Origin: Pseudomonadota bacterium
Lineage (GTDB): Bacteria > Myxococcota_A > Polyangia > Polyangiales > JAFGIB01
Assembly: GCA_017881185.1 (NCBI GenBank)
Contig: JADGRE010000001.1
Span: 9,286-73,285 of the forward strand
Length of the DNA stretch: 64,000 bases
Direction of reading: 5' to 3'
Under the pieces are notes generated by a model, which was given only the letters and a program-made list of their open reading frames with translations, was not told where the DNA came from and ran no database searches. A program made the position numbers and the translations under genes. Each line of letters opens with the position of its first letter. Position 1 is the stretch's first letter. Below, in pieces: positions 1-64,000 of this stretch.

Positions 1-110
1 ACGTCACGCGCGGCTGGGACAAGCACCGGACCGCATACCAGCCACAGCTCGCCCTCGGCGTGCTGCCGGCGCCCGGCGGCGCGCTCGCCACGGCGCGGCT
101 GACTCTGTAA
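1..110 (+). CDS. 3' end of an unidentified CDS (partial, begins upstream of window)
   Basis: The frame is open from the window edge to TAA at 108-110, with G/C at nearly every third position. Only about 35 codons are visible, so no family call is possible. Confidence 0.35.
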   Translation, partial: VTRGWDKHRTAYQPQLALGVLPAPGGALATARLTL

Positions 111-133
111 GCTGCAACGGCCGCGGCACCGCG

Positions 134-2194
134 CTAGCCGACGGAGACCGCACCGCCGGCGACGCTGGCCTCGATGCCGGAACGCAGCAAGAGCGCCCGC
201 AAGTCCGGCTCGCGACCCATGAAGTCTTTGAACAGCTCCATCGGGTCGCGGCTGTCACCCCGCGACAGCACGTGCTCTCGGAACGCACGGCCAACGTCGG
301 CCGAGAACACGCCCTCACGCGAGAAGCGTGAGAACGCATCCGCGTCCAGGACTTCGGCCCACTTGTAGCTGTAGTAGCCGCCGGCGTAGCCGACCGGGTG
401 GCTGAACAGATGCCCGAAGCCGAGCACCATCGCGTAGTCGTCCGGCAAGGGTGCCGGCACAAGGCGCGCCATCAGGCGCCGTGCGTAGCCGACCACGTCG
501 CCGTCGCGCGTCGGCTCGTAGCTCATGTGCAGATCGAGATCGAGGCTCGCGAAACCCAGCTGGCGCATCATGTCGCTGCCGCCGCGGTAGGTGCGCGCAC
601 GCAGCAGCTTCTCCCAGAGCGCTTCGGGGATACGTTCGCCCGTCTGGTAATGCCGCGCGAACAAATCGACGGCTTCGCGCTCCCAGCAGAAGTTCTCCAT
701 GATCTGCGAGGGCAGCTCGACGAAGTCCCAAGCCACGTTGGTACCAGCCAGCGAACGCACTTCGACGCGGCTGAGCATGTGGTGCATCAGGTGCCCGAAC
801 TCGTGGAACACCGTCTCCACCTCGCGATGCCCGAGCAGCGCGGGCCCGTCGCCCAGCGGTGGGGTCATGTTCCCGCAGATCAAACCCACGTGCGGCGTGT
901 GCGCTTGTTCGCCGCGCTCGCCGGTGAGGAAGCCGTTCATCCAGGCGCCGTCACGCTTCTGCTCGCGCGGGAAGAAGTCGGCGTAGAAGTAGCCAATGAG
1001 CGAACCGTCGGTATCGTTGATCGCGTAGGTGCGCACACTCTGGTGCCACACCGGCAAGTCGTGCACTTCCTCGACGTGGATCGCGTACAGGCGCTCGACG
1101 ATGCGGAACAAGCCCGAGAGCACGCCGTCCATCGGGAAGTACGGCCGCAGCTCTTCTTCGTCGAAGTCGTAGCGTGCGAGCCGCTGCTTCTCCGCGTAAT
1201 ACGCCACGTCCCACGGCGCGAGCGGCACGCTGCCTGCGAACGCTTGCAGCTCGCGCTGCTCACGCGCGAACGCGTCGCGCGTACGCGCCTCGAGGTCGGC
1301 CACGAACGCATGCGCGTGCTCACCCTTCTTCGCCATGCGGTCGCTGAGCACCAGATCGACGAAGCTCGGATAGCCGAGCAGGCGCGCCTTCTGTGCACGC
1401 AGCTCGAGGATGCGCGCGACGATCTCCCGATTGTCGAACCTCCCGGACGCAGCCCGCGTGTTGAACGCACGGTAGACCTGCTCGCGCAGCGCGCGGTCAT
1501 CTAGGTACGTGAGTAGCGGCACGTAGCTCGGCGCCTGCAGGGTGAAGCGGTAGCCGCGCTTGCCCTTGGCTTCAGCGCTCTGGCGCGCGGCCTCGATCAC
1601 GCGCTCGGGCAAGCCCAAGAGGCGCGCGCGGTCTTCGACCAGCAGCTCGAAGTCGTTGGTGGCATCGAGCACGTGCTCGGCGAAACGGGTCGTGAGCTCG
1701 GTGAGCTCCACATTCAGATTCTCGAGCAACGCCTTGTCCGCTGCCGGCAGCCCTGCCCCCTCGCGCTTGAACCAGTCCATGGTCTTGCTGAGGAAGCGCG
1801 CACGCGTGGGCTCGAGCTGCTTTGCCGCGTCGCTCGCCGTGAACGCGCGCAGCGTGCGGAACAACCCCGCCGACATGGGAATGCTCGACATCAGCGCGCT
1901 GACCTTCGGCTGCACGGCGTTGTACGCCGCACGCAACTCGGGCGTGGTGGCCACCGATTCGAGGTGCCCAATCACGGTCATCGCGCGCTCGAGCGGTAGC
2001 GTGGCGTCTTCGAGCGCCAGCAACGTCTGCTCGTAGGTCAGCGGCGCGTCCCGCTGCTCGAGCAACAAGAGCCGGCTGCGCGCCTGCGCGAGCAGCGTGT
2101 CAATCGCCGGCTCCACGTGCGCGGCCTGAACGCGCTCGAAGGCGATGGGATGCTGGATCTGCAGCAGCGGATTGTCGGAGGCGGAGGAAGTCAT
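134..2194 (-). CDS. M3-family zinc metallopeptidase (oligopeptidase A / peptidyl-dipeptidase-like)
   Basis: HEFGHLMHH zinc motif and full-length M3-like sequence. The track ORF extends to 2626, but the extra 144 codons overlap the aroC 5' region and look non-coding. The ATG at 2192-2194 (MTSSASDNPLL) is preferred. Confidence 0.9.
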   Translation of the reverse strand: MTSSASDNPLLQIQHPIAFERVQAAHVEPAIDTLLAQARSRLLLLEQRDAPLTYEQTLLALEDATLPLERAMTVIGHLESVATTPELRAAYNAVQPKVSALMSSIPMSAGLFRTLRAFTASDAAKQLEPTRARFLSKTMDWFKREGAGLPAADKALLENLNVELTELTTRFAEHVLDATNDFELLVEDRARLLGLPERVIEAARQSAEAKGKRGYRFTLQAPSYVPLLTYLDDRALREQVYRAFNTRAASGRFDNREIVARILELRAQKARLLGYPSFVDLVLSDRMAKKGEHAHAFVADLEARTRDAFAREQRELQAFAGSVPLAPWDVAYYAEKQRLARYDFDEEELRPYFPMDGVLSGLFRIVERLYAIHVEEVHDLPVWHQSVRTYAINDTDGSLIGYFYADFFPREQKRDGAWMNGFLTGERGEQAHTPHVGLICGNMTPPLGDGPALLGHREVETVFHEFGHLMHHMLSRVEVRSLAGTNVAWDFVELPSQIMENFCWEREAVDLFARHYQTGERIPEALWEKLLRARTYRGGSDMMRQLGFASLDLDLHMSYEPTRDGDVVGYARRLMARLVPAPLPDDYAMVLGFGHLFSHPVGYAGGYYSYKWAEVLDADAFSRFSREGVFSADVGRAFREHVLSRGDSRDPMELFKDFMGREPDLRALLLRSGIEASVAGGAVSVG

Positions 2195-2327
2195 GCGGTG
2201 CCGGCAAGCATAGCAGCCACGGCCGCGGCCGGCAGGCCAGCCGACCACACTCTCGACGCGCCGTGCAGCCTGTTCCATACTGCGCCTGCTCGCAGCGTCT
2301 CCAACCTCGAAATGAGCACGAATTGCC

Positions 2328-3419
2328 GTGGGAAGCGTTTTCGGAAAACTGTTCTGTATCTCGACCTTCGGTGAGTCGCACGGCGGGGGCGTGGGGGTCG
2401 TAGTCGACGGTTGTCCGCCGCGCCTGCCGATATCCACGGAAGAGCTGCAGCGCGATCTCGATCGCCGCAAGCCCGGCCAGAGCGTGCTGACCACGCCTCG
2501 CAACGAGACCGACAGCGTCGAGATCCTCTCCGGCGTCTTCGAGGGCCTCACGCTCGGCACCCCCATCGCGATGCTGGTGCGCAACCAAGATGCCCGCGCG
2601 TCGGCATACGAGCCGATGAAAGACATCTACCGGCCCTCGCACGCCGACTACACCACCGAGGCCAAGTACGGCATTCGCAACTGGCAAGGCGGCGGTCGCG
2701 CCAGTGCCCGCGAGACCATCGGCCGCGTCGCCGCCGGAGCGCTCGCACGCAAGCTCCTGCGCACACTCGCCAACATCGAGGTGCTCGGCTGGGTGCAGAG
2801 CGTCCAAGACCTGGTCGGCACCATCGACCCGGGCGCAGTCACGCTCGAGCAGGTCGAAGCCAGTCCCACCCGTTGCCCAGATCCCGCGGCCGCCGAACGC
2901 ATGTTCCAGCGCATCGACGAAGCCCGCCGCAACCAAGACTCCCTCGGCGGCGTGGTTCAGTGCATCGCGCGCCGCGTACCTCCAGGCCTCGGCGAGCCGG
3001 TGTTCGACAAGCTCGAAGCCGATCTCGCGCGCGCCATGCTCTCGCTACCCGCGAGCAAGGGCTTCGAGATAGGCAGCGGCTTCGCAGGCACCTTGCTCAG
3101 CGGCGCCACGCACAACGATCCGTTCGTGCCAGGCCCACAAGGTCTGCCCCGCACGCGCACCAACCATTCCGGCGGCATACAAGGCGGCATCAGCAACGGC
3201 GAAGACATCGTCATCCGCGTGGCTTTCAAGCCCACTGCCACTATCTCGCTTCCCCAAGACACCGTCGATCGCAACAATCAGACGGTGACCTTGCGCGCTC
3301 AGGGCCGCCACGACCCGTGCGTGCTGCCGCGTGCGGTGCCCATCGTGGAAGCCATGATGTGCCTGGTGCTGGTCGACCACCTGCTGCGGCAACGCGGCCA
3401 AGACGTGCTGGCGCGCTGA
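2328..3419 (+). CDS. aroC: chorismate synthase
   Basis: 363 aa. The N-terminus [27 protein letters not shown] and the collinear remainder are typical of AroC. Confidence 0.95.
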
Positions 3420-3455
3420 ACGCACGGCTGAAGCCGCGCGCACGACTCACGCCAC

Positions 3456-5549
3456 TCACGCAGCGTCGACGAGCCGAAACGAGATCGCCAAGAACAACGC
3501 GCGCATGGCGTCCTCGGCGTCGACCCCCGACTGCGAGGTGCAGCGCGCGAACAGCGACCCGATGGTCTGATCGCCCCTCGCCTGCTCGATCACCCAGCGC
3601 CACGCGTCGGGCACTTGGTACGCCGGCAACGCTGCGTGTGGCTGCTGCGCGGGCCGCACCACCTTCTCCCAGAGCGGTGACAACGCCGCTTCGAGCTCCG
3701 ACGGGTGCAGCGCCATGCACGCGTCGCGCATCAGCACCTGCGTATCCTGCTCGATCGGATAGGTCTCCTCGCGACTCTGCCGATCGCGCACGTACACGAA
3801 CTGGCCGCGACGCCAGCGGAACGCCTCCAGGTAGCGACCGCGCACCTGCGACGCCACTGCGCGGTACAGCTGCACTGGCCGCAGCACGCCCAGGTTCACC
3901 AGCGCATCGCCGAGCCGCCCACGGTGCTGTGGCAACACCGCCAGAGCCATGTCGAGCTCCATCGGCAAGCACACGTGATGGTCCACGAGATACTGGCCCA
4001 GCATCTCCGCGCGCGTGGTCGAGGCCACGAAATCGGGCCGACCATCGACGAAGTACACCTTCTTGCGCCGCTGACCATCTTCCAGATACAGCACACCGGT
4101 CTCACGGTTCTGCGCCAGGCTGTGCACGACCGGCAGGAGCGTCGCGGCGCTCAGATCACCGCGCAGGCGCGGCCGACTGATCTCTTCTTTCGACCACTGC
4201 AATGCCGGCGTAGAGAACACCCGGCTCAGCTCGGGCAATTCACCCGCCAAGCGCGCCGGATTGCGCTCGGGCGTGACCAGCGATTGCGCATCGAGCTCAC
4301 CCGTCGCCGCCAAGCGCACCAGCTCGGGGAACTGCACGCTCGCGAGCCTGCGCCCGTCGGGCAGCTGCACACCGTAGGTGCGATGGGGCGCCAGGTCGAG
4401 CGGCGACACTTGCGCACCAGTGCGGGTTTCGAGCGCCTGCGTCTGCGGTCCGTGCCCGAAGAGCGAGGTGGGTCGCTCCGCGCCTTCAACACCAAGCTCG
4501 TGTGGCTCCACCGTGGCGAGCTCGCAACGCGCGAGCACCTGACACAGCTGCTGCGAAGCATCGAGCGGCATGTTGCGACGCGTACAGATCGACTCGATGG
4601 CCTGCGCGAGTTGGCGCGCATCCGGCCGCTCGCTCGGCTTGGCGCGTAACCCCAGATGCAAAAGCCGACTCACATCGGACGGGATCTGCCTCTGGCAACG
4701 ATCGAGCGCGCGCAGGTCGGTGTCGCGGATGCGCAACAGCACGTCGAGCTGCGCGCCGCCGGCGAAGAGCGACGCACCCATGAGCAACTCGGCGAAGATC
4801 ACGCAGAGCGTGAAGACGTCGCTCTTGCCGTCGAGCGGCAAGCCTTGCACTTGCTCGGGCGACATGTACCCGAGCTTGCCGCGCAGATCGTTGCTGTCGG
4901 TGTGCGCCTCGGCCACGCGCGTGCGCGCGATGCCGAAGTCGGCGAGCTTCAGGTGCCCAGTGTTGGTGACGAGCAAGTTGCCTGGGCTGACGTCGCGATG
5001 CACGAGGCCCAGCGGCTCGCCGTGGTCGTCGCGCAAGCGATGAGCGTAGTCGAGCGCGCGCGCCGCCTGCGCCACCAGATACAACGCTACGTTGAGCGGC
5101 ACGACCTCGTCGCGCGCGGCCAGCGTGCGACCGAGCCGCCCCAAGCTCGTGCCTTCGACGAGCTCCATCGCGATGTACAGCTCGCCCTCGTCCTCACCGA
5201 AGTCGAACACCTGCACGATGTTCGGATGAGACAGCCGCGCCGCGAGCGCCGCCTCGTCGATGAACATGCGCACGAACGCCGGGTCTTCCGCCGCCGACGG
5301 CAGGATGCGCTTGACCGCGACGCGCTTGAAGAAGCCGTGCGGTCCGGCGCGCTTGGCCGCGTAGACCTCGGCCATGCCGCCCGCGCCGAGCTTGCCTTCG
5401 ATAAGGTAACTACCGAGCAGCGATGCTGGACCGATCACGCGACGCAAACGCGAAGCCGACTCCGACGACGCCGGCTTGTCGCGACCCGAGCCTGCGGCAG
5501 GTGCCGCATCGGGAACGAGAGAAATGGCTGGTGGCTTTACTGACGGCAA
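3456..5549 (-). CDS. Ser/Thr protein kinase with C-terminal DUF4388-like plus MshEN-like module
   Basis: Kinase motifs are GAGGMAEVY..AVKR, HRDVSPGNLL, DFGIA and GYMSPE. The C-terminal half is non-kinase (see findings). Confidence 0.9.
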   Translation of the reverse strand: MPSVKPPAISLVPDAAPAAGSGRDKPASSESASRLRRVIGPASLLGSYLIEGKLGAGGMAEVYAAKRAGPHGFFKRVAVKRILPSAAEDPAFVRMFIDEAALAARLSHPNIVQVFDFGEDEGELYIAMELVEGTSLGRLGRTLAARDEVVPLNVALYLVAQAARALDYAHRLRDDHGEPLGLVHRDVSPGNLLVTNTGHLKLADFGIARTRVAEAHTDSNDLRGKLGYMSPEQVQGLPLDGKSDVFTLCVIFAELLMGASLFAGGAQLDVLLRIRDTDLRALDRCQRQIPSDVSRLLHLGLRAKPSERPDARQLAQAIESICTRRNMPLDASQQLCQVLARCELATVEPHELGVEGAERPTSLFGHGPQTQALETRTGAQVSPLDLAPHRTYGVQLPDGRRLASVQFPELVRLAATGELDAQSLVTPERNPARLAGELPELSRVFSTPALQWSKEEISRPRLRGDLSAATLLPVVHSLAQNRETGVLYLEDGQRRKKVYFVDGRPDFVASTTRAEMLGQYLVDHHVCLPMELDMALAVLPQHRGRLGDALVNLGVLRPVQLYRAVASQVRGRYLEAFRWRRGQFVYVRDRQSREETYPIEQDTQVLMRDACMALHPSELEAALSPLWEKVVRPAQQPHAALPAYQVPDAWRWVIEQARGDQTIGSLFARCTSQSGVDAEDAMRALFLAISFRLVDAA

Positions 5550-5610
5550 CGCCTTGCACCCACGGCCGACCGGCGACGACCGGAAGAGCCCTCACCTTCC
5601 AATGATGCCA

Positions 5611-5616
5611 TATAAT
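5611..5616 (+). promoter_or_regulatory. candidate -10 box (TATAAT) in AT-richer divergent intergenic region
   Basis: A perfect TATAAT lies in the 205-bp gap between the divergent kinase and lipoprotein genes. No convincing -35 was seen. Confidence 0.25.
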
Positions 5617-5754
5617 TTCAGCAGCAGTCAGCAGCCAGGCCCTCGAGTCGAGTGGCCACTCGCCTCGCCAGCGAAAGTGATGTACGTTTATTGCTCATCC
5701 CGGGGTTGGGCACCGACATCGCGCTGCCGCTTCGAGAACACCTTGCCGGAGTAG

Positions 5755-5808
5755 ATGTCGTCCATGTCGTCCATGTCGTCCATGTCGTCCATGTCGTCTA
5801 TGTCGTCC
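5755..5808 (+). repeat. 9-bp tandem repeat (ATGTCGTCC x5 plus ATGTCGTCT x1), in frame at a gene start
   Basis: Read directly: six contiguous 9-bp units, each beginning with ATG, encoding (MSS)6. Confidence 0.95.
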
Positions 5809-6282
5809 GTGCGTAGCTTCCGCATTGCTCTCGTAGCCGCCGCCCTGCTCGTCGCCGGAGACACCCTGGGTTGCAACGACGCAACCAACAAGAGTTGCCC
5901 CGCGGTCGCCGGCGTGTTCCAGGCGCAGTATCAACAGATCGAGGGCTCCTGCCCTGCGACCTTCGATGGCAACCAGCTCAACATCGCCCGCGACGATGTC
6001 GGCAACGTGACCAAGGTCGAGACTCGCCTGTCCGACATCGTGCGGACCTCGTTCATCCTCAAGGGCTGCTCGATTGGCATGAAGCAAGAGATCGAGGCCA
6101 TGGGACGGGTGCAGTCCGAGATCGCCGGCGACCTGCACGTCGACAGCGACGCGGCGCTGTCGGGCCAGCTGATGCGCACCGTGTACTCGGACACCGGCAT
6201 CGCGTGCCACGGCGTGTACGAAGCGCACTTCACGCGTCAAGGCGTGGTCATCGGCGCCGCGACGCAGGCCGCGCAGCAGTGA
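5755..6282 (+). CDS. putative lipoprotein, unknown function
   Basis: After the (MSS)6 repeat comes a signal-peptide-like VRSFRIALVAAALLVAGDTLGC with a lipobox-like Cys. GGAG lies 3 nt upstream of the first ATG. The antisense 214-aa ORF is an Arg/His/Gly-rich shadow. Confidence 0.6.
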   Translation: MSSMSSMSSMSSMSSMSSVRSFRIALVAAALLVAGDTLGCNDATNKSCPAVAGVFQAQYQQIEGSCPATFDGNQLNIARDDVGNVTKVETRLSDIVRTSFILKGCSIGMKQEIEAMGRVQSEIAGDLHVDSDAALSGQLMRTVYSDTGIACHGVYEAHFTRQGVVIGAATQAAQQ

Positions 6283-6313
6283 GCGAAGGCTTCGCGGCGC
6301 GAGCTGACGCGAG

Positions 6314-7342
6314 TTGAGCAGGCACACCTTTGCGCGCAAACTCCGCGCCGGAGGTCACGTGCGGCCCGACAAGCTCAAGCTCGCGCATCTACCCACGCCT
6401 TTGTTTCGCCACGACGCCCTCGACCACATCGTCGGCGCCGAGGTCTGGGTGAAGCGCGACGACATGACAGGCGGCCCCGAAGCCGGCAACAAGATCCGCA
6501 AGCTCGAGTACCTGTTGGCCGCGGCGGTGAACACGCAGGCCCGCGCCGTCATCACTTGCGGCGGCGTCCAGAGCAATCATGCACGCGCGACGGCGATCCT
6601 CGCGCGCCGTCTCGGACTGCGTCCGGTACTCTTGCTGCGCACAGCGGACGGTGCTGCCCCAGCGCATCGCGTCGGCAACCTGCTGCTCGACGCGCTCGTC
6701 GGTGCCGAGCTGCGCTTCATCACGCCAGCGCAATACCAGCTACGCGACGCGCTGATGCAACAGCTCGCAGCCGAGCTCGCAGCAACGGGCGAGCCCGCAT
6801 ACGTGATCCCCGAGGGCGGCTCCAACGGCCTGGGCGCGCTCGGCTACATCGACGCGATGGCCGAAGTGCGGGCGCAGCTCGATGCAGGTGACGCGGGCGG
6901 ACCAGCAGCCTTCGACGCCGTGATACACGCCTGCGGCTCCGGCGGGACCGCCGCCGGCGTATGCCTCGGCGCGGGCCTGCATGGCGTCGCCGAATACGCG
7001 ATCGCGATCGCGGTGTGCGACGACAGGGCGTACTTCGAGCGGCGCATCGAGCAGATCGTCGCCGAGGCGATGCAGCTGCTGCAGACGAGCTTGCCGCATG
7101 CACGCGCCAGCGTTCTCGATCAATGGAAGGGCCCGGCGTATGCCGTGCCCAGCGAGGATCAAGCGCGCTTCATCGCGCGGATCGCCCGTGAGACCGGCCT
7201 GCTCTTGGACCCGGCGTACACCGGCAAGGCGATGTTTGGCTTGGCGCAACTCTCGCCGAAACCGAAACGAGTACTATTCTTACACACGGGGGGCCTGCCT
7301 GGTCTGCTCGCCGACTCCGATCGCTTCGAGAATCTGCTGTAA
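6314..7342 (+). CDS. PLP-dependent D-cysteine desulfhydrase / ACC deaminase family protein
   Basis: KRDDMTGGPEAGNKIRKLEYLL (PLP-lysine region) and CGGVQSNHARATA are typical of this family. The TTG start is uncertain. Confidence 0.85.
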   Translation: MSRHTFARKLRAGGHVRPDKLKLAHLPTPLFRHDALDHIVGAEVWVKRDDMTGGPEAGNKIRKLEYLLAAAVNTQARAVITCGGVQSNHARATAILARRLGLRPVLLLRTADGAAPAHRVGNLLLDALVGAELRFITPAQYQLRDALMQQLAAELAATGEPAYVIPEGGSNGLGALGYIDAMAEVRAQLDAGDAGGPAAFDAVIHACGSGGTAAGVCLGAGLHGVAEYAIAIAVCDDRAYFERRIEQIVAEAMQLLQTSLPHARASVLDQWKGPAYAVPSEDQARFIARIARETGLLLDPAYTGKAMFGLAQLSPKPKRVLFLHTGGLPGLLADSDRFENLL

Positions 7343-7453
7343 TCACCGCAGGTTATCGTCGAGCACACCTGTACGCACAAGAGGCGCTAACGCGGCAAAG
7401 TTGAACACATTGCGGAACGTTCCGGTGAAGCTGTATGTTGCCTCACTGTTCAC

Positions 7454-7906
7454 ATGGCGTTCCCCGGATACCAAATCGAACGTGCTGTCCCCGATGAGCT
7501 GACCATCCGGCTTGCCGGCGTGCTCGACGAGGCGACCCTGCTGGCCTGCGAGCGCGACACGCGTATGCAGCTCAAGTTGGCCAAGAGCGGGTCGCTGCAT
7601 CTGCTCTGGGATCTGCAGCAGGTGACCGGGTACTCGATCGAAGCGCGTGCTGTGCTTGCGCGCCTCCAGGCATTTCTCACGGACAAGGCTGGCCGCACGG
7701 TCTACGTGGCCTCACGACCCGAGCCGCGCTCGCTGGCGCTGTGGGCGGTGCACATGGCCGGCGCACTGCAGGCGCGGGTAGCTCAAGAGCTGGAACCTGC
7801 GCGGGCGTGGCTGCGCGGCGGCGGCGGGCCAGACACCGGAGTGCGCCCACTGGCCTCGGTGCGACCGCCTGCTGCACTCGAGCCCGTCGAAAAAGCCGCG
7901 AGCTGA
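7454..7906 (+). CDS. hypothetical protein, weakly STAS/anti-sigma-antagonist-like
   Basis: 150-aa ORF with coding-like third-position bias. LTIRLAGVLD...LHLLWDLQQVTGYSIEARAVLARL resembles the STAS fold only loosely. Confidence 0.45.
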   Translation: MAFPGYQIERAVPDELTIRLAGVLDEATLLACERDTRMQLKLAKSGSLHLLWDLQQVTGYSIEARAVLARLQAFLTDKAGRTVYVASRPEPRSLALWAVHMAGALQARVAQELEPARAWLRGGGGPDTGVRPLASVRPPAALEPVEKAAS

Positions 7907-7962
7907 GTCTCACGCAGCGCAGTCGGCGCTTCGGCCGATGCTCGTGCACGCGCGAACGCCGC

Positions 7963-8574
7963 TCATGCGGCGCCACCGCTGCGCTGGACGGATCCCTCGG
8001 CCGACAAATGCGCCGTGCAGTTCGCGAGCCGCACGAAGTGCGGTGGTGCAGCCTCGATGACGCTCAAGCTCGCATTGTCGAAGCGCGCCGGCAGCGCGAC
8101 ATCGCCCGGCGTGCGGGTTTGGCGGTGAACGACGGCCCAGCACAAGAGGCCGTGCGTGATCACCACCAAGTTGCCCGCAGTCGCGCGCGCGGCCTCCGCC
8201 ACCTGCGCGAACGCGCGGTCAGTGCGCGCATGAAACGTCTCCCAGGTCTCGCCATTGGGCGGCGCAAAGTCGGGCGCAAACGGATCGCCGCCCAGCTGTG
8301 AGTACGGCAGGCCGCGTAGATCCCCGAAGTTGCGCTCCTGCAGCAGCTCGCTCGTGATGACCGGTAAGCCCGTGAGCGCGGCAAGTGGCTCCGCGGTCAT
8401 ACGCGCGCGCGTGAGATCGCTGCACAGGATCTGACTCACGCCGAGCGCGCATAAGCGCGTGGCGAGCAAGCCCGCCTGCTGCACGCCGCGCGGGTTGAGC
8501 GGCGTGTCCGCGGTCTGCAAGATGCGCGCGACATTCGAGGCCGTTTCACCGTGCCGGACGAGCAAGATCGACAT
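7963..8574 (-). CDS. histidine phosphatase (phosphoglycerate mutase) family protein
   Basis: N-terminal LLVRHGETASN (RHG motif) and a later VVITHG second-His motif. Confidence 0.85.
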   Translation of the reverse strand: MSILLVRHGETASNVARILQTADTPLNPRGVQQAGLLATRLCALGVSQILCSDLTRARMTAEPLAALTGLPVITSELLQERNFGDLRGLPYSQLGGDPFAPDFAPPNGETWETFHARTDRAFAQVAEAARATAGNLVVITHGLLCWAVVHRQTRTPGDVALPARFDNASLSVIEAAPPHFVRLANCTAHLSAEGSVQRSGGAA

Positions 8575-8657
8575 GCGTTGCTCAGCCTACCACGTCGCGC
8601 AACTGCGCTGCTCGACTCTGGCTGACGCTGCGATTCGTGCTATCTCTGCGCTGTCCC

Positions 8658-9278
8658 ATGATCACGATCGTCGACTACAACGCCGGCAACCTGCGTAGCG
8701 TGAAGCGCGCGTGCGACGCCGTCGGCATCGAGTCGCTGTTCACGCAGGACCCGGACGCCGTCGCCAAGGCCGACAAGCTCATCTTCCCCGGCGTGGGCCA
8801 CGCGCGCACCGCCATGGCCACGCTCGTACGCACCGGCCTCGGCGATGCGGTCCGACACGCGTTCCAGCGCGGCACGCCCATTCTCGGCATCTGCGTGGGT
8901 GCACAGCTCTTGCTCGACAGCTCCGAAGAAGGCGAGACGCCGGGCTTCGGCTTCATCCCCGGACGCACGCGCCTGTTTCGCTTGGAAGATCACTCGCTGA
9001 AGATCCCGCACATGGGCTGGAACAACGTGGTCGTGGAGCAAGCGCACCCGCTCTTGTCCACGCTGCAAACAGGCGACGAGCTCTACTTCGTGCACTCGTA
9101 CTATCTGGATCCAGCGGAGCCGCGTCACGTGTATGCAACCACGGATCACGGCTTTCGCTTCTGCGTCGCGCTCGGCCGCGACAACCTCTTCGCAACGCAG
9201 TTCCACCCCGAGAAGAGCGGGCGCGTGGGCCTGGGCTTGCTCGCGCGCTTCGCGAGCTGGGACGGCACGCCATGTTGA
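8658..9278 (+). CDS. hisH: imidazole glycerol phosphate synthase, glutamine amidotransferase subunit
   Basis: [15 protein letters not shown], catalytic [10 protein letters not shown] and QFHPEKSG. The ATG at 8658 is preferred over the track start at 8637. Confidence 0.9.
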
Positions 9279-10069
9279 GCAAGCGCGTCATCGCTTGCCT
9301 CGACGTGCGCGATGGCAAGCTCGCCAAGAGCGTCAAGTTCGTCGACACCAAAGACATCGGCGACCCGGTGCACAAAGCCAAGCAGTACTACGACGACGGC
9401 CTCGACGAGCTGGTGTTCTACGACATCACTGCGTCGAGCGACGGCCGCGCGATCATGATCGACGTGGTCGAGCGCGTCGCCGCGCAGATCTTCATCCCGT
9501 TCTCGGTCGGCGGCGGTGTGCGCTCTGTCGACGATGCTTCGCGCCTGCGCCTGGCGGGCGCGGAGAAGATCAACGTGAACAGCGCCGCGGTGAAAGACCC
9601 GGAGCTGATCCATCGCTGCTCGGAAGCCATCGGCGCGCAGAGCGTAGTCCTGTCCATGGACGTGCTGCGCGTGACTGCGAGCGCGAGCATCCCGAGCGGC
9701 TACGAGATCGTAATTCACGGCGGCCGCACCAACACCGGGCTCGATGCGCTGCAGTGGGCAAAGCGTGGCGAAGCGCTGGGCGCCGGCGAGCTGGTGGTGA
9801 ACTCCATCGACGCCGACGGCACGCGCGAAGGCTACGAGATTACCCTGACGCGGATGATCGCCGACGCCGTGCGCATCCCGGTCATAGCCTCGGGTGGCGC
9901 CGGTCGCCCAGAACACCTGTACGAAGTGCTCACCGCGGGCCATGCCGACGCCGCCTTGGTAGCCTCGATGGTCCACTACGGCGAGTACACGGTGTCCCAA
10001 ATCAAGGGCTATCTCGCGGGGCGCGCCATCAAAGTGCGCGACACTCACCTGCAGACCAGCACTAAGTAG
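9272..10069 (+). CDS. hisF: imidazole glycerol phosphate synthase, cyclase subunit
   Basis: [25 protein letters not shown] and VIASGGAG motifs. The ATG at 9272 overlaps the hisH stop. The gene lies inside the longer track ORF 8711-10069. Confidence 0.95.
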
Positions 10070-10257
10070 TTGAAGTCACAGGCTTTGCGCGCAGCGATCG
10101 GCTCCCGATTGAGCAGGGCCACCCGGCTGAGCCGCAACGGCGTGGTAGACACACATAGATGCTTGGGAAGCGGTAGCGTTGTGCGCGGTAGTGTGCAAAT
10201 AATGTCCAGCGTGGGTGCGGGGTCAGTGGGGCGTTTCGCCCATACACCACGAGGAGC

Positions 10258-11547
10258 TTGTTGATGCGTCGCAGTGTGTTGATCGGGATGCTGATTCTGG
10301 TGGCTGGGTGCGCAGCCGCCGCTTCAAACACCAGTCGCGGTCAAGGCGGTGCCAGCGGCGCTGGCGGCGCCGGCTCGAGTGGCAGCGGCAGCAACCAGGA
10401 CGGCGGCTCCGCCCTGAGCTTCGGCAATGGGAACCTCGATGGCAGCTTGCCCTCGCCATCCACCACCATGGATTCCGGCCAATGCGAAGCCGGCACCTTC
10501 TGCGCGCCCAAGTCAGCTGACGGAAACTGCGGCACCTTCACGGTCAAAGGCGACGTCAAAACCGTCGAGAAGCCGGGCAACGTGCTGCTGATCTTCGATC
10601 GCTCGGGCAGCATGGAGCAGCTGTGGAACGGCGTGGCCAAGTGGCAGGCCGCAGGCACCGCGATGGTGGCGGCGCTCACACCCATTCAGGACAAGCTCAC
10701 CATCGGCGCTGTGAACTTCCCCGGCCCGGTCATGGCCGGGGGCGGGACCGACGCCGGCACGTGCAACTTGATCACGAACATCGCGGCATGTTTCGGCGTC
10801 GCGGCCGGCGCAGGCTGCAATGTCAACCCGATCACCGCGCCCGATCAGATCACCTTCAAGCCTGGCGCACAGGCCGTGATCGAGCTGCAGAGCGGCGGCG
10901 CCGGAGGCACTCCAAAGTACGCGCCGGTCGCGGGCGGCAACACGCCGACCTCGGAAGGCGTTCAGCAGGCGGATACCGCGCTCAGGGGCGCGACGCTGAC
11001 AGGCACCACGGCGGTGGTGATCATCACGGATGGGCAGCCGAACTGCTCGTGGAACCAGCAGCTGACCACGACCACGATCGGTAACTGGCTCTCGCAGCTC
11101 AACGTCAAGACCTACGTGGTCGGTCTGCCCGGTGCGGGCGGCGGCGTGCTGGACGCACTCGCGCAAGCTGGCGGCACCACGGGGGCCGGTGGAGCCACCA
11201 ACTACATCACCCCGGCTGACCCCGCCACGTTGCAGACGAAGCTGGGCGAGATCGTCTCGAAGACCGTAAGCACCAGCTTCGACTCCTGCACGGTGCATCT
11301 CACACCGCCGGCGAAGGCGCCCGAGAAGCTGCACATGGTGGTCACGAGCGGTGGCCAACAGCAGGACGTGCCACACATGTTCCCGGGCCAGACGCAGCCT
11401 GCATGGACCATCAGCAAAGATGGCGGCACCGTCGACATCCTCGGTGACCTGTGCACCAACGTGAAGAAGGGCACCTACGAGTCGATCGGCTTCGTCTACG
11501 GCTGCGTGTCGCTGCCCCCAGCACCGCCGCCGCCTGGCCCGAGCTGA
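10258..11547 (+). CDS. lipoprotein with von Willebrand factor A (vWA) domain
   Basis: Lipobox LVAGC, MIDAS-type LLIFDRSGSM and VVIITDGQPN. Confidence 0.8.
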   Translation: MLMRRSVLIGMLILVAGCAAAASNTSRGQGGASGAGGAGSSGSGSNQDGGSALSFGNGNLDGSLPSPSTTMDSGQCEAGTFCAPKSADGNCGTFTVKGDVKTVEKPGNVLLIFDRSGSMEQLWNGVAKWQAAGTAMVAALTPIQDKLTIGAVNFPGPVMAGGGTDAGTCNLITNIAACFGVAAGAGCNVNPITAPDQITFKPGAQAVIELQSGGAGGTPKYAPVAGGNTPTSEGVQQADTALRGATLTGTTAVVIITDGQPNCSWNQQLTTTTIGNWLSQLNVKTYVVGLPGAGGGVLDALAQAGGTTGAGGATNYITPADPATLQTKLGEIVSKTVSTSFDSCTVHLTPPAKAPEKLHMVVTSGGQQQDVPHMFPGQTQPAWTISKDGGTVDILGDLCTNVKKGTYESIGFVYGCVSLPPAPPPPGPS

Positions 11548-11592
11548 TCGCGTTCGTGCGCACGTCGCTCGCCTGCGCAGCGCGAGCGCGCG

Positions 11593-13620
11593 CTAGCGAG
11601 GCGCAGGCGAAGCGCCGGGCGCTGGCGCCGATTTGCTGCTCGCCGCGGATGCAGGCGACGCCAGCGACAGCGCGATGCGAATGACGGCGCCGCTGCGAGG
11701 TGACAAGCGCACCAACTGCGGCTCGAAACCCGACAAGCGCAGCAGGCAAAGCTCTTCGGCGTCGGGCCGCGGCACTTCGGCCGGCGTGTTGCCCACGACG
11801 GCACCGCCCAGCACGATCTCGGCTCCCGGCGGCTCGGTGACAATCAACGTGCTCGGCGCAGCGACGGCCGCCGCTGACGGCGGCGGGGCGGTGGGGCTCG
11901 GCGCTTCGATCGCGACGTCGAGTGCGTCGTCGGCCTTACGCACGTGCCAGAGCCAGAAGCCGCCGGCCAGCGCCAACGCGGCCAGCGCAGTGACCAGCCT
12001 GGACCCGGCCATGCGGCCTGCGCGTGCCAACGGCGAGGCTTTGCGCTGGAGCAGCGCGCGCGAGATGAGCTGGGTCTCTTGGTCGCGCCACTCGGGAAGC
12101 GAGCGAACGCCGTCACCACGCGCCTGCTGACTGCGGATGAACGCCTCGTAGCTCTCGCGATCGCTGGGCAGCGGCTGATACGCCGACAGCGAGGACAGCG
12201 AGGACAACCTCGGTTGCGACGGATCGGCGCGCTGGGTCTGCACGCCGGGCAGCGCGGGCTCCACGATGACCGGTGGCAAGGGCAAGGCCGGTGTGGTGCC
12301 ACCCGCGCCGACGGCGACAACGGCAGGCGCGGCCGCGTCGGCGGATGCGACCGCGCTGCCGACAGCGTGCGCTGGTGCCGGCTCGACCGTCGCGCTGAGC
12401 ACGCTGGGCGCCGTCTTCGTTCCAGCTGACGATCGGACGCGCACAACTTCGACGGTCGCCGTGCTCGGCGCGGCTGCGCTCTGCGATGCTGGTTTTGCGG
12501 CGGCCGCCGGCGCGGCGGCCGCTGGCGCAGCGGCCGGGCTTTGGGCAGAGCTCGCGCTGTCAGACCGGAGCGGGCGCAGCAGCGGCGTCGGCTTGGCTGC
12601 GCGACGTGCAGCAGCGCCAGCCTCGGGCTCGCATGGCTCGGCATTCGGCACGCGAAGAAGGTCGGGCGGCGATGCTCGCGTTGCCGGTGGTGCCGGTGTT
12701 GCCACGGCGGTCGACGCGGGAGCACTCGGTGAGGTCGACACCACCTCCTGCCGAGTCGGGCGCGCTTGGCGACGCGCACCCGGTCGCTCCTTCGGAGTGG
12801 AGCGACGCGATCGAGATTCGTCGTCGGAGTCGAGGTCTGCAGGCAGCACTGACTCGGGCGGCGGGCTGAGCGAGCGGCCGACGACCTCGGGTGGCGCCGA
12901 GCTGTGACGCAGATCGATGTACTCCGACGAAACCTCGCGCATGGAGTACTGCCCCACCACACGGTTACCGGGCTGGGATGCGCGCAGAAGCTTAGGAAAT
13001 GGCGACTTGGAGCCCGAATCGAGGGCCGGCGGCGGCGTGCTCCTGGAAGCCACGTAGTTGTGCGCGACCGAGGGGCGAACCGCAGGCATCGGCCTAGTAC
13101 GGGCCGTGGCGATGTCATACGGCTCGGTGTCGGCCCGCCTCGAGATCGCGGGGCCACGTGGTGGCGGCAGCCGCCCACCAAGCGAAGGCGCGACGACTTT
13201 TGGAACGACGGCACCGCTGCCGATCTGCGTGGCGGACGGCGAGCGCGAGGGCGGCGGCGTCCCCTGCGCAGCACGCTCACGCTGCGACGGCAGCGCCGGG
13301 GGCCGCGAGCTGCGCGCGGGCGGCGGAGCGAACAGCCCGCCGGGCGAAGCCGCAGCACGCTCAGGCGCGGCATCGGCTGGCCGCGCGTGGACGCCGGAGT
13401 GATCGACGGCCCCGCCCGCAGAAGCCGACGGGCGGGCCGAGCCCAGGGTGGGTGGCGGAAGCTCCGAAGCGCGCGCCAGCGCAGCACCGGTTTGCCGGAT
13501 GCGGTCGCGCAACGAGTGGATGGGGAGCTTGTCGGTGGGGCGATGCGCAGTCGAAAGGTCGCTTACCGGACCCTGACCGTGCCTTCCGCCGTTGTCGCCG
13601 TTGTCACCGCTGCGTTGCAT
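11593..13620 (-). CDS. Pro/Ala/Ser-rich membrane protein with C-terminal PEGA domain
   Basis: TM helix LVTALAALALAGGFWLW. LIVTEPPGAEIVLGGAVVGNTPAEV is a PEGA signature. The start is ambiguous: the track gives 13815, and ATG 13620 (MQRSGDNG) leaves room for a divergent promoter with yggX. Confidence 0.65.
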   Translation of the reverse strand: MQRSGDNGDNGGRHGQGPVSDLSTAHRPTDKLPIHSLRDRIRQTGAALARASELPPPTLGSARPSASAGGAVDHSGVHARPADAAPERAAASPGGLFAPPPARSSRPPALPSQRERAAQGTPPPSRSPSATQIGSGAVVPKVVAPSLGGRLPPPRGPAISRRADTEPYDIATARTRPMPAVRPSVAHNYVASRSTPPPALDSGSKSPFPKLLRASQPGNRVVGQYSMREVSSEYIDLRHSSAPPEVVGRSLSPPPESVLPADLDSDDESRSRRSTPKERPGARRQARPTRQEVVSTSPSAPASTAVATPAPPATRASPPDLLRVPNAEPCEPEAGAAARRAAKPTPLLRPLRSDSASSAQSPAAAPAAAAPAAAAKPASQSAAAPSTATVEVVRVRSSAGTKTAPSVLSATVEPAPAHAVGSAVASADAAAPAVVAVGAGGTTPALPLPPVIVEPALPGVQTQRADPSQPRLSSLSSLSAYQPLPSDRESYEAFIRSQQARGDGVRSLPEWRDQETQLISRALLQRKASPLARAGRMAGSRLVTALAALALAGGFWLWHVRKADDALDVAIEAPSPTAPPPSAAAVAAPSTLIVTEPPGAEIVLGGAVVGNTPAEVPRPDAEELCLLRLSGFEPQLVRLSPRSGAVIRIALSLASPASAASSKSAPAPGASPAPR

Positions 13621-13826
13621 CGCGTGCGCCCAAAACGAAGTACCGCCAAGCTCCAGTTCTTCCCAAGAAGCGCCATCGAACGCAATGCCTAAACACCGAC
13701 GCGGCAGAAAATGCCGTACGTGTGACGCCGCCAGCGCCGGCGAAACGCGTGTGCCGACCCGCGTGGATGGTGATCCGCGCGCAAAACGCTTGACGTGGCG
13801 GCGCGCAAACACCAAATACGGAGGCT

Positions 13827-14111
13827 ATGGCTCGTACCGTGCATTGCGTGAAGCTGGGCAAAGACCTCGAAGGCTTGGACAAGCCGCCCATCAAGGGCGA
13901 GCTGGGCCAACGCGTGTTCGAGAACGTGTCCAAAGAAGCCTGGAAGCTCTGGGTCAGCCACTCCACGATGATCGTGAACGAATACCGCCTGGAGCTCGGC
14001 ACGCCAGAAGCCAACCGCGTGTGGCTGTCGGAGCTCGAGAAATTCTTCTTCGGCGAAGGCACGAAGCCGCCCGAAGGCTTCGTGCCCGAGAAGGCCGAGC
14101 CCAAGAGCTGA
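13827..14111 (+). CDS. yggX: Fe(2+)-trafficking / oxidative-damage protection protein
   Basis: MARTVHCVKLGKDLEGLDKPPIKGELGQRVFENVSKEAWKLW is the characteristic YggX sequence. Confidence 0.9.
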   Translation: MARTVHCVKLGKDLEGLDKPPIKGELGQRVFENVSKEAWKLWVSHSTMIVNEYRLELGTPEANRVWLSELEKFFFGEGTKPPEGFVPEKAEPKS

Positions 14112-14153
14112 GCTGCACGTTTCTGTGCGCCAGCGCGCGCAGTCCCGATCCGC

Positions 14154-14705
14154 ATGCAACGACGAGAGCACCTGCGACAGTTGCTACGCGAGCTGCGGCC
14201 GACCGACGCCGTCGAAGCGCAGCATCTGGCGCGCATGCACGTGCTGCTGGGGTCGAACGGCGATCCGTTCTCGCGCGAGCACTACCTGCCCGGGCACTTC
14301 ACCGCCAGCGCGTTCATCGTCAGCGCCGATCGCAGCGCGATGCTGCTGATCTTGCACGGGAAGCTTGGTCGCTGGTTGCAGCCTGGCGGCCACATCGATG
14401 CCGGCGACACGAACATCGTCGGCGCAGCCCGACGCGAGGTCGCCGAAGAAGTCGGCCTGCACGACTTACCGCTGCTCTTGCCCGGCATCTTCGATGTCGA
14501 CGTGCACACGATCCCCGCGCGTGGCAGCAGCCCTGCCCACGAGCACTTCGACGTGCGCTTCGCATTCGCGGCCGATGCGCAGCTGGCGCGCGCAGGCAGC
14601 GACGCGCGTGACGCGCGCTGGGTGAAGCTTGCGCAGGTCGAGCAGATCGAGAGCGATGCCTCGGTCATGCGCGCGGTGCACAAGCTACGGGCGGAGCAGA
14701 TCTGA
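14154..14705 (+). CDS. Nudix hydrolase
   Basis: Nudix box GGHIDAGDTNIVGAARREVAEEVGL. Confidence 0.85.
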   Translation: MQRREHLRQLLRELRPTDAVEAQHLARMHVLLGSNGDPFSREHYLPGHFTASAFIVSADRSAMLLILHGKLGRWLQPGGHIDAGDTNIVGAARREVAEEVGLHDLPLLLPGIFDVDVHTIPARGSSPAHEHFDVRFAFAADAQLARAGSDARDARWVKLAQVEQIESDASVMRAVHKLRAEQI

Positions 14706-15508
14706 TGGGGCTGGCCGACGTGCACGCGCATCTCACGAGCCCGCGTATGGCAGCCGATCTGCCACAGGTGCTCGAGCGCGCGCGTGCCGCGGGCGTGACC
14801 AGCATCATCAGCAACGGCCTCAACCCGCAGGACAACCGCGCAGTCGCTGCGCTCGCGGCAGCCGAGCCCTGCGTGAAGCCCGCATTCGGCTTCTACCCCG
14901 TCGACACGGTGCTGCCCCAGATGCGTGCCGCTGGTGTGGAGTACCCGCGCGAGGGCGAAGAGTGCAGCACGCAGGAAGGCATCGACTGCGTGCGCGAGCT
15001 GGCAGGAGCGGCCTTCGCGATCGGCGAAATCGGCCTCGACGGCCATTGGGTGCCCGAGGCCTTCTGGCCAGCGCAGGAAGACGCCTTCCGGACGCTGGTG
15101 CAGATTGCGCTGGAGGCCGACAAGGCCATCATCATTCACACGCGTAAGCGCGAGCGACGCACGCTGGAGCTGTTGCTCGAGCTGGGCGCCAGTCGCGTCA
15201 ACTGGCACTGCTTCGGCGGCAAGGTGAAGCTCGCGCGGGAGATCGCCGAGCAAGGCCATTACCTGTCGATCCCCGCCAACGCCCGGCGCTCCGAGAGCTT
15301 CACGCGCATGCTGCAAACGCTCCCCCGCGAGCGCGTGCTGCTCGAGACCGACTGCCCCTACCTGTCCCCGCAAGCCGGCGGCCAGAGCGAACCGGCAGAC
15401 GTCGCCGGCACGGCCCGCTATGCCGCCGAGCTGTGGTCAGCGCCCGCCGCAGAGGTGGAGCAGCAGACCGCCGAGAATTTCTTCCGGCTTTTCCGTGCTC
15501 CGCCCTAA
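14705..15508 (+). CDS. TatD-family metal-dependent hydrolase
   Basis: N-terminal DVHAHL and TatD-like layout. TGATG overlap with the Nudix gene. Confidence 0.88.
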   Translation: MGLADVHAHLTSPRMAADLPQVLERARAAGVTSIISNGLNPQDNRAVAALAAAEPCVKPAFGFYPVDTVLPQMRAAGVEYPREGEECSTQEGIDCVRELAGAAFAIGEIGLDGHWVPEAFWPAQEDAFRTLVQIALEADKAIIIHTRKRERRTLELLLELGASRVNWHCFGGKVKLAREIAEQGHYLSIPANARRSESFTRMLQTLPRERVLLETDCPYLSPQAGGQSEPADVAGTARYAAELWSAPAAEVEQQTAENFFRLFRAPP

Positions 15509-15683
15509 ACGCTGCCGCTCGGCCGGCGCGGGTTCGCGCGCTGTGCAAAAGGCTACCGTTTTGAGCCGTTTCGGGGGATCGGCGTCACCTATCCGTACCA
15601 AAGACTGCAGGGATTATGATACCCGGGCAGCAGAGCGGACGAGCGCGCCAGACTCCAAGTGGCGCGAGCAAGGGGAATGCGGG

Positions 15684-17462
15684 ATGGGTCGACAGTTGCA
15701 TCTGGGCTGGGTCGTGTGCGCGGTCGCTGTCTTCGCAATCTTCGCAGTCGGCGGCTGCGGCAAGAAGAAGGTCGCCGGCGGCGGGGCCGGAACCGGAGGC
15801 TACGGCTATTCCGGCACCACCGGTGCGGGCACGACTGGAGGCGTCGATGCTGGGTCCGGCACAGCCGGCAACAGCGCCGCCTGCGGCACGACCACCTGCC
15901 AAACCGGCCAGATCTGCGCGTCGGGCGTGTGCGTCCAGAGCTGCTCGATGGACTCCGAGTGCAACGGCGGCAAGTGCTGCAGCGGCATGTGCGCGACGAC
16001 GCAGACCGATCACTCCAACTGCGGTGCCTGCGGCACCACATGCTCCGCGACGCAGCAGTGCACGGCCGGTGCGTGCACGGGCCTCGTCTGCACTCCCGGC
16101 ACGACGACCGCGCCCAAAGACGACGCCGGCACCGACGATGGCGGAGTCGACAAGAGCGACGCCGGCAAGACGTCGACCGGCAGCAACGGCTGCCCAGCCA
16201 ACGAACAATGCATGACTAGCAGCAGCGGCACGCCAACCTGCATGTGCGGCGCTAGCACTGGCTGCGGCACGGGAGAGAGCTGCAGCAGCGCTGGCTCCTG
16301 CATGTGTGGCAGCAACGGGAGCTGCACGGCGCCCCAGCGGTGCTGCGGAGGTGCGGGTTGTGCCGACCTGCAGTCGGACCACTTGAACTGTGGCAAGTGC
16401 GGCGTCAGCTGCGCCAGTGGCGCGATCTGCAACGGCGGCGTGTGTAAGTGCCCGAGCGGGCAGATCGACTGCGGCGGCAAGTGCATCACGGCCAGCAGCG
16501 ACACCAACTGCGGCGCCTGCGGCAACAAGTGCGACAAGCCTGCAACCAGCTGCGGCCAGCGCACCACCGGCGCAGCGTTCGAGTGCCTGTGCGCGAACTA
16601 CTTCAACATCGACTGCGGTGGCACCTGCGTGAGCCCAGCGCAGAACGCCAACTGCGGCGGGTGTGGCAACGCCTGCAGCGCCGCAACCTCGTGCAAGGTG
16701 GATCCAGCCGACAGCGCGAAGCACAGCTGCCAGTGCCCGACCGCCGGCAACACCGACTGCAATGGCAACTGCGTCGACCTGCAATCGGACAAGAACCACT
16801 GTGGCTCGTGCGGGCTGGCCTGTCCGTCGGGGTCGACCTGCACCAAGGGCGAGTGCAGCTGTCCGGGCGGCGCCAGCCAGAAGTACTGCAACCTCGGCAC
16901 GGCGCAAGCGCCGAACTACATGTGCATCTCGATCACCAATGACGACAGCAACTGCTTCGCCTGCGGCAACGTGTGCCTGGGCAGCTCGGTCTGCGACGCC
17001 ACCGCCAAGGGCTGCATCTGCGTCGACCAAGCGCAGCAGCCGGACCCAAACAAGAGCTACTGCAAGGGCACCTGCGTCGATCCCAAGACCGACACGAAGA
17101 ACTGCGGCGGCTGCGGCATCGCGTGCCCGTCGGGGTCGGCGTGCAGCGCAGGCAAGTGCACGTGCAGCAGCGCCGACCAAGCCTGGTGCGAAACCACGCC
17201 GGGCAACTACGCGTGCATCGATGTCAAGAGCGACAAGAACAACTGTGGTAGTTGCGGCAACGTCTGCAACGGCGGCGCAGGCTGCTGCAACAAGGCATGC
17301 AAGACTGCAGCCGACTACAACACGCTGACCAACTGCGGCGCCTGCGGCACGGTCTGCGCCAAGCCGGTCGACACCAGCCTCGGCTGTACGGTGTTCCAGA
17401 GCTGCAAGGCTGCGGCGTGCAACGGCACCAACGGCGGCGCTCCGTACTCCTGCGCGCAGTAG
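15684..17462 (+). CDS. Cys-rich repeat lipoprotein (nine NCGxCGxxC modules)
   Basis: Signal peptide plus lipobox (AVGGCGKKK). AAGGGGA Shine-Dalgarno before ATG 15684. Nine copies of a D/N-x-x-NCG-x-CG-x-x-C-x(3-5)-C-x-x-G-x-C module. The track ORF start at 15420 was rejected. Confidence 0.8.
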   Translation: MGRQLHLGWVVCAVAVFAIFAVGGCGKKKVAGGGAGTGGYGYSGTTGAGTTGGVDAGSGTAGNSAACGTTTCQTGQICASGVCVQSCSMDSECNGGKCCSGMCATTQTDHSNCGACGTTCSATQQCTAGACTGLVCTPGTTTAPKDDAGTDDGGVDKSDAGKTSTGSNGCPANEQCMTSSSGTPTCMCGASTGCGTGESCSSAGSCMCGSNGSCTAPQRCCGGAGCADLQSDHLNCGKCGVSCASGAICNGGVCKCPSGQIDCGGKCITASSDTNCGACGNKCDKPATSCGQRTTGAAFECLCANYFNIDCGGTCVSPAQNANCGGCGNACSAATSCKVDPADSAKHSCQCPTAGNTDCNGNCVDLQSDKNHCGSCGLACPSGSTCTKGECSCPGGASQKYCNLGTAQAPNYMCISITNDDSNCFACGNVCLGSSVCDATAKGCICVDQAQQPDPNKSYCKGTCVDPKTDTKNCGGCGIACPSGSACSAGKCTCSSADQAWCETTPGNYACIDVKSDKNNCGSCGNVCNGGAGCCNKACKTAADYNTLTNCGACGTVCAKPVDTSLGCTVFQSCKAAACNGTNGGAPYSCAQ

Positions 17463-17469
17463 CGTGAGT

Positions 17470-17516
17470 GGCGCCGGGCTGCTGCGGGCGCTGGCCGCGG
17501 CAGCAGTACCGGCGCC
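17470..17516. terminator. GC-rich stem-loop between convergent genes (candidate bidirectional terminator)
   Basis: GGCGCCGG-G-CTGCTGC pairs with GCAGCAG-TA-CCGGCGCC, giving 15 bp around a 14-nt loop. It starts 8 nt after the stop of 15684-17462. There is no U-tract. Confidence 0.5.
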
Positions 17517-17522
17517 CCTGCC

Positions 17523-19364
17523 CTACACTTTGTCTTTGGCGCCGCTCGCGATCGTGATGCCGAAGATCTTGCGGTTGGACTGGGCGTCCGCCTGTGCCGC
17601 CAGCGTCTTGCGCCGCTCGAGGATCAGCACGTGGCGCTCGGCGTCCTTGTTGGTCTTGTCGATCGTGTGCGCCTTGCGGAACAACTTTTCGGCGAGATCG
17701 TCCTTCTTCTCCGTCATGGCGAGGTGTGCCAGCACGTAGAACGCGAAGCCGGCGTGCTCGTCGTTCTGCGAGAGCTTCTTCGCCACGTCACGCAACGCGA
17801 TGACCTCTTCGTTCTCGAGCTCCGGCACCGCACGGTACTTGGCGTACAGGTGGTAGATCCGGAAGACCTCGTCGTCCGGCTTCTGCTCGGCGAGACTGCG
17901 TAAGAGCTCTTCGGCGCGAGCAAAGTGCAGCTCGCGCAGGAAGTCTTGCGCCTGCCGCAGGTCCTGCTGCGGGTCGCGGCGAGTCGGAACAGGTTGGCTC
18001 ACCTGCGCCGCCGCTTGCCTGCGGCGTGCGAGCAGCTGTTGCAGATGTGTCTTGGCGTAACCGCCTGCGCCGGCTCCAGGATTTGCAGCCGCATGGGTTG
18101 TAGTGGCAGCCGGCGCTGGTGGGCGGGCAGCCGGCGCGCTGGCGGGCACAGCGGCCTGAGCGACCGGAGCGCCTTGTGCACGCATGCGTTGCTCGATCTC
18201 CTGGCCCAAGCGCCTGGCTGCGCCGCCACCGGGAACCCTGCGTGGTCGACCCGCACGCGCCTTGGCCTCGGCCAGAGCCTGCGCCACCACTTCGGCCTCG
18301 GTGTCGACGACCGGCGCACGTGCAGCGGGCGGTGCTGGCGCACGGGGCTCTACGAACTGGGCGCGCGAACGTTCAGCCGACGCGGCTGCTTCACGCGCTG
18401 CCACCGCCACCGCAGGCCGCGTCGACGCGCGACGCGCATCGACCGCAGGCATCGCATGCTGCGACCCGCTGCGGTTACCCGTCACCGCAGGCATCGCGTG
18501 CTGCGACCCGCTGCGGCCGCGTGCCCGATTGCCCATGACCTCCGAAGCCGAGCGCACGCCCGAGCGCTCCGCGTCTGGCGCCACCCGATACGGCGTCGTG
18601 GCAAACTCTGCCAGCCCGGCGATGTGCAGCAACGCGAGCAGCTGCAACGCATGATCGCTGTCGACAATCGACGAGTTGAACAGCGCCGCGATCGGCGCCT
18701 CGGTGTTGAGCGCACGCAACAGCTTGGTCTCGTCTTCGTCGAGCGCGAAGAACGCCGTCACCGCCGAGACCGGGCGAGTCAATCGCATGTAATGCCGCGA
18801 GGGCATCGGCACGAGCGAGCGCAGCAACTCTTCGTCGTAGAAGGTACGGACGCCCATGTACACGAGCGGCCCGACCTCCTGCGGGAAGTCACCCATGCCG
18901 CTGAGTGCGTCCGGCGAATCATCGAGCTCCACGCGGCAGTCGGCGAAGCTCATGGCCTGAATGATCTTGGCGCGCACGCGCTCGGACATCTCGGCTTGCA
19001 CCTGCTCGGCCCGCAGGAAGCCCAGCTTCACCGCCTGCTCCGCGAACACGAGATCCTCGTTCGCCACGAGACTCTCGGTCATGTGCGTCACGATCTCGGC
19101 GTACTGGTCGCGCGTGATCAAGGCGCGCTCGAGCGCCGCATCCGCCAGCGAGGCGCCGCCCTCGGCGTCCTCCACGAACGACGGGTGCCCGCGACGAAAT
19201 GCGAAGACGACGTACTTGTCGGCTGTCTCGACTTGCGCCAGCCCGCTAAACTCGCGCCGGCTCAGCCGACAGAACCAACCCGCGAGCCGTCCGGCATCCG
19301 GAGGCGCCGTGTCGTTATCGGCCTCAGGGAAACCTACAGTGTCCCCGAAATTGTACGTCATCAC
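17523..19364 (-). CDS. hypothetical protein: DUF4388-like N-terminus, Ala/Pro-rich linker, TPR-like C-terminus
   Basis: 613-aa ORF with coding bias. The N-terminus resembles the kinase C-terminal module. The C-terminal part (FARAEELLRSLAEQKPDDEVFRIYHLYAKY...) is TPR-like. Confidence 0.7.
   Translation of the reverse strand: MMTYNFGDTVGFPEADNDTAPPDAGRLAGWFCRLSRREFSGLAQVETADKYVVFAFRRGHPSFVEDAEGGASLADAALERALITRDQYAEIVTHMTESLVANEDLVFAEQAVKLGFLRAEQVQAEMSERVRAKIIQAMSFADCRVELDDSPDALSGMGDFPQEVGPLVYMGVRTFYDEELLRSLVPMPSRHYMRLTRPVSAVTAFFALDEDETKLLRALNTEAPIAALFNSSIVDSDHALQLLALLHIAGLAEFATTPYRVAPDAERSGVRSASEVMGNRARGRSGSQHAMPAVTGNRSGSQHAMPAVDARRASTRPAVAVAAREAAASAERSRAQFVEPRAPAPPAARAPVVDTEAEVVAQALAEAKARAGRPRRVPGGGAARRLGQEIEQRMRAQGAPVAQAAVPASAPAARPPAPAATTTHAAANPGAGAGGYAKTHLQQLLARRRQAAAQVSQPVPTRRDPQQDLRQAQDFLRELHFARAEELLRSLAEQKPDDEVFRIYHLYAKYRAVPELENEEVIALRDVAKKLSQNDEHAGFAFYVLAHLAMTEKKDDLAEKLFRKAHTIDKTNKDAERHVLILERRKTLAAQADAQSNRKIFGITIASGAKDKV
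18442..18516. repeat. 42-bp-period tandem duplication inside CDS (two 33-nt copies, one mismatch)
   Basis: ACCGCAGGCATCGC(A/G)TGCTGCGACCCGCTGCGG occurs at 18442-18474 and 18484-18516. It encodes SGSQHAMPAV twice. Confidence 0.85.
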
Positions 19365-19403
19365 AGTAATCTTGGATCCCCGGGGCCACGCCTGTCAACG
19401 GGA

Positions 19404-20597
19404 TTGAAGCGTGCCGCGCAGTTACACGCGCCACCCGGCAGGCTGGGCCGGCGCACGCTGGCGTGGGTGCTCTGCGCCGTGCTGGTGGCCGCCGCGCCAC
19501 CTGCCTATCGGCACGCCCGCGCCGCCGCGTTGCTCGTGCGCCTGTTGCACCCAGAGGACAAATCGCGCTGGGTGCAAGCGCTGCTCTCGCCCACGGAGCA
19601 GCGGGAGCTGAGCGTGCTGATGCCGGACGGTCGGCTGCGTGCACGCTTGTATACGCCGGCAGCGCAGCGCGACGCACCGGGCATCGTCTTGCTCCACGGC
19701 GTCCACGCGCTCGGCATCGACGAGCCGCGCCTGGTCGCGTTCGCACGGGCGCTGGCGGCGAGCGGCAACAACGTGCTCACACCCGAGCTGCCGGAGCTGC
19801 TGGCCTACCGCATCGACCCGAGCACGACCGACCGCATCCTGGCAGTGGCGCGCGACCACGCACGCCGCACCGGACAACGGGCGGTCGGCGTGGTGGGCAT
19901 CAGCTTCGCGGGCGGGCTGTCGCTGATGGCGGCGGCCAAGGAAGATCAACAGCAACCGATCGCGTTCGTGGTCGCGCTCGGCGCACACCACGATCTGATG
20001 CGACTGTGTCGGTACTACGCGGGTCAGCAGGTCGTCGGCCCTGCCGGCGAACCCACCAACGTGCGCCCGCATCCCTACGGAGCGCGCGTGATGTTGCGCG
20101 AGCATCTCGACCACTTCTTCGGACCCGCCGACCTCAGACAGGCCGACCTGGTGCTCGACACCTACCTGCACGACGAACACAAGCTCGCGCAGCAGCGCGC
20201 GCAGAGCCTGTCGGCCGACGGTCGGCGCGTGATGGCCGTGCTGCTCGACGAATCGCGCAGCGCGGAGCTCGGCAGCATGCTCATGCAGGCTGCAGCCGCA
20301 GCGCAGCGCGAGCTCGGGGCAGCCTCGCCTCGCGGCAAGCTCGCGCGCCTGTCGGTGCCAGCGCTGCTCGTGCACGGCACGGCCGACCCAGTGATCCCGA
20401 GCATCGAGACACTCTGGCTTGCGCGCGAAGTGCCCGCGCAGCAGCTGCGCAGCGTGCTGGTCACTCCGCTGTTGCGCCACGCGGACTTTCCACAACCACC
20501 CACCCTGACCAGCGCCTGGCAGGTGGTGCATTTCATCGCGCAGTTGCTGGCGGCGGCCGATGCAGCGGCACTCAGCCGGACACCAACAAGCCCCTGA
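19404..20597 (+). CDS. alpha/beta-fold hydrolase with N-terminal membrane anchor
   Basis: TLAWVLCAVLVAAAPP anchor, LLHGVHA, and the nucleophile elbow GISFAGG. Only the last ~397 codons of the 890-aa track ORF are used (TTG 19404). The upstream part is antisense to 17523-19364. Confidence 0.75.
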   Translation: MKRAAQLHAPPGRLGRRTLAWVLCAVLVAAAPPAYRHARAAALLVRLLHPEDKSRWVQALLSPTEQRELSVLMPDGRLRARLYTPAAQRDAPGIVLLHGVHALGIDEPRLVAFARALAASGNNVLTPELPELLAYRIDPSTTDRILAVARDHARRTGQRAVGVVGISFAGGLSLMAAAKEDQQQPIAFVVALGAHHDLMRLCRYYAGQQVVGPAGEPTNVRPHPYGARVMLREHLDHFFGPADLRQADLVLDTYLHDEHKLAQQRAQSLSADGRRVMAVLLDESRSAELGSMLMQAAAAAQRELGAASPRGKLARLSVPALLVHGTADPVIPSIETLWLAREVPAQQLRSVLVTPLLRHADFPQPPTLTSAWQVVHFIAQLLAAADAAALSRTPTSP

Positions 20598-21201
20598 TGC
20601 CGAACTCGAAGAGCGAGCTTGCAAGCGTCTGGCGATCCGGCGAGCGCGTGCGCTCCGTCACGAGTTGGTGCAGGAACGCCTCCTTGAACGCGCCGATCAG
20701 TGCCGTGGCGACGACCGCTTCGTTCACGCGGCGTGTGAGCCCGCTCTTGGCGCCATTCACGAGCGCGCCTTCGACCATCTCGCGCAGAAAACCATAGAGC
20801 CGGTCGAGCTTGGCATCGACGTCCGCGTTGAGCCCGCGGCTCTCGCGCAGCACCATCATCGTGAGGTCGGGATGATCGAACGCGACGTCCACCACGCGCT
20901 GCACGTTCTCGAGGATGCGGCGTGCCGGCTCGGGCTTCTTCGGGTCGACCACCACCAGCGCGTCGGTCATGAGCCCGATGAAGCGCTCGATCAACTGCAG
21001 GAACAGCGCGTCTTTGCTGTCGAAGTAGATGTAGAAGGTGCCGCGTGAGATGCCCGCTGCGTCGATCACGTCGGAGATGGAGGCCGCATGGTAGCCGTGC
21101 TGGCTGAAGATGCGCTCGGCCGCGCTCAAGATGGCTTCGCGGCGCTCGGAGCGTTTCTGCTCTGCGCGGCGACTGCGTCCATCTGCGGTTGCGAGCTTCA
21201 T
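20572..21201 (-). CDS. TetR-family transcriptional regulator
   Basis: HTH region REAILSAAERIFSQHGYHAASISDVIDAAGISRGTFYIYF. It is the last gene of the lipid operon, 7 nt after the lipid-kinase stop. Confidence 0.9.
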   Translation of the reverse strand: MKLATADGRSRRAEQKRSERREAILSAAERIFSQHGYHAASISDVIDAAGISRGTFYIYFDSKDALFLQLIERFIGLMTDALVVVDPKKPEPARRILENVQRVVDVAFDHPDLTMMVLRESRGLNADVDAKLDRLYGFLREMVEGALVNGAKSGLTRRVNEAVVATALIGAFKEAFLHQLVTERTRSPDRQTLASSLFEFGIRGLLVSG

Positions 21202-21208
21202 GTGATTT

Positions 21209-22114
21209 CTACACGAGCACGTCGAGCGCGCCGGGCAGCACCTCGATGCGCTGGGGTTGGTAGGTGAACACCTCGCCGTCGATCATGAGATCGACTGGAG
21301 CGTGTTCGAAGAGCTCGACCATGCGAGCACGCGATGCGGTGACCGCGTGGTGGTGCACGTGATGACCACGGAAGATCTTGGGAAAAGTCTCGAGCAGCGT
21401 GAGCCGACCCATCTTGCCGCAGACGACGACGTCGACCTGACCGTCTGCGGTATCGGCATACGGCGCCATCATCATGCTGCCGCCTGTGTAGCGGCTGTTG
21501 TTTATCGACACGAAGGTCGCGTCTTGCTCCCATATTGCGCCGCCATCGAGGCGCAAGCGCATGGGTCGGCTGTGCAAACGCGCCAGCGTGGCCACCACAC
21601 CGAGGCCGTAGCCCGCGGCACCCAAAGGCTTGAAACGCCGGTTGGTGAGCGTGCACACGTCGGCGACGAAGCCGTAGCTGAGGATGTTGAGGTAGTGCAG
21701 CACGCCCTGCGTGTGCGTGAGGCGCACGGCGTCGCAGGCGCGCGCGCGGCGCTGCAGGATTGCATCCATCGCCGTCTGCGCGCTGCCGTCGCCGAAGTCA
21801 CGCAGAAATGAATTGCCGGTGCCGAGCGGCAGAAATCCCAGCGTGACGCGCGCGGCAGGATCGCTTGCGCCGAGCTGAGGTGCCAAGCCGTTGAGCACTT
21901 CGAAGCTCGTACCGTCACCGCCGACGACGATGAACTGGCGAACGCCCTCGGCCAATGCCTGTGCAGCCAAGCGCGTGCCATCACCTGCTGCCTCGGTGTA
22001 GCGCGCGTCGATCGCGACGCCCTGCGAGCGCAGCTGCTCGAGCGCGGCCGGCGCCAGCTTGGCGCAACGGCCGTTGCCCGCAGCGAGATTGACGATGGCG
22101 ACGAATCCTTGCGT
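21209..22114 (-). CDS. DAG-kinase-family lipid kinase (YegS/BmrU-like); start codon unresolved
   Basis: VVGGDGT motif. Domain-like sequence FVAIVNLAAGNG... continues in frame up to the TAG of the upstream gene, with no ATG/GTG/TTG before TTG 21970. AGGAGG overlaps that TAG (see findings). Confidence 0.75.
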   Translation of the reverse strand, partial: TQGFVAIVNLAAGNGRCAKLAPAALEQLRSQGVAIDARYTEAAGDGTRLAAQALAEGVRQFIVVGGDGTSFEVLNGLAPQLGASDPAARVTLGFLPLGTGNSFLRDFGDGSAQTAMDAILQRRARACDAVRLTHTQGVLHYLNILSYGFVADVCTLTNRRFKPLGAAGYGLGVVATLARLHSRPMRLRLDGGAIWEQDATFVSINNSRYTGGSMMMAPYADTADGQVDVVVCGKMGRLTLLETFPKIFRGHHVHHHAVTASRARMVELFEHAPVDLMIDGEVFTYQPQRIEVLPGALDVLV

Positions 22115-22123
22115 AAGCGCCTC

Positions 22124-23826
<1,703 letters not shown>

Positions 23827-23830
<4 letters not shown>

Positions 23831-24627
23831 GGTGCCCCCGATCGCGTGGTCGCGGGCAAGTATGGCATGGCGTCGCTGCGGCCCACGAAGTCTGCGAGCG
23901 CCGCCTGCACGCGCGGGTCCACGAAGAGCTCGAGGAAAAGCGCTTTCTCCGCAGCAAGCTCCCCGCTGGGCACCGGCTTCATGAACGCTTTGGCGCTGGC
24001 TGCTGCTTGCCGCGAGAACAGGCCCGTTTGCTTGGCCGTCGCGCGCGCAACGGCCAGCGCTTCACCTGCCGCCACCAGCTGCGAGACCAAGCCCAGCGCG
24101 TACGCGCGCTTCGCCCCGAGGCTGCGCCCGCTGAGAATCAGGTCGCGAATCACGGCATTGGGCAGCTCGCGACGCAGCCGTGGGATGCCGCCGAAGCCGG
24201 GAATGATGCCCAGGCGCAGCTCCGGAAACGCAAAGCGCGTGCTGCGGTCTGCGATGAGCAGGTCGCAGGTCAGCGCAAGCTCGAAGCCTCCACCGAAGCA
24301 AACGCCGTGCAGCGCGGCGATGGTCGTCTGCGGCAGACGGTCGAGACCATCCATCACGGCGTGGATGCGGTCGAGGAAGGCGCGCAACTCGGGAAGATAC
24401 GCCGCGGGCTCACGCCCCGCGATGCCGGCATACAGCGCACGCAGGTCGGCGCCCGCGCAGAAGCCCTGGCTCTGCGTGCTGTGGATGATCACGGCGTGCG
24501 CGTCGGAAGCACGCACCTCCGCGACGAAACGCTCGAGCGCGGCGACCAGCTCCATGCCGATCTCGTTGCATGGCTGCTGCGCCAGCGCGAGCTCGTACAC
24601 ATCGCCTTGGCGCACCCACGAGATCAT
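23827..24627 (-). CDS. enoyl-CoA hydratase/isomerase (crotonase) family protein
   Basis: GFCAGADL oxyanion-hole region and GGGFELAL. ATGA overlaps on both sides. Confidence 0.9.
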
Positions 24628-26252
24628 CGGTACAGCTCCTCGATGGCCTGCTGGTAGTGCTGCTCGATCACGCGGCGCCGCAGCTTCTGGTTCGCCGTGA
24701 GCAGCCCACTCTCGATCGTGAACGGCTCCGGTGCATGGTAGAGCTTGCGCAAGCGCTGGTAGTGCGGCAGCTGCGCATTGACAGCGTCGCGCGCGCGATC
24801 GAGCTCGCCCTGCCCGACCTGTCCGGTGACGATGGCCGTGAGAAAGGGTCTGCCGTGCCCAACCACGACGGCCTGCTCGATGCCTGTGCCCGACAACACG
24901 AGCTTCTCTTCGATCGGCGCCGGTGCCACGTTGTGCCCCGACTCCGGCACGATCACGTCCTTCAAGCGACCGACCACCTGCAAGCTGCCAGAGTCGTCGA
25001 TCGCGGCCTGGTCGCCGGTGTAGAGCCAGCCGTCACGCACGGTCTGTGCGGTGGCCTCCGGGCGATTCCAGTAACCCGCGAACACGTTGCGCCCACGGCA
25101 CATCAGCTCGCCGTCTTCGCTCAGCTTGATCTCGCAGCCCGGCACGGCGTAGCCCACGCGACCGGGCTCTAAGTGCTTGGTGTCGTCGATCGTGACGATG
25201 CCCGTGGTCTCCGTCAGGCCATACACCTGGTACACGGGAAGGCCGATCATCTCGAACCAGCGTTGGGTCTCCTCGCTCAAGCGCGCCGAACCGCAGATCA
25301 GGAACTCGAGGTTCGGCCCGATCAGCTGCTTGATGCGCGGGAACAGCAGCTTCTGAGCGAGCATGAGCCACATACGCTCGCGCACTGCGGTGGCGCCTGT
25401 GGCACCCGCGCGCTGCGCCGCGAACGCGCGCTGGTGCAACGCCCACACCGGCTTGCCCATGCCAGCCAGCCGCGTCTCGACACCCTTGCGGATGCGTTCT
25501 AGCAATACCGGCACGTTCAGGTAGTAGTGCGGCTTGGCCGTGCGCAGCTCCTCCTGCAAGTTGTCGAGGTTCGTCGAGATCCACAGGGGATTGCCGCGAC
25601 GCAGCTGACTCCACAGCATGATACGCGAGCCCGCGAAGCAGAACGGCAGGTAGTGGAACACGCGGTCTTCGTTGCGCGTGCCGACTGACATCTGCGCGAT
25701 GCGCTGCACGGTGACGTCCAGCATGAACTCCACGTTGTCGGCAGTGAGCACGGCACCTTTCGGCTCACCGCTGGTGCCGGAGGTGTAGATGATGGTCACC
25801 GGCGCAGCAGCGGCGATCGGCACGCTCGACTCGACGACAGGCTGACACGCGAACAGCTCGTCGTAGATCGCGACCGGACACGCTTTGGGCCAGGCCGCCG
25901 TCAGCGCCGCGGCGAGCTTGCCGTCGGCTGCAATCACCACACGCGGCGTGGCGTCGTCCAGCATGCCCGCGAGCTGATGCGGATCTTGGCGCGCATACAG
26001 CGGCACGACGATGGCACCCTCGGCCATGATGGCGAGGTCCACGGCCGCCCAACGCGCAGAGTTCGGAGCGAGCAGCGCGACGCGATCGCCTGCGACCACG
26101 CCGGCACGCCGCAACCATGCACGCGCACGCCCGACGGTCTCGACGAAGGCGCTGCCGGAGCACGGCTCGACGTTGCTGCCATGCACCTGGAGCAAGAGAG
26201 GCTCTGCCGCGCGCGCCCGGGCAGACTCCAGAATGTCCGCGACGAAGCTCAC
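24624..26252 (-). CDS. AMP-dependent synthetase/ligase
   Basis: IIYTSGTSGEPKG, YGLTE and YTGD motifs. GTG start with GTGA overlap. Confidence 0.9.
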   Translation of the reverse strand: MSFVADILESARARAAEPLLLQVHGSNVEPCSGSAFVETVGRARAWLRRAGVVAGDRVALLAPNSARWAAVDLAIMAEGAIVVPLYARQDPHQLAGMLDDATPRVVIAADGKLAAALTAAWPKACPVAIYDELFACQPVVESSVPIAAAAPVTIIYTSGTSGEPKGAVLTADNVEFMLDVTVQRIAQMSVGTRNEDRVFHYLPFCFAGSRIMLWSQLRRGNPLWISTNLDNLQEELRTAKPHYYLNVPVLLERIRKGVETRLAGMGKPVWALHQRAFAAQRAGATGATAVRERMWLMLAQKLLFPRIKQLIGPNLEFLICGSARLSEETQRWFEMIGLPVYQVYGLTETTGIVTIDDTKHLEPGRVGYAVPGCEIKLSEDGELMCRGRNVFAGYWNRPEATAQTVRDGWLYTGDQAAIDDSGSLQVVGRLKDVIVPESGHNVAPAPIEEKLVLSGTGIEQAVVVGHGRPFLTAIVTGQVGQGELDRARDAVNAQLPHYQRLRKLYHAPEPFTIESGLLTANQKLRRRVIEQHYQQAIEELYR

Positions 26253-27694
26253 GTGAACGCCTCCATCAACGCCAGGCTGCCGCGCGACAGCGGCGGCAAG
26301 TAGTGCTCGGGCGAACGCGGCACATTGCGCCGTGGGAACGCGGGATACACGCGCAGCACCTCGTCTTCGAGGTCGATGCCCATCTGCCCCATCTTCAAGA
26401 TCTGGCCCGGCACGAAGCGCAAGATCTCTTCGCGCACGCGCTCGCGCTCGGCGTACGCGTAGCGCATCGCCTCGAGCAAGCGCGGCGCGAGGTCGTCGTC
26501 GTCCACTCGGAACAGCAGATCGCGATGCTTGCGGTCGTGCAACAAATTGTGGATGCGCTCGTCCATCGTCACACCGACGGACGGCACTCCGCCGGGCATC
26601 GACGTGACGATCGCGTGGTAACGCGAGCTCACTAGCAGCGAAGCCTGACGCAGCACGCTGACCAGCGTGTACATGTCATGCTCGTCGCTCACCAAGAGCG
26701 GCGCACCGGCCGGCAGCCGTGACGCAAGCTCTTCGCAAGCACGGCGATCGAGCTGCTCCATGCCCACGCAGGCCACGAACGCGCCGCTCTCTTCCGCGAA
26801 GCTGCTGACAGCCTCGGCAAGAGCGTCGAGATAGTCTTCGTAGCGGTTCTCCGCGTCCTGCGACCAGGTGTGGAAGTACACCGAGTTGTAGTGCTCTTCA
26901 CGAAACTGCCCGAACAGACCGCGCGCCGCGGCCTTGAGCAGGTCGGGCTTGGCCGGCCAGTAGAACGGGTTGATCGGACACACGATGAGCAGCGGCCGCT
27001 CGCCGTCCCAGCCCGCGTCGCGCAGACGCGCGCGACCGACCTCGGGCCCCGCAGGCTCGAAAGTCCAGGCCGTGTCGGTGCCGCTCTTGGTGCGAATGCC
27101 CATGCCTTCCAGAATCTCGCGCGACGGCTCGTTGCGGCAGATGACCAGCGACTGGCCGCATTGCTTACGCACGAACGCAGCCAGGCTCTCGTCCATGTCG
27201 CCCGCCTCGGCGCCATAACCCACGCTCAGCTTGCCTTCCACCGCCGCCATGCCCAGCGCACCGGCCATCATGGTGGACAGCGCGTTCGCGAACTTCGACT
27301 TGAACATCGAGCCCTCGCACGCGATCACGCCGTGATGCCTGGGGCACTCGGTGAACAGAAACCTGGGAAACACCGGCGGCAGGTGCAGCTGACGCACGCT
27401 GCGGAAATAGCCAGCCGACAATTGCGGGTCGATGGTGAGCGCGGAGAGCTCCAGCTGCTCGTCGCCAAAGATCGCTCGAAACTGCCGGATCATCTCTTCG
27501 ACGCGCACGTCGGCGCCGGTGTTGCGCGTGCCGACGTAGCCGGCCAAGAGCAGCTTCAGCGGCTGGCCCGGCCGATAGCGCTGCTGCTGCAGCTCGAGCG
27601 CGTACTTCACACCGGCTGTCTCGATGAGCCCGTTCATGGCCGCCTGCAACGCACGGTCCGGATCGGTGAGCTTGTCGAAGAATCGGCCGATCAT
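26249..27694 (-). CDS. polysaccharide pyruvyl transferase family-like protein
   Basis: KLLLAGYVGTRNTGADVR, CEGSMFKS, CRNEPSREILEGMGI and GTDTAW resemble WcaK/CsaB-type pyruvyl transferases. ATG 27694 (MIGRFF) gives an ATGA overlap, so the track start at 27940 was rejected. Confidence 0.65.
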   Translation of the reverse strand: MIGRFFDKLTDPDRALQAAMNGLIETAGVKYALELQQQRYRPGQPLKLLLAGYVGTRNTGADVRVEEMIRQFRAIFGDEQLELSALTIDPQLSAGYFRSVRQLHLPPVFPRFLFTECPRHHGVIACEGSMFKSKFANALSTMMAGALGMAAVEGKLSVGYGAEAGDMDESLAAFVRKQCGQSLVICRNEPSREILEGMGIRTKSGTDTAWTFEPAGPEVGRARLRDAGWDGERPLLIVCPINPFYWPAKPDLLKAAARGLFGQFREEHYNSVYFHTWSQDAENRYEDYLDALAEAVSSFAEESGAFVACVGMEQLDRRACEELASRLPAGAPLLVSDEHDMYTLVSVLRQASLLVSSRYHAIVTSMPGGVPSVGVTMDERIHNLLHDRKHRDLLFRVDDDDLAPRLLEAMRYAYAERERVREEILRFVPGQILKMGQMGIDLEDEVLRVYPAFPRRNVPRSPEHYLPPLSRGSLALMEAFT

Positions 27695-28863
27695 GCGCGC
27701 ACCGACTCCTGCGTGCTGCCGGCCGGATGGACACTCGCACTCACGACAGACGGCCACGGGCGGTACGGATACGCGAGCGCATTGTCGACCGCGAAGTCGA
27801 GCAAGCGCGACGCATACGCGCTGAACGGCGCCGGCGCCTCGCCGAGCTCGGCGACGATGCGGCTGTTGTCGAACACGGTGTCGAAGCACAAGTACGGCAA
27901 GAACACCTTGAGCAACGACGCCGGCCCCGATACACCCCACTGCCTCCGGGTACCCGCAAGCGAGTCCACCGTGCGCGAGAAGCCCGGGTTCAAGCGCGGC
28001 GCGAACACGTGGTGCAGGCGCTTACCGTGCAAGCGCAAGCTGTCGAGGATCTGCCGGTAGGTGAGCGAGCCCTCGCCCGAGCTGAGGTGATAGCACCCAT
28101 GGTTCAGCTGCGGTCGCTGGTGCACCGCGACGATGGCGCGCCCCACGTAGTCCGCTGGCACGATGTCCAGGCGCCACTCGGGCACGAACGGTAGCACCGG
28201 CAAGCGCGCCAGCATCACGAACGCACGCACCATGTCGAACTGCGTGGTCTGCGCGATGCGGCTGTCACCCAGCACGATGCTCGGCCGGAAGACCACGCTG
28301 GAGACGTCGGGCAGCAGCTCGTGCAGCATGTGCTCCGCGAACTTCTTGGTGCGCGCGTACGGGTCGTAGTCGCTGCGCTCCCAGTCGATCGCCGTGTCCT
28401 CGTGCACCGTCTCGCCGTTGCGCATCCCGGCCACTGCAGTGGTCGACACGTCGCTGAAGCGTCTCAGGCCGTGGGCCTGTTGCGCGGCGCGCGCGAGCTT
28501 GAGCACCTCGAGGCAGCCGCGCAGATTCACGTTCATGCAGGTCTTGGCCGACTTGCGATTGAGTGACGCTGCGATGTGGATGATCGAATCGGTCGCGCGC
28601 ACCAGGCGCGCCCAGTCGCTGTCGGACTGCCCCAGGTGCGGCTGCGTGATGTCTCCGAGGTAGACATCCACGCGCGAGCCCACCAGCGCCTCGAACTCGG
28701 GGAACCCCATGTGCAGCTGCAACGCCTTCCACAGCCGCTGCCGCGCCTCGTCCACGTCGCGCGCGCGCACCAGCAGCGCCAGGCGCTCGCCGTGCTCACG
28801 CAACAAACCGCAGACCACATACGAGCCAAGGTAGCCCGTGCCGCCTGTCACGAAGATCGCCAT
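27691..28863 (-). CDS. NAD(P)-dependent reductase, extended SDR (thioester/acyl-CoA reductase-like)
   Basis: IFVTGGTGYLGSYV Rossmann motif and YARTK (YxxxK). ATG 28863 overlaps the upstream TGA by 1 nt. Confidence 0.85.
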   Translation of the reverse strand: MAIFVTGGTGYLGSYVVCGLLREHGERLALLVRARDVDEARQRLWKALQLHMGFPEFEALVGSRVDVYLGDITQPHLGQSDSDWARLVRATDSIIHIAASLNRKSAKTCMNVNLRGCLEVLKLARAAQQAHGLRRFSDVSTTAVAGMRNGETVHEDTAIDWERSDYDPYARTKKFAEHMLHELLPDVSSVVFRPSIVLGDSRIAQTTQFDMVRAFVMLARLPVLPFVPEWRLDIVPADYVGRAIVAVHQRPQLNHGCYHLSSGEGSLTYRQILDSLRLHGKRLHHVFAPRLNPGFSRTVDSLAGTRRQWGVSGPASLLKVFLPYLCFDTVFDNSRIVAELGEAPAPFSAYASRLLDFAVDNALAYPYRPWPSVVSASVHPAGSTQESVRA

Positions 28864-30614
28864 CAAACCTCGCTGATGCCTGCGTGCAGGCCGCGTTCGC
28901 CATGCAGGCTCGTGTCGTCGCTGCGCGAGACGGGCGCTTCCGAAAGTCGCACTGGGTGCTCCGAGCGATAACGCTCGGGCCGCTTGCCGTCGATCAGCGG
29001 GAACGCCCAGCGCCGCAAGCCCGGCATGTGAATGTCGAGCCAGTACTTGCGCCAGTCGAGCTGCGCGAGCGGATACGCGAACTCCGCTTCGAGCGCCGGG
29101 TGCGTATCGAGCGCCCGACTGACGAACACGTAGAAGCTCTCGTACATGAACGGCAGGTACATATCGACGAGCATCTCGATCTGCTCGAAGCTCTCGTCCA
29201 GCTCGCGCCCGCGGGCCGCCAGTGGCTCGGCCTTCTTGCGCAGCTTGTCGGGCAGCAGATCCAGTGCTTCCTGCCACACCCGCACGGCAGCGCGGTTGTT
29301 CTTGATGCCCATCAGCACGTCAGGCTCGACCAGCACGGCATCCCAGCGCGACTTCAGCACGCGCTCCTGCCGAGTGCGGTGACGCTCGCGAAAGTGCCGA
29401 CGGTGCGACAGCACGATCAGCTCCGCCGCACGCCCCACCGAGCAGCGATTCCGGTCGGAAGAACCGATGTGATACACGGGCCGGTGCCGATCGACGGCGA
29501 GCGCGGCCGCCGCAATCGTCATCGCCTTGCACACCAGGTCCACGGGGATCACGTCGAACGGGGCATCGGGTTTCGCCGGCACCATCCTGAACCAAGTGCC
29601 CATCACGTAGGCCAGGGGCGCGCTACCGTTGAAGCTCTCGTTCCAACCTGGGAACGGAAACTCGAGCGAGCTCTCCACGATCGACGGCCGCAACACCGAG
29701 AAGCGCAGCTTGTCGGCGCGCGATGCGAGCAGGCGCTCCGCCATGCTCTTGGTGTACGTGTACGTATTGGGCCAGCCCCAACGCGTGGCACGACGCATGC
29801 CCTCGTCGACCAGCGCCTGCTTCACGCGCTCGCGCTGCCGCTTGCGCACCAGTGTCTCGATCACCTTCGGGTGCTGATCGCTGCGCCCCTGCTTCTGCAG
29901 ATCTTCCAGCACGTCTTCGCGCGCGATGCGACGCTCGTCCTCGTGGTCGTGCGCACGCACGATTGCGTCCACCGCGGCACGCGCATCGGCAAGCTCGGTC
30001 TGCGCACAAAACGCTTCGCCCGACGGCGCGGTGTCGTCCGGCAGCTGCTCCGCAATCTGCCCGTGGCGCGAGCCTGCGACATAGCAGGTCGAGATGTGCA
30101 AGAGCGCCGCGTGATCGCAGCGCGCCACGAAGTCGGCAATCTGCGTGGTCGCGTCCACGTTCGAGCCGAGCGCCTTGCGCAGATCGGGCTTGAAGTCGAC
30201 GAGCCCCGCGCAGTGGATCAGCACATCCAGATCACGACGCAACCTGCGCACCACCTCGGGCCGCAAGCCGAGATCCGGATCCGACAGCTCGCCCTCCACC
30301 ACTTCCACGCGCTGCGCCAGGTACTCCGACAGCCGCGCGCCGAAGCGCTCGTGCAGCGGCCGGAACGCCGGCGAGGTGTTGATCATCTTCTCGAAGCGTT
30401 GACGCGCTGGAACGAGCGCCTTGGGCCGCAGGAACACGTAGATGCGCTCGAGCTCGGGCAGCTGCGTGAGTACTTGCGACAACCACACCTTGCCGAGAAA
30501 GCCGGAACCGCCAGTGAGGAACACGTGGCGGCCCGCGAGCGACTGTCGGATCGACAAGGGTCGCGCGGCATCCGCCATGCCGTGAGCGCTGGCGTCGGTT
30601 CGAGACTCAGACAT
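28863..30614 (-). CDS. fatty acyl-CoA reductase-like protein (NAD_binding_4-type N-terminal domain plus C-terminal extension)
   Basis: VFLTGGSGFLGKVWL, IYVFLRPK and YTYTK (YxxxK), plus a C-terminal domain of about 200 aa. Confidence 0.85.
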   Translation of the reverse strand: MSESRTDASAHGMADAARPLSIRQSLAGRHVFLTGGSGFLGKVWLSQVLTQLPELERIYVFLRPKALVPARQRFEKMINTSPAFRPLHERFGARLSEYLAQRVEVVEGELSDPDLGLRPEVVRRLRRDLDVLIHCAGLVDFKPDLRKALGSNVDATTQIADFVARCDHAALLHISTCYVAGSRHGQIAEQLPDDTAPSGEAFCAQTELADARAAVDAIVRAHDHEDERRIAREDVLEDLQKQGRSDQHPKVIETLVRKRQRERVKQALVDEGMRRATRWGWPNTYTYTKSMAERLLASRADKLRFSVLRPSIVESSLEFPFPGWNESFNGSAPLAYVMGTWFRMVPAKPDAPFDVIPVDLVCKAMTIAAAALAVDRHRPVYHIGSSDRNRCSVGRAAELIVLSHRRHFRERHRTRQERVLKSRWDAVLVEPDVLMGIKNNRAAVRVWQEALDLLPDKLRKKAEPLAARGRELDESFEQIEMLVDMYLPFMYESFYVFVSRALDTHPALEAEFAYPLAQLDWRKYWLDIHMPGLRRWAFPLIDGKRPERYRSEHPVRLSEAPVSRSDDTSLHGERGLHAGISEV

Positions 30615-31293
30615 GGTAGTCCATGACCGGCCAGCGCGAATCGCGCGCCGCGCGCCGCAAGGTGTAGTCAGGGTTCACCGCACACGGCTGCCCCACGCGC
30701 GACAGCAAGAGCAGGTCGGGACCATGCGACACGTACGCGCTGCAGCGCGCCAAGTCCAAGTCGTGCTCCTGCGCATACGTGGCCGCCCACACGGCCGAGT
30801 CGTGCCCGCCCACCACCGGCGGCACGAGCCTGCCCGTGGCTTTGCCGTCGCGTATCTCGAGATGATTACACACGTAGTCGTCCACGATGCGCAGCTGAGC
30901 CACGAGCGGCGCCATCACCTGCGCGAGACTGTCGGCGATGACCACCACGCGCTTGCCCTCGCGACGCGCGCGTCGAATCAGCTCGAGCCCGCCTTCCAAA
31001 ATGCGTTCGCGCAGGATGTTGTCGAAGTACTCTTGCGCCAGCTCGGCGATGCGGTCCTCGCTCATACCGCGCAGAGCCAAGTACGCCAGGCGGTTGGCCA
31101 GCACCCGATCGCTCTGCCCCAGCACCTCGTAGACCGGCGACGCCCAGGCGAGGTGGCCCAGGCGCAGCGCACGTTCCCCGAACCCAGCGGCGTTGGCGGC
31201 GAAATAGGCGGCTGCGGCACGGGCGCCGCGTGCCAAGAGCACACCCTCAGCCCGCACGAACACCGCGCTCTGCTTTTCGTTGTCTGACTGCAT
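30607..31293 (-). CDS. HAD-IB-like protein with degenerate catalytic motif I
   Basis: The overall layout resembles HAD-IB (SerB-like) hydrolases. The expected FDxDxT is AVFVRAEGVL. It is the first gene of the operon. Confidence 0.6.
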   Translation of the reverse strand: MQSDNEKQSAVFVRAEGVLLARGARAAAAYFAANAAGFGERALRLGHLAWASPVYEVLGQSDRVLANRLAYLALRGMSEDRIAELAQEYFDNILRERILEGGLELIRRARREGKRVVVIADSLAQVMAPLVAQLRIVDDYVCNHLEIRDGKATGRLVPPVVGGHDSAVWAATYAQEHDLDLARCSAYVSHGPDLLLLSRVGQPCAVNPDYTLRRAARDSRWPVMDYHV

Positions 31294-31311
31294 CGGCGGG
31301 GGAGCATGTTA

Positions 31312-31327
31312 GACTGACACGTCAGTC
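31312..31327. promoter_or_regulatory. perfect 7-2-7 palindrome GACTGAC-AC-GTCAGTC (candidate operator)
   Basis: Read directly. It lies 19-34 nt upstream of the first ATG of the lipid operon, with related half-sites (CTGACTG, ACTGTCA) flanking it. Confidence 0.35.
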
Positions 31328-31479
31328 CAGTCTACTGTCACAGGCGCGTCAGCCCCCTGCCGGGGCTATTGAATACGCGGGCCAGCATGTACGTCGCTTG
31401 CGCACCCGGCTGGGTTTTCCTATCGTGGACGCCATTCAGATGAGCGCTTGCTCGCAGCGCTCCGGGAGCCCGACCTCGA

Positions 31480-32040
31480 ATGACACGCACACGCAGACGC
31501 ACAGACCTGGGTTTGTTTCTCGTGTTGGCTGCCGCCGTCACCGTGGGCCTGGGCCCCGACGCGGCCCCTGCCGAGGCGGGCGGCCTGAAGGCCACCGTCT
31601 ACCTCACGCAGGCCAAGATCCCGGGCGGCATGTCCGAAAAGACCATGCTGGGTTTCGCCCGCGGCCACACCTCCAAGTTGCTGCAAGAGAGCGACGGCGA
31701 CGTGAAGGCTCGCAAGTGGACCGCGAACCTGGTGGTCAGTTTCAACCGCCCGGTCGACGACATGGAATTCACCGTGCTTTTCTACGATGTGAACGACGGC
31801 CCGCGTCGCTTCATCGAAGACATGAGCACCATGGTCAGTAACCGCAGCGAGAAGACCTTCGTGCAGCGCATCAACCTGCCGCGGCCCACCTTCAAGCCCA
31901 ACCGGCAGATGGAGCTGGTCGTCACGGTGCATCGCGAAGAGGTCGGCAAGCTCAAATTCGGTGTGGTCGGCGAAGAGATCAAGCGCAGCGGTCAAGTGTC
32001 GTTCTCCGACGAAGAGACCGGCGCGCGAAAGAAGAACTGA
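31480..32040 (+). CDS. secreted hypothetical protein
   Basis: N-terminal RTRRRTDLGLFLVLAAAVTV signal-like segment. 186 aa, coding-like composition, no family recognised. Confidence 0.65.
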   Translation: MTRTRRRTDLGLFLVLAAAVTVGLGPDAAPAEAGGLKATVYLTQAKIPGGMSEKTMLGFARGHTSKLLQESDGDVKARKWTANLVVSFNRPVDDMEFTVLFYDVNDGPRRFIEDMSTMVSNRSEKTFVQRINLPRPTFKPNRQMELVVTVHREEVGKLKFGVVGEEIKRSGQVSFSDEETGARKKN

Positions 32041-32126
32041 GCAGCGGTGTGGGTGGGGGTATGACCACCCAGCAAACTCTGTGGTAGCCTCGCGGGCTTC
32101 GGGCGATCTCGGCCTGTGCTCGGCCC

Positions 32127-33020
32127 GTGCAGGAATTCCGCATGAACCACGACAAGCGCCGCATCTCGTTCGAGTTTTTCCCGCCGAAGACCGACGCGGG
32201 CGTGAAGCGCCTGCTGCAGACGGTGCAACAGCTGTCCGTGCTCGCACCCGACTTCGTGTCGGTCACCTTCGGCGCCGGCGGTTCCACGCGCGAGGGCAGC
32301 TATCAGGTCGCCGCGGAGATCGTGCGCACCACGCAGCTCAACGTCACGCCGCATGTGTCTTGCATCGGTTGGTCGGTCTCGGAGCTGCGCGACATGTTGG
32401 CCTGCTACAAGCAGGCGGGCATCGAGTCGATCGTGGCGCTGCGCGGTGACGCACCCGACAACGACGCGAACGCGACCCGCGCTTTCGAACACGCCAACCA
32501 GTTGGTCGAATTCGTGCGTGCCTTCGGCGGCTTCCGCATCTCGGTCGCGTGCTATCCAGAGTTCCACCCCGAAGCACCGAGCCCCTCGGTCGATCTGCAG
32601 AATTTCGTGCGCAAGGTGAACGCCGGCGCCGACGAAGCCATCACGCAGTACTTCTACAACAACGACGCGTATTACAGCTTCGTGGAGCGCGTACGACGCA
32701 TGGGCGTCACGATTCCCATCGTGCCGGGCCTGATGCCGCTCACCGACTACGCACAGGTGGCGCGCTTCTCACGCTTCTGCGGCGCCGAGATCCCGCAGTG
32801 GATCCGCCGGCACATGGAAGACCTCGAGGGCGATCCGCAGGGGCAACACGCGCTCGGCATCGAGATCGCCGTGCGCCAAGCCGAGGAGCTGCTGCGCAAC
32901 GGCGCGCCGGGGCTGCACATGTACACGCTCAACCGCGCCGAACCGACGCTACGCGTGTTCCAGCAGCTGGGACTGGCGCGGTCGCACACCCAGGCGGAGC
33001 AGTACGCCGAGCTCAGCTGA
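32127..33020 (+). CDS. metF: 5,10-methylenetetrahydrofolate reductase
   Basis: ISFEFFPPKT and the rest are typical of MetF. The start could be 32127 or 32142. Confidence 0.9.
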   Translation: MQEFRMNHDKRRISFEFFPPKTDAGVKRLLQTVQQLSVLAPDFVSVTFGAGGSTREGSYQVAAEIVRTTQLNVTPHVSCIGWSVSELRDMLACYKQAGIESIVALRGDAPDNDANATRAFEHANQLVEFVRAFGGFRISVACYPEFHPEAPSPSVDLQNFVRKVNAGADEAITQYFYNNDAYYSFVERVRRMGVTIPIVPGLMPLTDYAQVARFSRFCGAEIPQWIRRHMEDLEGDPQGQHALGIEIAVRQAEELLRNGAPGLHMYTLNRAEPTLRVFQQLGLARSHTQAEQYAELS

Positions 33021-33082
33021 CGCGTTGACGCGCCAGATCATGCCAGCATGCCAACATGCGTGCAGCGTTGCGCGTGCAGCGA

Positions 33083-33484
33083 TCACTTCGGCACGGGCTT
33101 CATGCGGAAGCCCGCTTTGTACTCTTTGCGCCAGGCCTTGTGGCACGCCTTGCACTGAGTCTTGGCGCCGACGGCGTCGCCCTTCTTCGCGAACTCTGCG
33201 CCGTCCTTGCTGATCTTCGACCAGCTGGTAGCTCCGTCGTTCCAGCTCGCCTTGGGCGCCCAACCGGCCACCTTCTCGAACGCAGCAGCCAGCGCCTTGA
33301 GGTCGCCCTTGTCGAGCGGGTCGTCCATGTTCTGCGCCATCCAGCCTTGTAGCGGGCAGTCGGGCAGACCTTTTTCGCCACAGGTCGGACCGTCGGCGCG
33401 AACGCGCGGTGCGCTCCATGCCGCCAGTGCCGACAAACACGCGACGCCCACCAAAACCCGCATCAACACTGCCGAACGCTGCAT
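33083..33484 (-). CDS. class II c-type cytochrome (cytochrome c'-like)
   Basis: Signal peptide MQRSAVLMRVLVGVACLSALAA and a single CKACH heme motif near the C-terminus of a ~130-aa protein. Confidence 0.7.
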   Translation of the reverse strand: MQRSAVLMRVLVGVACLSALAAWSAPRVRADGPTCGEKGLPDCPLQGWMAQNMDDPLDKGDLKALAAAFEKVAGWAPKASWNDGATSWSKISKDGAEFAKKGDAVGAKTQCKACHKAWRKEYKAGFRMKPVPK

Positions 33485-33581
33485 GGTCACCCTCACCTGT
33501 TGCCGGTCCCAATCTCGTGCTGACGCCACTGGCCCACGCGCGATTCAGCTGCGCGCGAACGCTGCCGTCAAGCACACACCT

Positions 33582-34031
33582 TCACTTCACTGCGTTCACC
33601 GACGCGAGCCACGCCAGGATCAACTCCACGTTGGCGGCGCTCAAGCGCTTCTCCGGGAATGGGCGCATCTTGCCCGACCCCTCGCGGATCTGCTGCCGAA
33701 GCCGTGCCGGCGTATGGGGCTTGTCGATGAGGCTCGGGCCGTCGTCCTCGCCACCGTCGGGGTGGCAGTCGCCGCAGAAGTTGTCGAAGACTTCCTTGCC
33801 GTGGGCGACATCGGTCGCTGCGATCGGGCCTTCGTACTGCGCCGTGTCTCCGCCAGAGGTCGCTGCGGTGGCCGGCTCCTCGGCGCCCTTGCTGCTTCCG
33901 CAGGCGATCATGCCGAACGTGAAGCTCAGCAGGCAGATGATTCGGATGGACGTGTGCACGTGTCGCGACCTCCTCGATGCACGGCCAGGCCGCGCGCCCG
34001 AAATAGAACCTGTTTCGCGCAGAGTTTGCAA
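33582..34031 (-). CDS. monoheme c-type cytochrome, probable lipoprotein
   Basis: CGDCH heme motif with a downstream GKMRPFP Met ligand region. A hydrophobic leader ends in IACG. The start is uncertain. Confidence 0.7.
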   Translation of the reverse strand: MQTLRETGSISGARPGRASRRSRHVHTSIRIICLLSFTFGMIACGSSKGAEEPATAATSGGDTAQYEGPIAATDVAHGKEVFDNFCGDCHPDGGEDDGPSLIDKPHTPARLRQQIREGSGKMRPFPEKRLSAANVELILAWLASVNAVK

Positions 34032-34040
34032 TGGATCAAA

Positions 34041-35123
34041 CTACCCGCGCAGCTGGGCCAGTGTGCGCAGGAAGTTGCCGCCCAGAATCTTGCGGATGCG
34101 GTCTGCGCCGAAGCCGCGGTCGAGCATGAGCTGCGCCAGGCGCGGCAGCTGCAGACAGCTGCGCAAGTCATCCGGCGGAACGATCGCGCCGTCGAAGTCG
34201 CTGCCGAGCGAGGCATGGTCTTCGCCGACCGTGCGACAGATGTGCTCGAGGTGGTCGACGATGCTGGCGGCACGGCAGCCGCCCCAGAGGCTGCCATCCA
34301 GGTACAGCGCGTGGAAGATCACGCCGATGGTGCCGCCGGTGTCGGCGACGGCGCGCAGTTGTTCGTCGTCCAGGTTGCGCCAGCTGGGGTGCACGGCGGA
34401 TACGCCCGTGTGGGTGACGATGAGCGGCTGGGTCTTGTCGTGCACGGCCAGCGCATCGAAAAACGCGCGACGACTGATGTGCGCGAGGTCCACGAACACG
34501 CGCGCGGCGTTGAGCTGTTCGATGAATGGCCCACCGCGCTCGCCTAGGCCGGTGTCGGTGCCCAGACGCAGCGGCGAGCTGGTCGCGCCCAAGCTGGAGT
34601 TGGACAGATGCACGAGCGTCACGCGAATCACGCCGCTGTCTTGCAGCAGCGCGCAGGTGCTGTCGTCGGCGTCGAGCGCGTTGCCGCCTTGGATCGCGAG
34701 GAATGCCGCGTGCTTGCCCTGCACGCGCGCCGCGGCATAGTCGGCGGCGCTGCGCACCATGCAGAAGTCGTCGCTCACAGACTCGAAGCTCGCGCGCAGT
34801 GCGGCCGCGTTGTGCGCGAAGGCTGCCGCGCGGGATCGTGCGCTGCGCCACGGCTGCGTGGTGATCGACCACATCGCGCCTGTCAGCTGCGCCTCGCGGG
34901 CGCGCGGGAAGTCGACTTGGCTGTAGAACCGGCCGCCCAGCAGGCCGAGGCCATGCTGTTTGCGCAGGTCGTAACCCAACACGCGTGACCAGATGAAGGA
35001 GTCGACGTGCAGGTCGATCACGTCGCTCGCCAGGTACAGCTCCACCGCCTCGCGCGAGATGCCGAGCGTATGCGCCCAGCCGGCGGGGTCTGCGCGATGG
35101 TCGACGTACGAAAGGCGCGGCAT
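34041..35123 (-). CDS. membrane dipeptidase (peptidase M19 family)
   Basis: VIDLHVDS, VTLVHLSNS and GSDFDG-type motifs. Confidence 0.85.
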   Translation of the reverse strand: MPRLSYVDHRADPAGWAHTLGISREAVELYLASDVIDLHVDSFIWSRVLGYDLRKQHGLGLLGGRFYSQVDFPRAREAQLTGAMWSITTQPWRSARSRAAAFAHNAAALRASFESVSDDFCMVRSAADYAAARVQGKHAAFLAIQGGNALDADDSTCALLQDSGVIRVTLVHLSNSSLGATSSPLRLGTDTGLGERGGPFIEQLNAARVFVDLAHISRRAFFDALAVHDKTQPLIVTHTGVSAVHPSWRNLDDEQLRAVADTGGTIGVIFHALYLDGSLWGGCRAASIVDHLEHICRTVGEDHASLGSDFDGAIVPPDDLRSCLQLPRLAQLMLDRGFGADRIRKILGGNFLRTLAQLRG

Positions 35124-35316
35124 TCGACTGGGAGGATGCTAGGCGAAATACGCGGCGCGCGCGACCGCGCTGCGTGCCCGAACGCCGCCAAACGCGCGCA
35201 AGCGCAACTGAATCCGGCGCGGCGAGCGGCCCTCCCCTTGCCGGAGCCAATACGCCCGCCTATAAACCGCACTGAGCTTTCTCAGCGTCAGACGTTCACC
35301 CCACAGGACGATCCCG

Positions 35317-35946
35317 ATGACGACTTTTCACAAGTATTTGGTTTCGCTCGGTATCTGTGTTGCAGCCTGTCTTGCAGTCTGTGTTGCAGCCAGCGGCGGC
35401 TGCGCCAGCAACCCGCACGCGGTGCGCGGCGACGACAAGCCCGGGCTCGACTACGAGGCCATGGGCACCGGTCTCGACCGCCGGGACCTGCAGAAGATGC
35501 TGAACGAGAACATGGAGACCATGCGCCGCTCGGCCGTGGTGCAGCGCTGGATGGCCGAGAACCGCCCGTCGGTGTCGGTGCTGCCGATCCGCAACGAGAC
35601 CTCGGAGCACATCGACAGCGCGCTGCAGGCGTTGATAAGCGACGTCGAGACCAAGCTGATCGAGTGGGGCGCCGTGAAGGTAGTCAGCCTCGAGAACCAG
35701 CAGGAGATGCTGAACGAGATTCGCCGGCAATACACCGAAGGCTTCGACCAGGCGCAGATCGCGCACTGGGGTAAGCAGATCGGCTCGCGCTACTTCGTCA
35801 CGGGCAAGGTCTACACCACCGACGAGCGCGTGGGCGACCAGCGCCGCGTGCAGTACTACATGTTCATGCAGGTGCTGAGCGTGGAGACCGGCGAGATTCT
35901 GTTCCAGAACAAGAGCTCGACCACCAAAGCCATCATCCGCGACTGA
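35317..35946 (+). CDS. LpoB-like (COG3417-type) lipoprotein
   Basis: Lipobox AASGGC. VSVLPIRNETSEHID...GSRYFVTGKVY...YYMFMQVLSVETGEILF matches the LpoB-type C-terminal domain pattern. Confidence 0.7.
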   Translation: MTTFHKYLVSLGICVAACLAVCVAASGGCASNPHAVRGDDKPGLDYEAMGTGLDRRDLQKMLNENMETMRRSAVVQRWMAENRPSVSVLPIRNETSEHIDSALQALISDVETKLIEWGAVKVVSLENQQEMLNEIRRQYTEGFDQAQIAHWGKQIGSRYFVTGKVYTTDERVGDQRRVQYYMFMQVLSVETGEILFQNKSSTTKAIIRD

Positions 35947-35947
35947 C

Positions 35948-37288
35948 GTGCGAGCTCCGCTCCAGCTCGGCCCCACGCTGCTGACGCTCGCGGTGCTCGC
36001 AAGCGCCGCGGGCTGTGCCGGTTATTCCGACCGAACGCAGGCCGCGCGCACCGCGCTCGACGAAGCACGCCCGCGCGCGGCGGCAGCGCTCTACAACAAG
36101 GCGCTAGAGGTCGACTCCGACAAGGATCTGCCCACGGATCTGAAGGGTGAGAAGACCCTGTTCGTGCTCGACCGCTCGACCATCTTGCAGTCCCTGGACG
36201 AGTACGAGCTGTCGAGCCGCGACCTCGAGGTGTGCGACAAGCAGATCGAGGTGCTGGATTTCTCGCGCGGGACGCTCGACGACATCTCCAAGTACATGTT
36301 CTCGGACGACTCGGGCCCATACCAGGCGCCCGCGTACGAGAAGCTGATGGTGAACACGCTCAACATGGTGAACTACCTCGTGCGTGGCGACCTGAATGGC
36401 GCGCGCATCGAGGCGCGCCGGCTGGCGGTGCTGCAGCAGTTCATCTCGGAGCACGACGGCCAGGGCAAGTCGCTGTCGGGGCCGGGCGACTACCTCGCGG
36501 GCTTCACCTTCGAGAAGAGCCGTTCACCCGGCGAAGCGCTGCGCTACTACGACGAGGCGCTGCAGTACGGGCAGTACACCACGCTGAACGATGCCGTGCG
36601 CCGGCTCGCGCGCCTCGACTCGTACCGCACGCCGCGGCTGACGCAGATCATCGAGGGCAGCCCACCGCCCCAGGACGATGGCTTGGCCGACGTGCTCGTC
36701 GTGGTGAGCTACGGCCGCGTGCCGGCCAAGATCGCCCGACGCATCCCGATCGGACTCGCGCTCACCTACGCCAGCGGTTTCATCAGCCCGTACAACCAGG
36801 CGCGCGCCAACCAACTGGCGTTGCAGGGTCTCGTCAGCTGGGTGAACTATCCGGAGCTCGGCGAACCCCACGGGACCTACGACGTGCCGGAGTTCTCGAT
36901 GGACAGCCGACCGGTCGCGCTCGAAGGCATGTTGGCCGTTGACAGCGAGGCCAAACGCGCGTGGCAGCAGACCCACGGCAAGATCATCGCGTCGGCGATC
37001 ACCCGTATGATCACACGCGTCGTAGCTGGCGAGGTGACGCGACGTGCCACCGGCGGCGGCATTCTCGGATTGCTGCTGGGCCTGGGCACCCAGGCCACGC
37101 TGACGGCCACTGACACGCCCGACACTCGCTCGTGGGGCACCCTGCCGGCGCGCATCGCGTTCGGGCGCATGCGGGTGCCGCCAGGTCAGCACACGGTCCA
37201 GCTCTCGGCCCGCGGCACGGTCAAGCGGCAGACGCTGAAGCTCGAAAAAAACGGATTTGCAGTCGTAAATCTCACGGTGCTGCGCTGA
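35948..37288 (+). CDS. lipoprotein of unknown function (COG3014-like), partner of LpoB-like gene
   Basis: Lipobox ASAAGC. GTG start 2 nt after the LpoB-like stop. 446 aa. Confidence 0.7.
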   Translation: MRAPLQLGPTLLTLAVLASAAGCAGYSDRTQAARTALDEARPRAAAALYNKALEVDSDKDLPTDLKGEKTLFVLDRSTILQSLDEYELSSRDLEVCDKQIEVLDFSRGTLDDISKYMFSDDSGPYQAPAYEKLMVNTLNMVNYLVRGDLNGARIEARRLAVLQQFISEHDGQGKSLSGPGDYLAGFTFEKSRSPGEALRYYDEALQYGQYTTLNDAVRRLARLDSYRTPRLTQIIEGSPPPQDDGLADVLVVVSYGRVPAKIARRIPIGLALTYASGFISPYNQARANQLALQGLVSWVNYPELGEPHGTYDVPEFSMDSRPVALEGMLAVDSEAKRAWQQTHGKIIASAITRMITRVVAGEVTRRATGGGILGLLLGLGTQATLTATDTPDTRSWGTLPARIAFGRMRVPPGQHTVQLSARGTVKRQTLKLEKNGFAVVNLTVLR

Positions 37289-37382
37289 GACGGCCGGCTG
37301 CCAGCCAACTGCGGTCGCAGAGTGGTTGCGGTTGCCCGATGTAGGACTCTTGTGGAATGCTGCGCCGCCGTCGGGCACAACC

Positions 37383-38222
37383 ATGCGCAGGCGCTTCTTC
37401 GGTCAGTTCTTATTGTCCAAGGGGCTCCTCACCCCGCCGCAGCTGCTGGCGGCCGTGGAGTACCAGGACAAGTTCAATTCGCGGCTCGGCGAGCTGGCGG
37501 TGGCGCTGGGCATGGTGACGCCGTTCGAGGCGCAGCAGATCAACGCCAAGCAAGTGCGTGAAGACCAGCTGTTCGGCCAAGCGGCCGTCGAGCTCGGCTT
37601 GCTGCGCGACGAGCAGGTCAGCGACATTCTGGCCACACAGCGCGACGGGCACGTGTTGCTCGGTCAGGCCATCGTCACACTGGGCTACGTGGACAGCGCT
37701 GCGATCGACAGCGCGCTTGCGGAGTTCCTCGCGGCGGCGCAGGCAGAGCCCGACGGCATCCAACTGCCAGAGAACGTGTCCGATCGCGAGATTGCGTGCG
37801 CGCTCTTCGAGCTGGCGCAGAAGCAGCTCTTGCGCGCCTGGGACTTGGCCAGCAAGCCCGGACCCGGCCGCGTGGAGTCCATGCGGTTGACGCTGTCCGA
37901 TCGCAACGCGCGCGTGGAGCTCGACGGGCAGTTGCAGCTTACGGTCATGCTCGGCGTGCCGAACGAGGTCACTCGCAAGGTCGCGAGCAAGGCCACGGGC
38001 GGAGCCGACCCGACCGACAGCGATCAAGACAACGTGGTGCTGGAGTTCGCGCAGCTGCTGGGCGAGAACCTCGCCTCCACGCTGGCCGAGCGCGGACAGA
38101 AGGTGCACGTCTCGCACGTCACGCTGCAGGGCGCGCGCGCCACGTTGCCGCCCGACGTGCACGTGACCGTATTGCCGTACTTGACCCACGAAGGACAAGT
38201 GCTGGTCGGCTTCAGGCGCTGA
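37383..38222 (+). CDS. protein with four tandem MshEN-like 24-residue motifs plus unassigned C-terminal domain
   Basis: ATG 37383 (MRRRFFGQ). There is a 29-residue periodicity over residues 5-115 (see findings). Confidence 0.7.
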   Translation: MRRRFFGQFLLSKGLLTPPQLLAAVEYQDKFNSRLGELAVALGMVTPFEAQQINAKQVREDQLFGQAAVELGLLRDEQVSDILATQRDGHVLLGQAIVTLGYVDSAAIDSALAEFLAAAQAEPDGIQLPENVSDREIACALFELAQKQLLRAWDLASKPGPGRVESMRLTLSDRNARVELDGQLQLTVMLGVPNEVTRKVASKATGGADPTDSDQDNVVLEFAQLLGENLASTLAERGQKVHVSHVTLQGARATLPPDVHVTVLPYLTHEGQVLVGFRR

Positions 38223-38280
38223 CACGCGCCGAAAAGACCGCGCGAGCGAGACCCCCGCGCCAACGAGAAACACAACGATC

Positions 38281-39729
38281 ATGGGCAAGCCCATCACCAC
38301 GCCCCCCAAGGGTTCGCGCGACTTTCTGCCGCGCGACGTGCGCCAACGCACATACGTCACCGACATCATCCGTGGCGTGTTCCAGGCCCACGGCTTCGCG
38401 CCACTCGAGACACCGGCCTTCGAACGGCTCGATACGCTCCTGGGCAAGTACGGCGAGGAAGGCGACCAGCTGCTGTTCAAGATCCTGGTGCGCGGGGAGC
38501 CGCTGGTGGCGGCCGTGCGCCAAGCGCACGCATACCTCGCGCAGCCAGGGGCGCTGGTGCAGGGGCGCAGCGGTGAAACCGCGCCGGGTGCAGAACCCAT
38601 GCTCGCGGACCTCGGGCTGCGCTACGACCTGACGGTACCGCTCGCGCGCGTGGTCGCCGCGCACCAGGGCAAGCTGCCGAGCGTATTCAAACGCTATCAG
38701 ATTCAGCCGGTGTGGCGGGCGGATACGCCGGGGCGCGGGCGCTTCCGCGAATTCTACCAGTGCGACGTCGACATCGTCGGTGCCACGTCGAAGGTGGTCG
38801 AGGCCGAGGTGGCGGGCGCTGCAGCGGAATGTCTCGAGCGTCTGGGCTTCAGCGACTTCAAGCTGCGCATCAACCACCGTGGTCTCTTGCGCGCCATCGT
38901 GGAGCACTGCGGTATCGCGGCCAGCAGCGAGGCCGACGCCATCGTCGCGGTCGACAAGCTCGACAAGATCGGCGTGGAGGGCGTGGAGCGGGAGCTACAG
39001 GCGCGCGGCATCGCGGCCGAGGCGGCCAGGCGTTTGTTGAGCATCATGGGCGAAGCGAAATCGCTCGCCGCCGTGAAAGCCGCACTGGCAGGCAGCGAAC
39101 GAGCGCAGGCCGCGATTGCAGAGCTCGAAAGCGTGCTCGACTTCGCCAGCGTCACCGCTGCGCACGCCCATCTCAGCTTCGACGTCACCCTGGCGCGCGG
39201 GCTCGGTTACTACACCGGCTGCATCTTCGAGGTGGCCGTGGCCGATCTCGCAGGCTCGCTCGGCGGTGGCGGCCGCTACGATGGCCTGGTCGGCATGTTC
39301 CTCGGCAAAGACGTGCCGGCATGCGGCTTCTCGCTGGGTCTCGAGCGCATCTTGGTCGTGATGGAAGAGCGCAAGATGTACCCGCCGGATCTCGAGCGCG
39401 TGGACGCGGTGATCGCACCGGTCGAAGAGCACGACATGAAGGCGGCTCTGGCGTTTGCGGAGCAGCTGCGGCGGGCGGTTGGGGAGGTGGCCGGCGGCAA
39501 CGCAGCGTTGTCCGTCGATCTGCTGCCCAAGGGCACGCAGCCCGGCAAGCTGCGCAAGCATGCCGACGAACATGGCATCGCCGCGGCGCTGTGGCTCGAG
39601 CCCGGTGCGATCGATCGCGCGAGCCTGTGGACCAAGCACGACGGCGTCACCCGCAAGGACCTCAGCGTGAACGACGCTGCCGAAGCGCTACGTGAGCAGC
39701 GACGCCTCACCAAGCAGAGCGCGCAATGA
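38281..39729 (+). CDS. hisS: histidine--tRNA ligase
   Basis: PKGSRDFLP..., class II motifs (FRYERPQ-like FREFYQCD, GGGRYDGL) and a C-terminal anticodon-binding region. Confidence 0.95.
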   Translation: MGKPITTPPKGSRDFLPRDVRQRTYVTDIIRGVFQAHGFAPLETPAFERLDTLLGKYGEEGDQLLFKILVRGEPLVAAVRQAHAYLAQPGALVQGRSGETAPGAEPMLADLGLRYDLTVPLARVVAAHQGKLPSVFKRYQIQPVWRADTPGRGRFREFYQCDVDIVGATSKVVEAEVAGAAAECLERLGFSDFKLRINHRGLLRAIVEHCGIAASSEADAIVAVDKLDKIGVEGVERELQARGIAAEAARRLLSIMGEAKSLAAVKAALAGSERAQAAIAELESVLDFASVTAAHAHLSFDVTLARGLGYYTGCIFEVAVADLAGSLGGGGRYDGLVGMFLGKDVPACGFSLGLERILVVMEERKMYPPDLERVDAVIAPVEEHDMKAALAFAEQLRRAVGEVAGGNAALSVDLLPKGTQPGKLRKHADEHGIAAALWLEPGAIDRASLWTKHDGVTRKDLSVNDAAEALREQRRLTKQSAQ

Positions 39730-41030
39730 CCGGCCCCGCCCCCATCGCCTCGTTCCTAGACGAGCTGCGCTGGCGCAAGCTGCTGCACCAGACCACCGCA
39801 GCCGAACCGCTCGAGCGTCACCTGCAAAGCTCGGGTCGGGTCGGATACTGCGGCTTCGATCCCACGCGCGACAGCCTGACCATCGGCAATTTCGTGCCCA
39901 TCATGCTGCTCAAACACTGGCAGCGCGCGGGCCACAAGCCGGTGATCTTGATGGGCGGCGGCACGGGACTGATCGGCGATCCATCGGGCAAGGACCAGGA
40001 GCGCACGCTGCTCGGCAAGGACGAGATCCGCGCCAACGTCGAGGGCCAAAAGCGCATCATGGAGCGCTTGATCGACATGGATCCGCGGCACGACAACGCA
40101 GCCGTGATCGTCGACAACGCCGACTGGCTCGGGCCACTCGGCTACATCGAAGTGCTGCGCGACGTGGGCAAGCACTTCTCGATCAACGCCATGATTCAGC
40201 GCGACTCGGTGCGCGAACGACTGCACCACCGCGAGCAGGGCATCTCGTACACCGAGTTCAGCTACATGCTGCTGCAGGCCTACGACTTCCTGCATCTCAA
40301 GCGCAGCATGGGCTGCAGCGTGCAGATCGCTGGCTCGGACCAGTACGGCAACATCGTCTCGGGCATCGATCTCATCCATCGCATGTTGGGGCACGAGGAA
40401 AGCGCGTTCGGCATCACGGCGCCGCTGCTCACGCGCGCCGACGGCAAGAAGATCGGCAAGACCGAGCAAGGGGCCATCTGGTTGTCGGCCGACCGCACCA
40501 GCCCGTACGCGTTCTACCAGTACTGGATCAACGTCGAGGACGACGACGTCGTGTCATTCCTGCGGTGGTTCACCTTCCTGCCGGACGAGCGCGTCGCGGA
40601 GCTGGAGCAGAAGCATGCGCAGGCGCCACACCTGCGAGAAGCGCAGCGCGAGCTGGCACGACAGCTGACTCGCGCGATCCACGGGGAGAGCGAGCTCACG
40701 AAGGTCGAAGCAGCGGCGCAGGCGCTGTTCGGCGGTGATGTACGAGGGCTCGCGGAAGATATGCTGCGCGACGTGTTCGCCGACGTGCCGCACACCCAAC
40801 ACGAGCGTGCATTGCTGGAGAGCGAAGGCGCGGCCCTGGTCGATCTTTTACCGAGCACTTCGCTCGCCAGCAGCAAGCGCGAAGCGCGCCAGTTCCTGGA
40901 GTCGGGCGCAGTGCTCGTGAACGGCGAGAAGGTCGACGTCGCGCGGCGGCTGACGGCGGCTGATTTGCTGCACGGCCACACGATCTTGCTGCGGCGCGGC
41001 AAGAAGCTCTGGCACGCCACTCGCTGGTAG
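39726..41030 (+). CDS. tyrS: tyrosine--tRNA ligase
   Basis: YCGFDPTRDSLTIGN (HIGH-region equivalent), KIGKTE (KMSKS-like) and a C-terminal S4 domain. ATGA overlap with hisS. Confidence 0.95.
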   Translation: MTGPAPIASFLDELRWRKLLHQTTAAEPLERHLQSSGRVGYCGFDPTRDSLTIGNFVPIMLLKHWQRAGHKPVILMGGGTGLIGDPSGKDQERTLLGKDEIRANVEGQKRIMERLIDMDPRHDNAAVIVDNADWLGPLGYIEVLRDVGKHFSINAMIQRDSVRERLHHREQGISYTEFSYMLLQAYDFLHLKRSMGCSVQIAGSDQYGNIVSGIDLIHRMLGHEESAFGITAPLLTRADGKKIGKTEQGAIWLSADRTSPYAFYQYWINVEDDDVVSFLRWFTFLPDERVAELEQKHAQAPHLREAQRELARQLTRAIHGESELTKVEAAAQALFGGDVRGLAEDMLRDVFADVPHTQHERALLESEGAALVDLLPSTSLASSKREARQFLESGAVLVNGEKVDVARRLTAADLLHGHTILLRRGKKLWHATRW

Positions 41031-41162
41031 GCTTGGCACCGCGGCAGACCGCAACCTCGAGTGCGGGCGCCGGTTGTTGTGTAGGCTTGACCGGTGATCG
41101 GGCTCGGAGGCCAAATCGGAGCTGGCGCTCTCGCCTCGGGAAGGCGCGCGCGTGCGGGCCAC

Positions 41163-42713
41163 ATGCTGCTTGTCTTGTTGCTCTTGCTCTGCTGCATGAG
41201 TGCCAGCCCTGCGCTGGCACAAGGCACACCCGCGACCGAACCGACCGCCGCCGAGCTGGCCAAGGACTCGGCGATCTCGAGCCTCGGCGCGGAGACCACC
41301 CGCGACGACAGCAGCTCGCCGGGCTCGAAGCTGCTCTACGACCTGCGCTTGCGCACCGCGGCCACGGCCATCGGCAACGACCCTGAGACCTTGCTCGGCT
41401 ACGATGTCATCCAGCGACCACTGCTGGGGCCACTGATCTACTGGCACACGCCCGAGCTGCTGCGGCCGCGCGCGCCACGCGCGTATCCTTCGGTGATGGT
41501 GTCCGCAAGCGCCGAGTGGGAGGTGACCGACTATCTGTTGCTGCGCGGCCTCATCGACACGGGCGAGATGCGCGACGGTGCGACGCTCGAGCCGGCCGTA
41601 CACGGCTTCACGATGAACGGCAGCCCTGGGGCGCACGAGCTGGAGAGCCTGGCCGTGGTGCGCGAGCTGTCGGCAACGCTCGGCAAACCGGCAGTCAACC
41701 TGGAAGTGGGCCGCTTCCGCGCCACTTTGGCCGATGGGCTCGTTTACGACGACTTCGGCAGCGGGGCACGCGTGGGCGTGGACTTCCAGGAGCTGAAGGT
41801 GGCGCCGCTGCGCGTCGATCTGACCGCCTCCACGGTGGGGCAGCGCGTGAAGAACGTGGAGAGCAATCCCATGCTCGTGCTGCGTGCGCAGTACGACCCT
41901 TCGCTCCTGGACAGCGTGGGCTTCTTCGTGGCGGGCGCGCGCGATCATAACGGTGCGTTGTCGGACGTGCTGCGCTCGTCGATGGCCGAGCGCGTGCTCG
42001 ATTCGCCCGAGCGCCTGCACGCGCTGTTCTCCGAGGACCTCGGCCACGGCCAGCTCGGCTATGCGGGCATCGATGGCCAATTCGTGCTCGCGAAAGCGCT
42101 CTTGCTGCGCGCAGCCGCCGTGGTCTCCGGTGGACAGTTCACGCTGCAGGCGGCGAACCTCCAGAACCCGCTGCTGAACGATCAACTCGACGTGAAGGTG
42201 CGCGCGGCCGCCGCCGACGCCGAGCTGCACTACGGGCTCGGCCGACACCTGGATCTCGCGGGCTACGGCTTCGTGCTCTCCGGCGGTTCCCCACCCACGG
42301 GAAACGGCGACACCTACCACGCGTTCATCGGGCTAGCGCCGTACTGGGTGTGGACCGGCCTGTTCTTCTCGGGTGGGCTCAACCAGAGCTTGCTCGCCAA
42401 CCGCGCGGCCGCAGCGGGCATTCATGGCCACGGTGTTGCAGGCCTGGGCCCGGGTCTCGAGCTGCGCGACGGCAACAATATGTTGGAGCTGCGCGCCATC
42501 TGGTTGCAAGCGCTGGCCGCGCCTCCGGCTGCGCCCATCGGCGGCACCGGCAACTCCTACGGGCTCGAGGTCGACCTGCGCGGCCAGTGGAATGCCTGGC
42601 GCTGGCTGGGTGTCGGTCTCGAGCTCGATGTGCTCATTCCCGGCACCTACTTTCCGGAAGCGACGCTCGCGTATCGCGCGCTGTCGGTGCTGTCGGTGGC
42701 CTATGGCAACTGA
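41163..42713 (+). CDS. putative outer-membrane beta-barrel protein
   Basis: Signal peptide MLLVLLLLLCCMSASPALAQG, alternating-pattern strands and an aromatic C-terminal region. No family call. Confidence 0.65.
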   Translation: MLLVLLLLLCCMSASPALAQGTPATEPTAAELAKDSAISSLGAETTRDDSSSPGSKLLYDLRLRTAATAIGNDPETLLGYDVIQRPLLGPLIYWHTPELLRPRAPRAYPSVMVSASAEWEVTDYLLLRGLIDTGEMRDGATLEPAVHGFTMNGSPGAHELESLAVVRELSATLGKPAVNLEVGRFRATLADGLVYDDFGSGARVGVDFQELKVAPLRVDLTASTVGQRVKNVESNPMLVLRAQYDPSLLDSVGFFVAGARDHNGALSDVLRSSMAERVLDSPERLHALFSEDLGHGQLGYAGIDGQFVLAKALLLRAAAVVSGGQFTLQAANLQNPLLNDQLDVKVRAAAADAELHYGLGRHLDLAGYGFVLSGGSPPTGNGDTYHAFIGLAPYWVWTGLFFSGGLNQSLLANRAAAAGIHGHGVAGLGPGLELRDGNNMLELRAIWLQALAAPPAAPIGGTGNSYGLEVDLRGQWNAWRWLGVGLELDVLIPGTYFPEATLAYRALSVLSVAYGN

Positions 42714-43116
42714 GCGCTTGCGCGGCCTAGGCTGGAGTGCGGGCTGCGCGCTGTGGCTGCTGGGCGCGGCCCACGTGCACGCGCAGAGCACGCAGAGCGC
42801 TGCTCACGGTGCGGCACCGAAACCCGCCAACCTGCCCGCAGCCAACAGCAGCAGGGCGACGCCGCCGGCACAGGCCGCTGCAGCGCCCTCCCCCGCGAAC
42901 ACGCCCGCGGGGCCGCGACCCACGACTGCCCAACCGGCGAAACCCGCGCCGCTACCAAGCGCGATCGCGCCCGCCGCGCATGCTGCGCAACCCGTCGCGG
43001 CCTCAACCGCGCCGACCAAGCCGGCCACCAAGCCCGGCGACGAGGCCATCGTGCGCGACCTCGAGCTGCTGATGCTGCTCGAAATGCTCAAAGATTACGA
43101 GCTACTGGACGACTGA
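42703..43116 (+). CDS. small secreted Pro/Ala-rich protein with acidic C-terminal helix
   Basis: The ATG overlaps the upstream stop. Signal-like GCALWLLGAAHVHAQ. The C-terminus is IVRDLELLMLLEMLKDYELLDD. Confidence 0.55.
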   Translation: MATERLRGLGWSAGCALWLLGAAHVHAQSTQSAAHGAAPKPANLPAANSSRATPPAQAAAAPSPANTPAGPRPTTAQPAKPAPLPSAIAPAAHAAQPVAASTAPTKPATKPGDEAIVRDLELLMLLEMLKDYELLDD

Positions 43117-43166
43117 ACCCAAACCCAGAAAGCTAGCAACTAATTGGAGACTGAGCGGTTAGAAAC

Positions 43167-43760
43167 ATGCAGGAGCCAGGGCCGATGCACGATCCCGACG
43201 CGGCTCTCATGCTCGCCTTCGCCCGTGGCCAGGAGCAAGCGTTCGTGACTCTCTACCGCAGCTATCGCGATCGCATGGTGAGCTACTGCGCACGGCTGCT
43301 GCGCGACCGCGCGCAGGCCGAAGAAGCGGCGCAGGACGTGTTCCTGAAGCTCTACCGCGCGCGTGAGAGCTACCAGCCGCAGAGCCGTTTCTCGACCTTC
43401 CTCTACCGCATCGCGACCAACCACTGTTGGAACTTGCGCGCGCGGCTCGACAACAAGCTCGTGCAGCGCGACGGCACGACTCACGAACGCGCAGTCAGCC
43501 CCGGCCGCGATGCCCTCGCCGCGCTCGAGAACTCCGAGCTACACGACGCGCTCGCCGCAGCGCTCGATCAGCTGCCGGACAAGCAGCGCTCGGCGCTGGT
43601 GCTCGTTCACTACGAGGGCCTCAGCTACAAAGACACTGCCGGTGTGCTCGACACGAGCGAGGGCGCCGTGAAGTCGCTCATCCACCGCGCGCGCGAAACG
43701 TTGACGCGCGAGCTGGCCACGTTCGTGAGCGCCGAAGGCGAGGTGCAACATGCGGTGTGA
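43167..43760 (+). CDS. ECF-type RNA polymerase sigma factor
   Basis: Region 2 (AEEAAQDVFLKLYRARESYQPQSRFSTFLYRIATNHCWN) and region 4 (LVHYEGLSYKDTAGVLDTSEGAVKSLIHRAR). Confidence 0.9.
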   Translation: MQEPGPMHDPDAALMLAFARGQEQAFVTLYRSYRDRMVSYCARLLRDRAQAEEAAQDVFLKLYRARESYQPQSRFSTFLYRIATNHCWNLRARLDNKLVQRDGTTHERAVSPGRDALAALENSELHDALAAALDQLPDKQRSALVLVHYEGLSYKDTAGVLDTSEGAVKSLIHRARETLTRELATFVSAEGEVQHAV

Positions 43761-44274
43761 GGAGCTGCACGAAGCGCTCGTGCAAGCGCGCTACGGCGCG
43801 GCCGAAGAGAGCGCGGAACAAACCTCGCATCTGGCGAGCTGCGGCGAATGTCGCGCGTTTGCGAGCGAGCAGACCAAGCTCGACAGCGTGCTCGCGCACA
43901 GCGAGAGCATGAGCGCGGGTCCGGGCTTCGACACGCGCTTCTTCGCGCGGCTGCAGGCCGAGCAGGCCTCGAATGCGCGCGCTGGGCGGGCAGCGCGCTC
44001 GCGCCGCAGCTGGTTGTGGTGGTCGCTCGTACCGACGCTGACGGCGGCGGCCGCGGCTGCGTTGATGCTGTGGCGCAAGCCCGAGACGCAGAGCGTGCCG
44101 CAGGAAGATCTGGCGCTGGCGACCGATCTCGAGCTGGTGCAGGAGCTGCCCGTGGTGGAGCATCTCGACGAGGCCGAGGCTCTCGAGGTGCTCGCCGAGC
44201 TCGATGTCGCAGAGCTGGACAAGCTCGCGCACGAGCAGCCTGTGGGCGATTCCGTGAAAGAGGCCAAGCCGTGA
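43750..44274 (+). CDS. anti-sigma factor (zf-HC2-like) with one TM helix
   Basis: The N-terminus C-x(24)-H-x3-C-x2-C (MRCEELH...HLASCGEC) fits the zf-HC2 pattern. TM helix WLWWSLVPTLTAAAAAALMLW. It overlaps the sigma gene. Confidence 0.8.
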   Translation: MRCEELHEALVQARYGAAEESAEQTSHLASCGECRAFASEQTKLDSVLAHSESMSAGPGFDTRFFARLQAEQASNARAGRAARSRRSWLWWSLVPTLTAAAAAALMLWRKPETQSVPQEDLALATDLELVQELPVVEHLDEAEALEVLAELDVAELDKLAHEQPVGDSVKEAKP

Positions 44275-44813
44275 AGCGCTGCCTCTTGCTCACGAGCTTG
44301 CTCTGCTGCGCGGTGGCGACGCCAGTGCTCGCGCAAGCTGCGCCGGGCCAAGCGCCCATGAGTGCACCCCTGAGCGCGCCGGTGAGCACAGCCGCTCAGG
44401 CGCGCTGGCAGAGCATGAGCGAGAGCGAGCGGGAGCGTGTGCGCGAGACCTACCGCGCATTCATGACGCTGTCGCCGGCCGAACGTCAGATGATCCGCGA
44501 GCGCTACCAGCATTTCCGCGCGCTGCCACCCGATCGACGACAGGCGCTGCGCGAACGTTATCGCGAGTTCCGTCAGCTGCCACCCAACGAGCGGCAGGCC
44601 GTGCGACAGAGCTTCGCGCGCTATCGCGGCTTTAGTCCCGAGCGCAAGCAGCAGATGCGCCACATGGTGAAGGAGATGGGGCGCATGAGCCCGCAGGCCC
44701 GTCAGGCGTTCCTGCAGAAGCTCGAGCGCTGGCAGTCCCTGAGCCCCGAGCAGCGCGACCGGGTACGCGCCCAGATCCGCGCGCGCATCCTGGAGCGGCG
44801 CGCCAAGCGTTGA
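44271..44813 (+). CDS. DUF3106-like periplasmic repeat protein
   Basis: GTGA overlap with the anti-sigma gene. Signal peptide, then repeated ERxxxRERYxxF(R)xLPPxxRQ units. Confidence 0.75.
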   Translation: MKRCLLLTSLLCCAVATPVLAQAAPGQAPMSAPLSAPVSTAAQARWQSMSESERERVRETYRAFMTLSPAERQMIRERYQHFRALPPDRRQALRERYREFRQLPPNERQAVRQSFARYRGFSPERKQQMRHMVKEMGRMSPQARQAFLQKLERWQSLSPEQRDRVRAQIRARILERRAKR

Positions 44814-44818
44814 GCGAG

Positions 44819-44982
44819 TAGTGCTCCGACCGAGGGGTTTTGATCGGTTATCGCGCAGGACTGGGCGCGCAGGGCAAGGCGCGACGAGGAGCAATAGCCG
44901 GCGCTACTGTGACGAGGAGCAACGCAGCCATGCGCGTTCGGGACCAGCGAGAAACGGTCAAAACCCCTCGGTCGGAGCACTA
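44819..44982. repeat. 164-nt element bounded by perfect 25-bp terminal inverted repeats (MITE-like or long structured RNA)
   Basis: TAGTGCTCCGACCGAGGGGTTTTGA at 44819-44843 is the exact reverse complement of 44958-44982. There is an internal 12-nt direct repeat GACGAGGAGCAA at 44883 and 44911. Confidence 0.7.
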
Positions 44983-45038
44983 GACCGAGTCCGCGGCACG
45001 CGCGTCGGTATCGGCACCCTCCAACAAGGACCGTTGCG

Positions 45039-45977
45039 ATGCGTAAACCTGGTCTTGGCGTACTGCTCTGCGCGCTGTCGGCGTTTTCGTTGTTTTCGTG
45101 GGCACAAGAGCCCAGCGTGGCGCTGGCTCACCCCTTCGGACCCAACGTTCCCTACACGGTCAGCGTGACCGACGACTCGGGGAACACCTTGCGCACCTTC
45201 CACAAGGGCGGCCACACCTACGTGCTCGGCAGCTACGGCCAGCGCTACAACATCAAGATTCACAACCAGACCGGGCAACGCGTCGAAGCCGTGATCAGTG
45301 TTGACGGTCGCGATGTGGTCAGCGGGCGCATCGGTGACTTCGTGAACGAGCGCGGCTACCTGATCGACGCGTACGCAACCCTGGACGTGCAAGGCTTTCG
45401 TCGCAGCCAGGACGAGATCGCCGCGTTCCGGTTCACGAGCCCAGCTGACAGCTACTCGGCGCGCATGGGCACACCGCAGAACGTCGGAGTGATCGGCGTC
45501 GCGTTCTTCCCCGAGCGCCAGCGCCCGCCCCACCCACGACCCGTGCTGGTACGACCGGAACCGCGCGACTACGAAGGCGCACGCAACGCGCCGCGTAGCG
45601 GTGATGGACGCGGTGCAGGCCTCGGCAGCGCCGGCGGGATGCGTGCCGAGCGCTCGGCGCAGCCAGCACCGGCCAGCGCCGCGCCGGAAGCGAGCAGCAG
45701 TGCCGACGACAAGAGCGACAACGCCTTCGCCGGGGCAGACGAGAGCCCGCGCAAGCGCAACCTCGGAACCCAATACGGTGAGACTCAGGAAAGCCACGTC
45801 GAGGAAGTGGAATTCCACCGGGCCGACGCCACTCACCCGGCGCAGCTGATCGCGCTGCACTACGACGACGAACGTGGTCTCTTGGCGCGGGGCATTCGCG
45901 TCCACGAACCGCCGGTGATGAGCTGCGACGAACCCAGCCCGTTTCCGCGCAACCGCTTCGCGCCGCCACCGCCATGA
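45039..45977 (+). CDS. secreted hypothetical protein
   Basis: Signal peptide MRKPGLGVLLCALSAFSLFSWAQE. 312 aa, coding bias, no family recognised. Confidence 0.7.
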   Translation: MRKPGLGVLLCALSAFSLFSWAQEPSVALAHPFGPNVPYTVSVTDDSGNTLRTFHKGGHTYVLGSYGQRYNIKIHNQTGQRVEAVISVDGRDVVSGRIGDFVNERGYLIDAYATLDVQGFRRSQDEIAAFRFTSPADSYSARMGTPQNVGVIGVAFFPERQRPPHPRPVLVRPEPRDYEGARNAPRSGDGRGAGLGSAGGMRAERSAQPAPASAAPEASSSADDKSDNAFAGADESPRKRNLGTQYGETQESHVEEVEFHRADATHPAQLIALHYDDERGLLARGIRVHEPPVMSCDEPSPFPRNRFAPPPP

Positions 45978-46148
45978 GCCTCGCGCTTGTGACACCCGTG
46001 GTTCTTTGAACGCCAACCTCAAGCCCGCCACTTCGCCAGAAGCAGCGCTGCAGCTCGCGTAGGGCTTGGATCGCGCGGGTATCGAGAAACTCAGCGCGAG
46101 CGGCGCCGCAGCGTCGCAATCGCCCTGGGCCGAAGCAGCGCTCGCCGT

Positions 46149-46802
46149 TTAGAAGCGCGCCAGCCAGGCGCCCACGTGGGTGGCCACGAGCTTGTCGATT
46201 TCGCTGCCACCACCGAAGTGGAAGAAGTGATCGGTGTCTTTGATCAGCTCGAGCGCGCAGTCGGGCCTGGCTGCCAGCAGTGGCTGCAGTTGCCCCAGGG
46301 GGGCGTACTCGTCGTCGTCCCCGACCACCACGAGCACAGGCCCAGCGAACGCGGCCAGATCCTCGGTGCGCAACATTCCGACCGGTGGTGCCAGGAGCAC
46401 CACGCCAGCGACCCGCGCATCGCTGCCCGCCGCGAGCAGCGCAGCGCCGGCGCCAAACGAGTAGCCAGCTGCCAGGTACGGGCCGCGCGCCTGGCTCGTC
46501 AGGTGCTCGAGCGCCGCATGGTAGTCGTCGACCGCGGCGCCAAGCTGTTCGGTGGCTTGACCCTCACTGCCCTCGACTCCGCGGAAGTTGAACGCCAGCG
46601 TCGCCAAACCCGCGTGATGCAACCCACGCACGCAGGCCGCAACGACCGGGTTGTCGATGGTTCCGCCGTATAGTGGATGGGGCGGTGCAACCACGGCGGC
46701 GCCGCGCTCGCCTGCGGCGAAACGGGCTTGCAGGCGCAGGGTCGCAGCGCTGGACGCATCGTGCACCGAGACCACGGCGGGCTGCGTTCGGACGGCTTGC
46801 AT
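46149..46802 (-). CDS. alpha/beta hydrolase (COG2945-like)
   Basis: PHPLYGGTIDNPVV and the nucleophile elbow GYSFGAG. Confidence 0.8.
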   Translation of the reverse strand: MQAVRTQPAVVSVHDASSAATLRLQARFAAGERGAAVVAPPHPLYGGTIDNPVVAACVRGLHHAGLATLAFNFRGVEGSEGQATEQLGAAVDDYHAALEHLTSQARGPYLAAGYSFGAGAALLAAGSDARVAGVVLLAPPVGMLRTEDLAAFAGPVLVVVGDDDEYAPLGQLQPLLAARPDCALELIKDTDHFFHFGGGSEIDKLVATHVGAWLARF

Positions 46803-46845
46803 CAGGTCGACCTCGCGGCGCTTGGACGCCAGAGCGGCTGGGGGT

Positions 46846-48231
46846 TCACTGTTCTTTGACGACCGATGCTAGCGCTGCCACCGGTGACGGCGCGGTGGCG
46901 GGCGCAGCTGCTGCTGACGGCTGCAGCGCGAGCGCGCGGTGCGCCAGCGCGTAGCCCACGTTCGCCGGCAAGATCAGCGTCATCGGCAAGATCGTGTCTT
47001 GGTCGAAGCTCGGCAACAGCTTGAGCACGACCAGCGCGCAGGAGCTGGCGGCGAGCACGTAGAACAGGTAGCGACACCAACGCAGCGCAGCGCGCGAGCC
47101 GAACGCGATGGCGATACCTAACGGCAGCATGAGGAAAGTGAGCGGGTTGGCCAGCAGCTGGTTCTCGTTGCGGTAAGTCACGGTGTGCTCGGTGAGCGTC
47201 CACATCAGGAAGCCGAGCAAGCCCGGCAGGCCGAACAAGAGCCCGATCAGCGCATGCTGGGCACCAAAGAAGCGTCGTGGCAGCGAACCGCGCGCGCGCA
47301 GCATCCAGCGCGAGGTGAGCCACGCCAGCCCGGCCAGGCCCACGCCGATGAGCAGCGTGAAGGGCCAGGTGACCTGCGGCCGCTCTGGTGTGGCTGCGCG
47401 GTGCGCGCGGTACACCGTGTAGGCGCTGGCGACCAAGGGCACGCGCTGACCTTGCGCGTTCGTGAACTGCATACGCGCGACCTGGCGCTCCAACTCTTCC
47501 GGCAGGAAGAGCTCGTCCCACTGCTTGATCGGCGCCTCCATTTGGTCGTTCATCCAGAACACCAGCACCATGTCGATGAACGGGTCTTGCTGCGCGTAGC
47601 GGCGCGTGTGCTCGCGGTAGCTCATGCGGGCAGGCTGCGCGAGCGCGAGCTTGAACTGGCCGCCGAGCGCCTGGTCGACTAGATCGCGCAGCTTGGTGGA
47701 GCAGTTGTTGAAGTAGTGGTGGTAGAGGTAGTCGCGGTTGCTCGGCAAGACCGCCGTCTGTAGCGCTCGCGCGAGCAGCACGCGCTGCTCGGGCGCGAGG
47801 TTGAGCACCTGCACACGCACCGAGCGATTCATCTGTTCGTAGAACGCGAAGGTCTCGTGGACCGGGGCCTCGCCCACCCAGAACGTGAGCCGACCCTTCA
47901 TGTAGTTCGGCAACATGTCGAAGCCGAAGTGGAACATGCCATAGTTGTAGAGCCGAGCCGTGCCCTGCAACCGGTCTTGCACCACCATCGCGTTGTGGCC
48001 GAAGTAGTTGTAGACATCGTCGCCGGGACCGAAGGTCACGAGCTTGATGACCAGGTCTTCGCCGCGTGAGGCGCTCCAGGGAAGCTCGTCTCGCTGGGCG
48101 TGCACCGGCGTGGCCGCGAGCGAACCCAGCAGCGCCGAGCCGAGCAGGCATGCCACAGAGAACGCGACACTCAACGGCAAGCGCCGGCTGCGGGAATGCG
48201 GGCGGGCGGCAGACCGTGACGACACTTGCAT
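46846..48231 (-). CDS. DUF4105-like periplasmic domain protein with C-terminal multi-TM region
   Basis: Signal peptide, then VTFGPGDDVYNYFGHNAMVV (Lnb/DUF4105-like), then 4-5 hydrophobic helices. ATG 48231 is preferred to the track start at 48447. Confidence 0.75.
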   Translation of the reverse strand: MQVSSRSAARPHSRSRRLPLSVAFSVACLLGSALLGSLAATPVHAQRDELPWSASRGEDLVIKLVTFGPGDDVYNYFGHNAMVVQDRLQGTARLYNYGMFHFGFDMLPNYMKGRLTFWVGEAPVHETFAFYEQMNRSVRVQVLNLAPEQRVLLARALQTAVLPSNRDYLYHHYFNNCSTKLRDLVDQALGGQFKLALAQPARMSYREHTRRYAQQDPFIDMVLVFWMNDQMEAPIKQWDELFLPEELERQVARMQFTNAQGQRVPLVASAYTVYRAHRAATPERPQVTWPFTLLIGVGLAGLAWLTSRWMLRARGSLPRRFFGAQHALIGLLFGLPGLLGFLMWTLTEHTVTYRNENQLLANPLTFLMLPLGIAIAFGSRAALRWCRYLFYVLAASSCALVVLKLLPSFDQDTILPMTLILPANVGYALAHRALALQPSAAAAPATAPSPVAALASVVKEQ

Positions 48232-48254
48232 GCGTGAGCGGGACACGAGCTGGC

Positions 48255-48809
48255 ATGTACCACAGGACGCGGCCCTTGACCGCCGTGGCCTGCGGCGCGC
48301 TGCTGGTTTTGGCGTGGCAAGGTGCGGCGAGCACGGCGGGTGCACAGGTGCCGGGGCCGCGCACCACGATCGACTGGCAGGCCGGTGGCAGCTGCCCCGA
48401 TGGCGCGGCATTGCGCGCCCAACTGGAGCAGCGCTTGGGCCGGCCACTATCGGCCACCGCCCGCCATGAGATCGAGGTGCACGGCAGCGTGTCGACCGGC
48501 GACAGCGGCGGGGCCACGCTCACGCTGACCACCAAGATCGACGGGCAGATCGGCTCGCGCGAGTTACAGGCCACGGACTGCAATGCGTTGACGCAGGCCG
48601 CGGCGTTGATCCTCGCGCTCAGCATCGATCCCGAGTTGCCGAGCGCTGGAGCTGCCGGCGCGTCCATGCGTGACAAGCCAGCCCTGCCCCCGGAACGCCC
48701 CGCCACGCATGACCCTGTCTGCCGTTGGACCTTGTCGCAGTGCGGGCCCCGGGTGATCTCGCCCCCGCAGGCCTGCACCCAAGGCGACGACGGCGGCTGC
48801 ATGCACTGA
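48255..48809 (+). CDS. secreted hypothetical protein
   Basis: ATG 48255 and signal-like LTAVACGALLVLAWQGAAS. 184 aa. It is followed by an intrinsic terminator. Confidence 0.5.
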   Translation: MYHRTRPLTAVACGALLVLAWQGAASTAGAQVPGPRTTIDWQAGGSCPDGAALRAQLEQRLGRPLSATARHEIEVHGSVSTGDSGGATLTLTTKIDGQIGSRELQATDCNALTQAAALILALSIDPELPSAGAAGASMRDKPALPPERPATHDPVCRWTLSQCGPRVISPPQACTQGDDGGCMH

Positions 48810-48822
48810 GAACGACCAGAAC

Positions 48823-48861
48823 CTGGACAAAAAGCCACGATTGGCTTGCCCAGCTTTTTTT
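48823..48861 (+). terminator. rho-independent terminator
   Basis: CTGG..AAGCCA-cgat-TGGCTT..CCAG stem followed by C and T7 (48855-48861), 14 nt after the stop at 48809. It is followed by an unusually AT-rich spacer. Confidence 0.55.
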
Positions 48862-48947
48862 CGTTCTCCATATAGTCACGTACACTCGCTGGACTCCACG
48901 CGCGCCGCTGCCGACCCACCGGGATCGCAAGCGTCTGCTTCGAGTCT

Positions 48948-50396
48948 TTGTTCGTGTCCGGCATGCCCCCAAACCTCATGAGCGACGAACCCACACGCAA
49001 AGACGGACGCACGCTGACCGGCCAGGGCACGCACCCACCGGCGGCGCCACCGCCCAAGACGGGCGGAACGCTGCGCCCGCCCGGTGTGCCGAGCGAGCCG
49101 AAGCCGCACGCGCGCACCATGCTCGGCATGCCCCAGGGGCCTGCAGCCCAGGTAGCGAGCCCGACCAATACGCAACGGCCAGCGGCTGCGCCCAGCGGGG
49201 CATTCGCCAACAGCGGGCGCACTCTGCCCCCGCAGCCGCAGCCGAGCGCGCCGGCCCAAGCCCTCACCCGTCGCGAACGCGACGCCACACTGCGTAGCGC
49301 GGCGCCGCCGCCGCCGACAGCTGCAGACGGCCCGGCGCCCTTCAGCACGACGCCCAGCGCACGCCCGCCAGCGGCGGCAGCGACGCGCCGCATGACCCCG
49401 GCACAACCTCACACCGTGCCCGCTCCGGGCGCGCCGCAACCGAAAGACAAGTGGTTGCCGGAGCCGCTCATGCCCGAGCTGCCGATGGCGATCCCGGCGG
49501 CGCAGGCCGTGGCTCAGGACGCCGCGCCGCGCAATCAACAACCGGCCGCCAAGGCGGCACCCACTGCCGCGCCGATGCCAGCACCCGCTCCTGCACCAGT
49601 GCCTGCCCCGACCAGCACAGCGTCACCGTACGCGGCTACGCAAGCCGCGCTGCCGCGCGCGAGCGGTCGAGCGCCTGCACTGAACCCCGGCGCCGCGCCG
49701 CTCAAGCTCAAGCTGCAGATCGACGAGCACGATGCCGTCGATGGCAGCATCCGACCGGAGCGCGACCTGCCGAAGTCGCGTGCGCCGAAGGTTGTTAGCG
49801 TGGTGGTGGCGCTGCTCGTGCTCGGTGGTGCGGGCTGGGCGTGGCTCGGCAGCCGCGGCGGCAACGCGACGGCGCCCCAAGCGGCGACCACACCGGGTGC
49901 CAGCACTGACCTGCGCAATGGCGAAGGCGTGGTGGTGCAGCCGACGGCGGCCGCTGCGACACAGCCTGCTGCGAGCCCCACCCAAGCCCCGAGCGCCGCA
50001 CCGGCAGCACAGCCCGGTGCCGCGCCGAGCCCTGCGGCAGTTGCAGCGCCGAGTCAACCGCCGCCAACAGCGGCAGTGGCTGTCGCTCCGGCACCTGCCG
50101 CAGCGCCAGTGCAGCCGCCAGCCGCGCCCGAGGCGCGCAGCCCCAAGCGCAGTCCGAGCAGCGCGCCTGCAGCGCCCGCGCTGGCGAAGCCCGCTCAACC
50201 GGTGTTGAAGATCGCTCCGCAGCGTGCACCTTCCACTCGCGCACAAGCGAGCGATGTCGTCGCTGCACCGCCACCCGAGCCAGGCGACCAACCCGTGCTG
50301 CGCGTGGCACCTGCCGAACCGCCGGCACCTGCAGACCAGCCCGTGGTCGACGTCAAGCCGGCCCCCGCACCGCCTGCACCCGACGAACCACGCTGA
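48948..50396 (+). CDS. Pro/Ala-rich single-pass membrane protein
   Basis: TM helix VVSVVVALLVLGGAGWAWLG flanked by low-complexity P/A-rich regions. The start is ambiguous (TTG 48948, ATG 48963 or 48978). Confidence 0.55.
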   Translation: MFVSGMPPNLMSDEPTRKDGRTLTGQGTHPPAAPPPKTGGTLRPPGVPSEPKPHARTMLGMPQGPAAQVASPTNTQRPAAAPSGAFANSGRTLPPQPQPSAPAQALTRRERDATLRSAAPPPPTAADGPAPFSTTPSARPPAAAATRRMTPAQPHTVPAPGAPQPKDKWLPEPLMPELPMAIPAAQAVAQDAAPRNQQPAAKAAPTAAPMPAPAPAPVPAPTSTASPYAATQAALPRASGRAPALNPGAAPLKLKLQIDEHDAVDGSIRPERDLPKSRAPKVVSVVVALLVLGGAGWAWLGSRGGNATAPQAATTPGASTDLRNGEGVVVQPTAAAATQPAASPTQAPSAAPAAQPGAAPSPAAVAAPSQPPPTAAVAVAPAPAAAPVQPPAAPEARSPKRSPSSAPAAPALAKPAQPVLKIAPQRAPSTRAQASDVVAAPPPEPGDQPVLRVAPAEPPAPADQPVVDVKPAPAPPAPDEPR

Positions 50397-50493
50397 AGCG
50401 CCGAGCGCTGCCGCAGCACTTTCGTGCAGCAGCCACGCAACTGAACGAAGCGCAGGTCGATGACCATGCACAACGCGCGAGCTCGCGCACTGC

Positions 50494-50706
50494 ATGAAGG
50501 AATCGACCATGAACGCACTTCGTAAGTTGTTTCGCAGCACCGTCGTCAGCGACCAGCGTGGGTTGACCACGGTGGAATACGTGATCGCGCTGGGCTTGAT
50601 CGCGGCGGTGGCGGTCGGGAGTTGGAAGACCTTCGGCGACAAGGTCAAGGGGCACCTCGAGGCATCTACGAACAGTGTCGAGACAGCGTTCGGCAACAAG
50701 CCGTGA
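50494..50706 (+). CDS. flp: Flp-family type IVb/c pilin
   Basis: The processing motif G/xxxxEY is seen as RG-LTTVEYVIALGLIAAVAV. 70 aa. Confidence 0.85.
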   Translation: MKESTMNALRKLFRSTVVSDQRGLTTVEYVIALGLIAAVAVGSWKTFGDKVKGHLEASTNSVETAFGNKP

Positions 50707-50713
50707 TTGATCG

Positions 50714-50905
50714 ATGGACCGGATCAATCCACGGCGTACCCGACTGATCGTCACCACCGATACGCGCGGTGTCACCACCGTCGAGTACGTGCTCGCACTC
50801 GGCCTGTTCACCGCCGGCCTCGTCGCTCCGCTGATCGCGCTCAGTGTCGCGCTCGCGCGTCTGTTCAACTTCCAGCAAGCCTTGTTGCTCTTCCCTGCTC
50901 CCTGA
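50714..50905 (+). CDS. second Flp-like pilin
   Basis: RG-VTTVEYVLALGLFTAGLV. 63 aa. Confidence 0.7.
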   Translation: MDRINPRRTRLIVTTDTRGVTTVEYVLALGLFTAGLVAPLIALSVALARLFNFQQALLLFPAP

Positions 50906-50911
50906 CCCGCC

Positions 50912-51451
50912 ATGCCAACCGTATTCTCCGCGTACTTCGCTTGTGCTGCACTCCTCTTGGCGCTGCTGTCTGCCATCTCCGACACCCGTACTGGCCACAT
51001 CCCGAACCTCTTGACCCTCCCCCCGCTCGCCGTAGCGCCCCTGGTTCACGCCCTGCTTGGTGGACCAGGGGCGCTCGGCGGGTCCCTACTGGGCGCGTGC
51101 CTGTGCGCCGTGGTGCCTGCCTTCGCGTTCGCGCGTGGTGCGATGGGCGGCGGCGATCTCAAGTTGTTCGCCGCGCTCGGGGCGCTGCTCGGCTTCGACC
51201 TCGGCCTGCAGATCGAGCTTGCTGCACTGTGGCTCGCCACCCTTTGGGTGTGCGCGCGCTTCGCTTGGCAAGGCCAGCTCTTTCACCTGCTGCGCAGCGC
51301 GCTCGCGTTCTTCTGGCAGCGCTGCTCGCGACGCGCGTCACCGTCGCCCACGCCGGCAGTACTGCAGACCAAGCTACGCCTGGGCGCAGCCATCGGCGGC
51401 GCGACCTTGGCGGTGCTCGCGCTCGACAAACTCGCCTGGCTGCGGCCATGA
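50912..51451 (+). CDS. cpaA: prepilin peptidase (A24 family, CpaA/TadV-like)
   Basis: A polytopic membrane protein with two Asp motifs (SDTRTGHIPN and MGGGDLKLFAALG). Confidence 0.85.
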   Translation: MPTVFSAYFACAALLLALLSAISDTRTGHIPNLLTLPPLAVAPLVHALLGGPGALGGSLLGACLCAVVPAFAFARGAMGGGDLKLFAALGALLGFDLGLQIELAALWLATLWVCARFAWQGQLFHLLRSALAFFWQRCSRRASPSPTPAVLQTKLRLGAAIGGATLAVLALDKLAWLRP

Positions 51452-52257
51452 GCCCGCGCACACAAGTAGCCCGCTGCGAAGCAGGCACCGTGACCGTGGA
51501 GCTACTGATTGCCTTCCCACCCGTGTTCCTGCTCTTCCTCGGCGCGTTGCAGCTTGCGCTGATGTATGCGGCCGATCTGGTCGTGCATCACGCGGCGTGG
51601 GCTGCCGCGCGCTCGGCCGTCGTGGTGCTCGACGACGACCCCAAACGCTACGCGAACGAAGCTCCCCGCTGCATCACCGAAAGCGGCGGCGACTCGAGCG
51701 TGGTGAGCGGACTCACGACGACGCTGGGCAGCTACTTCCCGGCCGGCGCCTCCGGCGGCTCCTCGTCCGCCGCCGACAGCGGCAGCACACACTCGGGACG
51801 GCGACTGGCTGCCATCCAACACGCCGCGCTGCTCCCGCTGTCGGCGCTCTCCTCGGACCCGTTTCCGCTCTCGCTGCTGTCCACGTCCTCCGTCGCTGCG
51901 GTCACCTTCCCGGCAAGTCCTGGAGCCGACGAGCTGCAGACCAAACAAGTCGCGCTCGGCAACGAGCTCACCGTGCGCGTGACCTACCTCTTCACCTGCG
52001 CCATTCCCGTCGTCTCCGCACTGCTCTGCGACTCGCTCATCCAGCGCCGCATAAGCCAGCTGACGGCAAAGCTCGGCTTCGGCAAGCCGGATCGCAGCTT
52101 CGAGCAAGGCCAGAAAGAGCTCGCGCACGCACCCTTTGCACTCGGCCAAGCGCTGCTCTGGGCCAAGGGCACGCGCGTTCGCATGCTGCGAGCCGAGGCG
52201 ACGCTGCCAACCCAGTGGTTGCCTTACCCGATCCCGGCGGACAACCCATGCAACTGA
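51448..52257 (+). CDS. TadE-like pseudopilin/pilus assembly protein
   Basis: ATGA overlap with cpaA. N-terminal GTVTVELLIAFPPVFLLFLGALQLAL is a TadE-type motif. Confidence 0.7.
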   Translation: MSPRTQVARCEAGTVTVELLIAFPPVFLLFLGALQLALMYAADLVVHHAAWAAARSAVVVLDDDPKRYANEAPRCITESGGDSSVVSGLTTTLGSYFPAGASGGSSSAADSGSTHSGRRLAAIQHAALLPLSALSSDPFPLSLLSTSSVAAVTFPASPGADELQTKQVALGNELTVRVTYLFTCAIPVVSALLCDSLIQRRISQLTAKLGFGKPDRSFEQGQKELAHAPFALGQALLWAKGTRVRMLRAEATLPTQWLPYPIPADNPCN

Positions 52258-54206
52258 GCGACGCAAGCGCCGATGGCTCTGTGTTCACCAGCGCTCCGTT
52301 CTCACCGTTTCGAAGCCACATGCGACTCATCCTCAAAGACCAACGTGGTGCCATCGCAGTGCTCGCGCTGCTCATGACGGTGTGCCTCGTGGGTGCGCTC
52401 TACTACGTCGTAGGCATCGGCCAAGCGGTGCTGCTGCGCGAACGCCTGCAAGACGCGGCCGACGCAGGCGCCTACTCTTCGGCGGCCATCCTGGCGCGCG
52501 GCATGAATTTGCTCGCGCTCATCAACCTGATCATGAGCGCGCTCTTGGCGGTGCTGGTGGCGCTGAAGCTCGTGCAGACGGTGTGCATGGTGGCGGGTCC
52601 GATTCTGGCAGCTGTCGGGTTCTGGTGTCCGCCCTGTGCTGCCGCGGCGCCTCTGGTCATCAGCGCGGGCCAGAACGCAGGCAATGCCGCCGAGCAGCTG
52701 AAGCAGGAAATCATGCCCATGCTCAAAGTGCTGCACCTGGCGGCGCGCGGAGTCCGGCAGATCGTTCCGATCATCGCGCAGGTCGAGGTGGTGGACACGG
52801 TGCTCTCACACTACAAGCCGCCGGCTGCGTTCGGTTTCGCGCTGCCGGCACGCCTCACCCTACCGACCAAGGACGACGACTTCTCGGTGCTGTGTACGCA
52901 CGCGGCGAGCTTCGTCGGAGACATGGTGATGCTGCCGTTCAAGTCCGTTCCGGGCGTGGGTGGAGCAGGCCCGGTGCACGACTTGGTGTCGGGCGCCCTC
53001 GAGGGCCTCGCCAAAGCTGCGCCCGGATGGTTCTGCGGCGAGGCTGGGGCAAAGCCACCAGAATACGAGGTGAAGTACTGGCAGCACCTGCCGGTGCTCG
53101 CCGAGCGGCAGGCCTGCATCGACGCCAAAGGCAGCAAGGACGAGGTCTCCAAGTTGTGTGCGCAGGCCGACGAAGCAGAGCGGCGCTCTTTCCCGGACCG
53201 TGATGACGGCGACTGCAGCGGCTCGCCCTGCGATCCCGCGACCTACCACGCCCGCGTCGTGCAAGCGCGCAGCGCGTGCGATCCGAACCTGGATGGAGCG
53301 CTCGTCGACTACGGCTGGCAAGAACGCACGGTCACGCGTCACTACCAGCGAGTGAACGGCGTGTTTCAGCTGACCACTGAAGAACCCACGCCCGCGAGGC
53401 TCGTGATCCCCACCGGCTCGGACCCCACGCAGGCTCGCTACGGAGAACGCGGCGAAACGCAACTGCCCTGTCCGCGCACCGAAGGCCGCGTCGAGTGGAA
53501 CGAGCACGAGCACACGGACGACGCACCGGACAAGCTGCTTCCCGTCTGCAGCGAGCTGCTCGACAGCCACTACGATGATCTACACACCCAGGCGCAGCGT
53601 ACCGACACCGTGCGCGAGGTACTGCAAGTGCTGCACTGCGACAAGCACGTGACGAAGAAGCAGTCGGTCGACGGTTTCAAGAACAACCGCGTCGCAGACA
53701 CGGGCGGCGAAGACGCACAGCAGGACTCGAAGACCGAACACTCACCACAAGCCCCGGAAGATGGTGTGCAGCTCGAAGACGACAACTTTCAGGCACGGGT
53801 CGTCGTGCTGGGAGGCGCGGCCAGTGGTCTGCCAGCCAAGGTGCTCGCAGCCACCAGTTGGGGCCGCGACACCACGAGCAGCACGGCAGCAGCGATGCGC
53901 GAGCTGGGTCGCATTCAGGTTGCCGAGGCGGAACTCTACTTCGACGATCCGCAAGCACCCGACATCTCCGCGGAGTGGCTGTGGAACTTGAGCTGGCGCG
54001 CGCGCCTGCGGCACTTCCACTTGGCGGCGAACGCGACCGACAACGCTGGCGCCGGCGCTGACGGGCAGGACTCGGCGCCGGACGGGCTCAGTGCACCGAC
54101 CGATCTGCTGGGCGCGTGCAATCGCGTCGCCGGCGGCACCGATGCCAGCAGCTGCAGCGGTCTGGCGGACCAACTGAACACGCTCGGCGACCTAATTGCT
54201 CATTGA
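52248..54206 (+). CDS. large TadG-like pilus assembly protein with unassigned Cys/acidic-rich C-terminal region
   Basis: N-terminal QRGAIAVLALLMTVCLVGALYYVV...DAADAGAYSSA (TadG/Tad N-terminal type). Alternative start at 52320. The upstream 397 codons of the 1049-aa track ORF were rejected. Confidence 0.7.
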   Translation: MQLSDASADGSVFTSAPFSPFRSHMRLILKDQRGAIAVLALLMTVCLVGALYYVVGIGQAVLLRERLQDAADAGAYSSAAILARGMNLLALINLIMSALLAVLVALKLVQTVCMVAGPILAAVGFWCPPCAAAAPLVISAGQNAGNAAEQLKQEIMPMLKVLHLAARGVRQIVPIIAQVEVVDTVLSHYKPPAAFGFALPARLTLPTKDDDFSVLCTHAASFVGDMVMLPFKSVPGVGGAGPVHDLVSGALEGLAKAAPGWFCGEAGAKPPEYEVKYWQHLPVLAERQACIDAKGSKDEVSKLCAQADEAERRSFPDRDDGDCSGSPCDPATYHARVVQARSACDPNLDGALVDYGWQERTVTRHYQRVNGVFQLTTEEPTPARLVIPTGSDPTQARYGERGETQLPCPRTEGRVEWNEHEHTDDAPDKLLPVCSELLDSHYDDLHTQAQRTDTVREVLQVLHCDKHVTKKQSVDGFKNNRVADTGGEDAQQDSKTEHSPQAPEDGVQLEDDNFQARVVVLGGAASGLPAKVLAATSWGRDTTSSTAAAMRELGRIQVAEAELYFDDPQAPDISAEWLWNLSWRARLRHFHLAANATDNAGAGADGQDSAPDGLSAPTDLLGACNRVAGGTDASSCSGLADQLNTLGDLIAH

Positions 54207-54212
54207 GAGACC

Positions 54213-54752
54213 ATGCGACCCCAACCCAAATCAACCGCTCGTTCAAGAATATACAGACCGCGTGGTGCACGTGCCACGCACGGCACGGCCAGCGTCGAGG
54301 CAGTCATCGCGTTGCCGCTGTTGATCCTATTGCTCATCGGCATCAGCTACGTTCACCACCTGTACGCCGCCAAACAGCAGACCCTGCTTGCGGCTCGCAA
54401 GGCCGCGTGGACCCAAGCCATCAGCGGCTGCACGAGCGGACCGAGCGCGACCACGGGCAGCACCGGCACACCGGGTGGCGCCATTCCGAGCTACGTCGCC
54501 CAACATGGCGCGCACAGCGACGACAACAGTCTCGCGAAGATTCCCGTGGTGGGCGAGGCCTTGTCGAATCTCATCCTGCCGGGCACTTCAAGCGTGGCCA
54601 GCGCAAGCGTGCAACGCCCAACGCAGCTCGATGGTGGCGTGGACACCCTCTCCACCGAAAGCTACGTCGGCTGCAACGAACCTCATCGCGACGCGCACAA
54701 AGACGCGCTCGGCGTGTTTACCGACCTGGTGTCGAGCAAGCTCGACCCGTAA
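54213..54752 (+). CDS. TadE-like pseudopilin
   Basis: GTASVEAVIALPLLILLLIGISYV TadE N-terminal motif. Confidence 0.75.
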   Translation: MRPQPKSTARSRIYRPRGARATHGTASVEAVIALPLLILLLIGISYVHHLYAAKQQTLLAARKAAWTQAISGCTSGPSATTGSTGTPGGAIPSYVAQHGAHSDDNSLAKIPVVGEALSNLILPGTSSVASASVQRPTQLDGGVDTLSTESYVGCNEPHRDAHKDALGVFTDLVSSKLDP

Positions 54753-54764
54753 CGAGGCACACAG

Positions 54765-55643
54765 ATGCTCAGCTCCTGGCACTCCAAGCTCGCCCGCCTC
54801 GCTCGACTGTCGGCGTTCGCGCTCACCGTACAAATCATCGGATTGTGCTGGCTGGGACACAGCGTGCACGCACGGGCGAACGCCTCACTCGAACGCATCG
54901 GCGAACAGGCATTGCACTACGCCCGGGCGTTCCATCGCGCACCGACACACACGCTGAGCGTGAACGGCCTCGCATTCGAGCTGTCCGTCGGCTCCAGCCA
55001 CGACCCCGTGGGCAGCGTGCTGGCTGCATACCGAGCGCAGTGCCGACAATGGAACGCGGCGCTGCCATCGATGCCGCACGCGAATGCGGCAGACCTGGCC
55101 CTGCAGGCCGAGACCCGCGAGCGTGGCTATGTGGCTTGCCTCGATCCCGGGGCAAGCCTCGGCCCACTCGCCTGGGCGCAGCGCGTGAGTACCTTCGCAC
55201 AAGACCTTGACCTCAGTCGCTTTGGGGCCGTGCTGTACGTGGTCGCCGAGCGCGCCGGCGAAACCACGACGTACGTGGCCATGAAGTCAGTTGGACCGAT
55301 GCTGCTCACGGCGGCGTTTCCGACCTCGGGCGATGCGCCCGGTGTCGACCCAGCTAACGCGCCGCGTCCAGCGCATGCTCGCCGCGTGCTGTCGGGGTGG
55401 CAGCGCGACGCCTCGCCCCTGTTCAACGTCTACGAAGCACGCGCTGTCTCGTCCGCGCAGCTGCTGGCACGCTACCGCACGCAGCTCGAAGCAGCCGGTT
55501 ACCACGTGGCAAACGTAGTAACTCGAGCGCAGTCGTCTGCCACGGCCTCACTCGCCGCCACCCGCGGATCAGTCGTGCTCCTGGCCACGGCGTCGCAGGG
55601 CGACGGCGACCGCGCTCTCCTCTCGGTTACGCCGCTGCGCTAG
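54765..55643 (+). CDS. membrane-anchored hypothetical protein in tad locus
   Basis: N-terminal anchor LSAFALTVQIIGLCWLG. 292 aa, no family recognised. Confidence 0.6.
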   Translation: MLSSWHSKLARLARLSAFALTVQIIGLCWLGHSVHARANASLERIGEQALHYARAFHRAPTHTLSVNGLAFELSVGSSHDPVGSVLAAYRAQCRQWNAALPSMPHANAADLALQAETRERGYVACLDPGASLGPLAWAQRVSTFAQDLDLSRFGAVLYVVAERAGETTTYVAMKSVGPMLLTAAFPTSGDAPGVDPANAPRPAHARRVLSGWQRDASPLFNVYEARAVSSAQLLARYRTQLEAAGYHVANVVTRAQSSATASLAATRGSVVLLATASQGDGDRALLSVTPLR

Positions 55644-55702
55644 ATGACCGAGCGCGGCGCCCGGAACGAGCGAGGCGCCGTTCCCGAATCGCGCTCGGTC
55701 AT
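55644..55702 (+). terminator. 59-nt extended hairpin (candidate attenuator / mRNA processing-stability element)
   Basis: The outer stem is 13 perfect bp, ATGACCGAGCGCG with CGCGCTCGGTCAT. The inner stem is 6 bp, GGAACG with CGTTCC. It starts at the base after the TAG stop, and there is no U-tract. Confidence 0.45.
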
Positions 55703-55805
55703 TTAGCAACTGCCTGGCGACGCGACCGATGCGCTGCACGTAGAGCATGGCACCGCACCAGCTGCTCGTGCGAATGCCAGCGCTCTGCGGAAGGCGGATA
55801 CCCGA

Positions 55806-56501
55806 GTGGAGAAGAAAGCGCTCAGCGTCGCGCTCGCAGCAGCAGTCGTCGGCTTCGGCCTCTTGCAGCTGTACATGCACCACTTCGAGGCGGAGGCCAC
55901 TGGCGGCGAGAAGCTCTCGGTTCTGGTCGTCACGCGGGACCTGCAAGCTGGCGACACCCTCGACCGCGCCTCGCTCGCGTCGCGAGGGCTGCCGCAGGCC
56001 TACGTGGAATCCCGCCACATTCGCGTCGCCGACCTCGACCGTGTGCTCGGCCAACGGCTGGCGGCGCCCGCCAAGGCCGATGAAGCACTGCTGTGGACCG
56101 ACCTCGAGAGTCTGGCAACGCCCGTGCGCACGCTGTCCACGCTCGTGCAGGAAGGCATGCGCGCGGTCAGCTTGCACCTCTCACGAGGCTCGCTCGGCAA
56201 CATGCTGCGACCGGGGGACCGAGTCGATGTCCTATGGATCGCCAACGCCGGCAACAATCAGCAGCCGGCCGCAGCACCACGCACCCTGCTCGAGAACGTG
56301 CTCGTGCTGGCCATCGGCGCGCAGCTGACGTCCGCGAATGACGCAACAGCAGCCGCACGCAGCGGCGACGCGTCGCAAGTCACGCTCAGCGTCACGAGCG
56401 ACCAAGGCAGCGCCATTGCCCTGGCCGAGACCCAAGGCTCGCTGCGTCTGCTCTTGCGCAACCCGGACGACATCAGCACCAGCACGGCGGCGGCACGGTG
56501 A
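55806..56501 (+). CDS. cpaB: Flp pilus assembly protein CpaB/RcpC (SAF domain)
   Basis: N-terminal TM, then VLVVTRDLQAGDTLDRASL (SAF-like). The position before the secretin gene fits. Confidence 0.85.
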   Translation: MEKKALSVALAAAVVGFGLLQLYMHHFEAEATGGEKLSVLVVTRDLQAGDTLDRASLASRGLPQAYVESRHIRVADLDRVLGQRLAAPAKADEALLWTDLESLATPVRTLSTLVQEGMRAVSLHLSRGSLGNMLRPGDRVDVLWIANAGNNQQPAAAPRTLLENVLVLAIGAQLTSANDATAAARSGDASQVTLSVTSDQGSAIALAETQGSLRLLLRNPDDISTSTAAAR

Positions 56502-57664
56502 AACGCATGACACCCACAACCTCGCTCGGACAGCTCAGGCTTGCAGCGTTCTTCGTGGCGCTGGTGGTCACGCATGCCGCACCGGCCTTCGCCTCGCAAG
56601 AGAAGATCGACATCAGCCTGAGCGTCGGCGAGCAACGCGTTGTCAGCGCTGCGGGCGTCAGCAGCTACTCCGAAGGCACCTCCGGGGTGTTCGACGTGCG
56701 CCTGACCAGAGATGCCGCGAGCTTCGTCATCGCCGGACAACGCGCCGGCGTCTCCACGCTGCTGCTCATCATGGACGACGGGCGCGAGCTGTTGTACCGC
56801 ATCACCGTCAGCGCAGGCCCCGCGCTGAGCGACGGTTCCGCCAAGCTCGACAGCGTCAGCGCACGCGACAACATCCGTCTCGACTTCTACTTCGTCCAGC
56901 TCAGCCGCGACTACAACCACCACGTGGGCATCGCCTGGCCTGCGTCGTTCGGTGGTGGCAGCCTCGGTGCCAGCTTCGATCTCGCGACTGCTTCGTTCAC
57001 CGACGCAACCGCCGTGATCTCCAATCAGGCACTGCCGCGTCTCGACCTCGCGCAGTCGCGCGGCTGGGCCAAGCTGATGCGACAAGCGGCCGTCGTCACC
57101 GAGAACGGCACGCAAGCCAAGTTCAGCGGTGGTGGCGAGCTCAACGTCGCCATCACTGGCGGTCTCTCCAACACGCTGCGACAGATCAGCTTCGGTTCGC
57201 AGATCGAGGTGCTGCCTCGCTACGATCGCGAGTCGGGTCGCATCGAGCTGGAGATCCACGCCGATGTCTCCGACCTCGCCGCTGACCACGGCACCGGAGT
57301 GCCCGGCAGAGTCACCTCCACCCTCACATCCGTCGTGAACGTGGAGCTCGGGCAGTCGGTGATCTTGGCAGGCCTGCAAGCACGCTCCGAATCGAGCGAC
57401 AAGACCGGCCTGCCCTGGCTCAGTCAGATCCCGATCCTGGGCGCGCTCTTCGGCACCAGCAGTAACAAGAGCGAAGACACCCAAAACCTGGTGGTCATCA
57501 TCCCGACGGTGGTGGACGTGGTGTCGAGCCAAGCGCGCGAGCAACTGCGCGAGGGGCTCGAAGCGTTCGAAGCCTACAGCGGCAACCTGGAGCAGTCGAA
57601 GCTTGGAGAGCGCTTCATGCAACCAGGCCACAGCGCGCCGACCAGCGCCGGAGTCAACCCATGA
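56498..57664 (+). CDS. cpaC: Tad secretin CpaC/RcpA
   Basis: Signal peptide, pilus-N/BON-like N-domain, and C-terminal secretin signature GLPWLSQIPILGALFG...VVIIPTVV. Confidence 0.9.
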   Translation: MKRMTPTTSLGQLRLAAFFVALVVTHAAPAFASQEKIDISLSVGEQRVVSAAGVSSYSEGTSGVFDVRLTRDAASFVIAGQRAGVSTLLLIMDDGRELLYRITVSAGPALSDGSAKLDSVSARDNIRLDFYFVQLSRDYNHHVGIAWPASFGGGSLGASFDLATASFTDATAVISNQALPRLDLAQSRGWAKLMRQAAVVTENGTQAKFSGGGELNVAITGGLSNTLRQISFGSQIEVLPRYDRESGRIELEIHADVSDLAADHGTGVPGRVTSTLTSVVNVELGQSVILAGLQARSESSDKTGLPWLSQIPILGALFGTSSNKSEDTQNLVVIIPTVVDVVSSQAREQLREGLEAFEAYSGNLEQSKLGERFMQPGHSAPTSAGVNP

Positions 57665-59289
57665 TGCTCGGAGCGCTCGTCGTGGAGCATCCCGACGGTC
57701 GGCAAACCACGCGCACGCTGTCGCCTGGTGCGTCATGCTGGATCGGGCGTGACCCGAGCTGCGAGATCGTGTTGCCGGCAAGCTCGGTCTCGCGCCGACA
57801 CGTGTGCGTGGAGCCGGTCGGCGAACGGCTGCGCATTCGCGATGACTCCGCCAACGGGACGCTGATCGACGCCCAGGCCCTGGTGCGACAGACACGCCTG
57901 GTGGACTGGACTTCGGTGCTCGGTGTCGGCCCGTATCGGATCGAGCTGCGTCGCGCGCAGCCAGCCGAGGTGCCTGCGCCTCGATCCGCGCACGAGCGCA
58001 TCTCGAACCTGCCCCAGGCTCCTGATGCCATGGTCTCGCTACAGACACGCAAGCGCATTCGTGACCAGCTACTGGATCACCTCGACCTCGCCGAGCTCGA
58101 TCGCAGCGCAATGCACGATGCGACGCTGCGCCCGAAGGTTCGCTCTGCGCTAGAGATGATCTGCCGCGAGCTTGGCGCGCTGGTACCGCCCTGCGCGCGC
58201 GACGCGCTCATCAACGAGCTGTGCGACGAAGCGCTGGGCCTCGGTCCCCTCGAACGGCTGCTCGCAGACGAGAGCGTAAACGAGATCATGGTGGTCGACC
58301 CGAGCCACATCTTCGCGGAGCGCAACGGCCGCATCGAACGCACCACTGCGTGTTTCACCGACGAGGACTCCGTGCGTGCGGTAGTCGAACGCATCGTCAC
58401 GCCGCTGGGGCGGCGCATCGACGAATCCAACCCGCTCGTGGACGCGCGTCTCAAGGACGGCTCGCGCGTGAACGCCGTCATCAGGCCACTGGCCAACAAG
58501 GGTCCGTGCATCACCATACGCAAGTTCGCCGCCAAGCCCATCGGTTTCGAGCGCCTGCTCGAGCTGGGCTCACTCGACGCCCGCATGCTGCGCTTTCTGC
58601 AACGCGCAGTTAAGTGCCGTCGCAACATCATCGTCTCCGGCGGCACCGGCAGCGGCAAGACCACGCTGCTCAACGTGCTCTCGAGTGCCATCGCCGAGCA
58701 CGAGCGCATCGTCACCATCGAAGACGCCGCCGAGCTGCGCCTGCAGCAAGCACACGTGGTGTCGCTCGAGTCGCGACCGAGCAATCTCGAAGGACGCGGT
58801 GAGATCACCATCCGCGATCTCGTGCGCAACGCCCTGCGAATGCGGCCGGACCGGATCATCGTCGGCGAGTGCCGCGGCGGGGAGGCCATCGACATGCTGC
58901 AGGCGATGAACACCGGACACGAAGGCTCGATGACCAGCCTGCATGCCAATAGCCCCACCGAAAGCATCGCGCGGCTTGAGACGCTGTGTTTGATGTCCGG
59001 CCTCGATCTGCCGTTGCGAGCAGTGCGTGCGCAGATCGCCTCGAGCGTTCACCTGATCGTGCAACAGACACGGTTCGAAGACGGCAGCCGGCGCATCAGC
59101 CACATCACCGAAACCCGCGGCGTCAACGACGCAGGCGAGCTGGAGCTGACCGACATCTTCCGCTTCGAACGCAACGCACGCGGCAACGCAGGCGCCGCGG
59201 CGGGCGAGTTTCGCGCCACTGGCTACCTCCCGGGCTGCCTTGGGCTGTTCCTGGAGCGCGGCTTGGTCACCGACGGAGTGTACCTATGA
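57661..59289 (+). CDS. cpaF: CpaF/TadA-type secretion ATPase with N-terminal FHA domain
   Basis: The FHA domain is CWIGRDPSCEIVLPASSVSRRHVCV...DDSANGTLIDAQ. The ATPase shows Walker A GGTGSGKTTLLN, VTIEDAAEL, Walker B RPDRIIVGECRG and GHEGSMTSLHA. Confidence 0.9.
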   Translation: MMLGALVVEHPDGRQTTRTLSPGASCWIGRDPSCEIVLPASSVSRRHVCVEPVGERLRIRDDSANGTLIDAQALVRQTRLVDWTSVLGVGPYRIELRRAQPAEVPAPRSAHERISNLPQAPDAMVSLQTRKRIRDQLLDHLDLAELDRSAMHDATLRPKVRSALEMICRELGALVPPCARDALINELCDEALGLGPLERLLADESVNEIMVVDPSHIFAERNGRIERTTACFTDEDSVRAVVERIVTPLGRRIDESNPLVDARLKDGSRVNAVIRPLANKGPCITIRKFAAKPIGFERLLELGSLDARMLRFLQRAVKCRRNIIVSGGTGSGKTTLLNVLSSAIAEHERIVTIEDAAELRLQQAHVVSLESRPSNLEGRGEITIRDLVRNALRMRPDRIIVGECRGGEAIDMLQAMNTGHEGSMTSLHANSPTESIARLETLCLMSGLDLPLRAVRAQIASSVHLIVQQTRFEDGSRRISHITETRGVNDAGELELTDIFRFERNARGNAGAAAGEFRATGYLPGCLGLFLERGLVTDGVYL

Positions 59290-60137
59290 GCTTGCTGGCT
59301 TGGTTGCCGCTGTTGGCGGCAGCGTTGATCGCGACGGGCGTGAGCTACGCGCTCAGCTGTGTGTGGTTTCGCCCGGGTGCAGTACCGCGACTGCCCGAGT
59401 ACGCGGCTCGACTGGACCGCGACCTGCGCTTCCTGCGGCGCCGCGAACCGGCAATGCTGGTGGCGGGCGCCCAGATCACCGCGTGCGCACTGCTCGGTTG
59501 CACCGCCTTGCTGTGTGCGAGCGTCGGGCTGCTCGTGCTCGCGCTCGTGGTCGCCTGGATGCCCGGACACTGGCTCGAGCGCCAGCGCGCGCTTCGTATC
59601 ACGCGCCTGGAAGAACAGATCGACAGTTGGTTGCTAGCACTAGCGAACGCGCTGCGCGCCACGCCCTCGCTCGGTGACGCGTTGGCGTCGACGGTCTCGC
59701 TGGTTCCGGCACCACTGTGTGTGGAGCTGGAGCTCGCGCTCAAAGAGTATCAAGTCGGCGTAGCGCTCGATGAAGCGCTGCTGCGGATCGGCACTCGGGT
59801 GGGCAGCCGCACGCTGAGCGCGGCACTGCTCACGCTCCGCATCGCACGCTCCGCGGGCGGCAACCTGAGCGCGTGCCTGGAGCGCTCCGCTGCAGCCCTG
59901 CGCGAGATGACACGCCTCGAAGGCGTAGTGCGCACCAAGACCGCCGAAGGCAAGGCGCAGGCCTTCGTGATCTCAGTGCTGCCACTGCCTCTGTTCGCGT
60001 TACTCAACTGGATCGACAGCGCGTTTCTCGCGCCACTACCAACCTGCACCACCGGACAACTGATCCTCGCGATCGCCGCCACGCTGTGGGGCGCAGCCGT
60101 GCTACTCGCGCGGCGCTTCGCCCACGTCGACATCTAG
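59286..60137 (+). CDS. tadB: TadB-like inner-membrane platform protein (T2SSF domain)
   Basis: ATGA overlap with cpaF. TM-cytoplasmic helical domain-TM layout with LRAxxSLxDAL-type motif. Confidence 0.85.
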   Translation: MSLLAWLPLLAAALIATGVSYALSCVWFRPGAVPRLPEYAARLDRDLRFLRRREPAMLVAGAQITACALLGCTALLCASVGLLVLALVVAWMPGHWLERQRALRITRLEEQIDSWLLALANALRATPSLGDALASTVSLVPAPLCVELELALKEYQVGVALDEALLRIGTRVGSRTLSAALLTLRIARSAGGNLSACLERSAAALREMTRLEGVVRTKTAEGKAQAFVISVLPLPLFALLNWIDSAFLAPLPTCTTGQLILAIAATLWGAAVLLARRFAHVDI

Positions 60138-60146
60138 GGAGCCCAA

Positions 60147-61040
60147 ATGACCACCGGAACCTTGCGCCTCACCGCTGCGGGATTGTTCGCCCTGGCGCTC
60201 TTCTTCTTCGTCGTGGCGGCTGCGCAGAGCCCCACCGCCGCGGCGCGCTCGCTCGGGCATCGCGGACTGCAACGGCAGCAGGCTCGCGCGCGCAGCCTGG
60301 GCTTTCGGCTGTTCGATGCACCGGTGCGTTGGCTCGCCCAGCACATGGCGCGCCTGCCGATCGCGCAGACGCGTGCGCGCCTCACCCTGCACCTGCAGCG
60401 CTCGGGCGACTACATGGGACTGGACGCCGACGAGTTGCTGGCGCTGATCGCGCTCGGTGCCGTGCTCGGGGCGGTCATGGGCTTCGAAGTCGGGGGCGTG
60501 CTCGGCTGGGGTGCCTTCGGCGTGCTGCCCGGCGTCGTGCTCGGCGGCTGGTCACCGTACCTGCGCGTCACCGACAACGCGCGCCGACGCGACCGCGCGC
60601 TGGACCACGCCTTGCCGCCCGCCATCGACCTGCTCTCGCTGTGCATGAGCGCGGGCCTCGATTTCAACGGCGGTCTGCAGCTGTTGGCGCGCGAAACCCA
60701 GCTGCGCGACTCGACGCTGCAGGCCGAGCTGCAGCGCATCCTGCAGGGCCTGCAGACTGGCCAGACTCGACGCCAGGCGCTGCTCGAGCTGGCGGCTCGA
60801 AGCTCGGCAACTTCGGTGCACGAGCTCGTGCGTGCCGTGGTGCAAGCCGACGAAAAGGGCACGCCGCTGGCAACGGTGCTGGAGATTCAGGCGCAGATGT
60901 TGCGCATGCGACGCAGTGTGCTGGCCGAGGAAGCCGCTGCCCGCGCGGCCGTGCTGCTCGTGCTGCCCTTGCTTTTGCTCATGGGCTGCATCCTGATCGT
61001 GATGCTCGGTCCGTTCATCGTGAAGGGCATCGGACTGTGA
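60147..61040 (+). CDS. tadC: TadC-like inner-membrane platform protein (T2SSF domain)
   Basis: LPPAIDLLSLCMSAGLDFNGGLQ... and a C-terminal TM pair. Confidence 0.85.
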   Translation: MTTGTLRLTAAGLFALALFFFVVAAAQSPTAAARSLGHRGLQRQQARARSLGFRLFDAPVRWLAQHMARLPIAQTRARLTLHLQRSGDYMGLDADELLALIALGAVLGAVMGFEVGGVLGWGAFGVLPGVVLGGWSPYLRVTDNARRRDRALDHALPPAIDLLSLCMSAGLDFNGGLQLLARETQLRDSTLQAELQRILQGLQTGQTRRQALLELAARSSATSVHELVRAVVQADEKGTPLATVLEIQAQMLRMRRSVLAEEAAARAAVLLVLPLLLLMGCILIVMLGPFIVKGIGL

Positions 61041-61103
61041 GCCGGCAGCGAACGAAGTGGTGGTCGGCCGCAACAATCGATTCGCCACGCCGATGGAGGG
61101 AGT

Positions 61104-61634
61104 GTGAAGACGAGATCATGTCACTGCGTGCAAAGACGCGCCGGCGCGGTCGCCAACGCCATCTGCCTGCTGGCGTGGTGCGCGCAAGCCTGCAGCGCGT
61201 CGAGCGCACAGCGTGCGCAGACCAGTCATCCGCCTGCGCCCACCCTGCGCGCCGGGACCGAAGCGTGCAGCCCCACGCTCTCACCGCTGCGGCGAGCCCA
61301 AGAGACCGAAGCGCGCGCCACTGCCCGAATGCAGAGCTTTGCATTCTCTGCGAGCGACGGTGTCGTGGCGCTCGATCTGCTTGCCGAATCACAGCTTTGT
61401 TACCGCGCGTGTGGGCACCAGGCGGACGCCGAACGCGTTCAGCAACGGCAAGCGCGCTGGCAGCGCAAGCTGGACACGGACTACCAGGGCCATCAGGTGC
61501 GGCTGGCGCACGCCTTGCGCACTCAGCGCACGCCCGATGCAGTGGCCGAGAGCCGCGCGTTGCTGGCTCTGCTCGGCTCACACGACGGCGCCTATACGGC
61601 ATGGCTTCGGCACGTCGAGAAGGGCGAGCCATGA
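61104..61634 (+). CDS. Cys-containing putative lipoprotein, unknown family
   Basis: GGAGGG before GTG 61104. Leader ICLLAWCAQAC. Good third-position bias, unlike the Arg-rich alternative frame. Confidence 0.5.
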   Translation: MKTRSCHCVQRRAGAVANAICLLAWCAQACSASSAQRAQTSHPPAPTLRAGTEACSPTLSPLRRAQETEARATARMQSFAFSASDGVVALDLLAESQLCYRACGHQADAERVQQRQARWQRKLDTDYQGHQVRLAHALRTQRTPDAVAESRALLALLGSHDGAYTAWLRHVEKGEP

Positions 61635-62242
61635 GCCGCCGAGACCCGCATCCAGCGAAATTGCACGCAGCGACACTGTGCTGCGTGCTCGCAGCCGTCA
61701 GCTGCGCGGCGAACCCACCCCGGCCCACCGCCAAACCGGCAGAGCCCAGCGTGGCGATACGCTACCTGCAAAGCGGCGACTACTACGCGCAGCGCGGCGA
61801 CCTGCTGCGCGCGGAGCAGTACTTCGCGAGCGCGGTGAACGCTGGCTATCCCGAGAGGAGCGCGCTGCCCAAGCTCGTGCGGGTTTGCCTTGCTGGCGGC
61901 AGGGTGCGGGCCGCGCTCGGCCACGTGGAGGCTCACCTGGCGCACGACCCAGCTGACACAGCGGCACACTATCTCGCTGCGTCGTTGCAACTTGCGTTGG
62001 GCCGGCCCGCGCTTGCGCGTGAAGAGCTGCGGACAGTCCTGAGCGCGCAACCACGCCACGCCGGCGCACACTACTTGCTCGCGACCCTCAGCCACGACTG
62101 GCTTCGCGATCCGCGAGCGGCGGTTGCCGAGCTGCAGCTCTACCTGAAGCTCGCACCAGCTGGCCCTCACGCCGCGCAAGCCCATGCCTGGTTGGCGAGC
62201 CTGCGCTTAGCGCACCGGCACCGACCTTGGAGGCAGCCATGA
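61631..62242 (+). CDS. TPR lipoprotein (TadD-like)
   Basis: ATGA overlap. Lipobox LAAVSCAAN. TPR-like repeats (YYAQRGDLLRAEQYFASAV..., AHYLAASLQLALGRPALAREEL...). Confidence 0.7.
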   Translation: MSRRDPHPAKLHAATLCCVLAAVSCAANPPRPTAKPAEPSVAIRYLQSGDYYAQRGDLLRAEQYFASAVNAGYPERSALPKLVRVCLAGGRVRAALGHVEAHLAHDPADTAAHYLAASLQLALGRPALAREELRTVLSAQPRHAGAHYLLATLSHDWLRDPRAAVAELQLYLKLAPAGPHAAQAHAWLASLRLAHRHRPWRQP

Positions 62243-63210
62243 TGATTGCGCATGAGATTCACGAGCAGATGTTGCACGCGCTGCTGGGGCCCATTGCCGA
62301 GCTGCTGGCCGATGCGAGCGTCAGCGAGATCATGCTCAACGGCCCGGGCGAGGTGTACTGCGAGCGGGCCGGCCGGCTGATCCTCACCGAGCTGTGCTTC
62401 TCGAGTGACGAGGCGCTGTTGGCTGCCCTGCGCAACATCGCGCAATTCGTGGGCAGACCCATCGACCACGAGCATCCCATTCTGGAGGGCCGCTTGCCCG
62501 ACGGCTCGCGCGTGCAGGCCGTGATCCCACCGGCCGCACCGAGCGGTCCGCTGGTCAGCATCCGCCGCTTCTCGAAGAGTGCGATGACCATCGAGCGTCT
62601 TGTGCAGCTCGGCGCGTTGAGCGGCAGCAGCGCCCGCAACCTCCAGGAGGCCGTGGTGAGCAAGCGCAATGTGATCGTGTCGGGTGGCACGGGTTCGGGT
62701 AAGACCTCACTGCTCAACGCATTGTCGTCGTTCATCCCGGACGACGAGCGCGTCGTGGTGATCGAAGACTCCCGCGAGCTGCAGCTGCAGCGCGCGCACG
62801 TCGTTCACCTCGAAGCCCAACCCGGTGACGCCAAGGGCCGCGGACGCATCGACATCCGCGAGCTGTTTCGGGCCAGCCTGCGCATGCGTCCTGATCGCAT
62901 CGTGCTCGGCGAGATCCGCGGCGCCGAAGCGCTGGAGCTGATTGCAGCGATGACCTCAGGACACGGCGGCTGCTTGGCGACCCTGCACGCAAGCCATCCG
63001 CACGATGCGCTTGCGCGCCTGGAAACGATGGCGAGCATGAGTGACGTGCGCATGCCTCTGCACGCGCTACGCGAGCAGATCGCGTCGGGTGTGGATGTCG
63101 TGGTGCAAGTGGAACGCCAGCGCTCTGGACAACGCAAGGTCACCCAACTCGCCAGCGTCGCCGGCTTGAACGACGACGGCAGCTACCGCTGGCAGGAGCT
63201 GTCGACATGA
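62239..63210 (+). CDS. second, compact CpaF/VirB11-like secretion ATPase (no FHA, short N-terminus)
   Basis: GGAGG lies 5 nt before ATG 62239, with an ATGA overlap. Walker A GGTGSGKTSLLN, VVIEDSRELQL, RPDRIVLGEIRG and GHGGCLATLHA are present. Confidence 0.85.
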   Translation: MMIAHEIHEQMLHALLGPIAELLADASVSEIMLNGPGEVYCERAGRLILTELCFSSDEALLAALRNIAQFVGRPIDHEHPILEGRLPDGSRVQAVIPPAAPSGPLVSIRRFSKSAMTIERLVQLGALSGSSARNLQEAVVSKRNVIVSGGTGSGKTSLLNALSSFIPDDERVVVIEDSRELQLQRAHVVHLEAQPGDAKGRGRIDIRELFRASLRMRPDRIVLGEIRGAEALELIAAMTSGHGGCLATLHASHPHDALARLETMASMSDVRMPLHALREQIASGVDVVVQVERQRSGQRKVTQLASVAGLNDDGSYRWQELST

Positions 63211-64000
63211 GCGCGCCGACGAAGCGTTCCGAGAGCAGACCGACGCGCATGCAGGCCATACGCCGACAAGGCACTGTGCGGCCCTCGCCCTGCGATCCCG
63301 AGCTCACGACACACTGTCCCGCCGAGTTGCTGGCGGGCTTGCTGGCGACCGAGCGCGCGCAACCGAGCTGCGCGACGACCGCGGCCTATGAGCAGACACG
63401 TCTCGATCTCGATCTGGCCGCGCGCGTCGCCGTCGACGCGTTTCGCGTGCAGGCCACGCCGCGACCACTGCGACCCTCACGGCAAATACAGCGCCCCGCC
63501 GTGTCGGCGTCCAAGCACGCGCTGCCGCTCGCCGACGCACCAACCGTCGTCACCGCGAAGGGCGCGCGAGCACCACGTGCACCAGCGACCGCTACCGCGC
63601 TTCGCGGCAAACCGAGGAGGAAGACCAAGCTCGTCACTGTAGTCGTACTCGGCGCCGCAGCCTGCTCGCTCGCAATCTTGGGCTGCATCATGTGGACCTT
63701 CTTGCCGCACACAGGTGCACCGCGAGGCGCTGCTGTGACACCAACGACCACGCCCACGGCCAATCGAACGCGGGTCGTGGCAGCTGGAACTGCCGACGCA
63801 GCCGCGCAGGCCGCACCGCCTCGTGCGCCTGCGTACCCCCCACCCTTGACCGCGGGTCCGTCGCTGCCGCCGGCCGCCGCGACCACGCAGCCGCCCACAC
63901 CCGCCCAAGCGGCGGACAGCTTGGCGCATGGCGATCTCGCGCAGGCCGCGCGCGCCTACCAAGCCCTCGCACGCACTCGGCAGGCAAATCTCGTCTTCGG
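63207..64000 (+). CDS. membrane protein (cytoplasmic N-terminus, one TM, Pro/Ala-rich periplasmic part, TPR-like onset), partial at window end
   Basis: ATGA overlap with the preceding stop. My own translation stays open to base 64000. The TM helix is LVTVVVLGAAACSLAILGCIMWTF. It is absent from the ORF track because no stop lies in the window. Confidence 0.6.
   Translation, partial: MSAPTKRSESRPTRMQAIRRQGTVRPSPCDPELTTHCPAELLAGLLATERAQPSCATTAAYEQTRLDLDLAARVAVDAFRVQATPRPLRPSRQIQRPAVSASKHALPLADAPTVVTAKGARAPRAPATATALRGKPRRKTKLVTVVVLGAAACSLAILGCIMWTFLPHTGAPRGAAVTPTTTPTANRTRVVAAGTADAAAQAAPPRAPAYPPPLTAGPSLPPAAATTQPPTPAQAADSLAHGDLAQAARAYQALARTRQANLVF

What the first reader, a model, noticed from the sequence alone, without database searches (positions are those of the whole stretch)
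50494..64000. Tad/Flp pilus-like locus with non-canonical composition, possibly a Kil-type contact-dependent apparatus
At least sixteen co-directional genes form this locus.
- Two Flp pilins with the G/xxxxEY motif (RG-LTTVEY, RG-VTTVEY).
- An A24 prepilin peptidase.
- Three TadE/TadG-type pseudopilins, one of 652 aa.
- An unknown 292-aa membrane protein.
- Then nine genes, eight of whose junctions are ATGA/GTGA overlaps: CpaB, secretin, FHA::CpaF ATPase, TadB, TadC, Cys-containing lipoprotein, TPR lipoprotein, second ATPase, and a TM/Pro-rich/TPR protein that runs off the window.

It departs from textbook Tad loci in several ways. FHA is fused to the motor. There is a second motor-type ATPase. 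No TadZ/CpaE ParA-like gene is visible. At least three genes have no recognisable family.

In Myxococcus xanthus a Tad-like machine (Kil) serves contact-dependent prey killing rather than adhesion. A myxobacterium-like host and a phospho-threonine-responsive motor make that a reasonable hypothesis, but nothing in the sequence proves it.
Basis: partly seen in the sequence, partly recalled or inferred. Interest (0 to 1): 0.75.

Follow-up and report, generated by a model that had tools for sequence, protein, structure and literature searches.

The report
Two-motor Tad/Kil-like pilus locus
This is a real and complete gene cluster for a Tad-type pilus in an uncultured myxobacterium; it belongs to the lineage related to the prey-killing Kil machine, and it carries a conserved, stripped-down second motor ATPase that the literature I searched does not mention for Tad systems.

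Summary
Window 50494-64000 carries 16 co-directional genes:
- two Flp pilins and a TadV-type peptidase;
- three TadE/TadG minor pilins and an orphan membrane protein;
- CpaB, a secretin and an FHA-CpaF ATPase;
- TadB and TadC;
- a bitopic protein and a TPR lipoprotein;
- a second CpaF-like ATPase and a TM/Pro-rich/TPR-like protein cut by the window end.

No TadZ was found in the window, in the nearest relative's downstream DNA, or next to 87 of 88 related loci.

The layout is not a one-off. The module CpaB-secretin-FHA-CpaF-TadB-TadC-x19-TPR-short CpaF recurs in 50 of 61 informative Polyangia loci, including Chondromyces. The scan confirmed 455 relatives of the second ATPase among species-representative genomes.

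The main motor is a known class III (FHA) CpaF. In my NJ tree it is sister to the Kil-like ATPases of Bradymonadales (87%) and lies outside the M. xanthus KilF clade.

The second ATPase forms a 100%-supported clade. It lacks the three-helix bundle, keeps all catalytic motifs, and is the most conserved gene of the locus (dN/dS 0.14).

A role in prey killing is plausible but unproven. Verdict: a new variant of a known kind, of moderate interest.

The parts
50494..50706 (+). g01, Flp prepilin (70 aa), candidate major pilin; predicted cleavage RG|LTTVEY
   Evidence: G/XXXXEY motif read directly. Pfam Flp_Fap E 5e-5, 23.4 bits, below the gathering score of 32.2. Homologues sit next to the peptidase gene in 11 related loci.
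50714..50905 (+). g02, second Flp-like prepilin (63 aa), RG|VTTVEY, hydrophobic C-terminus; possibly a minor or adapter pilin
   Evidence: Identified by motif only; no Pfam or NCBIfam hit. g02-like ORFs lie beside g01-like ones in L017 and L044.
50912..51451 (+). g03, TadV/CpaA-type prepilin peptidase (179 aa), A24 domain only
   Evidence: Pfam Peptidase_A24, 52.9 bits, covering residues 12-113. Both Asp motifs (ISDTRTGHIPN and GGGDLKL) read directly.
51448..52257 (+). g04, TadE-like minor pilin (269 aa)
   Evidence: Pfam TadE, 31.3 bits, at residues 13-55. 4-nt overlap with g03.
52248..54206 (+). g05, TadG-like large minor pilin (652 aa, 16 Cys); candidate backbone of a pilus tip complex
   Evidence: Pfam Tad (TadE/G-like N-terminus), 27.4 bits. 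Cys count. The analogy with the KilN/TadG tip backbone comes from PMC12075869 and is an inference.
54213..54752 (+). g06, TadE-like minor pilin (179 aa)
   Evidence: Pfam TadE, 32.3 bits.
54765..55643 (+). g07, orphan membrane-anchored protein (292 aa) that lies directly upstream of CpaB in relatives; two invariant Cys
   Evidence: No Pfam, NCBIfam or PDB match, even with a 14-sequence profile. Found upstream of CpaB in 25 related loci. 745 relatives among 1.84 billion cluster representatives. dN/dS 0.44 against L009. Single-sequence AF2 model unusable, pLDDT 42.
55806..56501 (+). g08, CpaB/RcpC (231 aa)
   Evidence: Pfam RcpC 88.8 bits plus SAF. NCBIfam TIGR03177 CpaB 132.5 bits against a cut-off of 71.
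56498..57664 (+). g09, short secretin (388 aa from GTG 56498, or 385 aa from ATG 56507)
   Evidence: Pfam Secretin 100.1 bits at residues 186-340, plus a weak T2SS-T3SS_pil_N hit at 39-104; no other N-domain family listed. The gene caller used the ATG start.
57661..59289 (+). g10, FHA-CpaF motor ATPase (542 aa): FHA, linker, three-helix bundle, NTD, ATPase domain and C-terminal motif (class III CpaF)
   Evidence: Pfam FHA 42.6 bits plus T2SSE 221.7 bits. Aligns to C. crescentus CpaF residues 85-475. FHA phosphothreonine-binding residues (GR, SxxH, NG) read directly. NJ tree: Polyangia clade 90%, sister to Bradymonadales 87%.
59286..60137 (+). g11, TadB-type platform protein (283 aa)
   Evidence: One T2SSF domain, 39.4 bits. 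4-nt overlap with g10.
60147..61040 (+). g12, TadC-type platform protein (297 aa)
   Evidence: One T2SSF domain, 60.9 bits.
61104..61634 (+). g13, bitopic protein (176 aa, 8 Cys): a member of the 'x19' family (FHA-TM-helical domain, about 290 aa in relatives) that has lost its FHA domain
   Evidence: hhalign of the g13 alignment against the x19 family: 99.9%, E 4e-37, matching x19 residues 118-291. x19 of Chondromyces has an FHA-fold (Yop-YscD_cpl) N-terminus. The 63-nt gap to g12 leaves no room for an FHA domain. dN/dS 0.29.
61631..62242 (+). g14, TPR lipoprotein (203 aa), a TadD/PilW-like candidate pilotin
   Evidence: Pfam TPR_19/14/16; weak PilW and BamD NCBIfam hits. A lipobox-like match in 52 of 77 family members under a permissive pattern.
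62239..63210 (+). g15, second 'minimal' CpaF-like ATPase (323 aa): NTD plus ATPase domain only, with no FHA, IDR, three-helix bundle or C-terminal motif
   Evidence: T2SSE 192 bits. 48% identical to the g10 core. Aligns to CpaF residues 148-445 of 501 only. AF2 model pLDDT 82; best Foldseek matches are CpaF at E 6.5e-33, then FlaI and VirB11; PilT only about 1e-12. Walker A, Asp box, Walker B and His box invariant in 14 family members. Clade support 100%. Lowest dN/dS of the locus, 0.14. 455 relatives in species-representative genomes.
63207..64000 (+). g16, a protein with an N-terminal cytoplasmic region, one TM segment, a Pro-rich stretch and a C-terminal TPR-like motif. It is cut by the window end; the orthologue in L009 is 314 aa. 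It is a shortened relative of the FHA-headed 'x22' family
   Evidence: Sequence read directly. Aligned with orthologues, and hhalign of the C-terminal motif against the x22 family gives 97.7%, E 1e-12. In most loci the gene after the short CpaF is 450-600 aa with an FHA-like N-terminus.

Best explanation
The region encodes a complete Tad (type IVc, Flp) pilus machine. It is the TadZ-less, FHA-regulated lineage typical of Polyangia (Myxococcota), and it is related to the Kil systems of predatory bacteria.

Shown by domain and family matches:
- Two Flp prepilins and three TadE/TadG-type minor pilins are present. A TadV-type A24 peptidase is present that would cleave them at G|xxxxEY.
- The inner-membrane platform is a TadB/TadC pair.
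- The motor is a class III CpaF with an N-terminal FHA domain that keeps its phosphothreonine-binding residues.
- CpaB/RcpC and a short secretin provide the periplasmic and outer-membrane conduit. A TPR lipoprotein is a TadD-like pilotin candidate.

Inferred:
- Assembly is gated by Ser/Thr-kinase signalling through the FHA domain, not positioned by TadZ. Kinase genes lie beside the locus in relatives.
- The Cys-rich 652-aa TadG-like pilin, with the two TadE-like pilins, forms a pilus tip complex.

A second CpaF paralogue, reduced to NTD plus ATPase domain, is an integral and catalytically competent part of the system. It is translationally coupled to the TPR lipoprotein gene and to the following membrane-protein gene. 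I infer it is a second motor acting on the same machine. The most likely roles are specialisation for one direction (retraction, analogous to PilT) or for one step of the cycle.

Whether the pilus serves contact-dependent prey killing, as in M. xanthus, or adhesion cannot be settled from sequence. I lean slightly towards a contact-dependent role.
For: Core parts.

No TadZ.

A conserved system, not an accident of one genome:
- The same order is found in a Polyangiales MAG, a Sandaracinaceae MAG and Chondromyces crocatus.
- 50 of 61 loci with at least 6.5 kb of upstream sequence carry FHA-CpaF and TadC upstream of the short CpaF.
- The scan confirmed 455 relatives of the short CpaF among GTDB species representatives.

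Kil relationship:
- NJ tree with 200 bootstraps: Polyangia FHA-CpaF clade 90%, sister to Bradymonadales Kil-like ATPases 87%. It is separated at 100% from alphaproteobacterial CpaF, on which the tree was rooted.
- Gene order follows the locus-tag order of Kil cluster 2 and of the Bradymonas genes.
- Relatives carry two further FHA-headed proteins and a Ser/Thr kinase in the locus.

Second ATPase:
- Domain limits.
- Fold.
- Invariant catalytic motifs.
- Distinct clade at 100%.
- Strongest purifying selection in the locus.
- 4-nt overlaps on both sides.
Against: - The motor is not inside the M. xanthus KilF clade, and the tree's backbone is weak (5-53%).
- Class III FHA-CpaFs are common in non-predatory beta- and gammaproteobacteria, so FHA says nothing about predation.
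- No KilD homologue was found, and in this window only the motor keeps an FHA domain.
- No T3SS*-like genes were seen among the ORFs I scanned, which cover about a third of the gene-sized ORFs upstream of the locus.
- A TadG-like pilin and a TadD-like lipoprotein are present, both of which Seef et al. listed as missing from Kil.
- For the second ATPase, no feature assigns a direction. The residues and C-terminal motif reported as needed for CpaF-driven retraction do not separate the two paralogues. This window's copy has lost the C-terminal motif altogether.
- dS is about 1, so the dN/dS values are rough.
Confidence: 0.75

Rival explanations
1. It is a Kil-type contact-dependent prey-killing apparatus. 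The pilus is assembled at prey contact sites after phospho-signalling through the FHA domain, and its minor-pilin tip mediates prey recognition and killing.
For: - The motor clade is sister to the Bradymonadales Kil-like ATPases at 87%.
- TadZ is absent.
- Gene order follows the locus-tag order of Kil cluster 2 and of the Bradymonas genes.
- Relatives have FHA-rich accessory genes and an adjacent Ser/Thr kinase.
- There is a large Cys-rich TadG-like pilin, as in the KilN tip backbones.
- The system occurs in Chondromyces, Sandaracinus and Labilithrix, genera reported to carry Kil homologues and read as predatory there.
Against: - The motor lies outside the KilF-proper clade, which has its own Polyangia-labelled members with a KilF-KilD context.
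- No KilD homologue was found.
- The accessory FHA domains are lost in this subclade.
- M. xanthus tip genes are reported as almost exclusive to Myxococcales.
- No T3SS* partner was seen.
- The host's lifestyle is unknown.
- There is no functional evidence.
Confidence: 0.35
2. It is an ordinary adhesive or surface-sensing Tad pilus that happens to use a class III (FHA) CpaF. The second ATPase is a redundant paralogue with no separate role.
For: - All canonical Tad parts are present, including TadG-like and TadD-like proteins.
- Class III CpaFs are widespread in non-predators.
- Adhesion is the function generally described for Tad pili.
Against: - TadZ, listed among the minimal Tad components, is absent.
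- The second ATPase is the most constrained gene in the locus (dN/dS 0.14). It forms a deep, 100%-supported clade found in hundreds of genomes, always without the three-helix bundle. That is not the pattern of a redundant copy.
- The nearest characterised relatives are Kil-like systems.
Confidence: 0.25
3. The short CpaF does not drive the Flp pilus. Together with the FHA-TM protein, the TPR lipoprotein, the FHA-headed protein and the downstream lipoprotein, it forms a separate envelope-spanning module, for example for effector export or for signalling to the pilus machine.
For: - In 11 of 61 loci the genes (x19)-TPR lipoprotein-short CpaF-(x22)-x18 lipoprotein stand alone, more than 6.5 kb from any CpaB-to-TadC genes.
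- The module has its own cytoplasmic, inner-membrane and lipoprotein members.
- g15 has the size and two-domain layout of VirB11/TrbB, and scores 233 bits against a cut-off of 250 for VirB11.
Against: - The module has no platform (T2SSF) or channel protein of its own.
- In 50 of 61 loci it is fused into the Tad operon, with overlapping stop and start codons.
- By sequence and fold, g15 is far closer to CpaF than to VirB11: 272 against 138 bits, and Foldseek E 1e-33 against 1e-24.
Confidence: 0.15

Closest known systems
Kil-like Tad genes of Bradymonas sediminis (DN745_00680-00700), classed as Kil-like by Seef et al. 2021
   Same: The locus tags run in the order CpaB, secretin, ATPase, TadB, TadC, matching this window. 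Its ATPase is the sister group of this window's motor clade at 87% bootstrap. Both share the NSPTE variant of the CpaF 384-388 segment.
   Different: About 60% identity over the ATPase core. I could not read the Bradymonas genome, so I do not know whether it has a second ATPase, an FHA domain on its motor, or the accessory genes.
Myxococcus xanthus Kil system (MXAN_3102-3108 and MXAN_4648-4661)
   Same: - FHA-fused CpaF motor and no TadZ.
- CpaB, TadB/TadC, a short secretin, a short A24 peptidase and TadE/TadG-type minor pilins.
- An FHA-family protein and a TPR protein listed next to the platform genes.
- Myxococcota host.
   Different: - Kil is split into two clusters; this locus is contiguous.
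- KilF forms a separate clade.
- In KilF-clade relatives (L089, L090) the ATPase gene is followed by a double-FHA KilD-like gene, which is absent here.
- Kil is described as having a single ATPase; this locus has a second CpaF paralogue.
- Only Kil has experimental evidence for prey killing.
Class III CpaF (FHA-IDR-3HB-NTD-CAD), for example Achromobacter xylosoxidans E3HIW0 (Yen et al. 2025)
   Same: g10 has this architecture: FHA plus a region aligning to CpaF 85-475.
   Different: Class III was reported mostly in betaproteobacteria. g10 belongs to a Polyangia clade nearer to the Bradymonadales.
Caulobacter crescentus Cpa and Aggregatibacter Tad loci (canonical Tad pili)
   Same: The same core: Flp pilin, TadV/CpaA, RcpC/CpaB, RcpA/CpaC, TadA/CpaF, TadB/TadC, TadE/F/G and a TadD-like lipoprotein.
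   Different: - Canonical loci have TadZ/CpaE and a single bifunctional CpaF.
- This locus has no TadZ, an FHA-gated motor, a second three-helix-bundle-less CpaF and orphan proteins (g07, g13, g16).
- The alphaproteobacterial CpaFs, used to root the tree, are separated from all other ATPases at 100% bootstrap.
PilB/PilT dual-motor arrangement of type IVa pili
   Same: There are two paralogous hexameric-ATPase genes in one pilus system. One has an extra N-terminal domain and the other is reduced to NTD plus ATPase domain, as in PilB versus PilT.
   Different: g15 is not a PilT family member: TIGR01420 scores 45 bits against a cut-off of 319, and Foldseek to PilT gives about 1e-12. It arose by a duplication within the CpaF lineage. 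Denise et al. 2019 list ATPase duplications only for PilB/PilT and PilT/PilU. Its direction of action is unknown.

Membership tests
Tad / Flp (type IVc) pilus system | Flp-type prepilin with a G/XXXXEY processing motif | tested here: met
   g01 reads RG|LTTVEY and g02 RG|VTTVEY. Flp_Fap E 5e-5 for g01, below the gathering score.
Tad / Flp (type IVc) pilus system | Dedicated short A24 prepilin peptidase (TadV/CpaA type) | tested here: met
   g03 is 179 aa, with Peptidase_A24 at 52.9 bits and no other domain. Both Asp motifs are present.
Tad / Flp (type IVc) pilus system | TadA/CpaF-family ATPase | tested here: met
   g10 against solved CpaF: E 2e-104. T2SSE 221.7 bits.
Tad / Flp (type IVc) pilus system | Split platform: TadB and TadC, each with one T2SSF domain | tested here: met
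   g11 and g12 each have a single T2SSF domain. The split is described as systematic in Tad systems by Denise et al..
Tad / Flp (type IVc) pilus system | RcpC/CpaB and secretin RcpA/CpaC | tested here: met
   TIGR03177 CpaB 132.5 bits against a cut-off of 71. Secretin 100.1 bits.
Tad / Flp (type IVc) pilus system | TadZ/CpaE ParA-like positioning ATPase | tested here: not met
   No ParA/CpaE family hit in any of the 16 products. No KGGxG(K/x)[ST] ORF in the 64-kb window or in 87 of 88 related loci. None downstream in the nearest relative. A copy elsewhere in the genome cannot be excluded.
Tad / Flp (type IVc) pilus system | TadE/TadF/TadG minor pilins | tested here: met
   g04 and g06 match TadE; g05 matches the Tad (TadE/G-like) N-terminus.
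Tad / Flp (type IVc) pilus system | TadD-type TPR lipoprotein (pilotin) | tested here: inconclusive
   g14 has TPR repeats and a lipoprotein-type N-terminus. 52 of 77 family members match a permissive lipobox pattern. There was no direct comparison with TadD.
Kil system (M. xanthus type) | CpaF motor fused to an N-terminal FHA domain | tested here: met
   g10 has FHA at 42.6 bits plus T2SSE. The feature is not exclusive to Kil.
Kil system (M. xanthus type) | ATPase groups with KilF in phylogeny | tested here: not met
   g10's clade (90%) is sister to Bradymonadales (87%). KilF and its relatives form another group at 53%, and the deeper nodes are unsupported. The tree is NJ on 295 columns only.
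Kil system (M. xanthus type) | KilD-type cytoplasmic FHA/TPR protein encoded next to the ATPase | tested here: not met
   KilF-clade loci have a 667-721 aa double-FHA protein after the ATPase. hhalign against g16 gives 2% probability, and against the x19 and x22 families only FHA-level similarity.
Kil system (M. xanthus type) | Several further FHA-domain proteins in the cluster | tested here: not met
   In this window only g10 has an FHA domain. g13 and g16 are FHA-less versions of families that are FHA-headed in most related loci.
Kil system (M. xanthus type) | Single motor ATPase; no TadG or TadD | tested here: not met
   A second CpaF paralogue (g15), a TadG-like pilin (g05) and a TadD-like lipoprotein (g14) are present. 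The feature list is from Seef et al..
Kil system (M. xanthus type) | [quoted passage not shown] | not testable with these tools
   This needs genetics and microscopy. No T3SS*-like genes were seen among the window ORFs I scanned.
Class III CpaF (Yen et al. 2025) | FHA, IDR, three-helix bundle, NTD and C-terminal ATPase domain | tested here: met
   g10 has FHA at residues 27-80, a linker, and residues 129-522 aligning to CpaF 85-475.
CpaF 'minimum architecture' (class I: 3HB + NTD + CAD) | Three-helix bundle N-terminal to the NTD | tested here: not met
   g15 begins 15 residues before the position equal to CpaF residue 148. All 14 aligned family members start there.
PilT-type retraction ATPase | Member of the PilT/PilU family by sequence or fold | tested here: not met
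   g15 scores 45 bits on TIGR01420 against a cut-off of 319. Foldseek to PilT4/PilU gives about 1e-12, against 6.5e-33 for CpaF. Only the two-domain layout is shared.

The most novel reading that the evidence does not exclude
Polyangia Tad/Kil-like machines are natural dual-motor Tad systems. The three-helix-bundle-less short CpaF would be a dedicated second motor, for example for retraction. It would have arisen by a duplication inside the CpaF lineage, independently of the PilB/PilT split. That would contradict the current view that Tad pili always rely on one bifunctional CpaF.
Probability: 0.3. Interest if true: 0.8.

Novelty: new variant of a known kind. Interest (0 to 1): 0.55.

Why it matters
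Tad pili are presented as the type IV filaments that extend and retract with one bifunctional ATPase. How a single motor does both is actively debated. A large, conserved Tad lineage with a second, minimal CpaF paralogue under strong selection offers a natural experiment. It could show which parts of CpaF are needed for which direction or step.

The locus also extends the Kil-related family to a contiguous, two-ATPase form that is common in Polyangia. This group includes cultured predators such as Chondromyces, and there is no genetic work on the system in them.

Three protein families that travel with it are defined here: g07, the x19 family (g13) and the x22 family (g16).

Tried and rejected
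1. Extending the window. The look-up of encoding contigs returned only two short Logan contigs that end inside the window, not the 81-kb NCBI contig. The species-representative scan did not contain the window's own genome. Downstream content is therefore inferred from the nearest relative, L003/L009.

2. Fetching full-length M. xanthus KilF. I searched with a 235-aa fragment copied from the published supermatrix. Only proteins of 412 aa or less were listed, so no full KilF or M. xanthus locus was obtained. I used two KilF-clade partial loci instead.

3. Testing a retraction role for g15. I used the features reported as needed for CpaF-driven retraction (the P386/R387 equivalent and the C-terminal motif). 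Both paralogue clades vary at R387, and both usually keep the C-terminal motif. Only the window, L009 and L010 lack it, so this gives no discrimination.

4. KilD homology. Comparison of KilD-like proteins with g16, x19 and x22 showed only generic FHA similarity.

5. Identifying g07. A profile against PDB and per-member Pfam scans found nothing. The single-sequence AlphaFold model had pLDDT 42 and was discarded without a fold search. The tool does not accept orthologues taken from loci as alignment rows.

6. One Pfam call failed on a mis-framed reference and was not repeated. The window upstream of 43 kb is only partly annotated.

7. I considered whether frame 1 (GTG 61037) or frame 0 (61213) could be the real gene after TadC. 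I rejected both, because the frame-2 product has E 4e-37 profile homology to a conserved family and matches the gene caller.

Full report
**1. What is there**

The window has 66-71% G+C. Third-position G+C and ORF structure give 16 co-directional + strand genes between 50494 and the window end. The calls for g08-g16 match an independent gene caller on two identical public contigs.

Profile searches identify the following:
- g01: an Flp prepilin, RG|LTTVEY. Flp_Fap E 5e-5, below the gathering score.
- g02: a second Flp-like prepilin, RG|VTTVEY, by motif only.
- g03: a 179-aa A24 peptidase with both Asp motifs.
- g04 and g06: TadE-like minor pilins.
- g05: a 652-aa TadG-like minor pilin with 16 Cys.
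- g07: a 292-aa membrane-anchored protein with no family.
- g08: CpaB/RcpC, TIGR03177 132 bits against a cut-off of 71.
- g09: a 385-388-aa secretin.
- g10: an FHA-CpaF ATPase.
- g11 and g12: TadB and TadC, one T2SSF domain each.
- g13: a 176-aa Cys-rich protein.
- g14: a TPR lipoprotein.
- g15: a second T2SSE ATPase of 323 aa.
- g16: a TM/Pro-rich protein cut by the window end.

Six of the eight junctions from g08 to g16 are 4-nt stop/start overlaps. The g11/g12 gap is 9 nt and the g12/g13 gap is 63 nt.

**2. TadZ is absent**

None of the products matches a ParA/CpaE family. A six-frame scan for the deviant Walker A motif (KGGxGK[ST], and a relaxed form) found no ORF in the whole 64 kb. Among 88 related loci, only one had such ORFs.

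The window's own downstream DNA could not be obtained. In the nearest relative, a Polyangiales MAG whose second ATPase is 81% identical, the locus continues with the g16 orthologue (314 aa) and a 237-aa lipoprotein. It then ends at a convergent acyl-CoA dehydrogenase gene.

**3. It is a conserved system of Polyangia**

The same gene order occurs in a Sandaracinaceae MAG and in the complete genome of Chondromyces crocatus. In C. crocatus a Ser/Thr kinase gene directly follows the second ATPase.

A scan of one genome per GTDB species used two peptide signatures of the second ATPase. It confirmed 455 relatives. The 80 best are nearly all labelled as Myxococcota or deltaproteobacterial MAGs, plus Chondromyces apiculatus.

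Mapping all window proteins onto these loci shows the order CpaB-secretin-FHA-CpaF-TadB-TadC-x19-TPR lipoprotein-short CpaF, followed by an FHA-headed protein (x22) and/or a lipoprotein (x18). FHA-CpaF and TadC lie upstream of the short CpaF in 50 of the 61 loci that have at least 6.5 kb of upstream sequence. In the other 11, the x19-TPR-short CpaF-x22-x18 genes, or a subset of them, stand alone.

**4. The 'unknown' genes**

- g13 is homologous to the C-terminal two thirds of the x19 family (hhalign 99.9%, E 4e-37). x19 proteins are about 290 aa and have an N-terminal FHA-fold domain, a membrane segment and a helical domain. The window's subclade has lost the FHA part.
- g16 shares its C-terminal TPR-like motif with the x22 family (97.7%). 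In most loci x22 is 450-600 aa with an FHA-like N-terminus.
- g14 belongs to a family in which 52 of 77 members match a permissive lipobox pattern. This fits a TadD/PilW-like pilotin.
- g07 remains an orphan. A 14-sequence profile finds nothing in PDB or Pfam, and a single-sequence model was unusable. Even so, it has 745 relatives among 1.84 billion cluster representatives, and in relatives it lies next to CpaB.
- All of these ORFs show dN/dS below 0.6 against the nearest relative, although dS is near saturation.

**5. The main motor and the Kil question**

g10 aligns to C. crescentus CpaF residues 85-475 and carries an N-terminal FHA domain with the canonical phosphothreonine-binding residues. 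This is the published class III CpaF architecture, reported mostly in betaproteobacteria. FHA-CpaFs from gamma- and betaproteobacterial MAGs also turned up in my search. The FHA fusion alone therefore does not point to predation.

I built an NJ tree of 295 columns with 200 bootstraps. It included ATPase segments copied from the published Kil supermatrix. The results:
- g10 falls in a Polyangia FHA-CpaF clade (90%).
- That clade is sister to the Bradymonadales ATPases (87%), which Seef et al. classed as Kil-like.
- The group including Bdellovibrio is weak (33%).
- M. xanthus KilF and its relatives form another group (53%). It includes Polyangia-labelled MAG proteins.
- In two KilF-clade loci the ATPase is followed by a double-FHA KilD-like gene and then by genes with no Tad-family domains. 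There are no platform genes and no second ATPase.
- The alphaproteobacterial CpaFs, which I used to root the tree, are separated from all the other ATPases at 100%.

The order minor pilins-CpaB-TadB-TadC-FHA-family protein-TPR protein follows the locus-tag order of Kil cluster 2. The CpaB-secretin-ATPase-TadB-TadC core follows the Bradymonas locus-tag order. A comparative study has already reported Kil homologues in Chondromyces, Sandaracinus, Labilithrix and Minicystis.

So the locus is a relative of Kil, not an orthologue of the M. xanthus system. It also fails several features listed for Kil: a single ATPase, no TadG or TadD, KilD, and many FHA proteins.

**6. The second ATPase**

- g15 is 48% identical to the g10 core.
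- It aligns only to CpaF residues 148-445 of 501. It lacks the disordered region, the three-helix bundle and the C-terminal motif.
- Typical family members are about 380 aa. They also lack the three-helix bundle but keep the C-terminal motif. Only the window, L009 and L010 have lost that motif.
- This is below the 'minimum architecture' (class I) described for CpaF.
- An AlphaFold model built with 14 homologues (pLDDT 82) matches CpaF best (E 6.5e-33), then FlaI and VirB11. PilT is distant at about 1e-12.
- Walker A, Asp box, Walker B and His box are invariant in the family.
- The family is a 100%-supported clade on a long stem.
- g15 has the highest identity (81%) and the lowest dN/dS (0.14) of the locus.
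- Its gene overlaps both neighbours by 4 nt.

It is therefore a functional, integral component. Denise et al. list ATPase duplications only for PilB/PilT and PilT/PilU. Current Tad papers describe a single bifunctional CpaF. Searches for a second CpaF found nothing relevant.

Its two-domain layout parallels PilT versus PilB. However, the reported retraction-specific residues do not separate the two paralogues, so its direction or role stays inferred. The stand-alone modules keep open the possibility that it powers a separate sub-assembly.

**7. Verdict**

The finding is real. It is a Tad-type pilus locus of a Kil-related, TadZ-less, FHA-gated lineage that is common in Polyangia. The feature that deserves attention is the conserved minimal second CpaF. 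I rate it a new variant of a known kind, with interest 0.55.

Noticed in passing
proteins P0003-P0022 (hits to window 57661-59289): Chloroflexi proteins of about 780-880 aa (Herpetosiphonaceae, Roseiflexaceae and Ardenticatenaceae MAGs) are tandem fusions of two complete CpaF cores. The two halves form sister clades, so this is an independent CpaF duplication that stayed fused. One comparative study also lists Herpetosiphonales among the predators with Tad-like genes.
   Followed up: partly
L023, L025, L026, L031, L036, L046, L052, L068, L072, L088 (stand-alone modules); L057 (different arrangement): In 11 of 61 Polyangia loci the short CpaF has no TadC upstream within 6.5 kb. In ten of them, some or all of the genes FHA-TM protein, TPR lipoprotein, short CpaF, FHA-headed protein and lipoprotein stand alone, away from any CpaB-to-TadC genes. 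In L057 an FHA-CpaF gene is directly followed by the short CpaF.
   Followed up: partly
window 61104-61634 and 63207-64000; L009, L010, L012, L053: The small subclade that contains the window has lost the N-terminal FHA domains of two accessory families (x19 and x22). [quoted passage not shown] The motor's own FHA domain is kept.
   Followed up: yes
window 3456-5549 (-): A 697-aa Ser/Thr protein kinase with a DUF4388 domain lies 45 kb from the locus. In relatives, kinase genes lie directly beside the locus (L008 11236-12852, L003 14635-16230).
   Followed up: no
window 46802-49393 (-) and 49623-50480 (-): Two ORFs immediately upstream of the locus on the opposite strand (863 aa and about 285 aa) have no Pfam match. 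Third-position G+C suggests that at least the second is coding.
   Followed up: no
L044 13845 and 14756 (+): This is the only related locus with MinD/ParA-type (KGGTGKT) ORFs. There are two of them, 3-5 kb downstream of its short CpaF. It is unclear whether they belong to the system.
   Followed up: no
window 134-2626, 22124-30614, 38281-39729: The other ORFs I scanned in the window look like housekeeping or lipid and polysaccharide metabolism genes: M3 peptidase, two AMP-binding enzymes, a pyruvyl transferase, a reductase and HisRS. There are no tRNA genes in the 64 kb.
   Followed up: no
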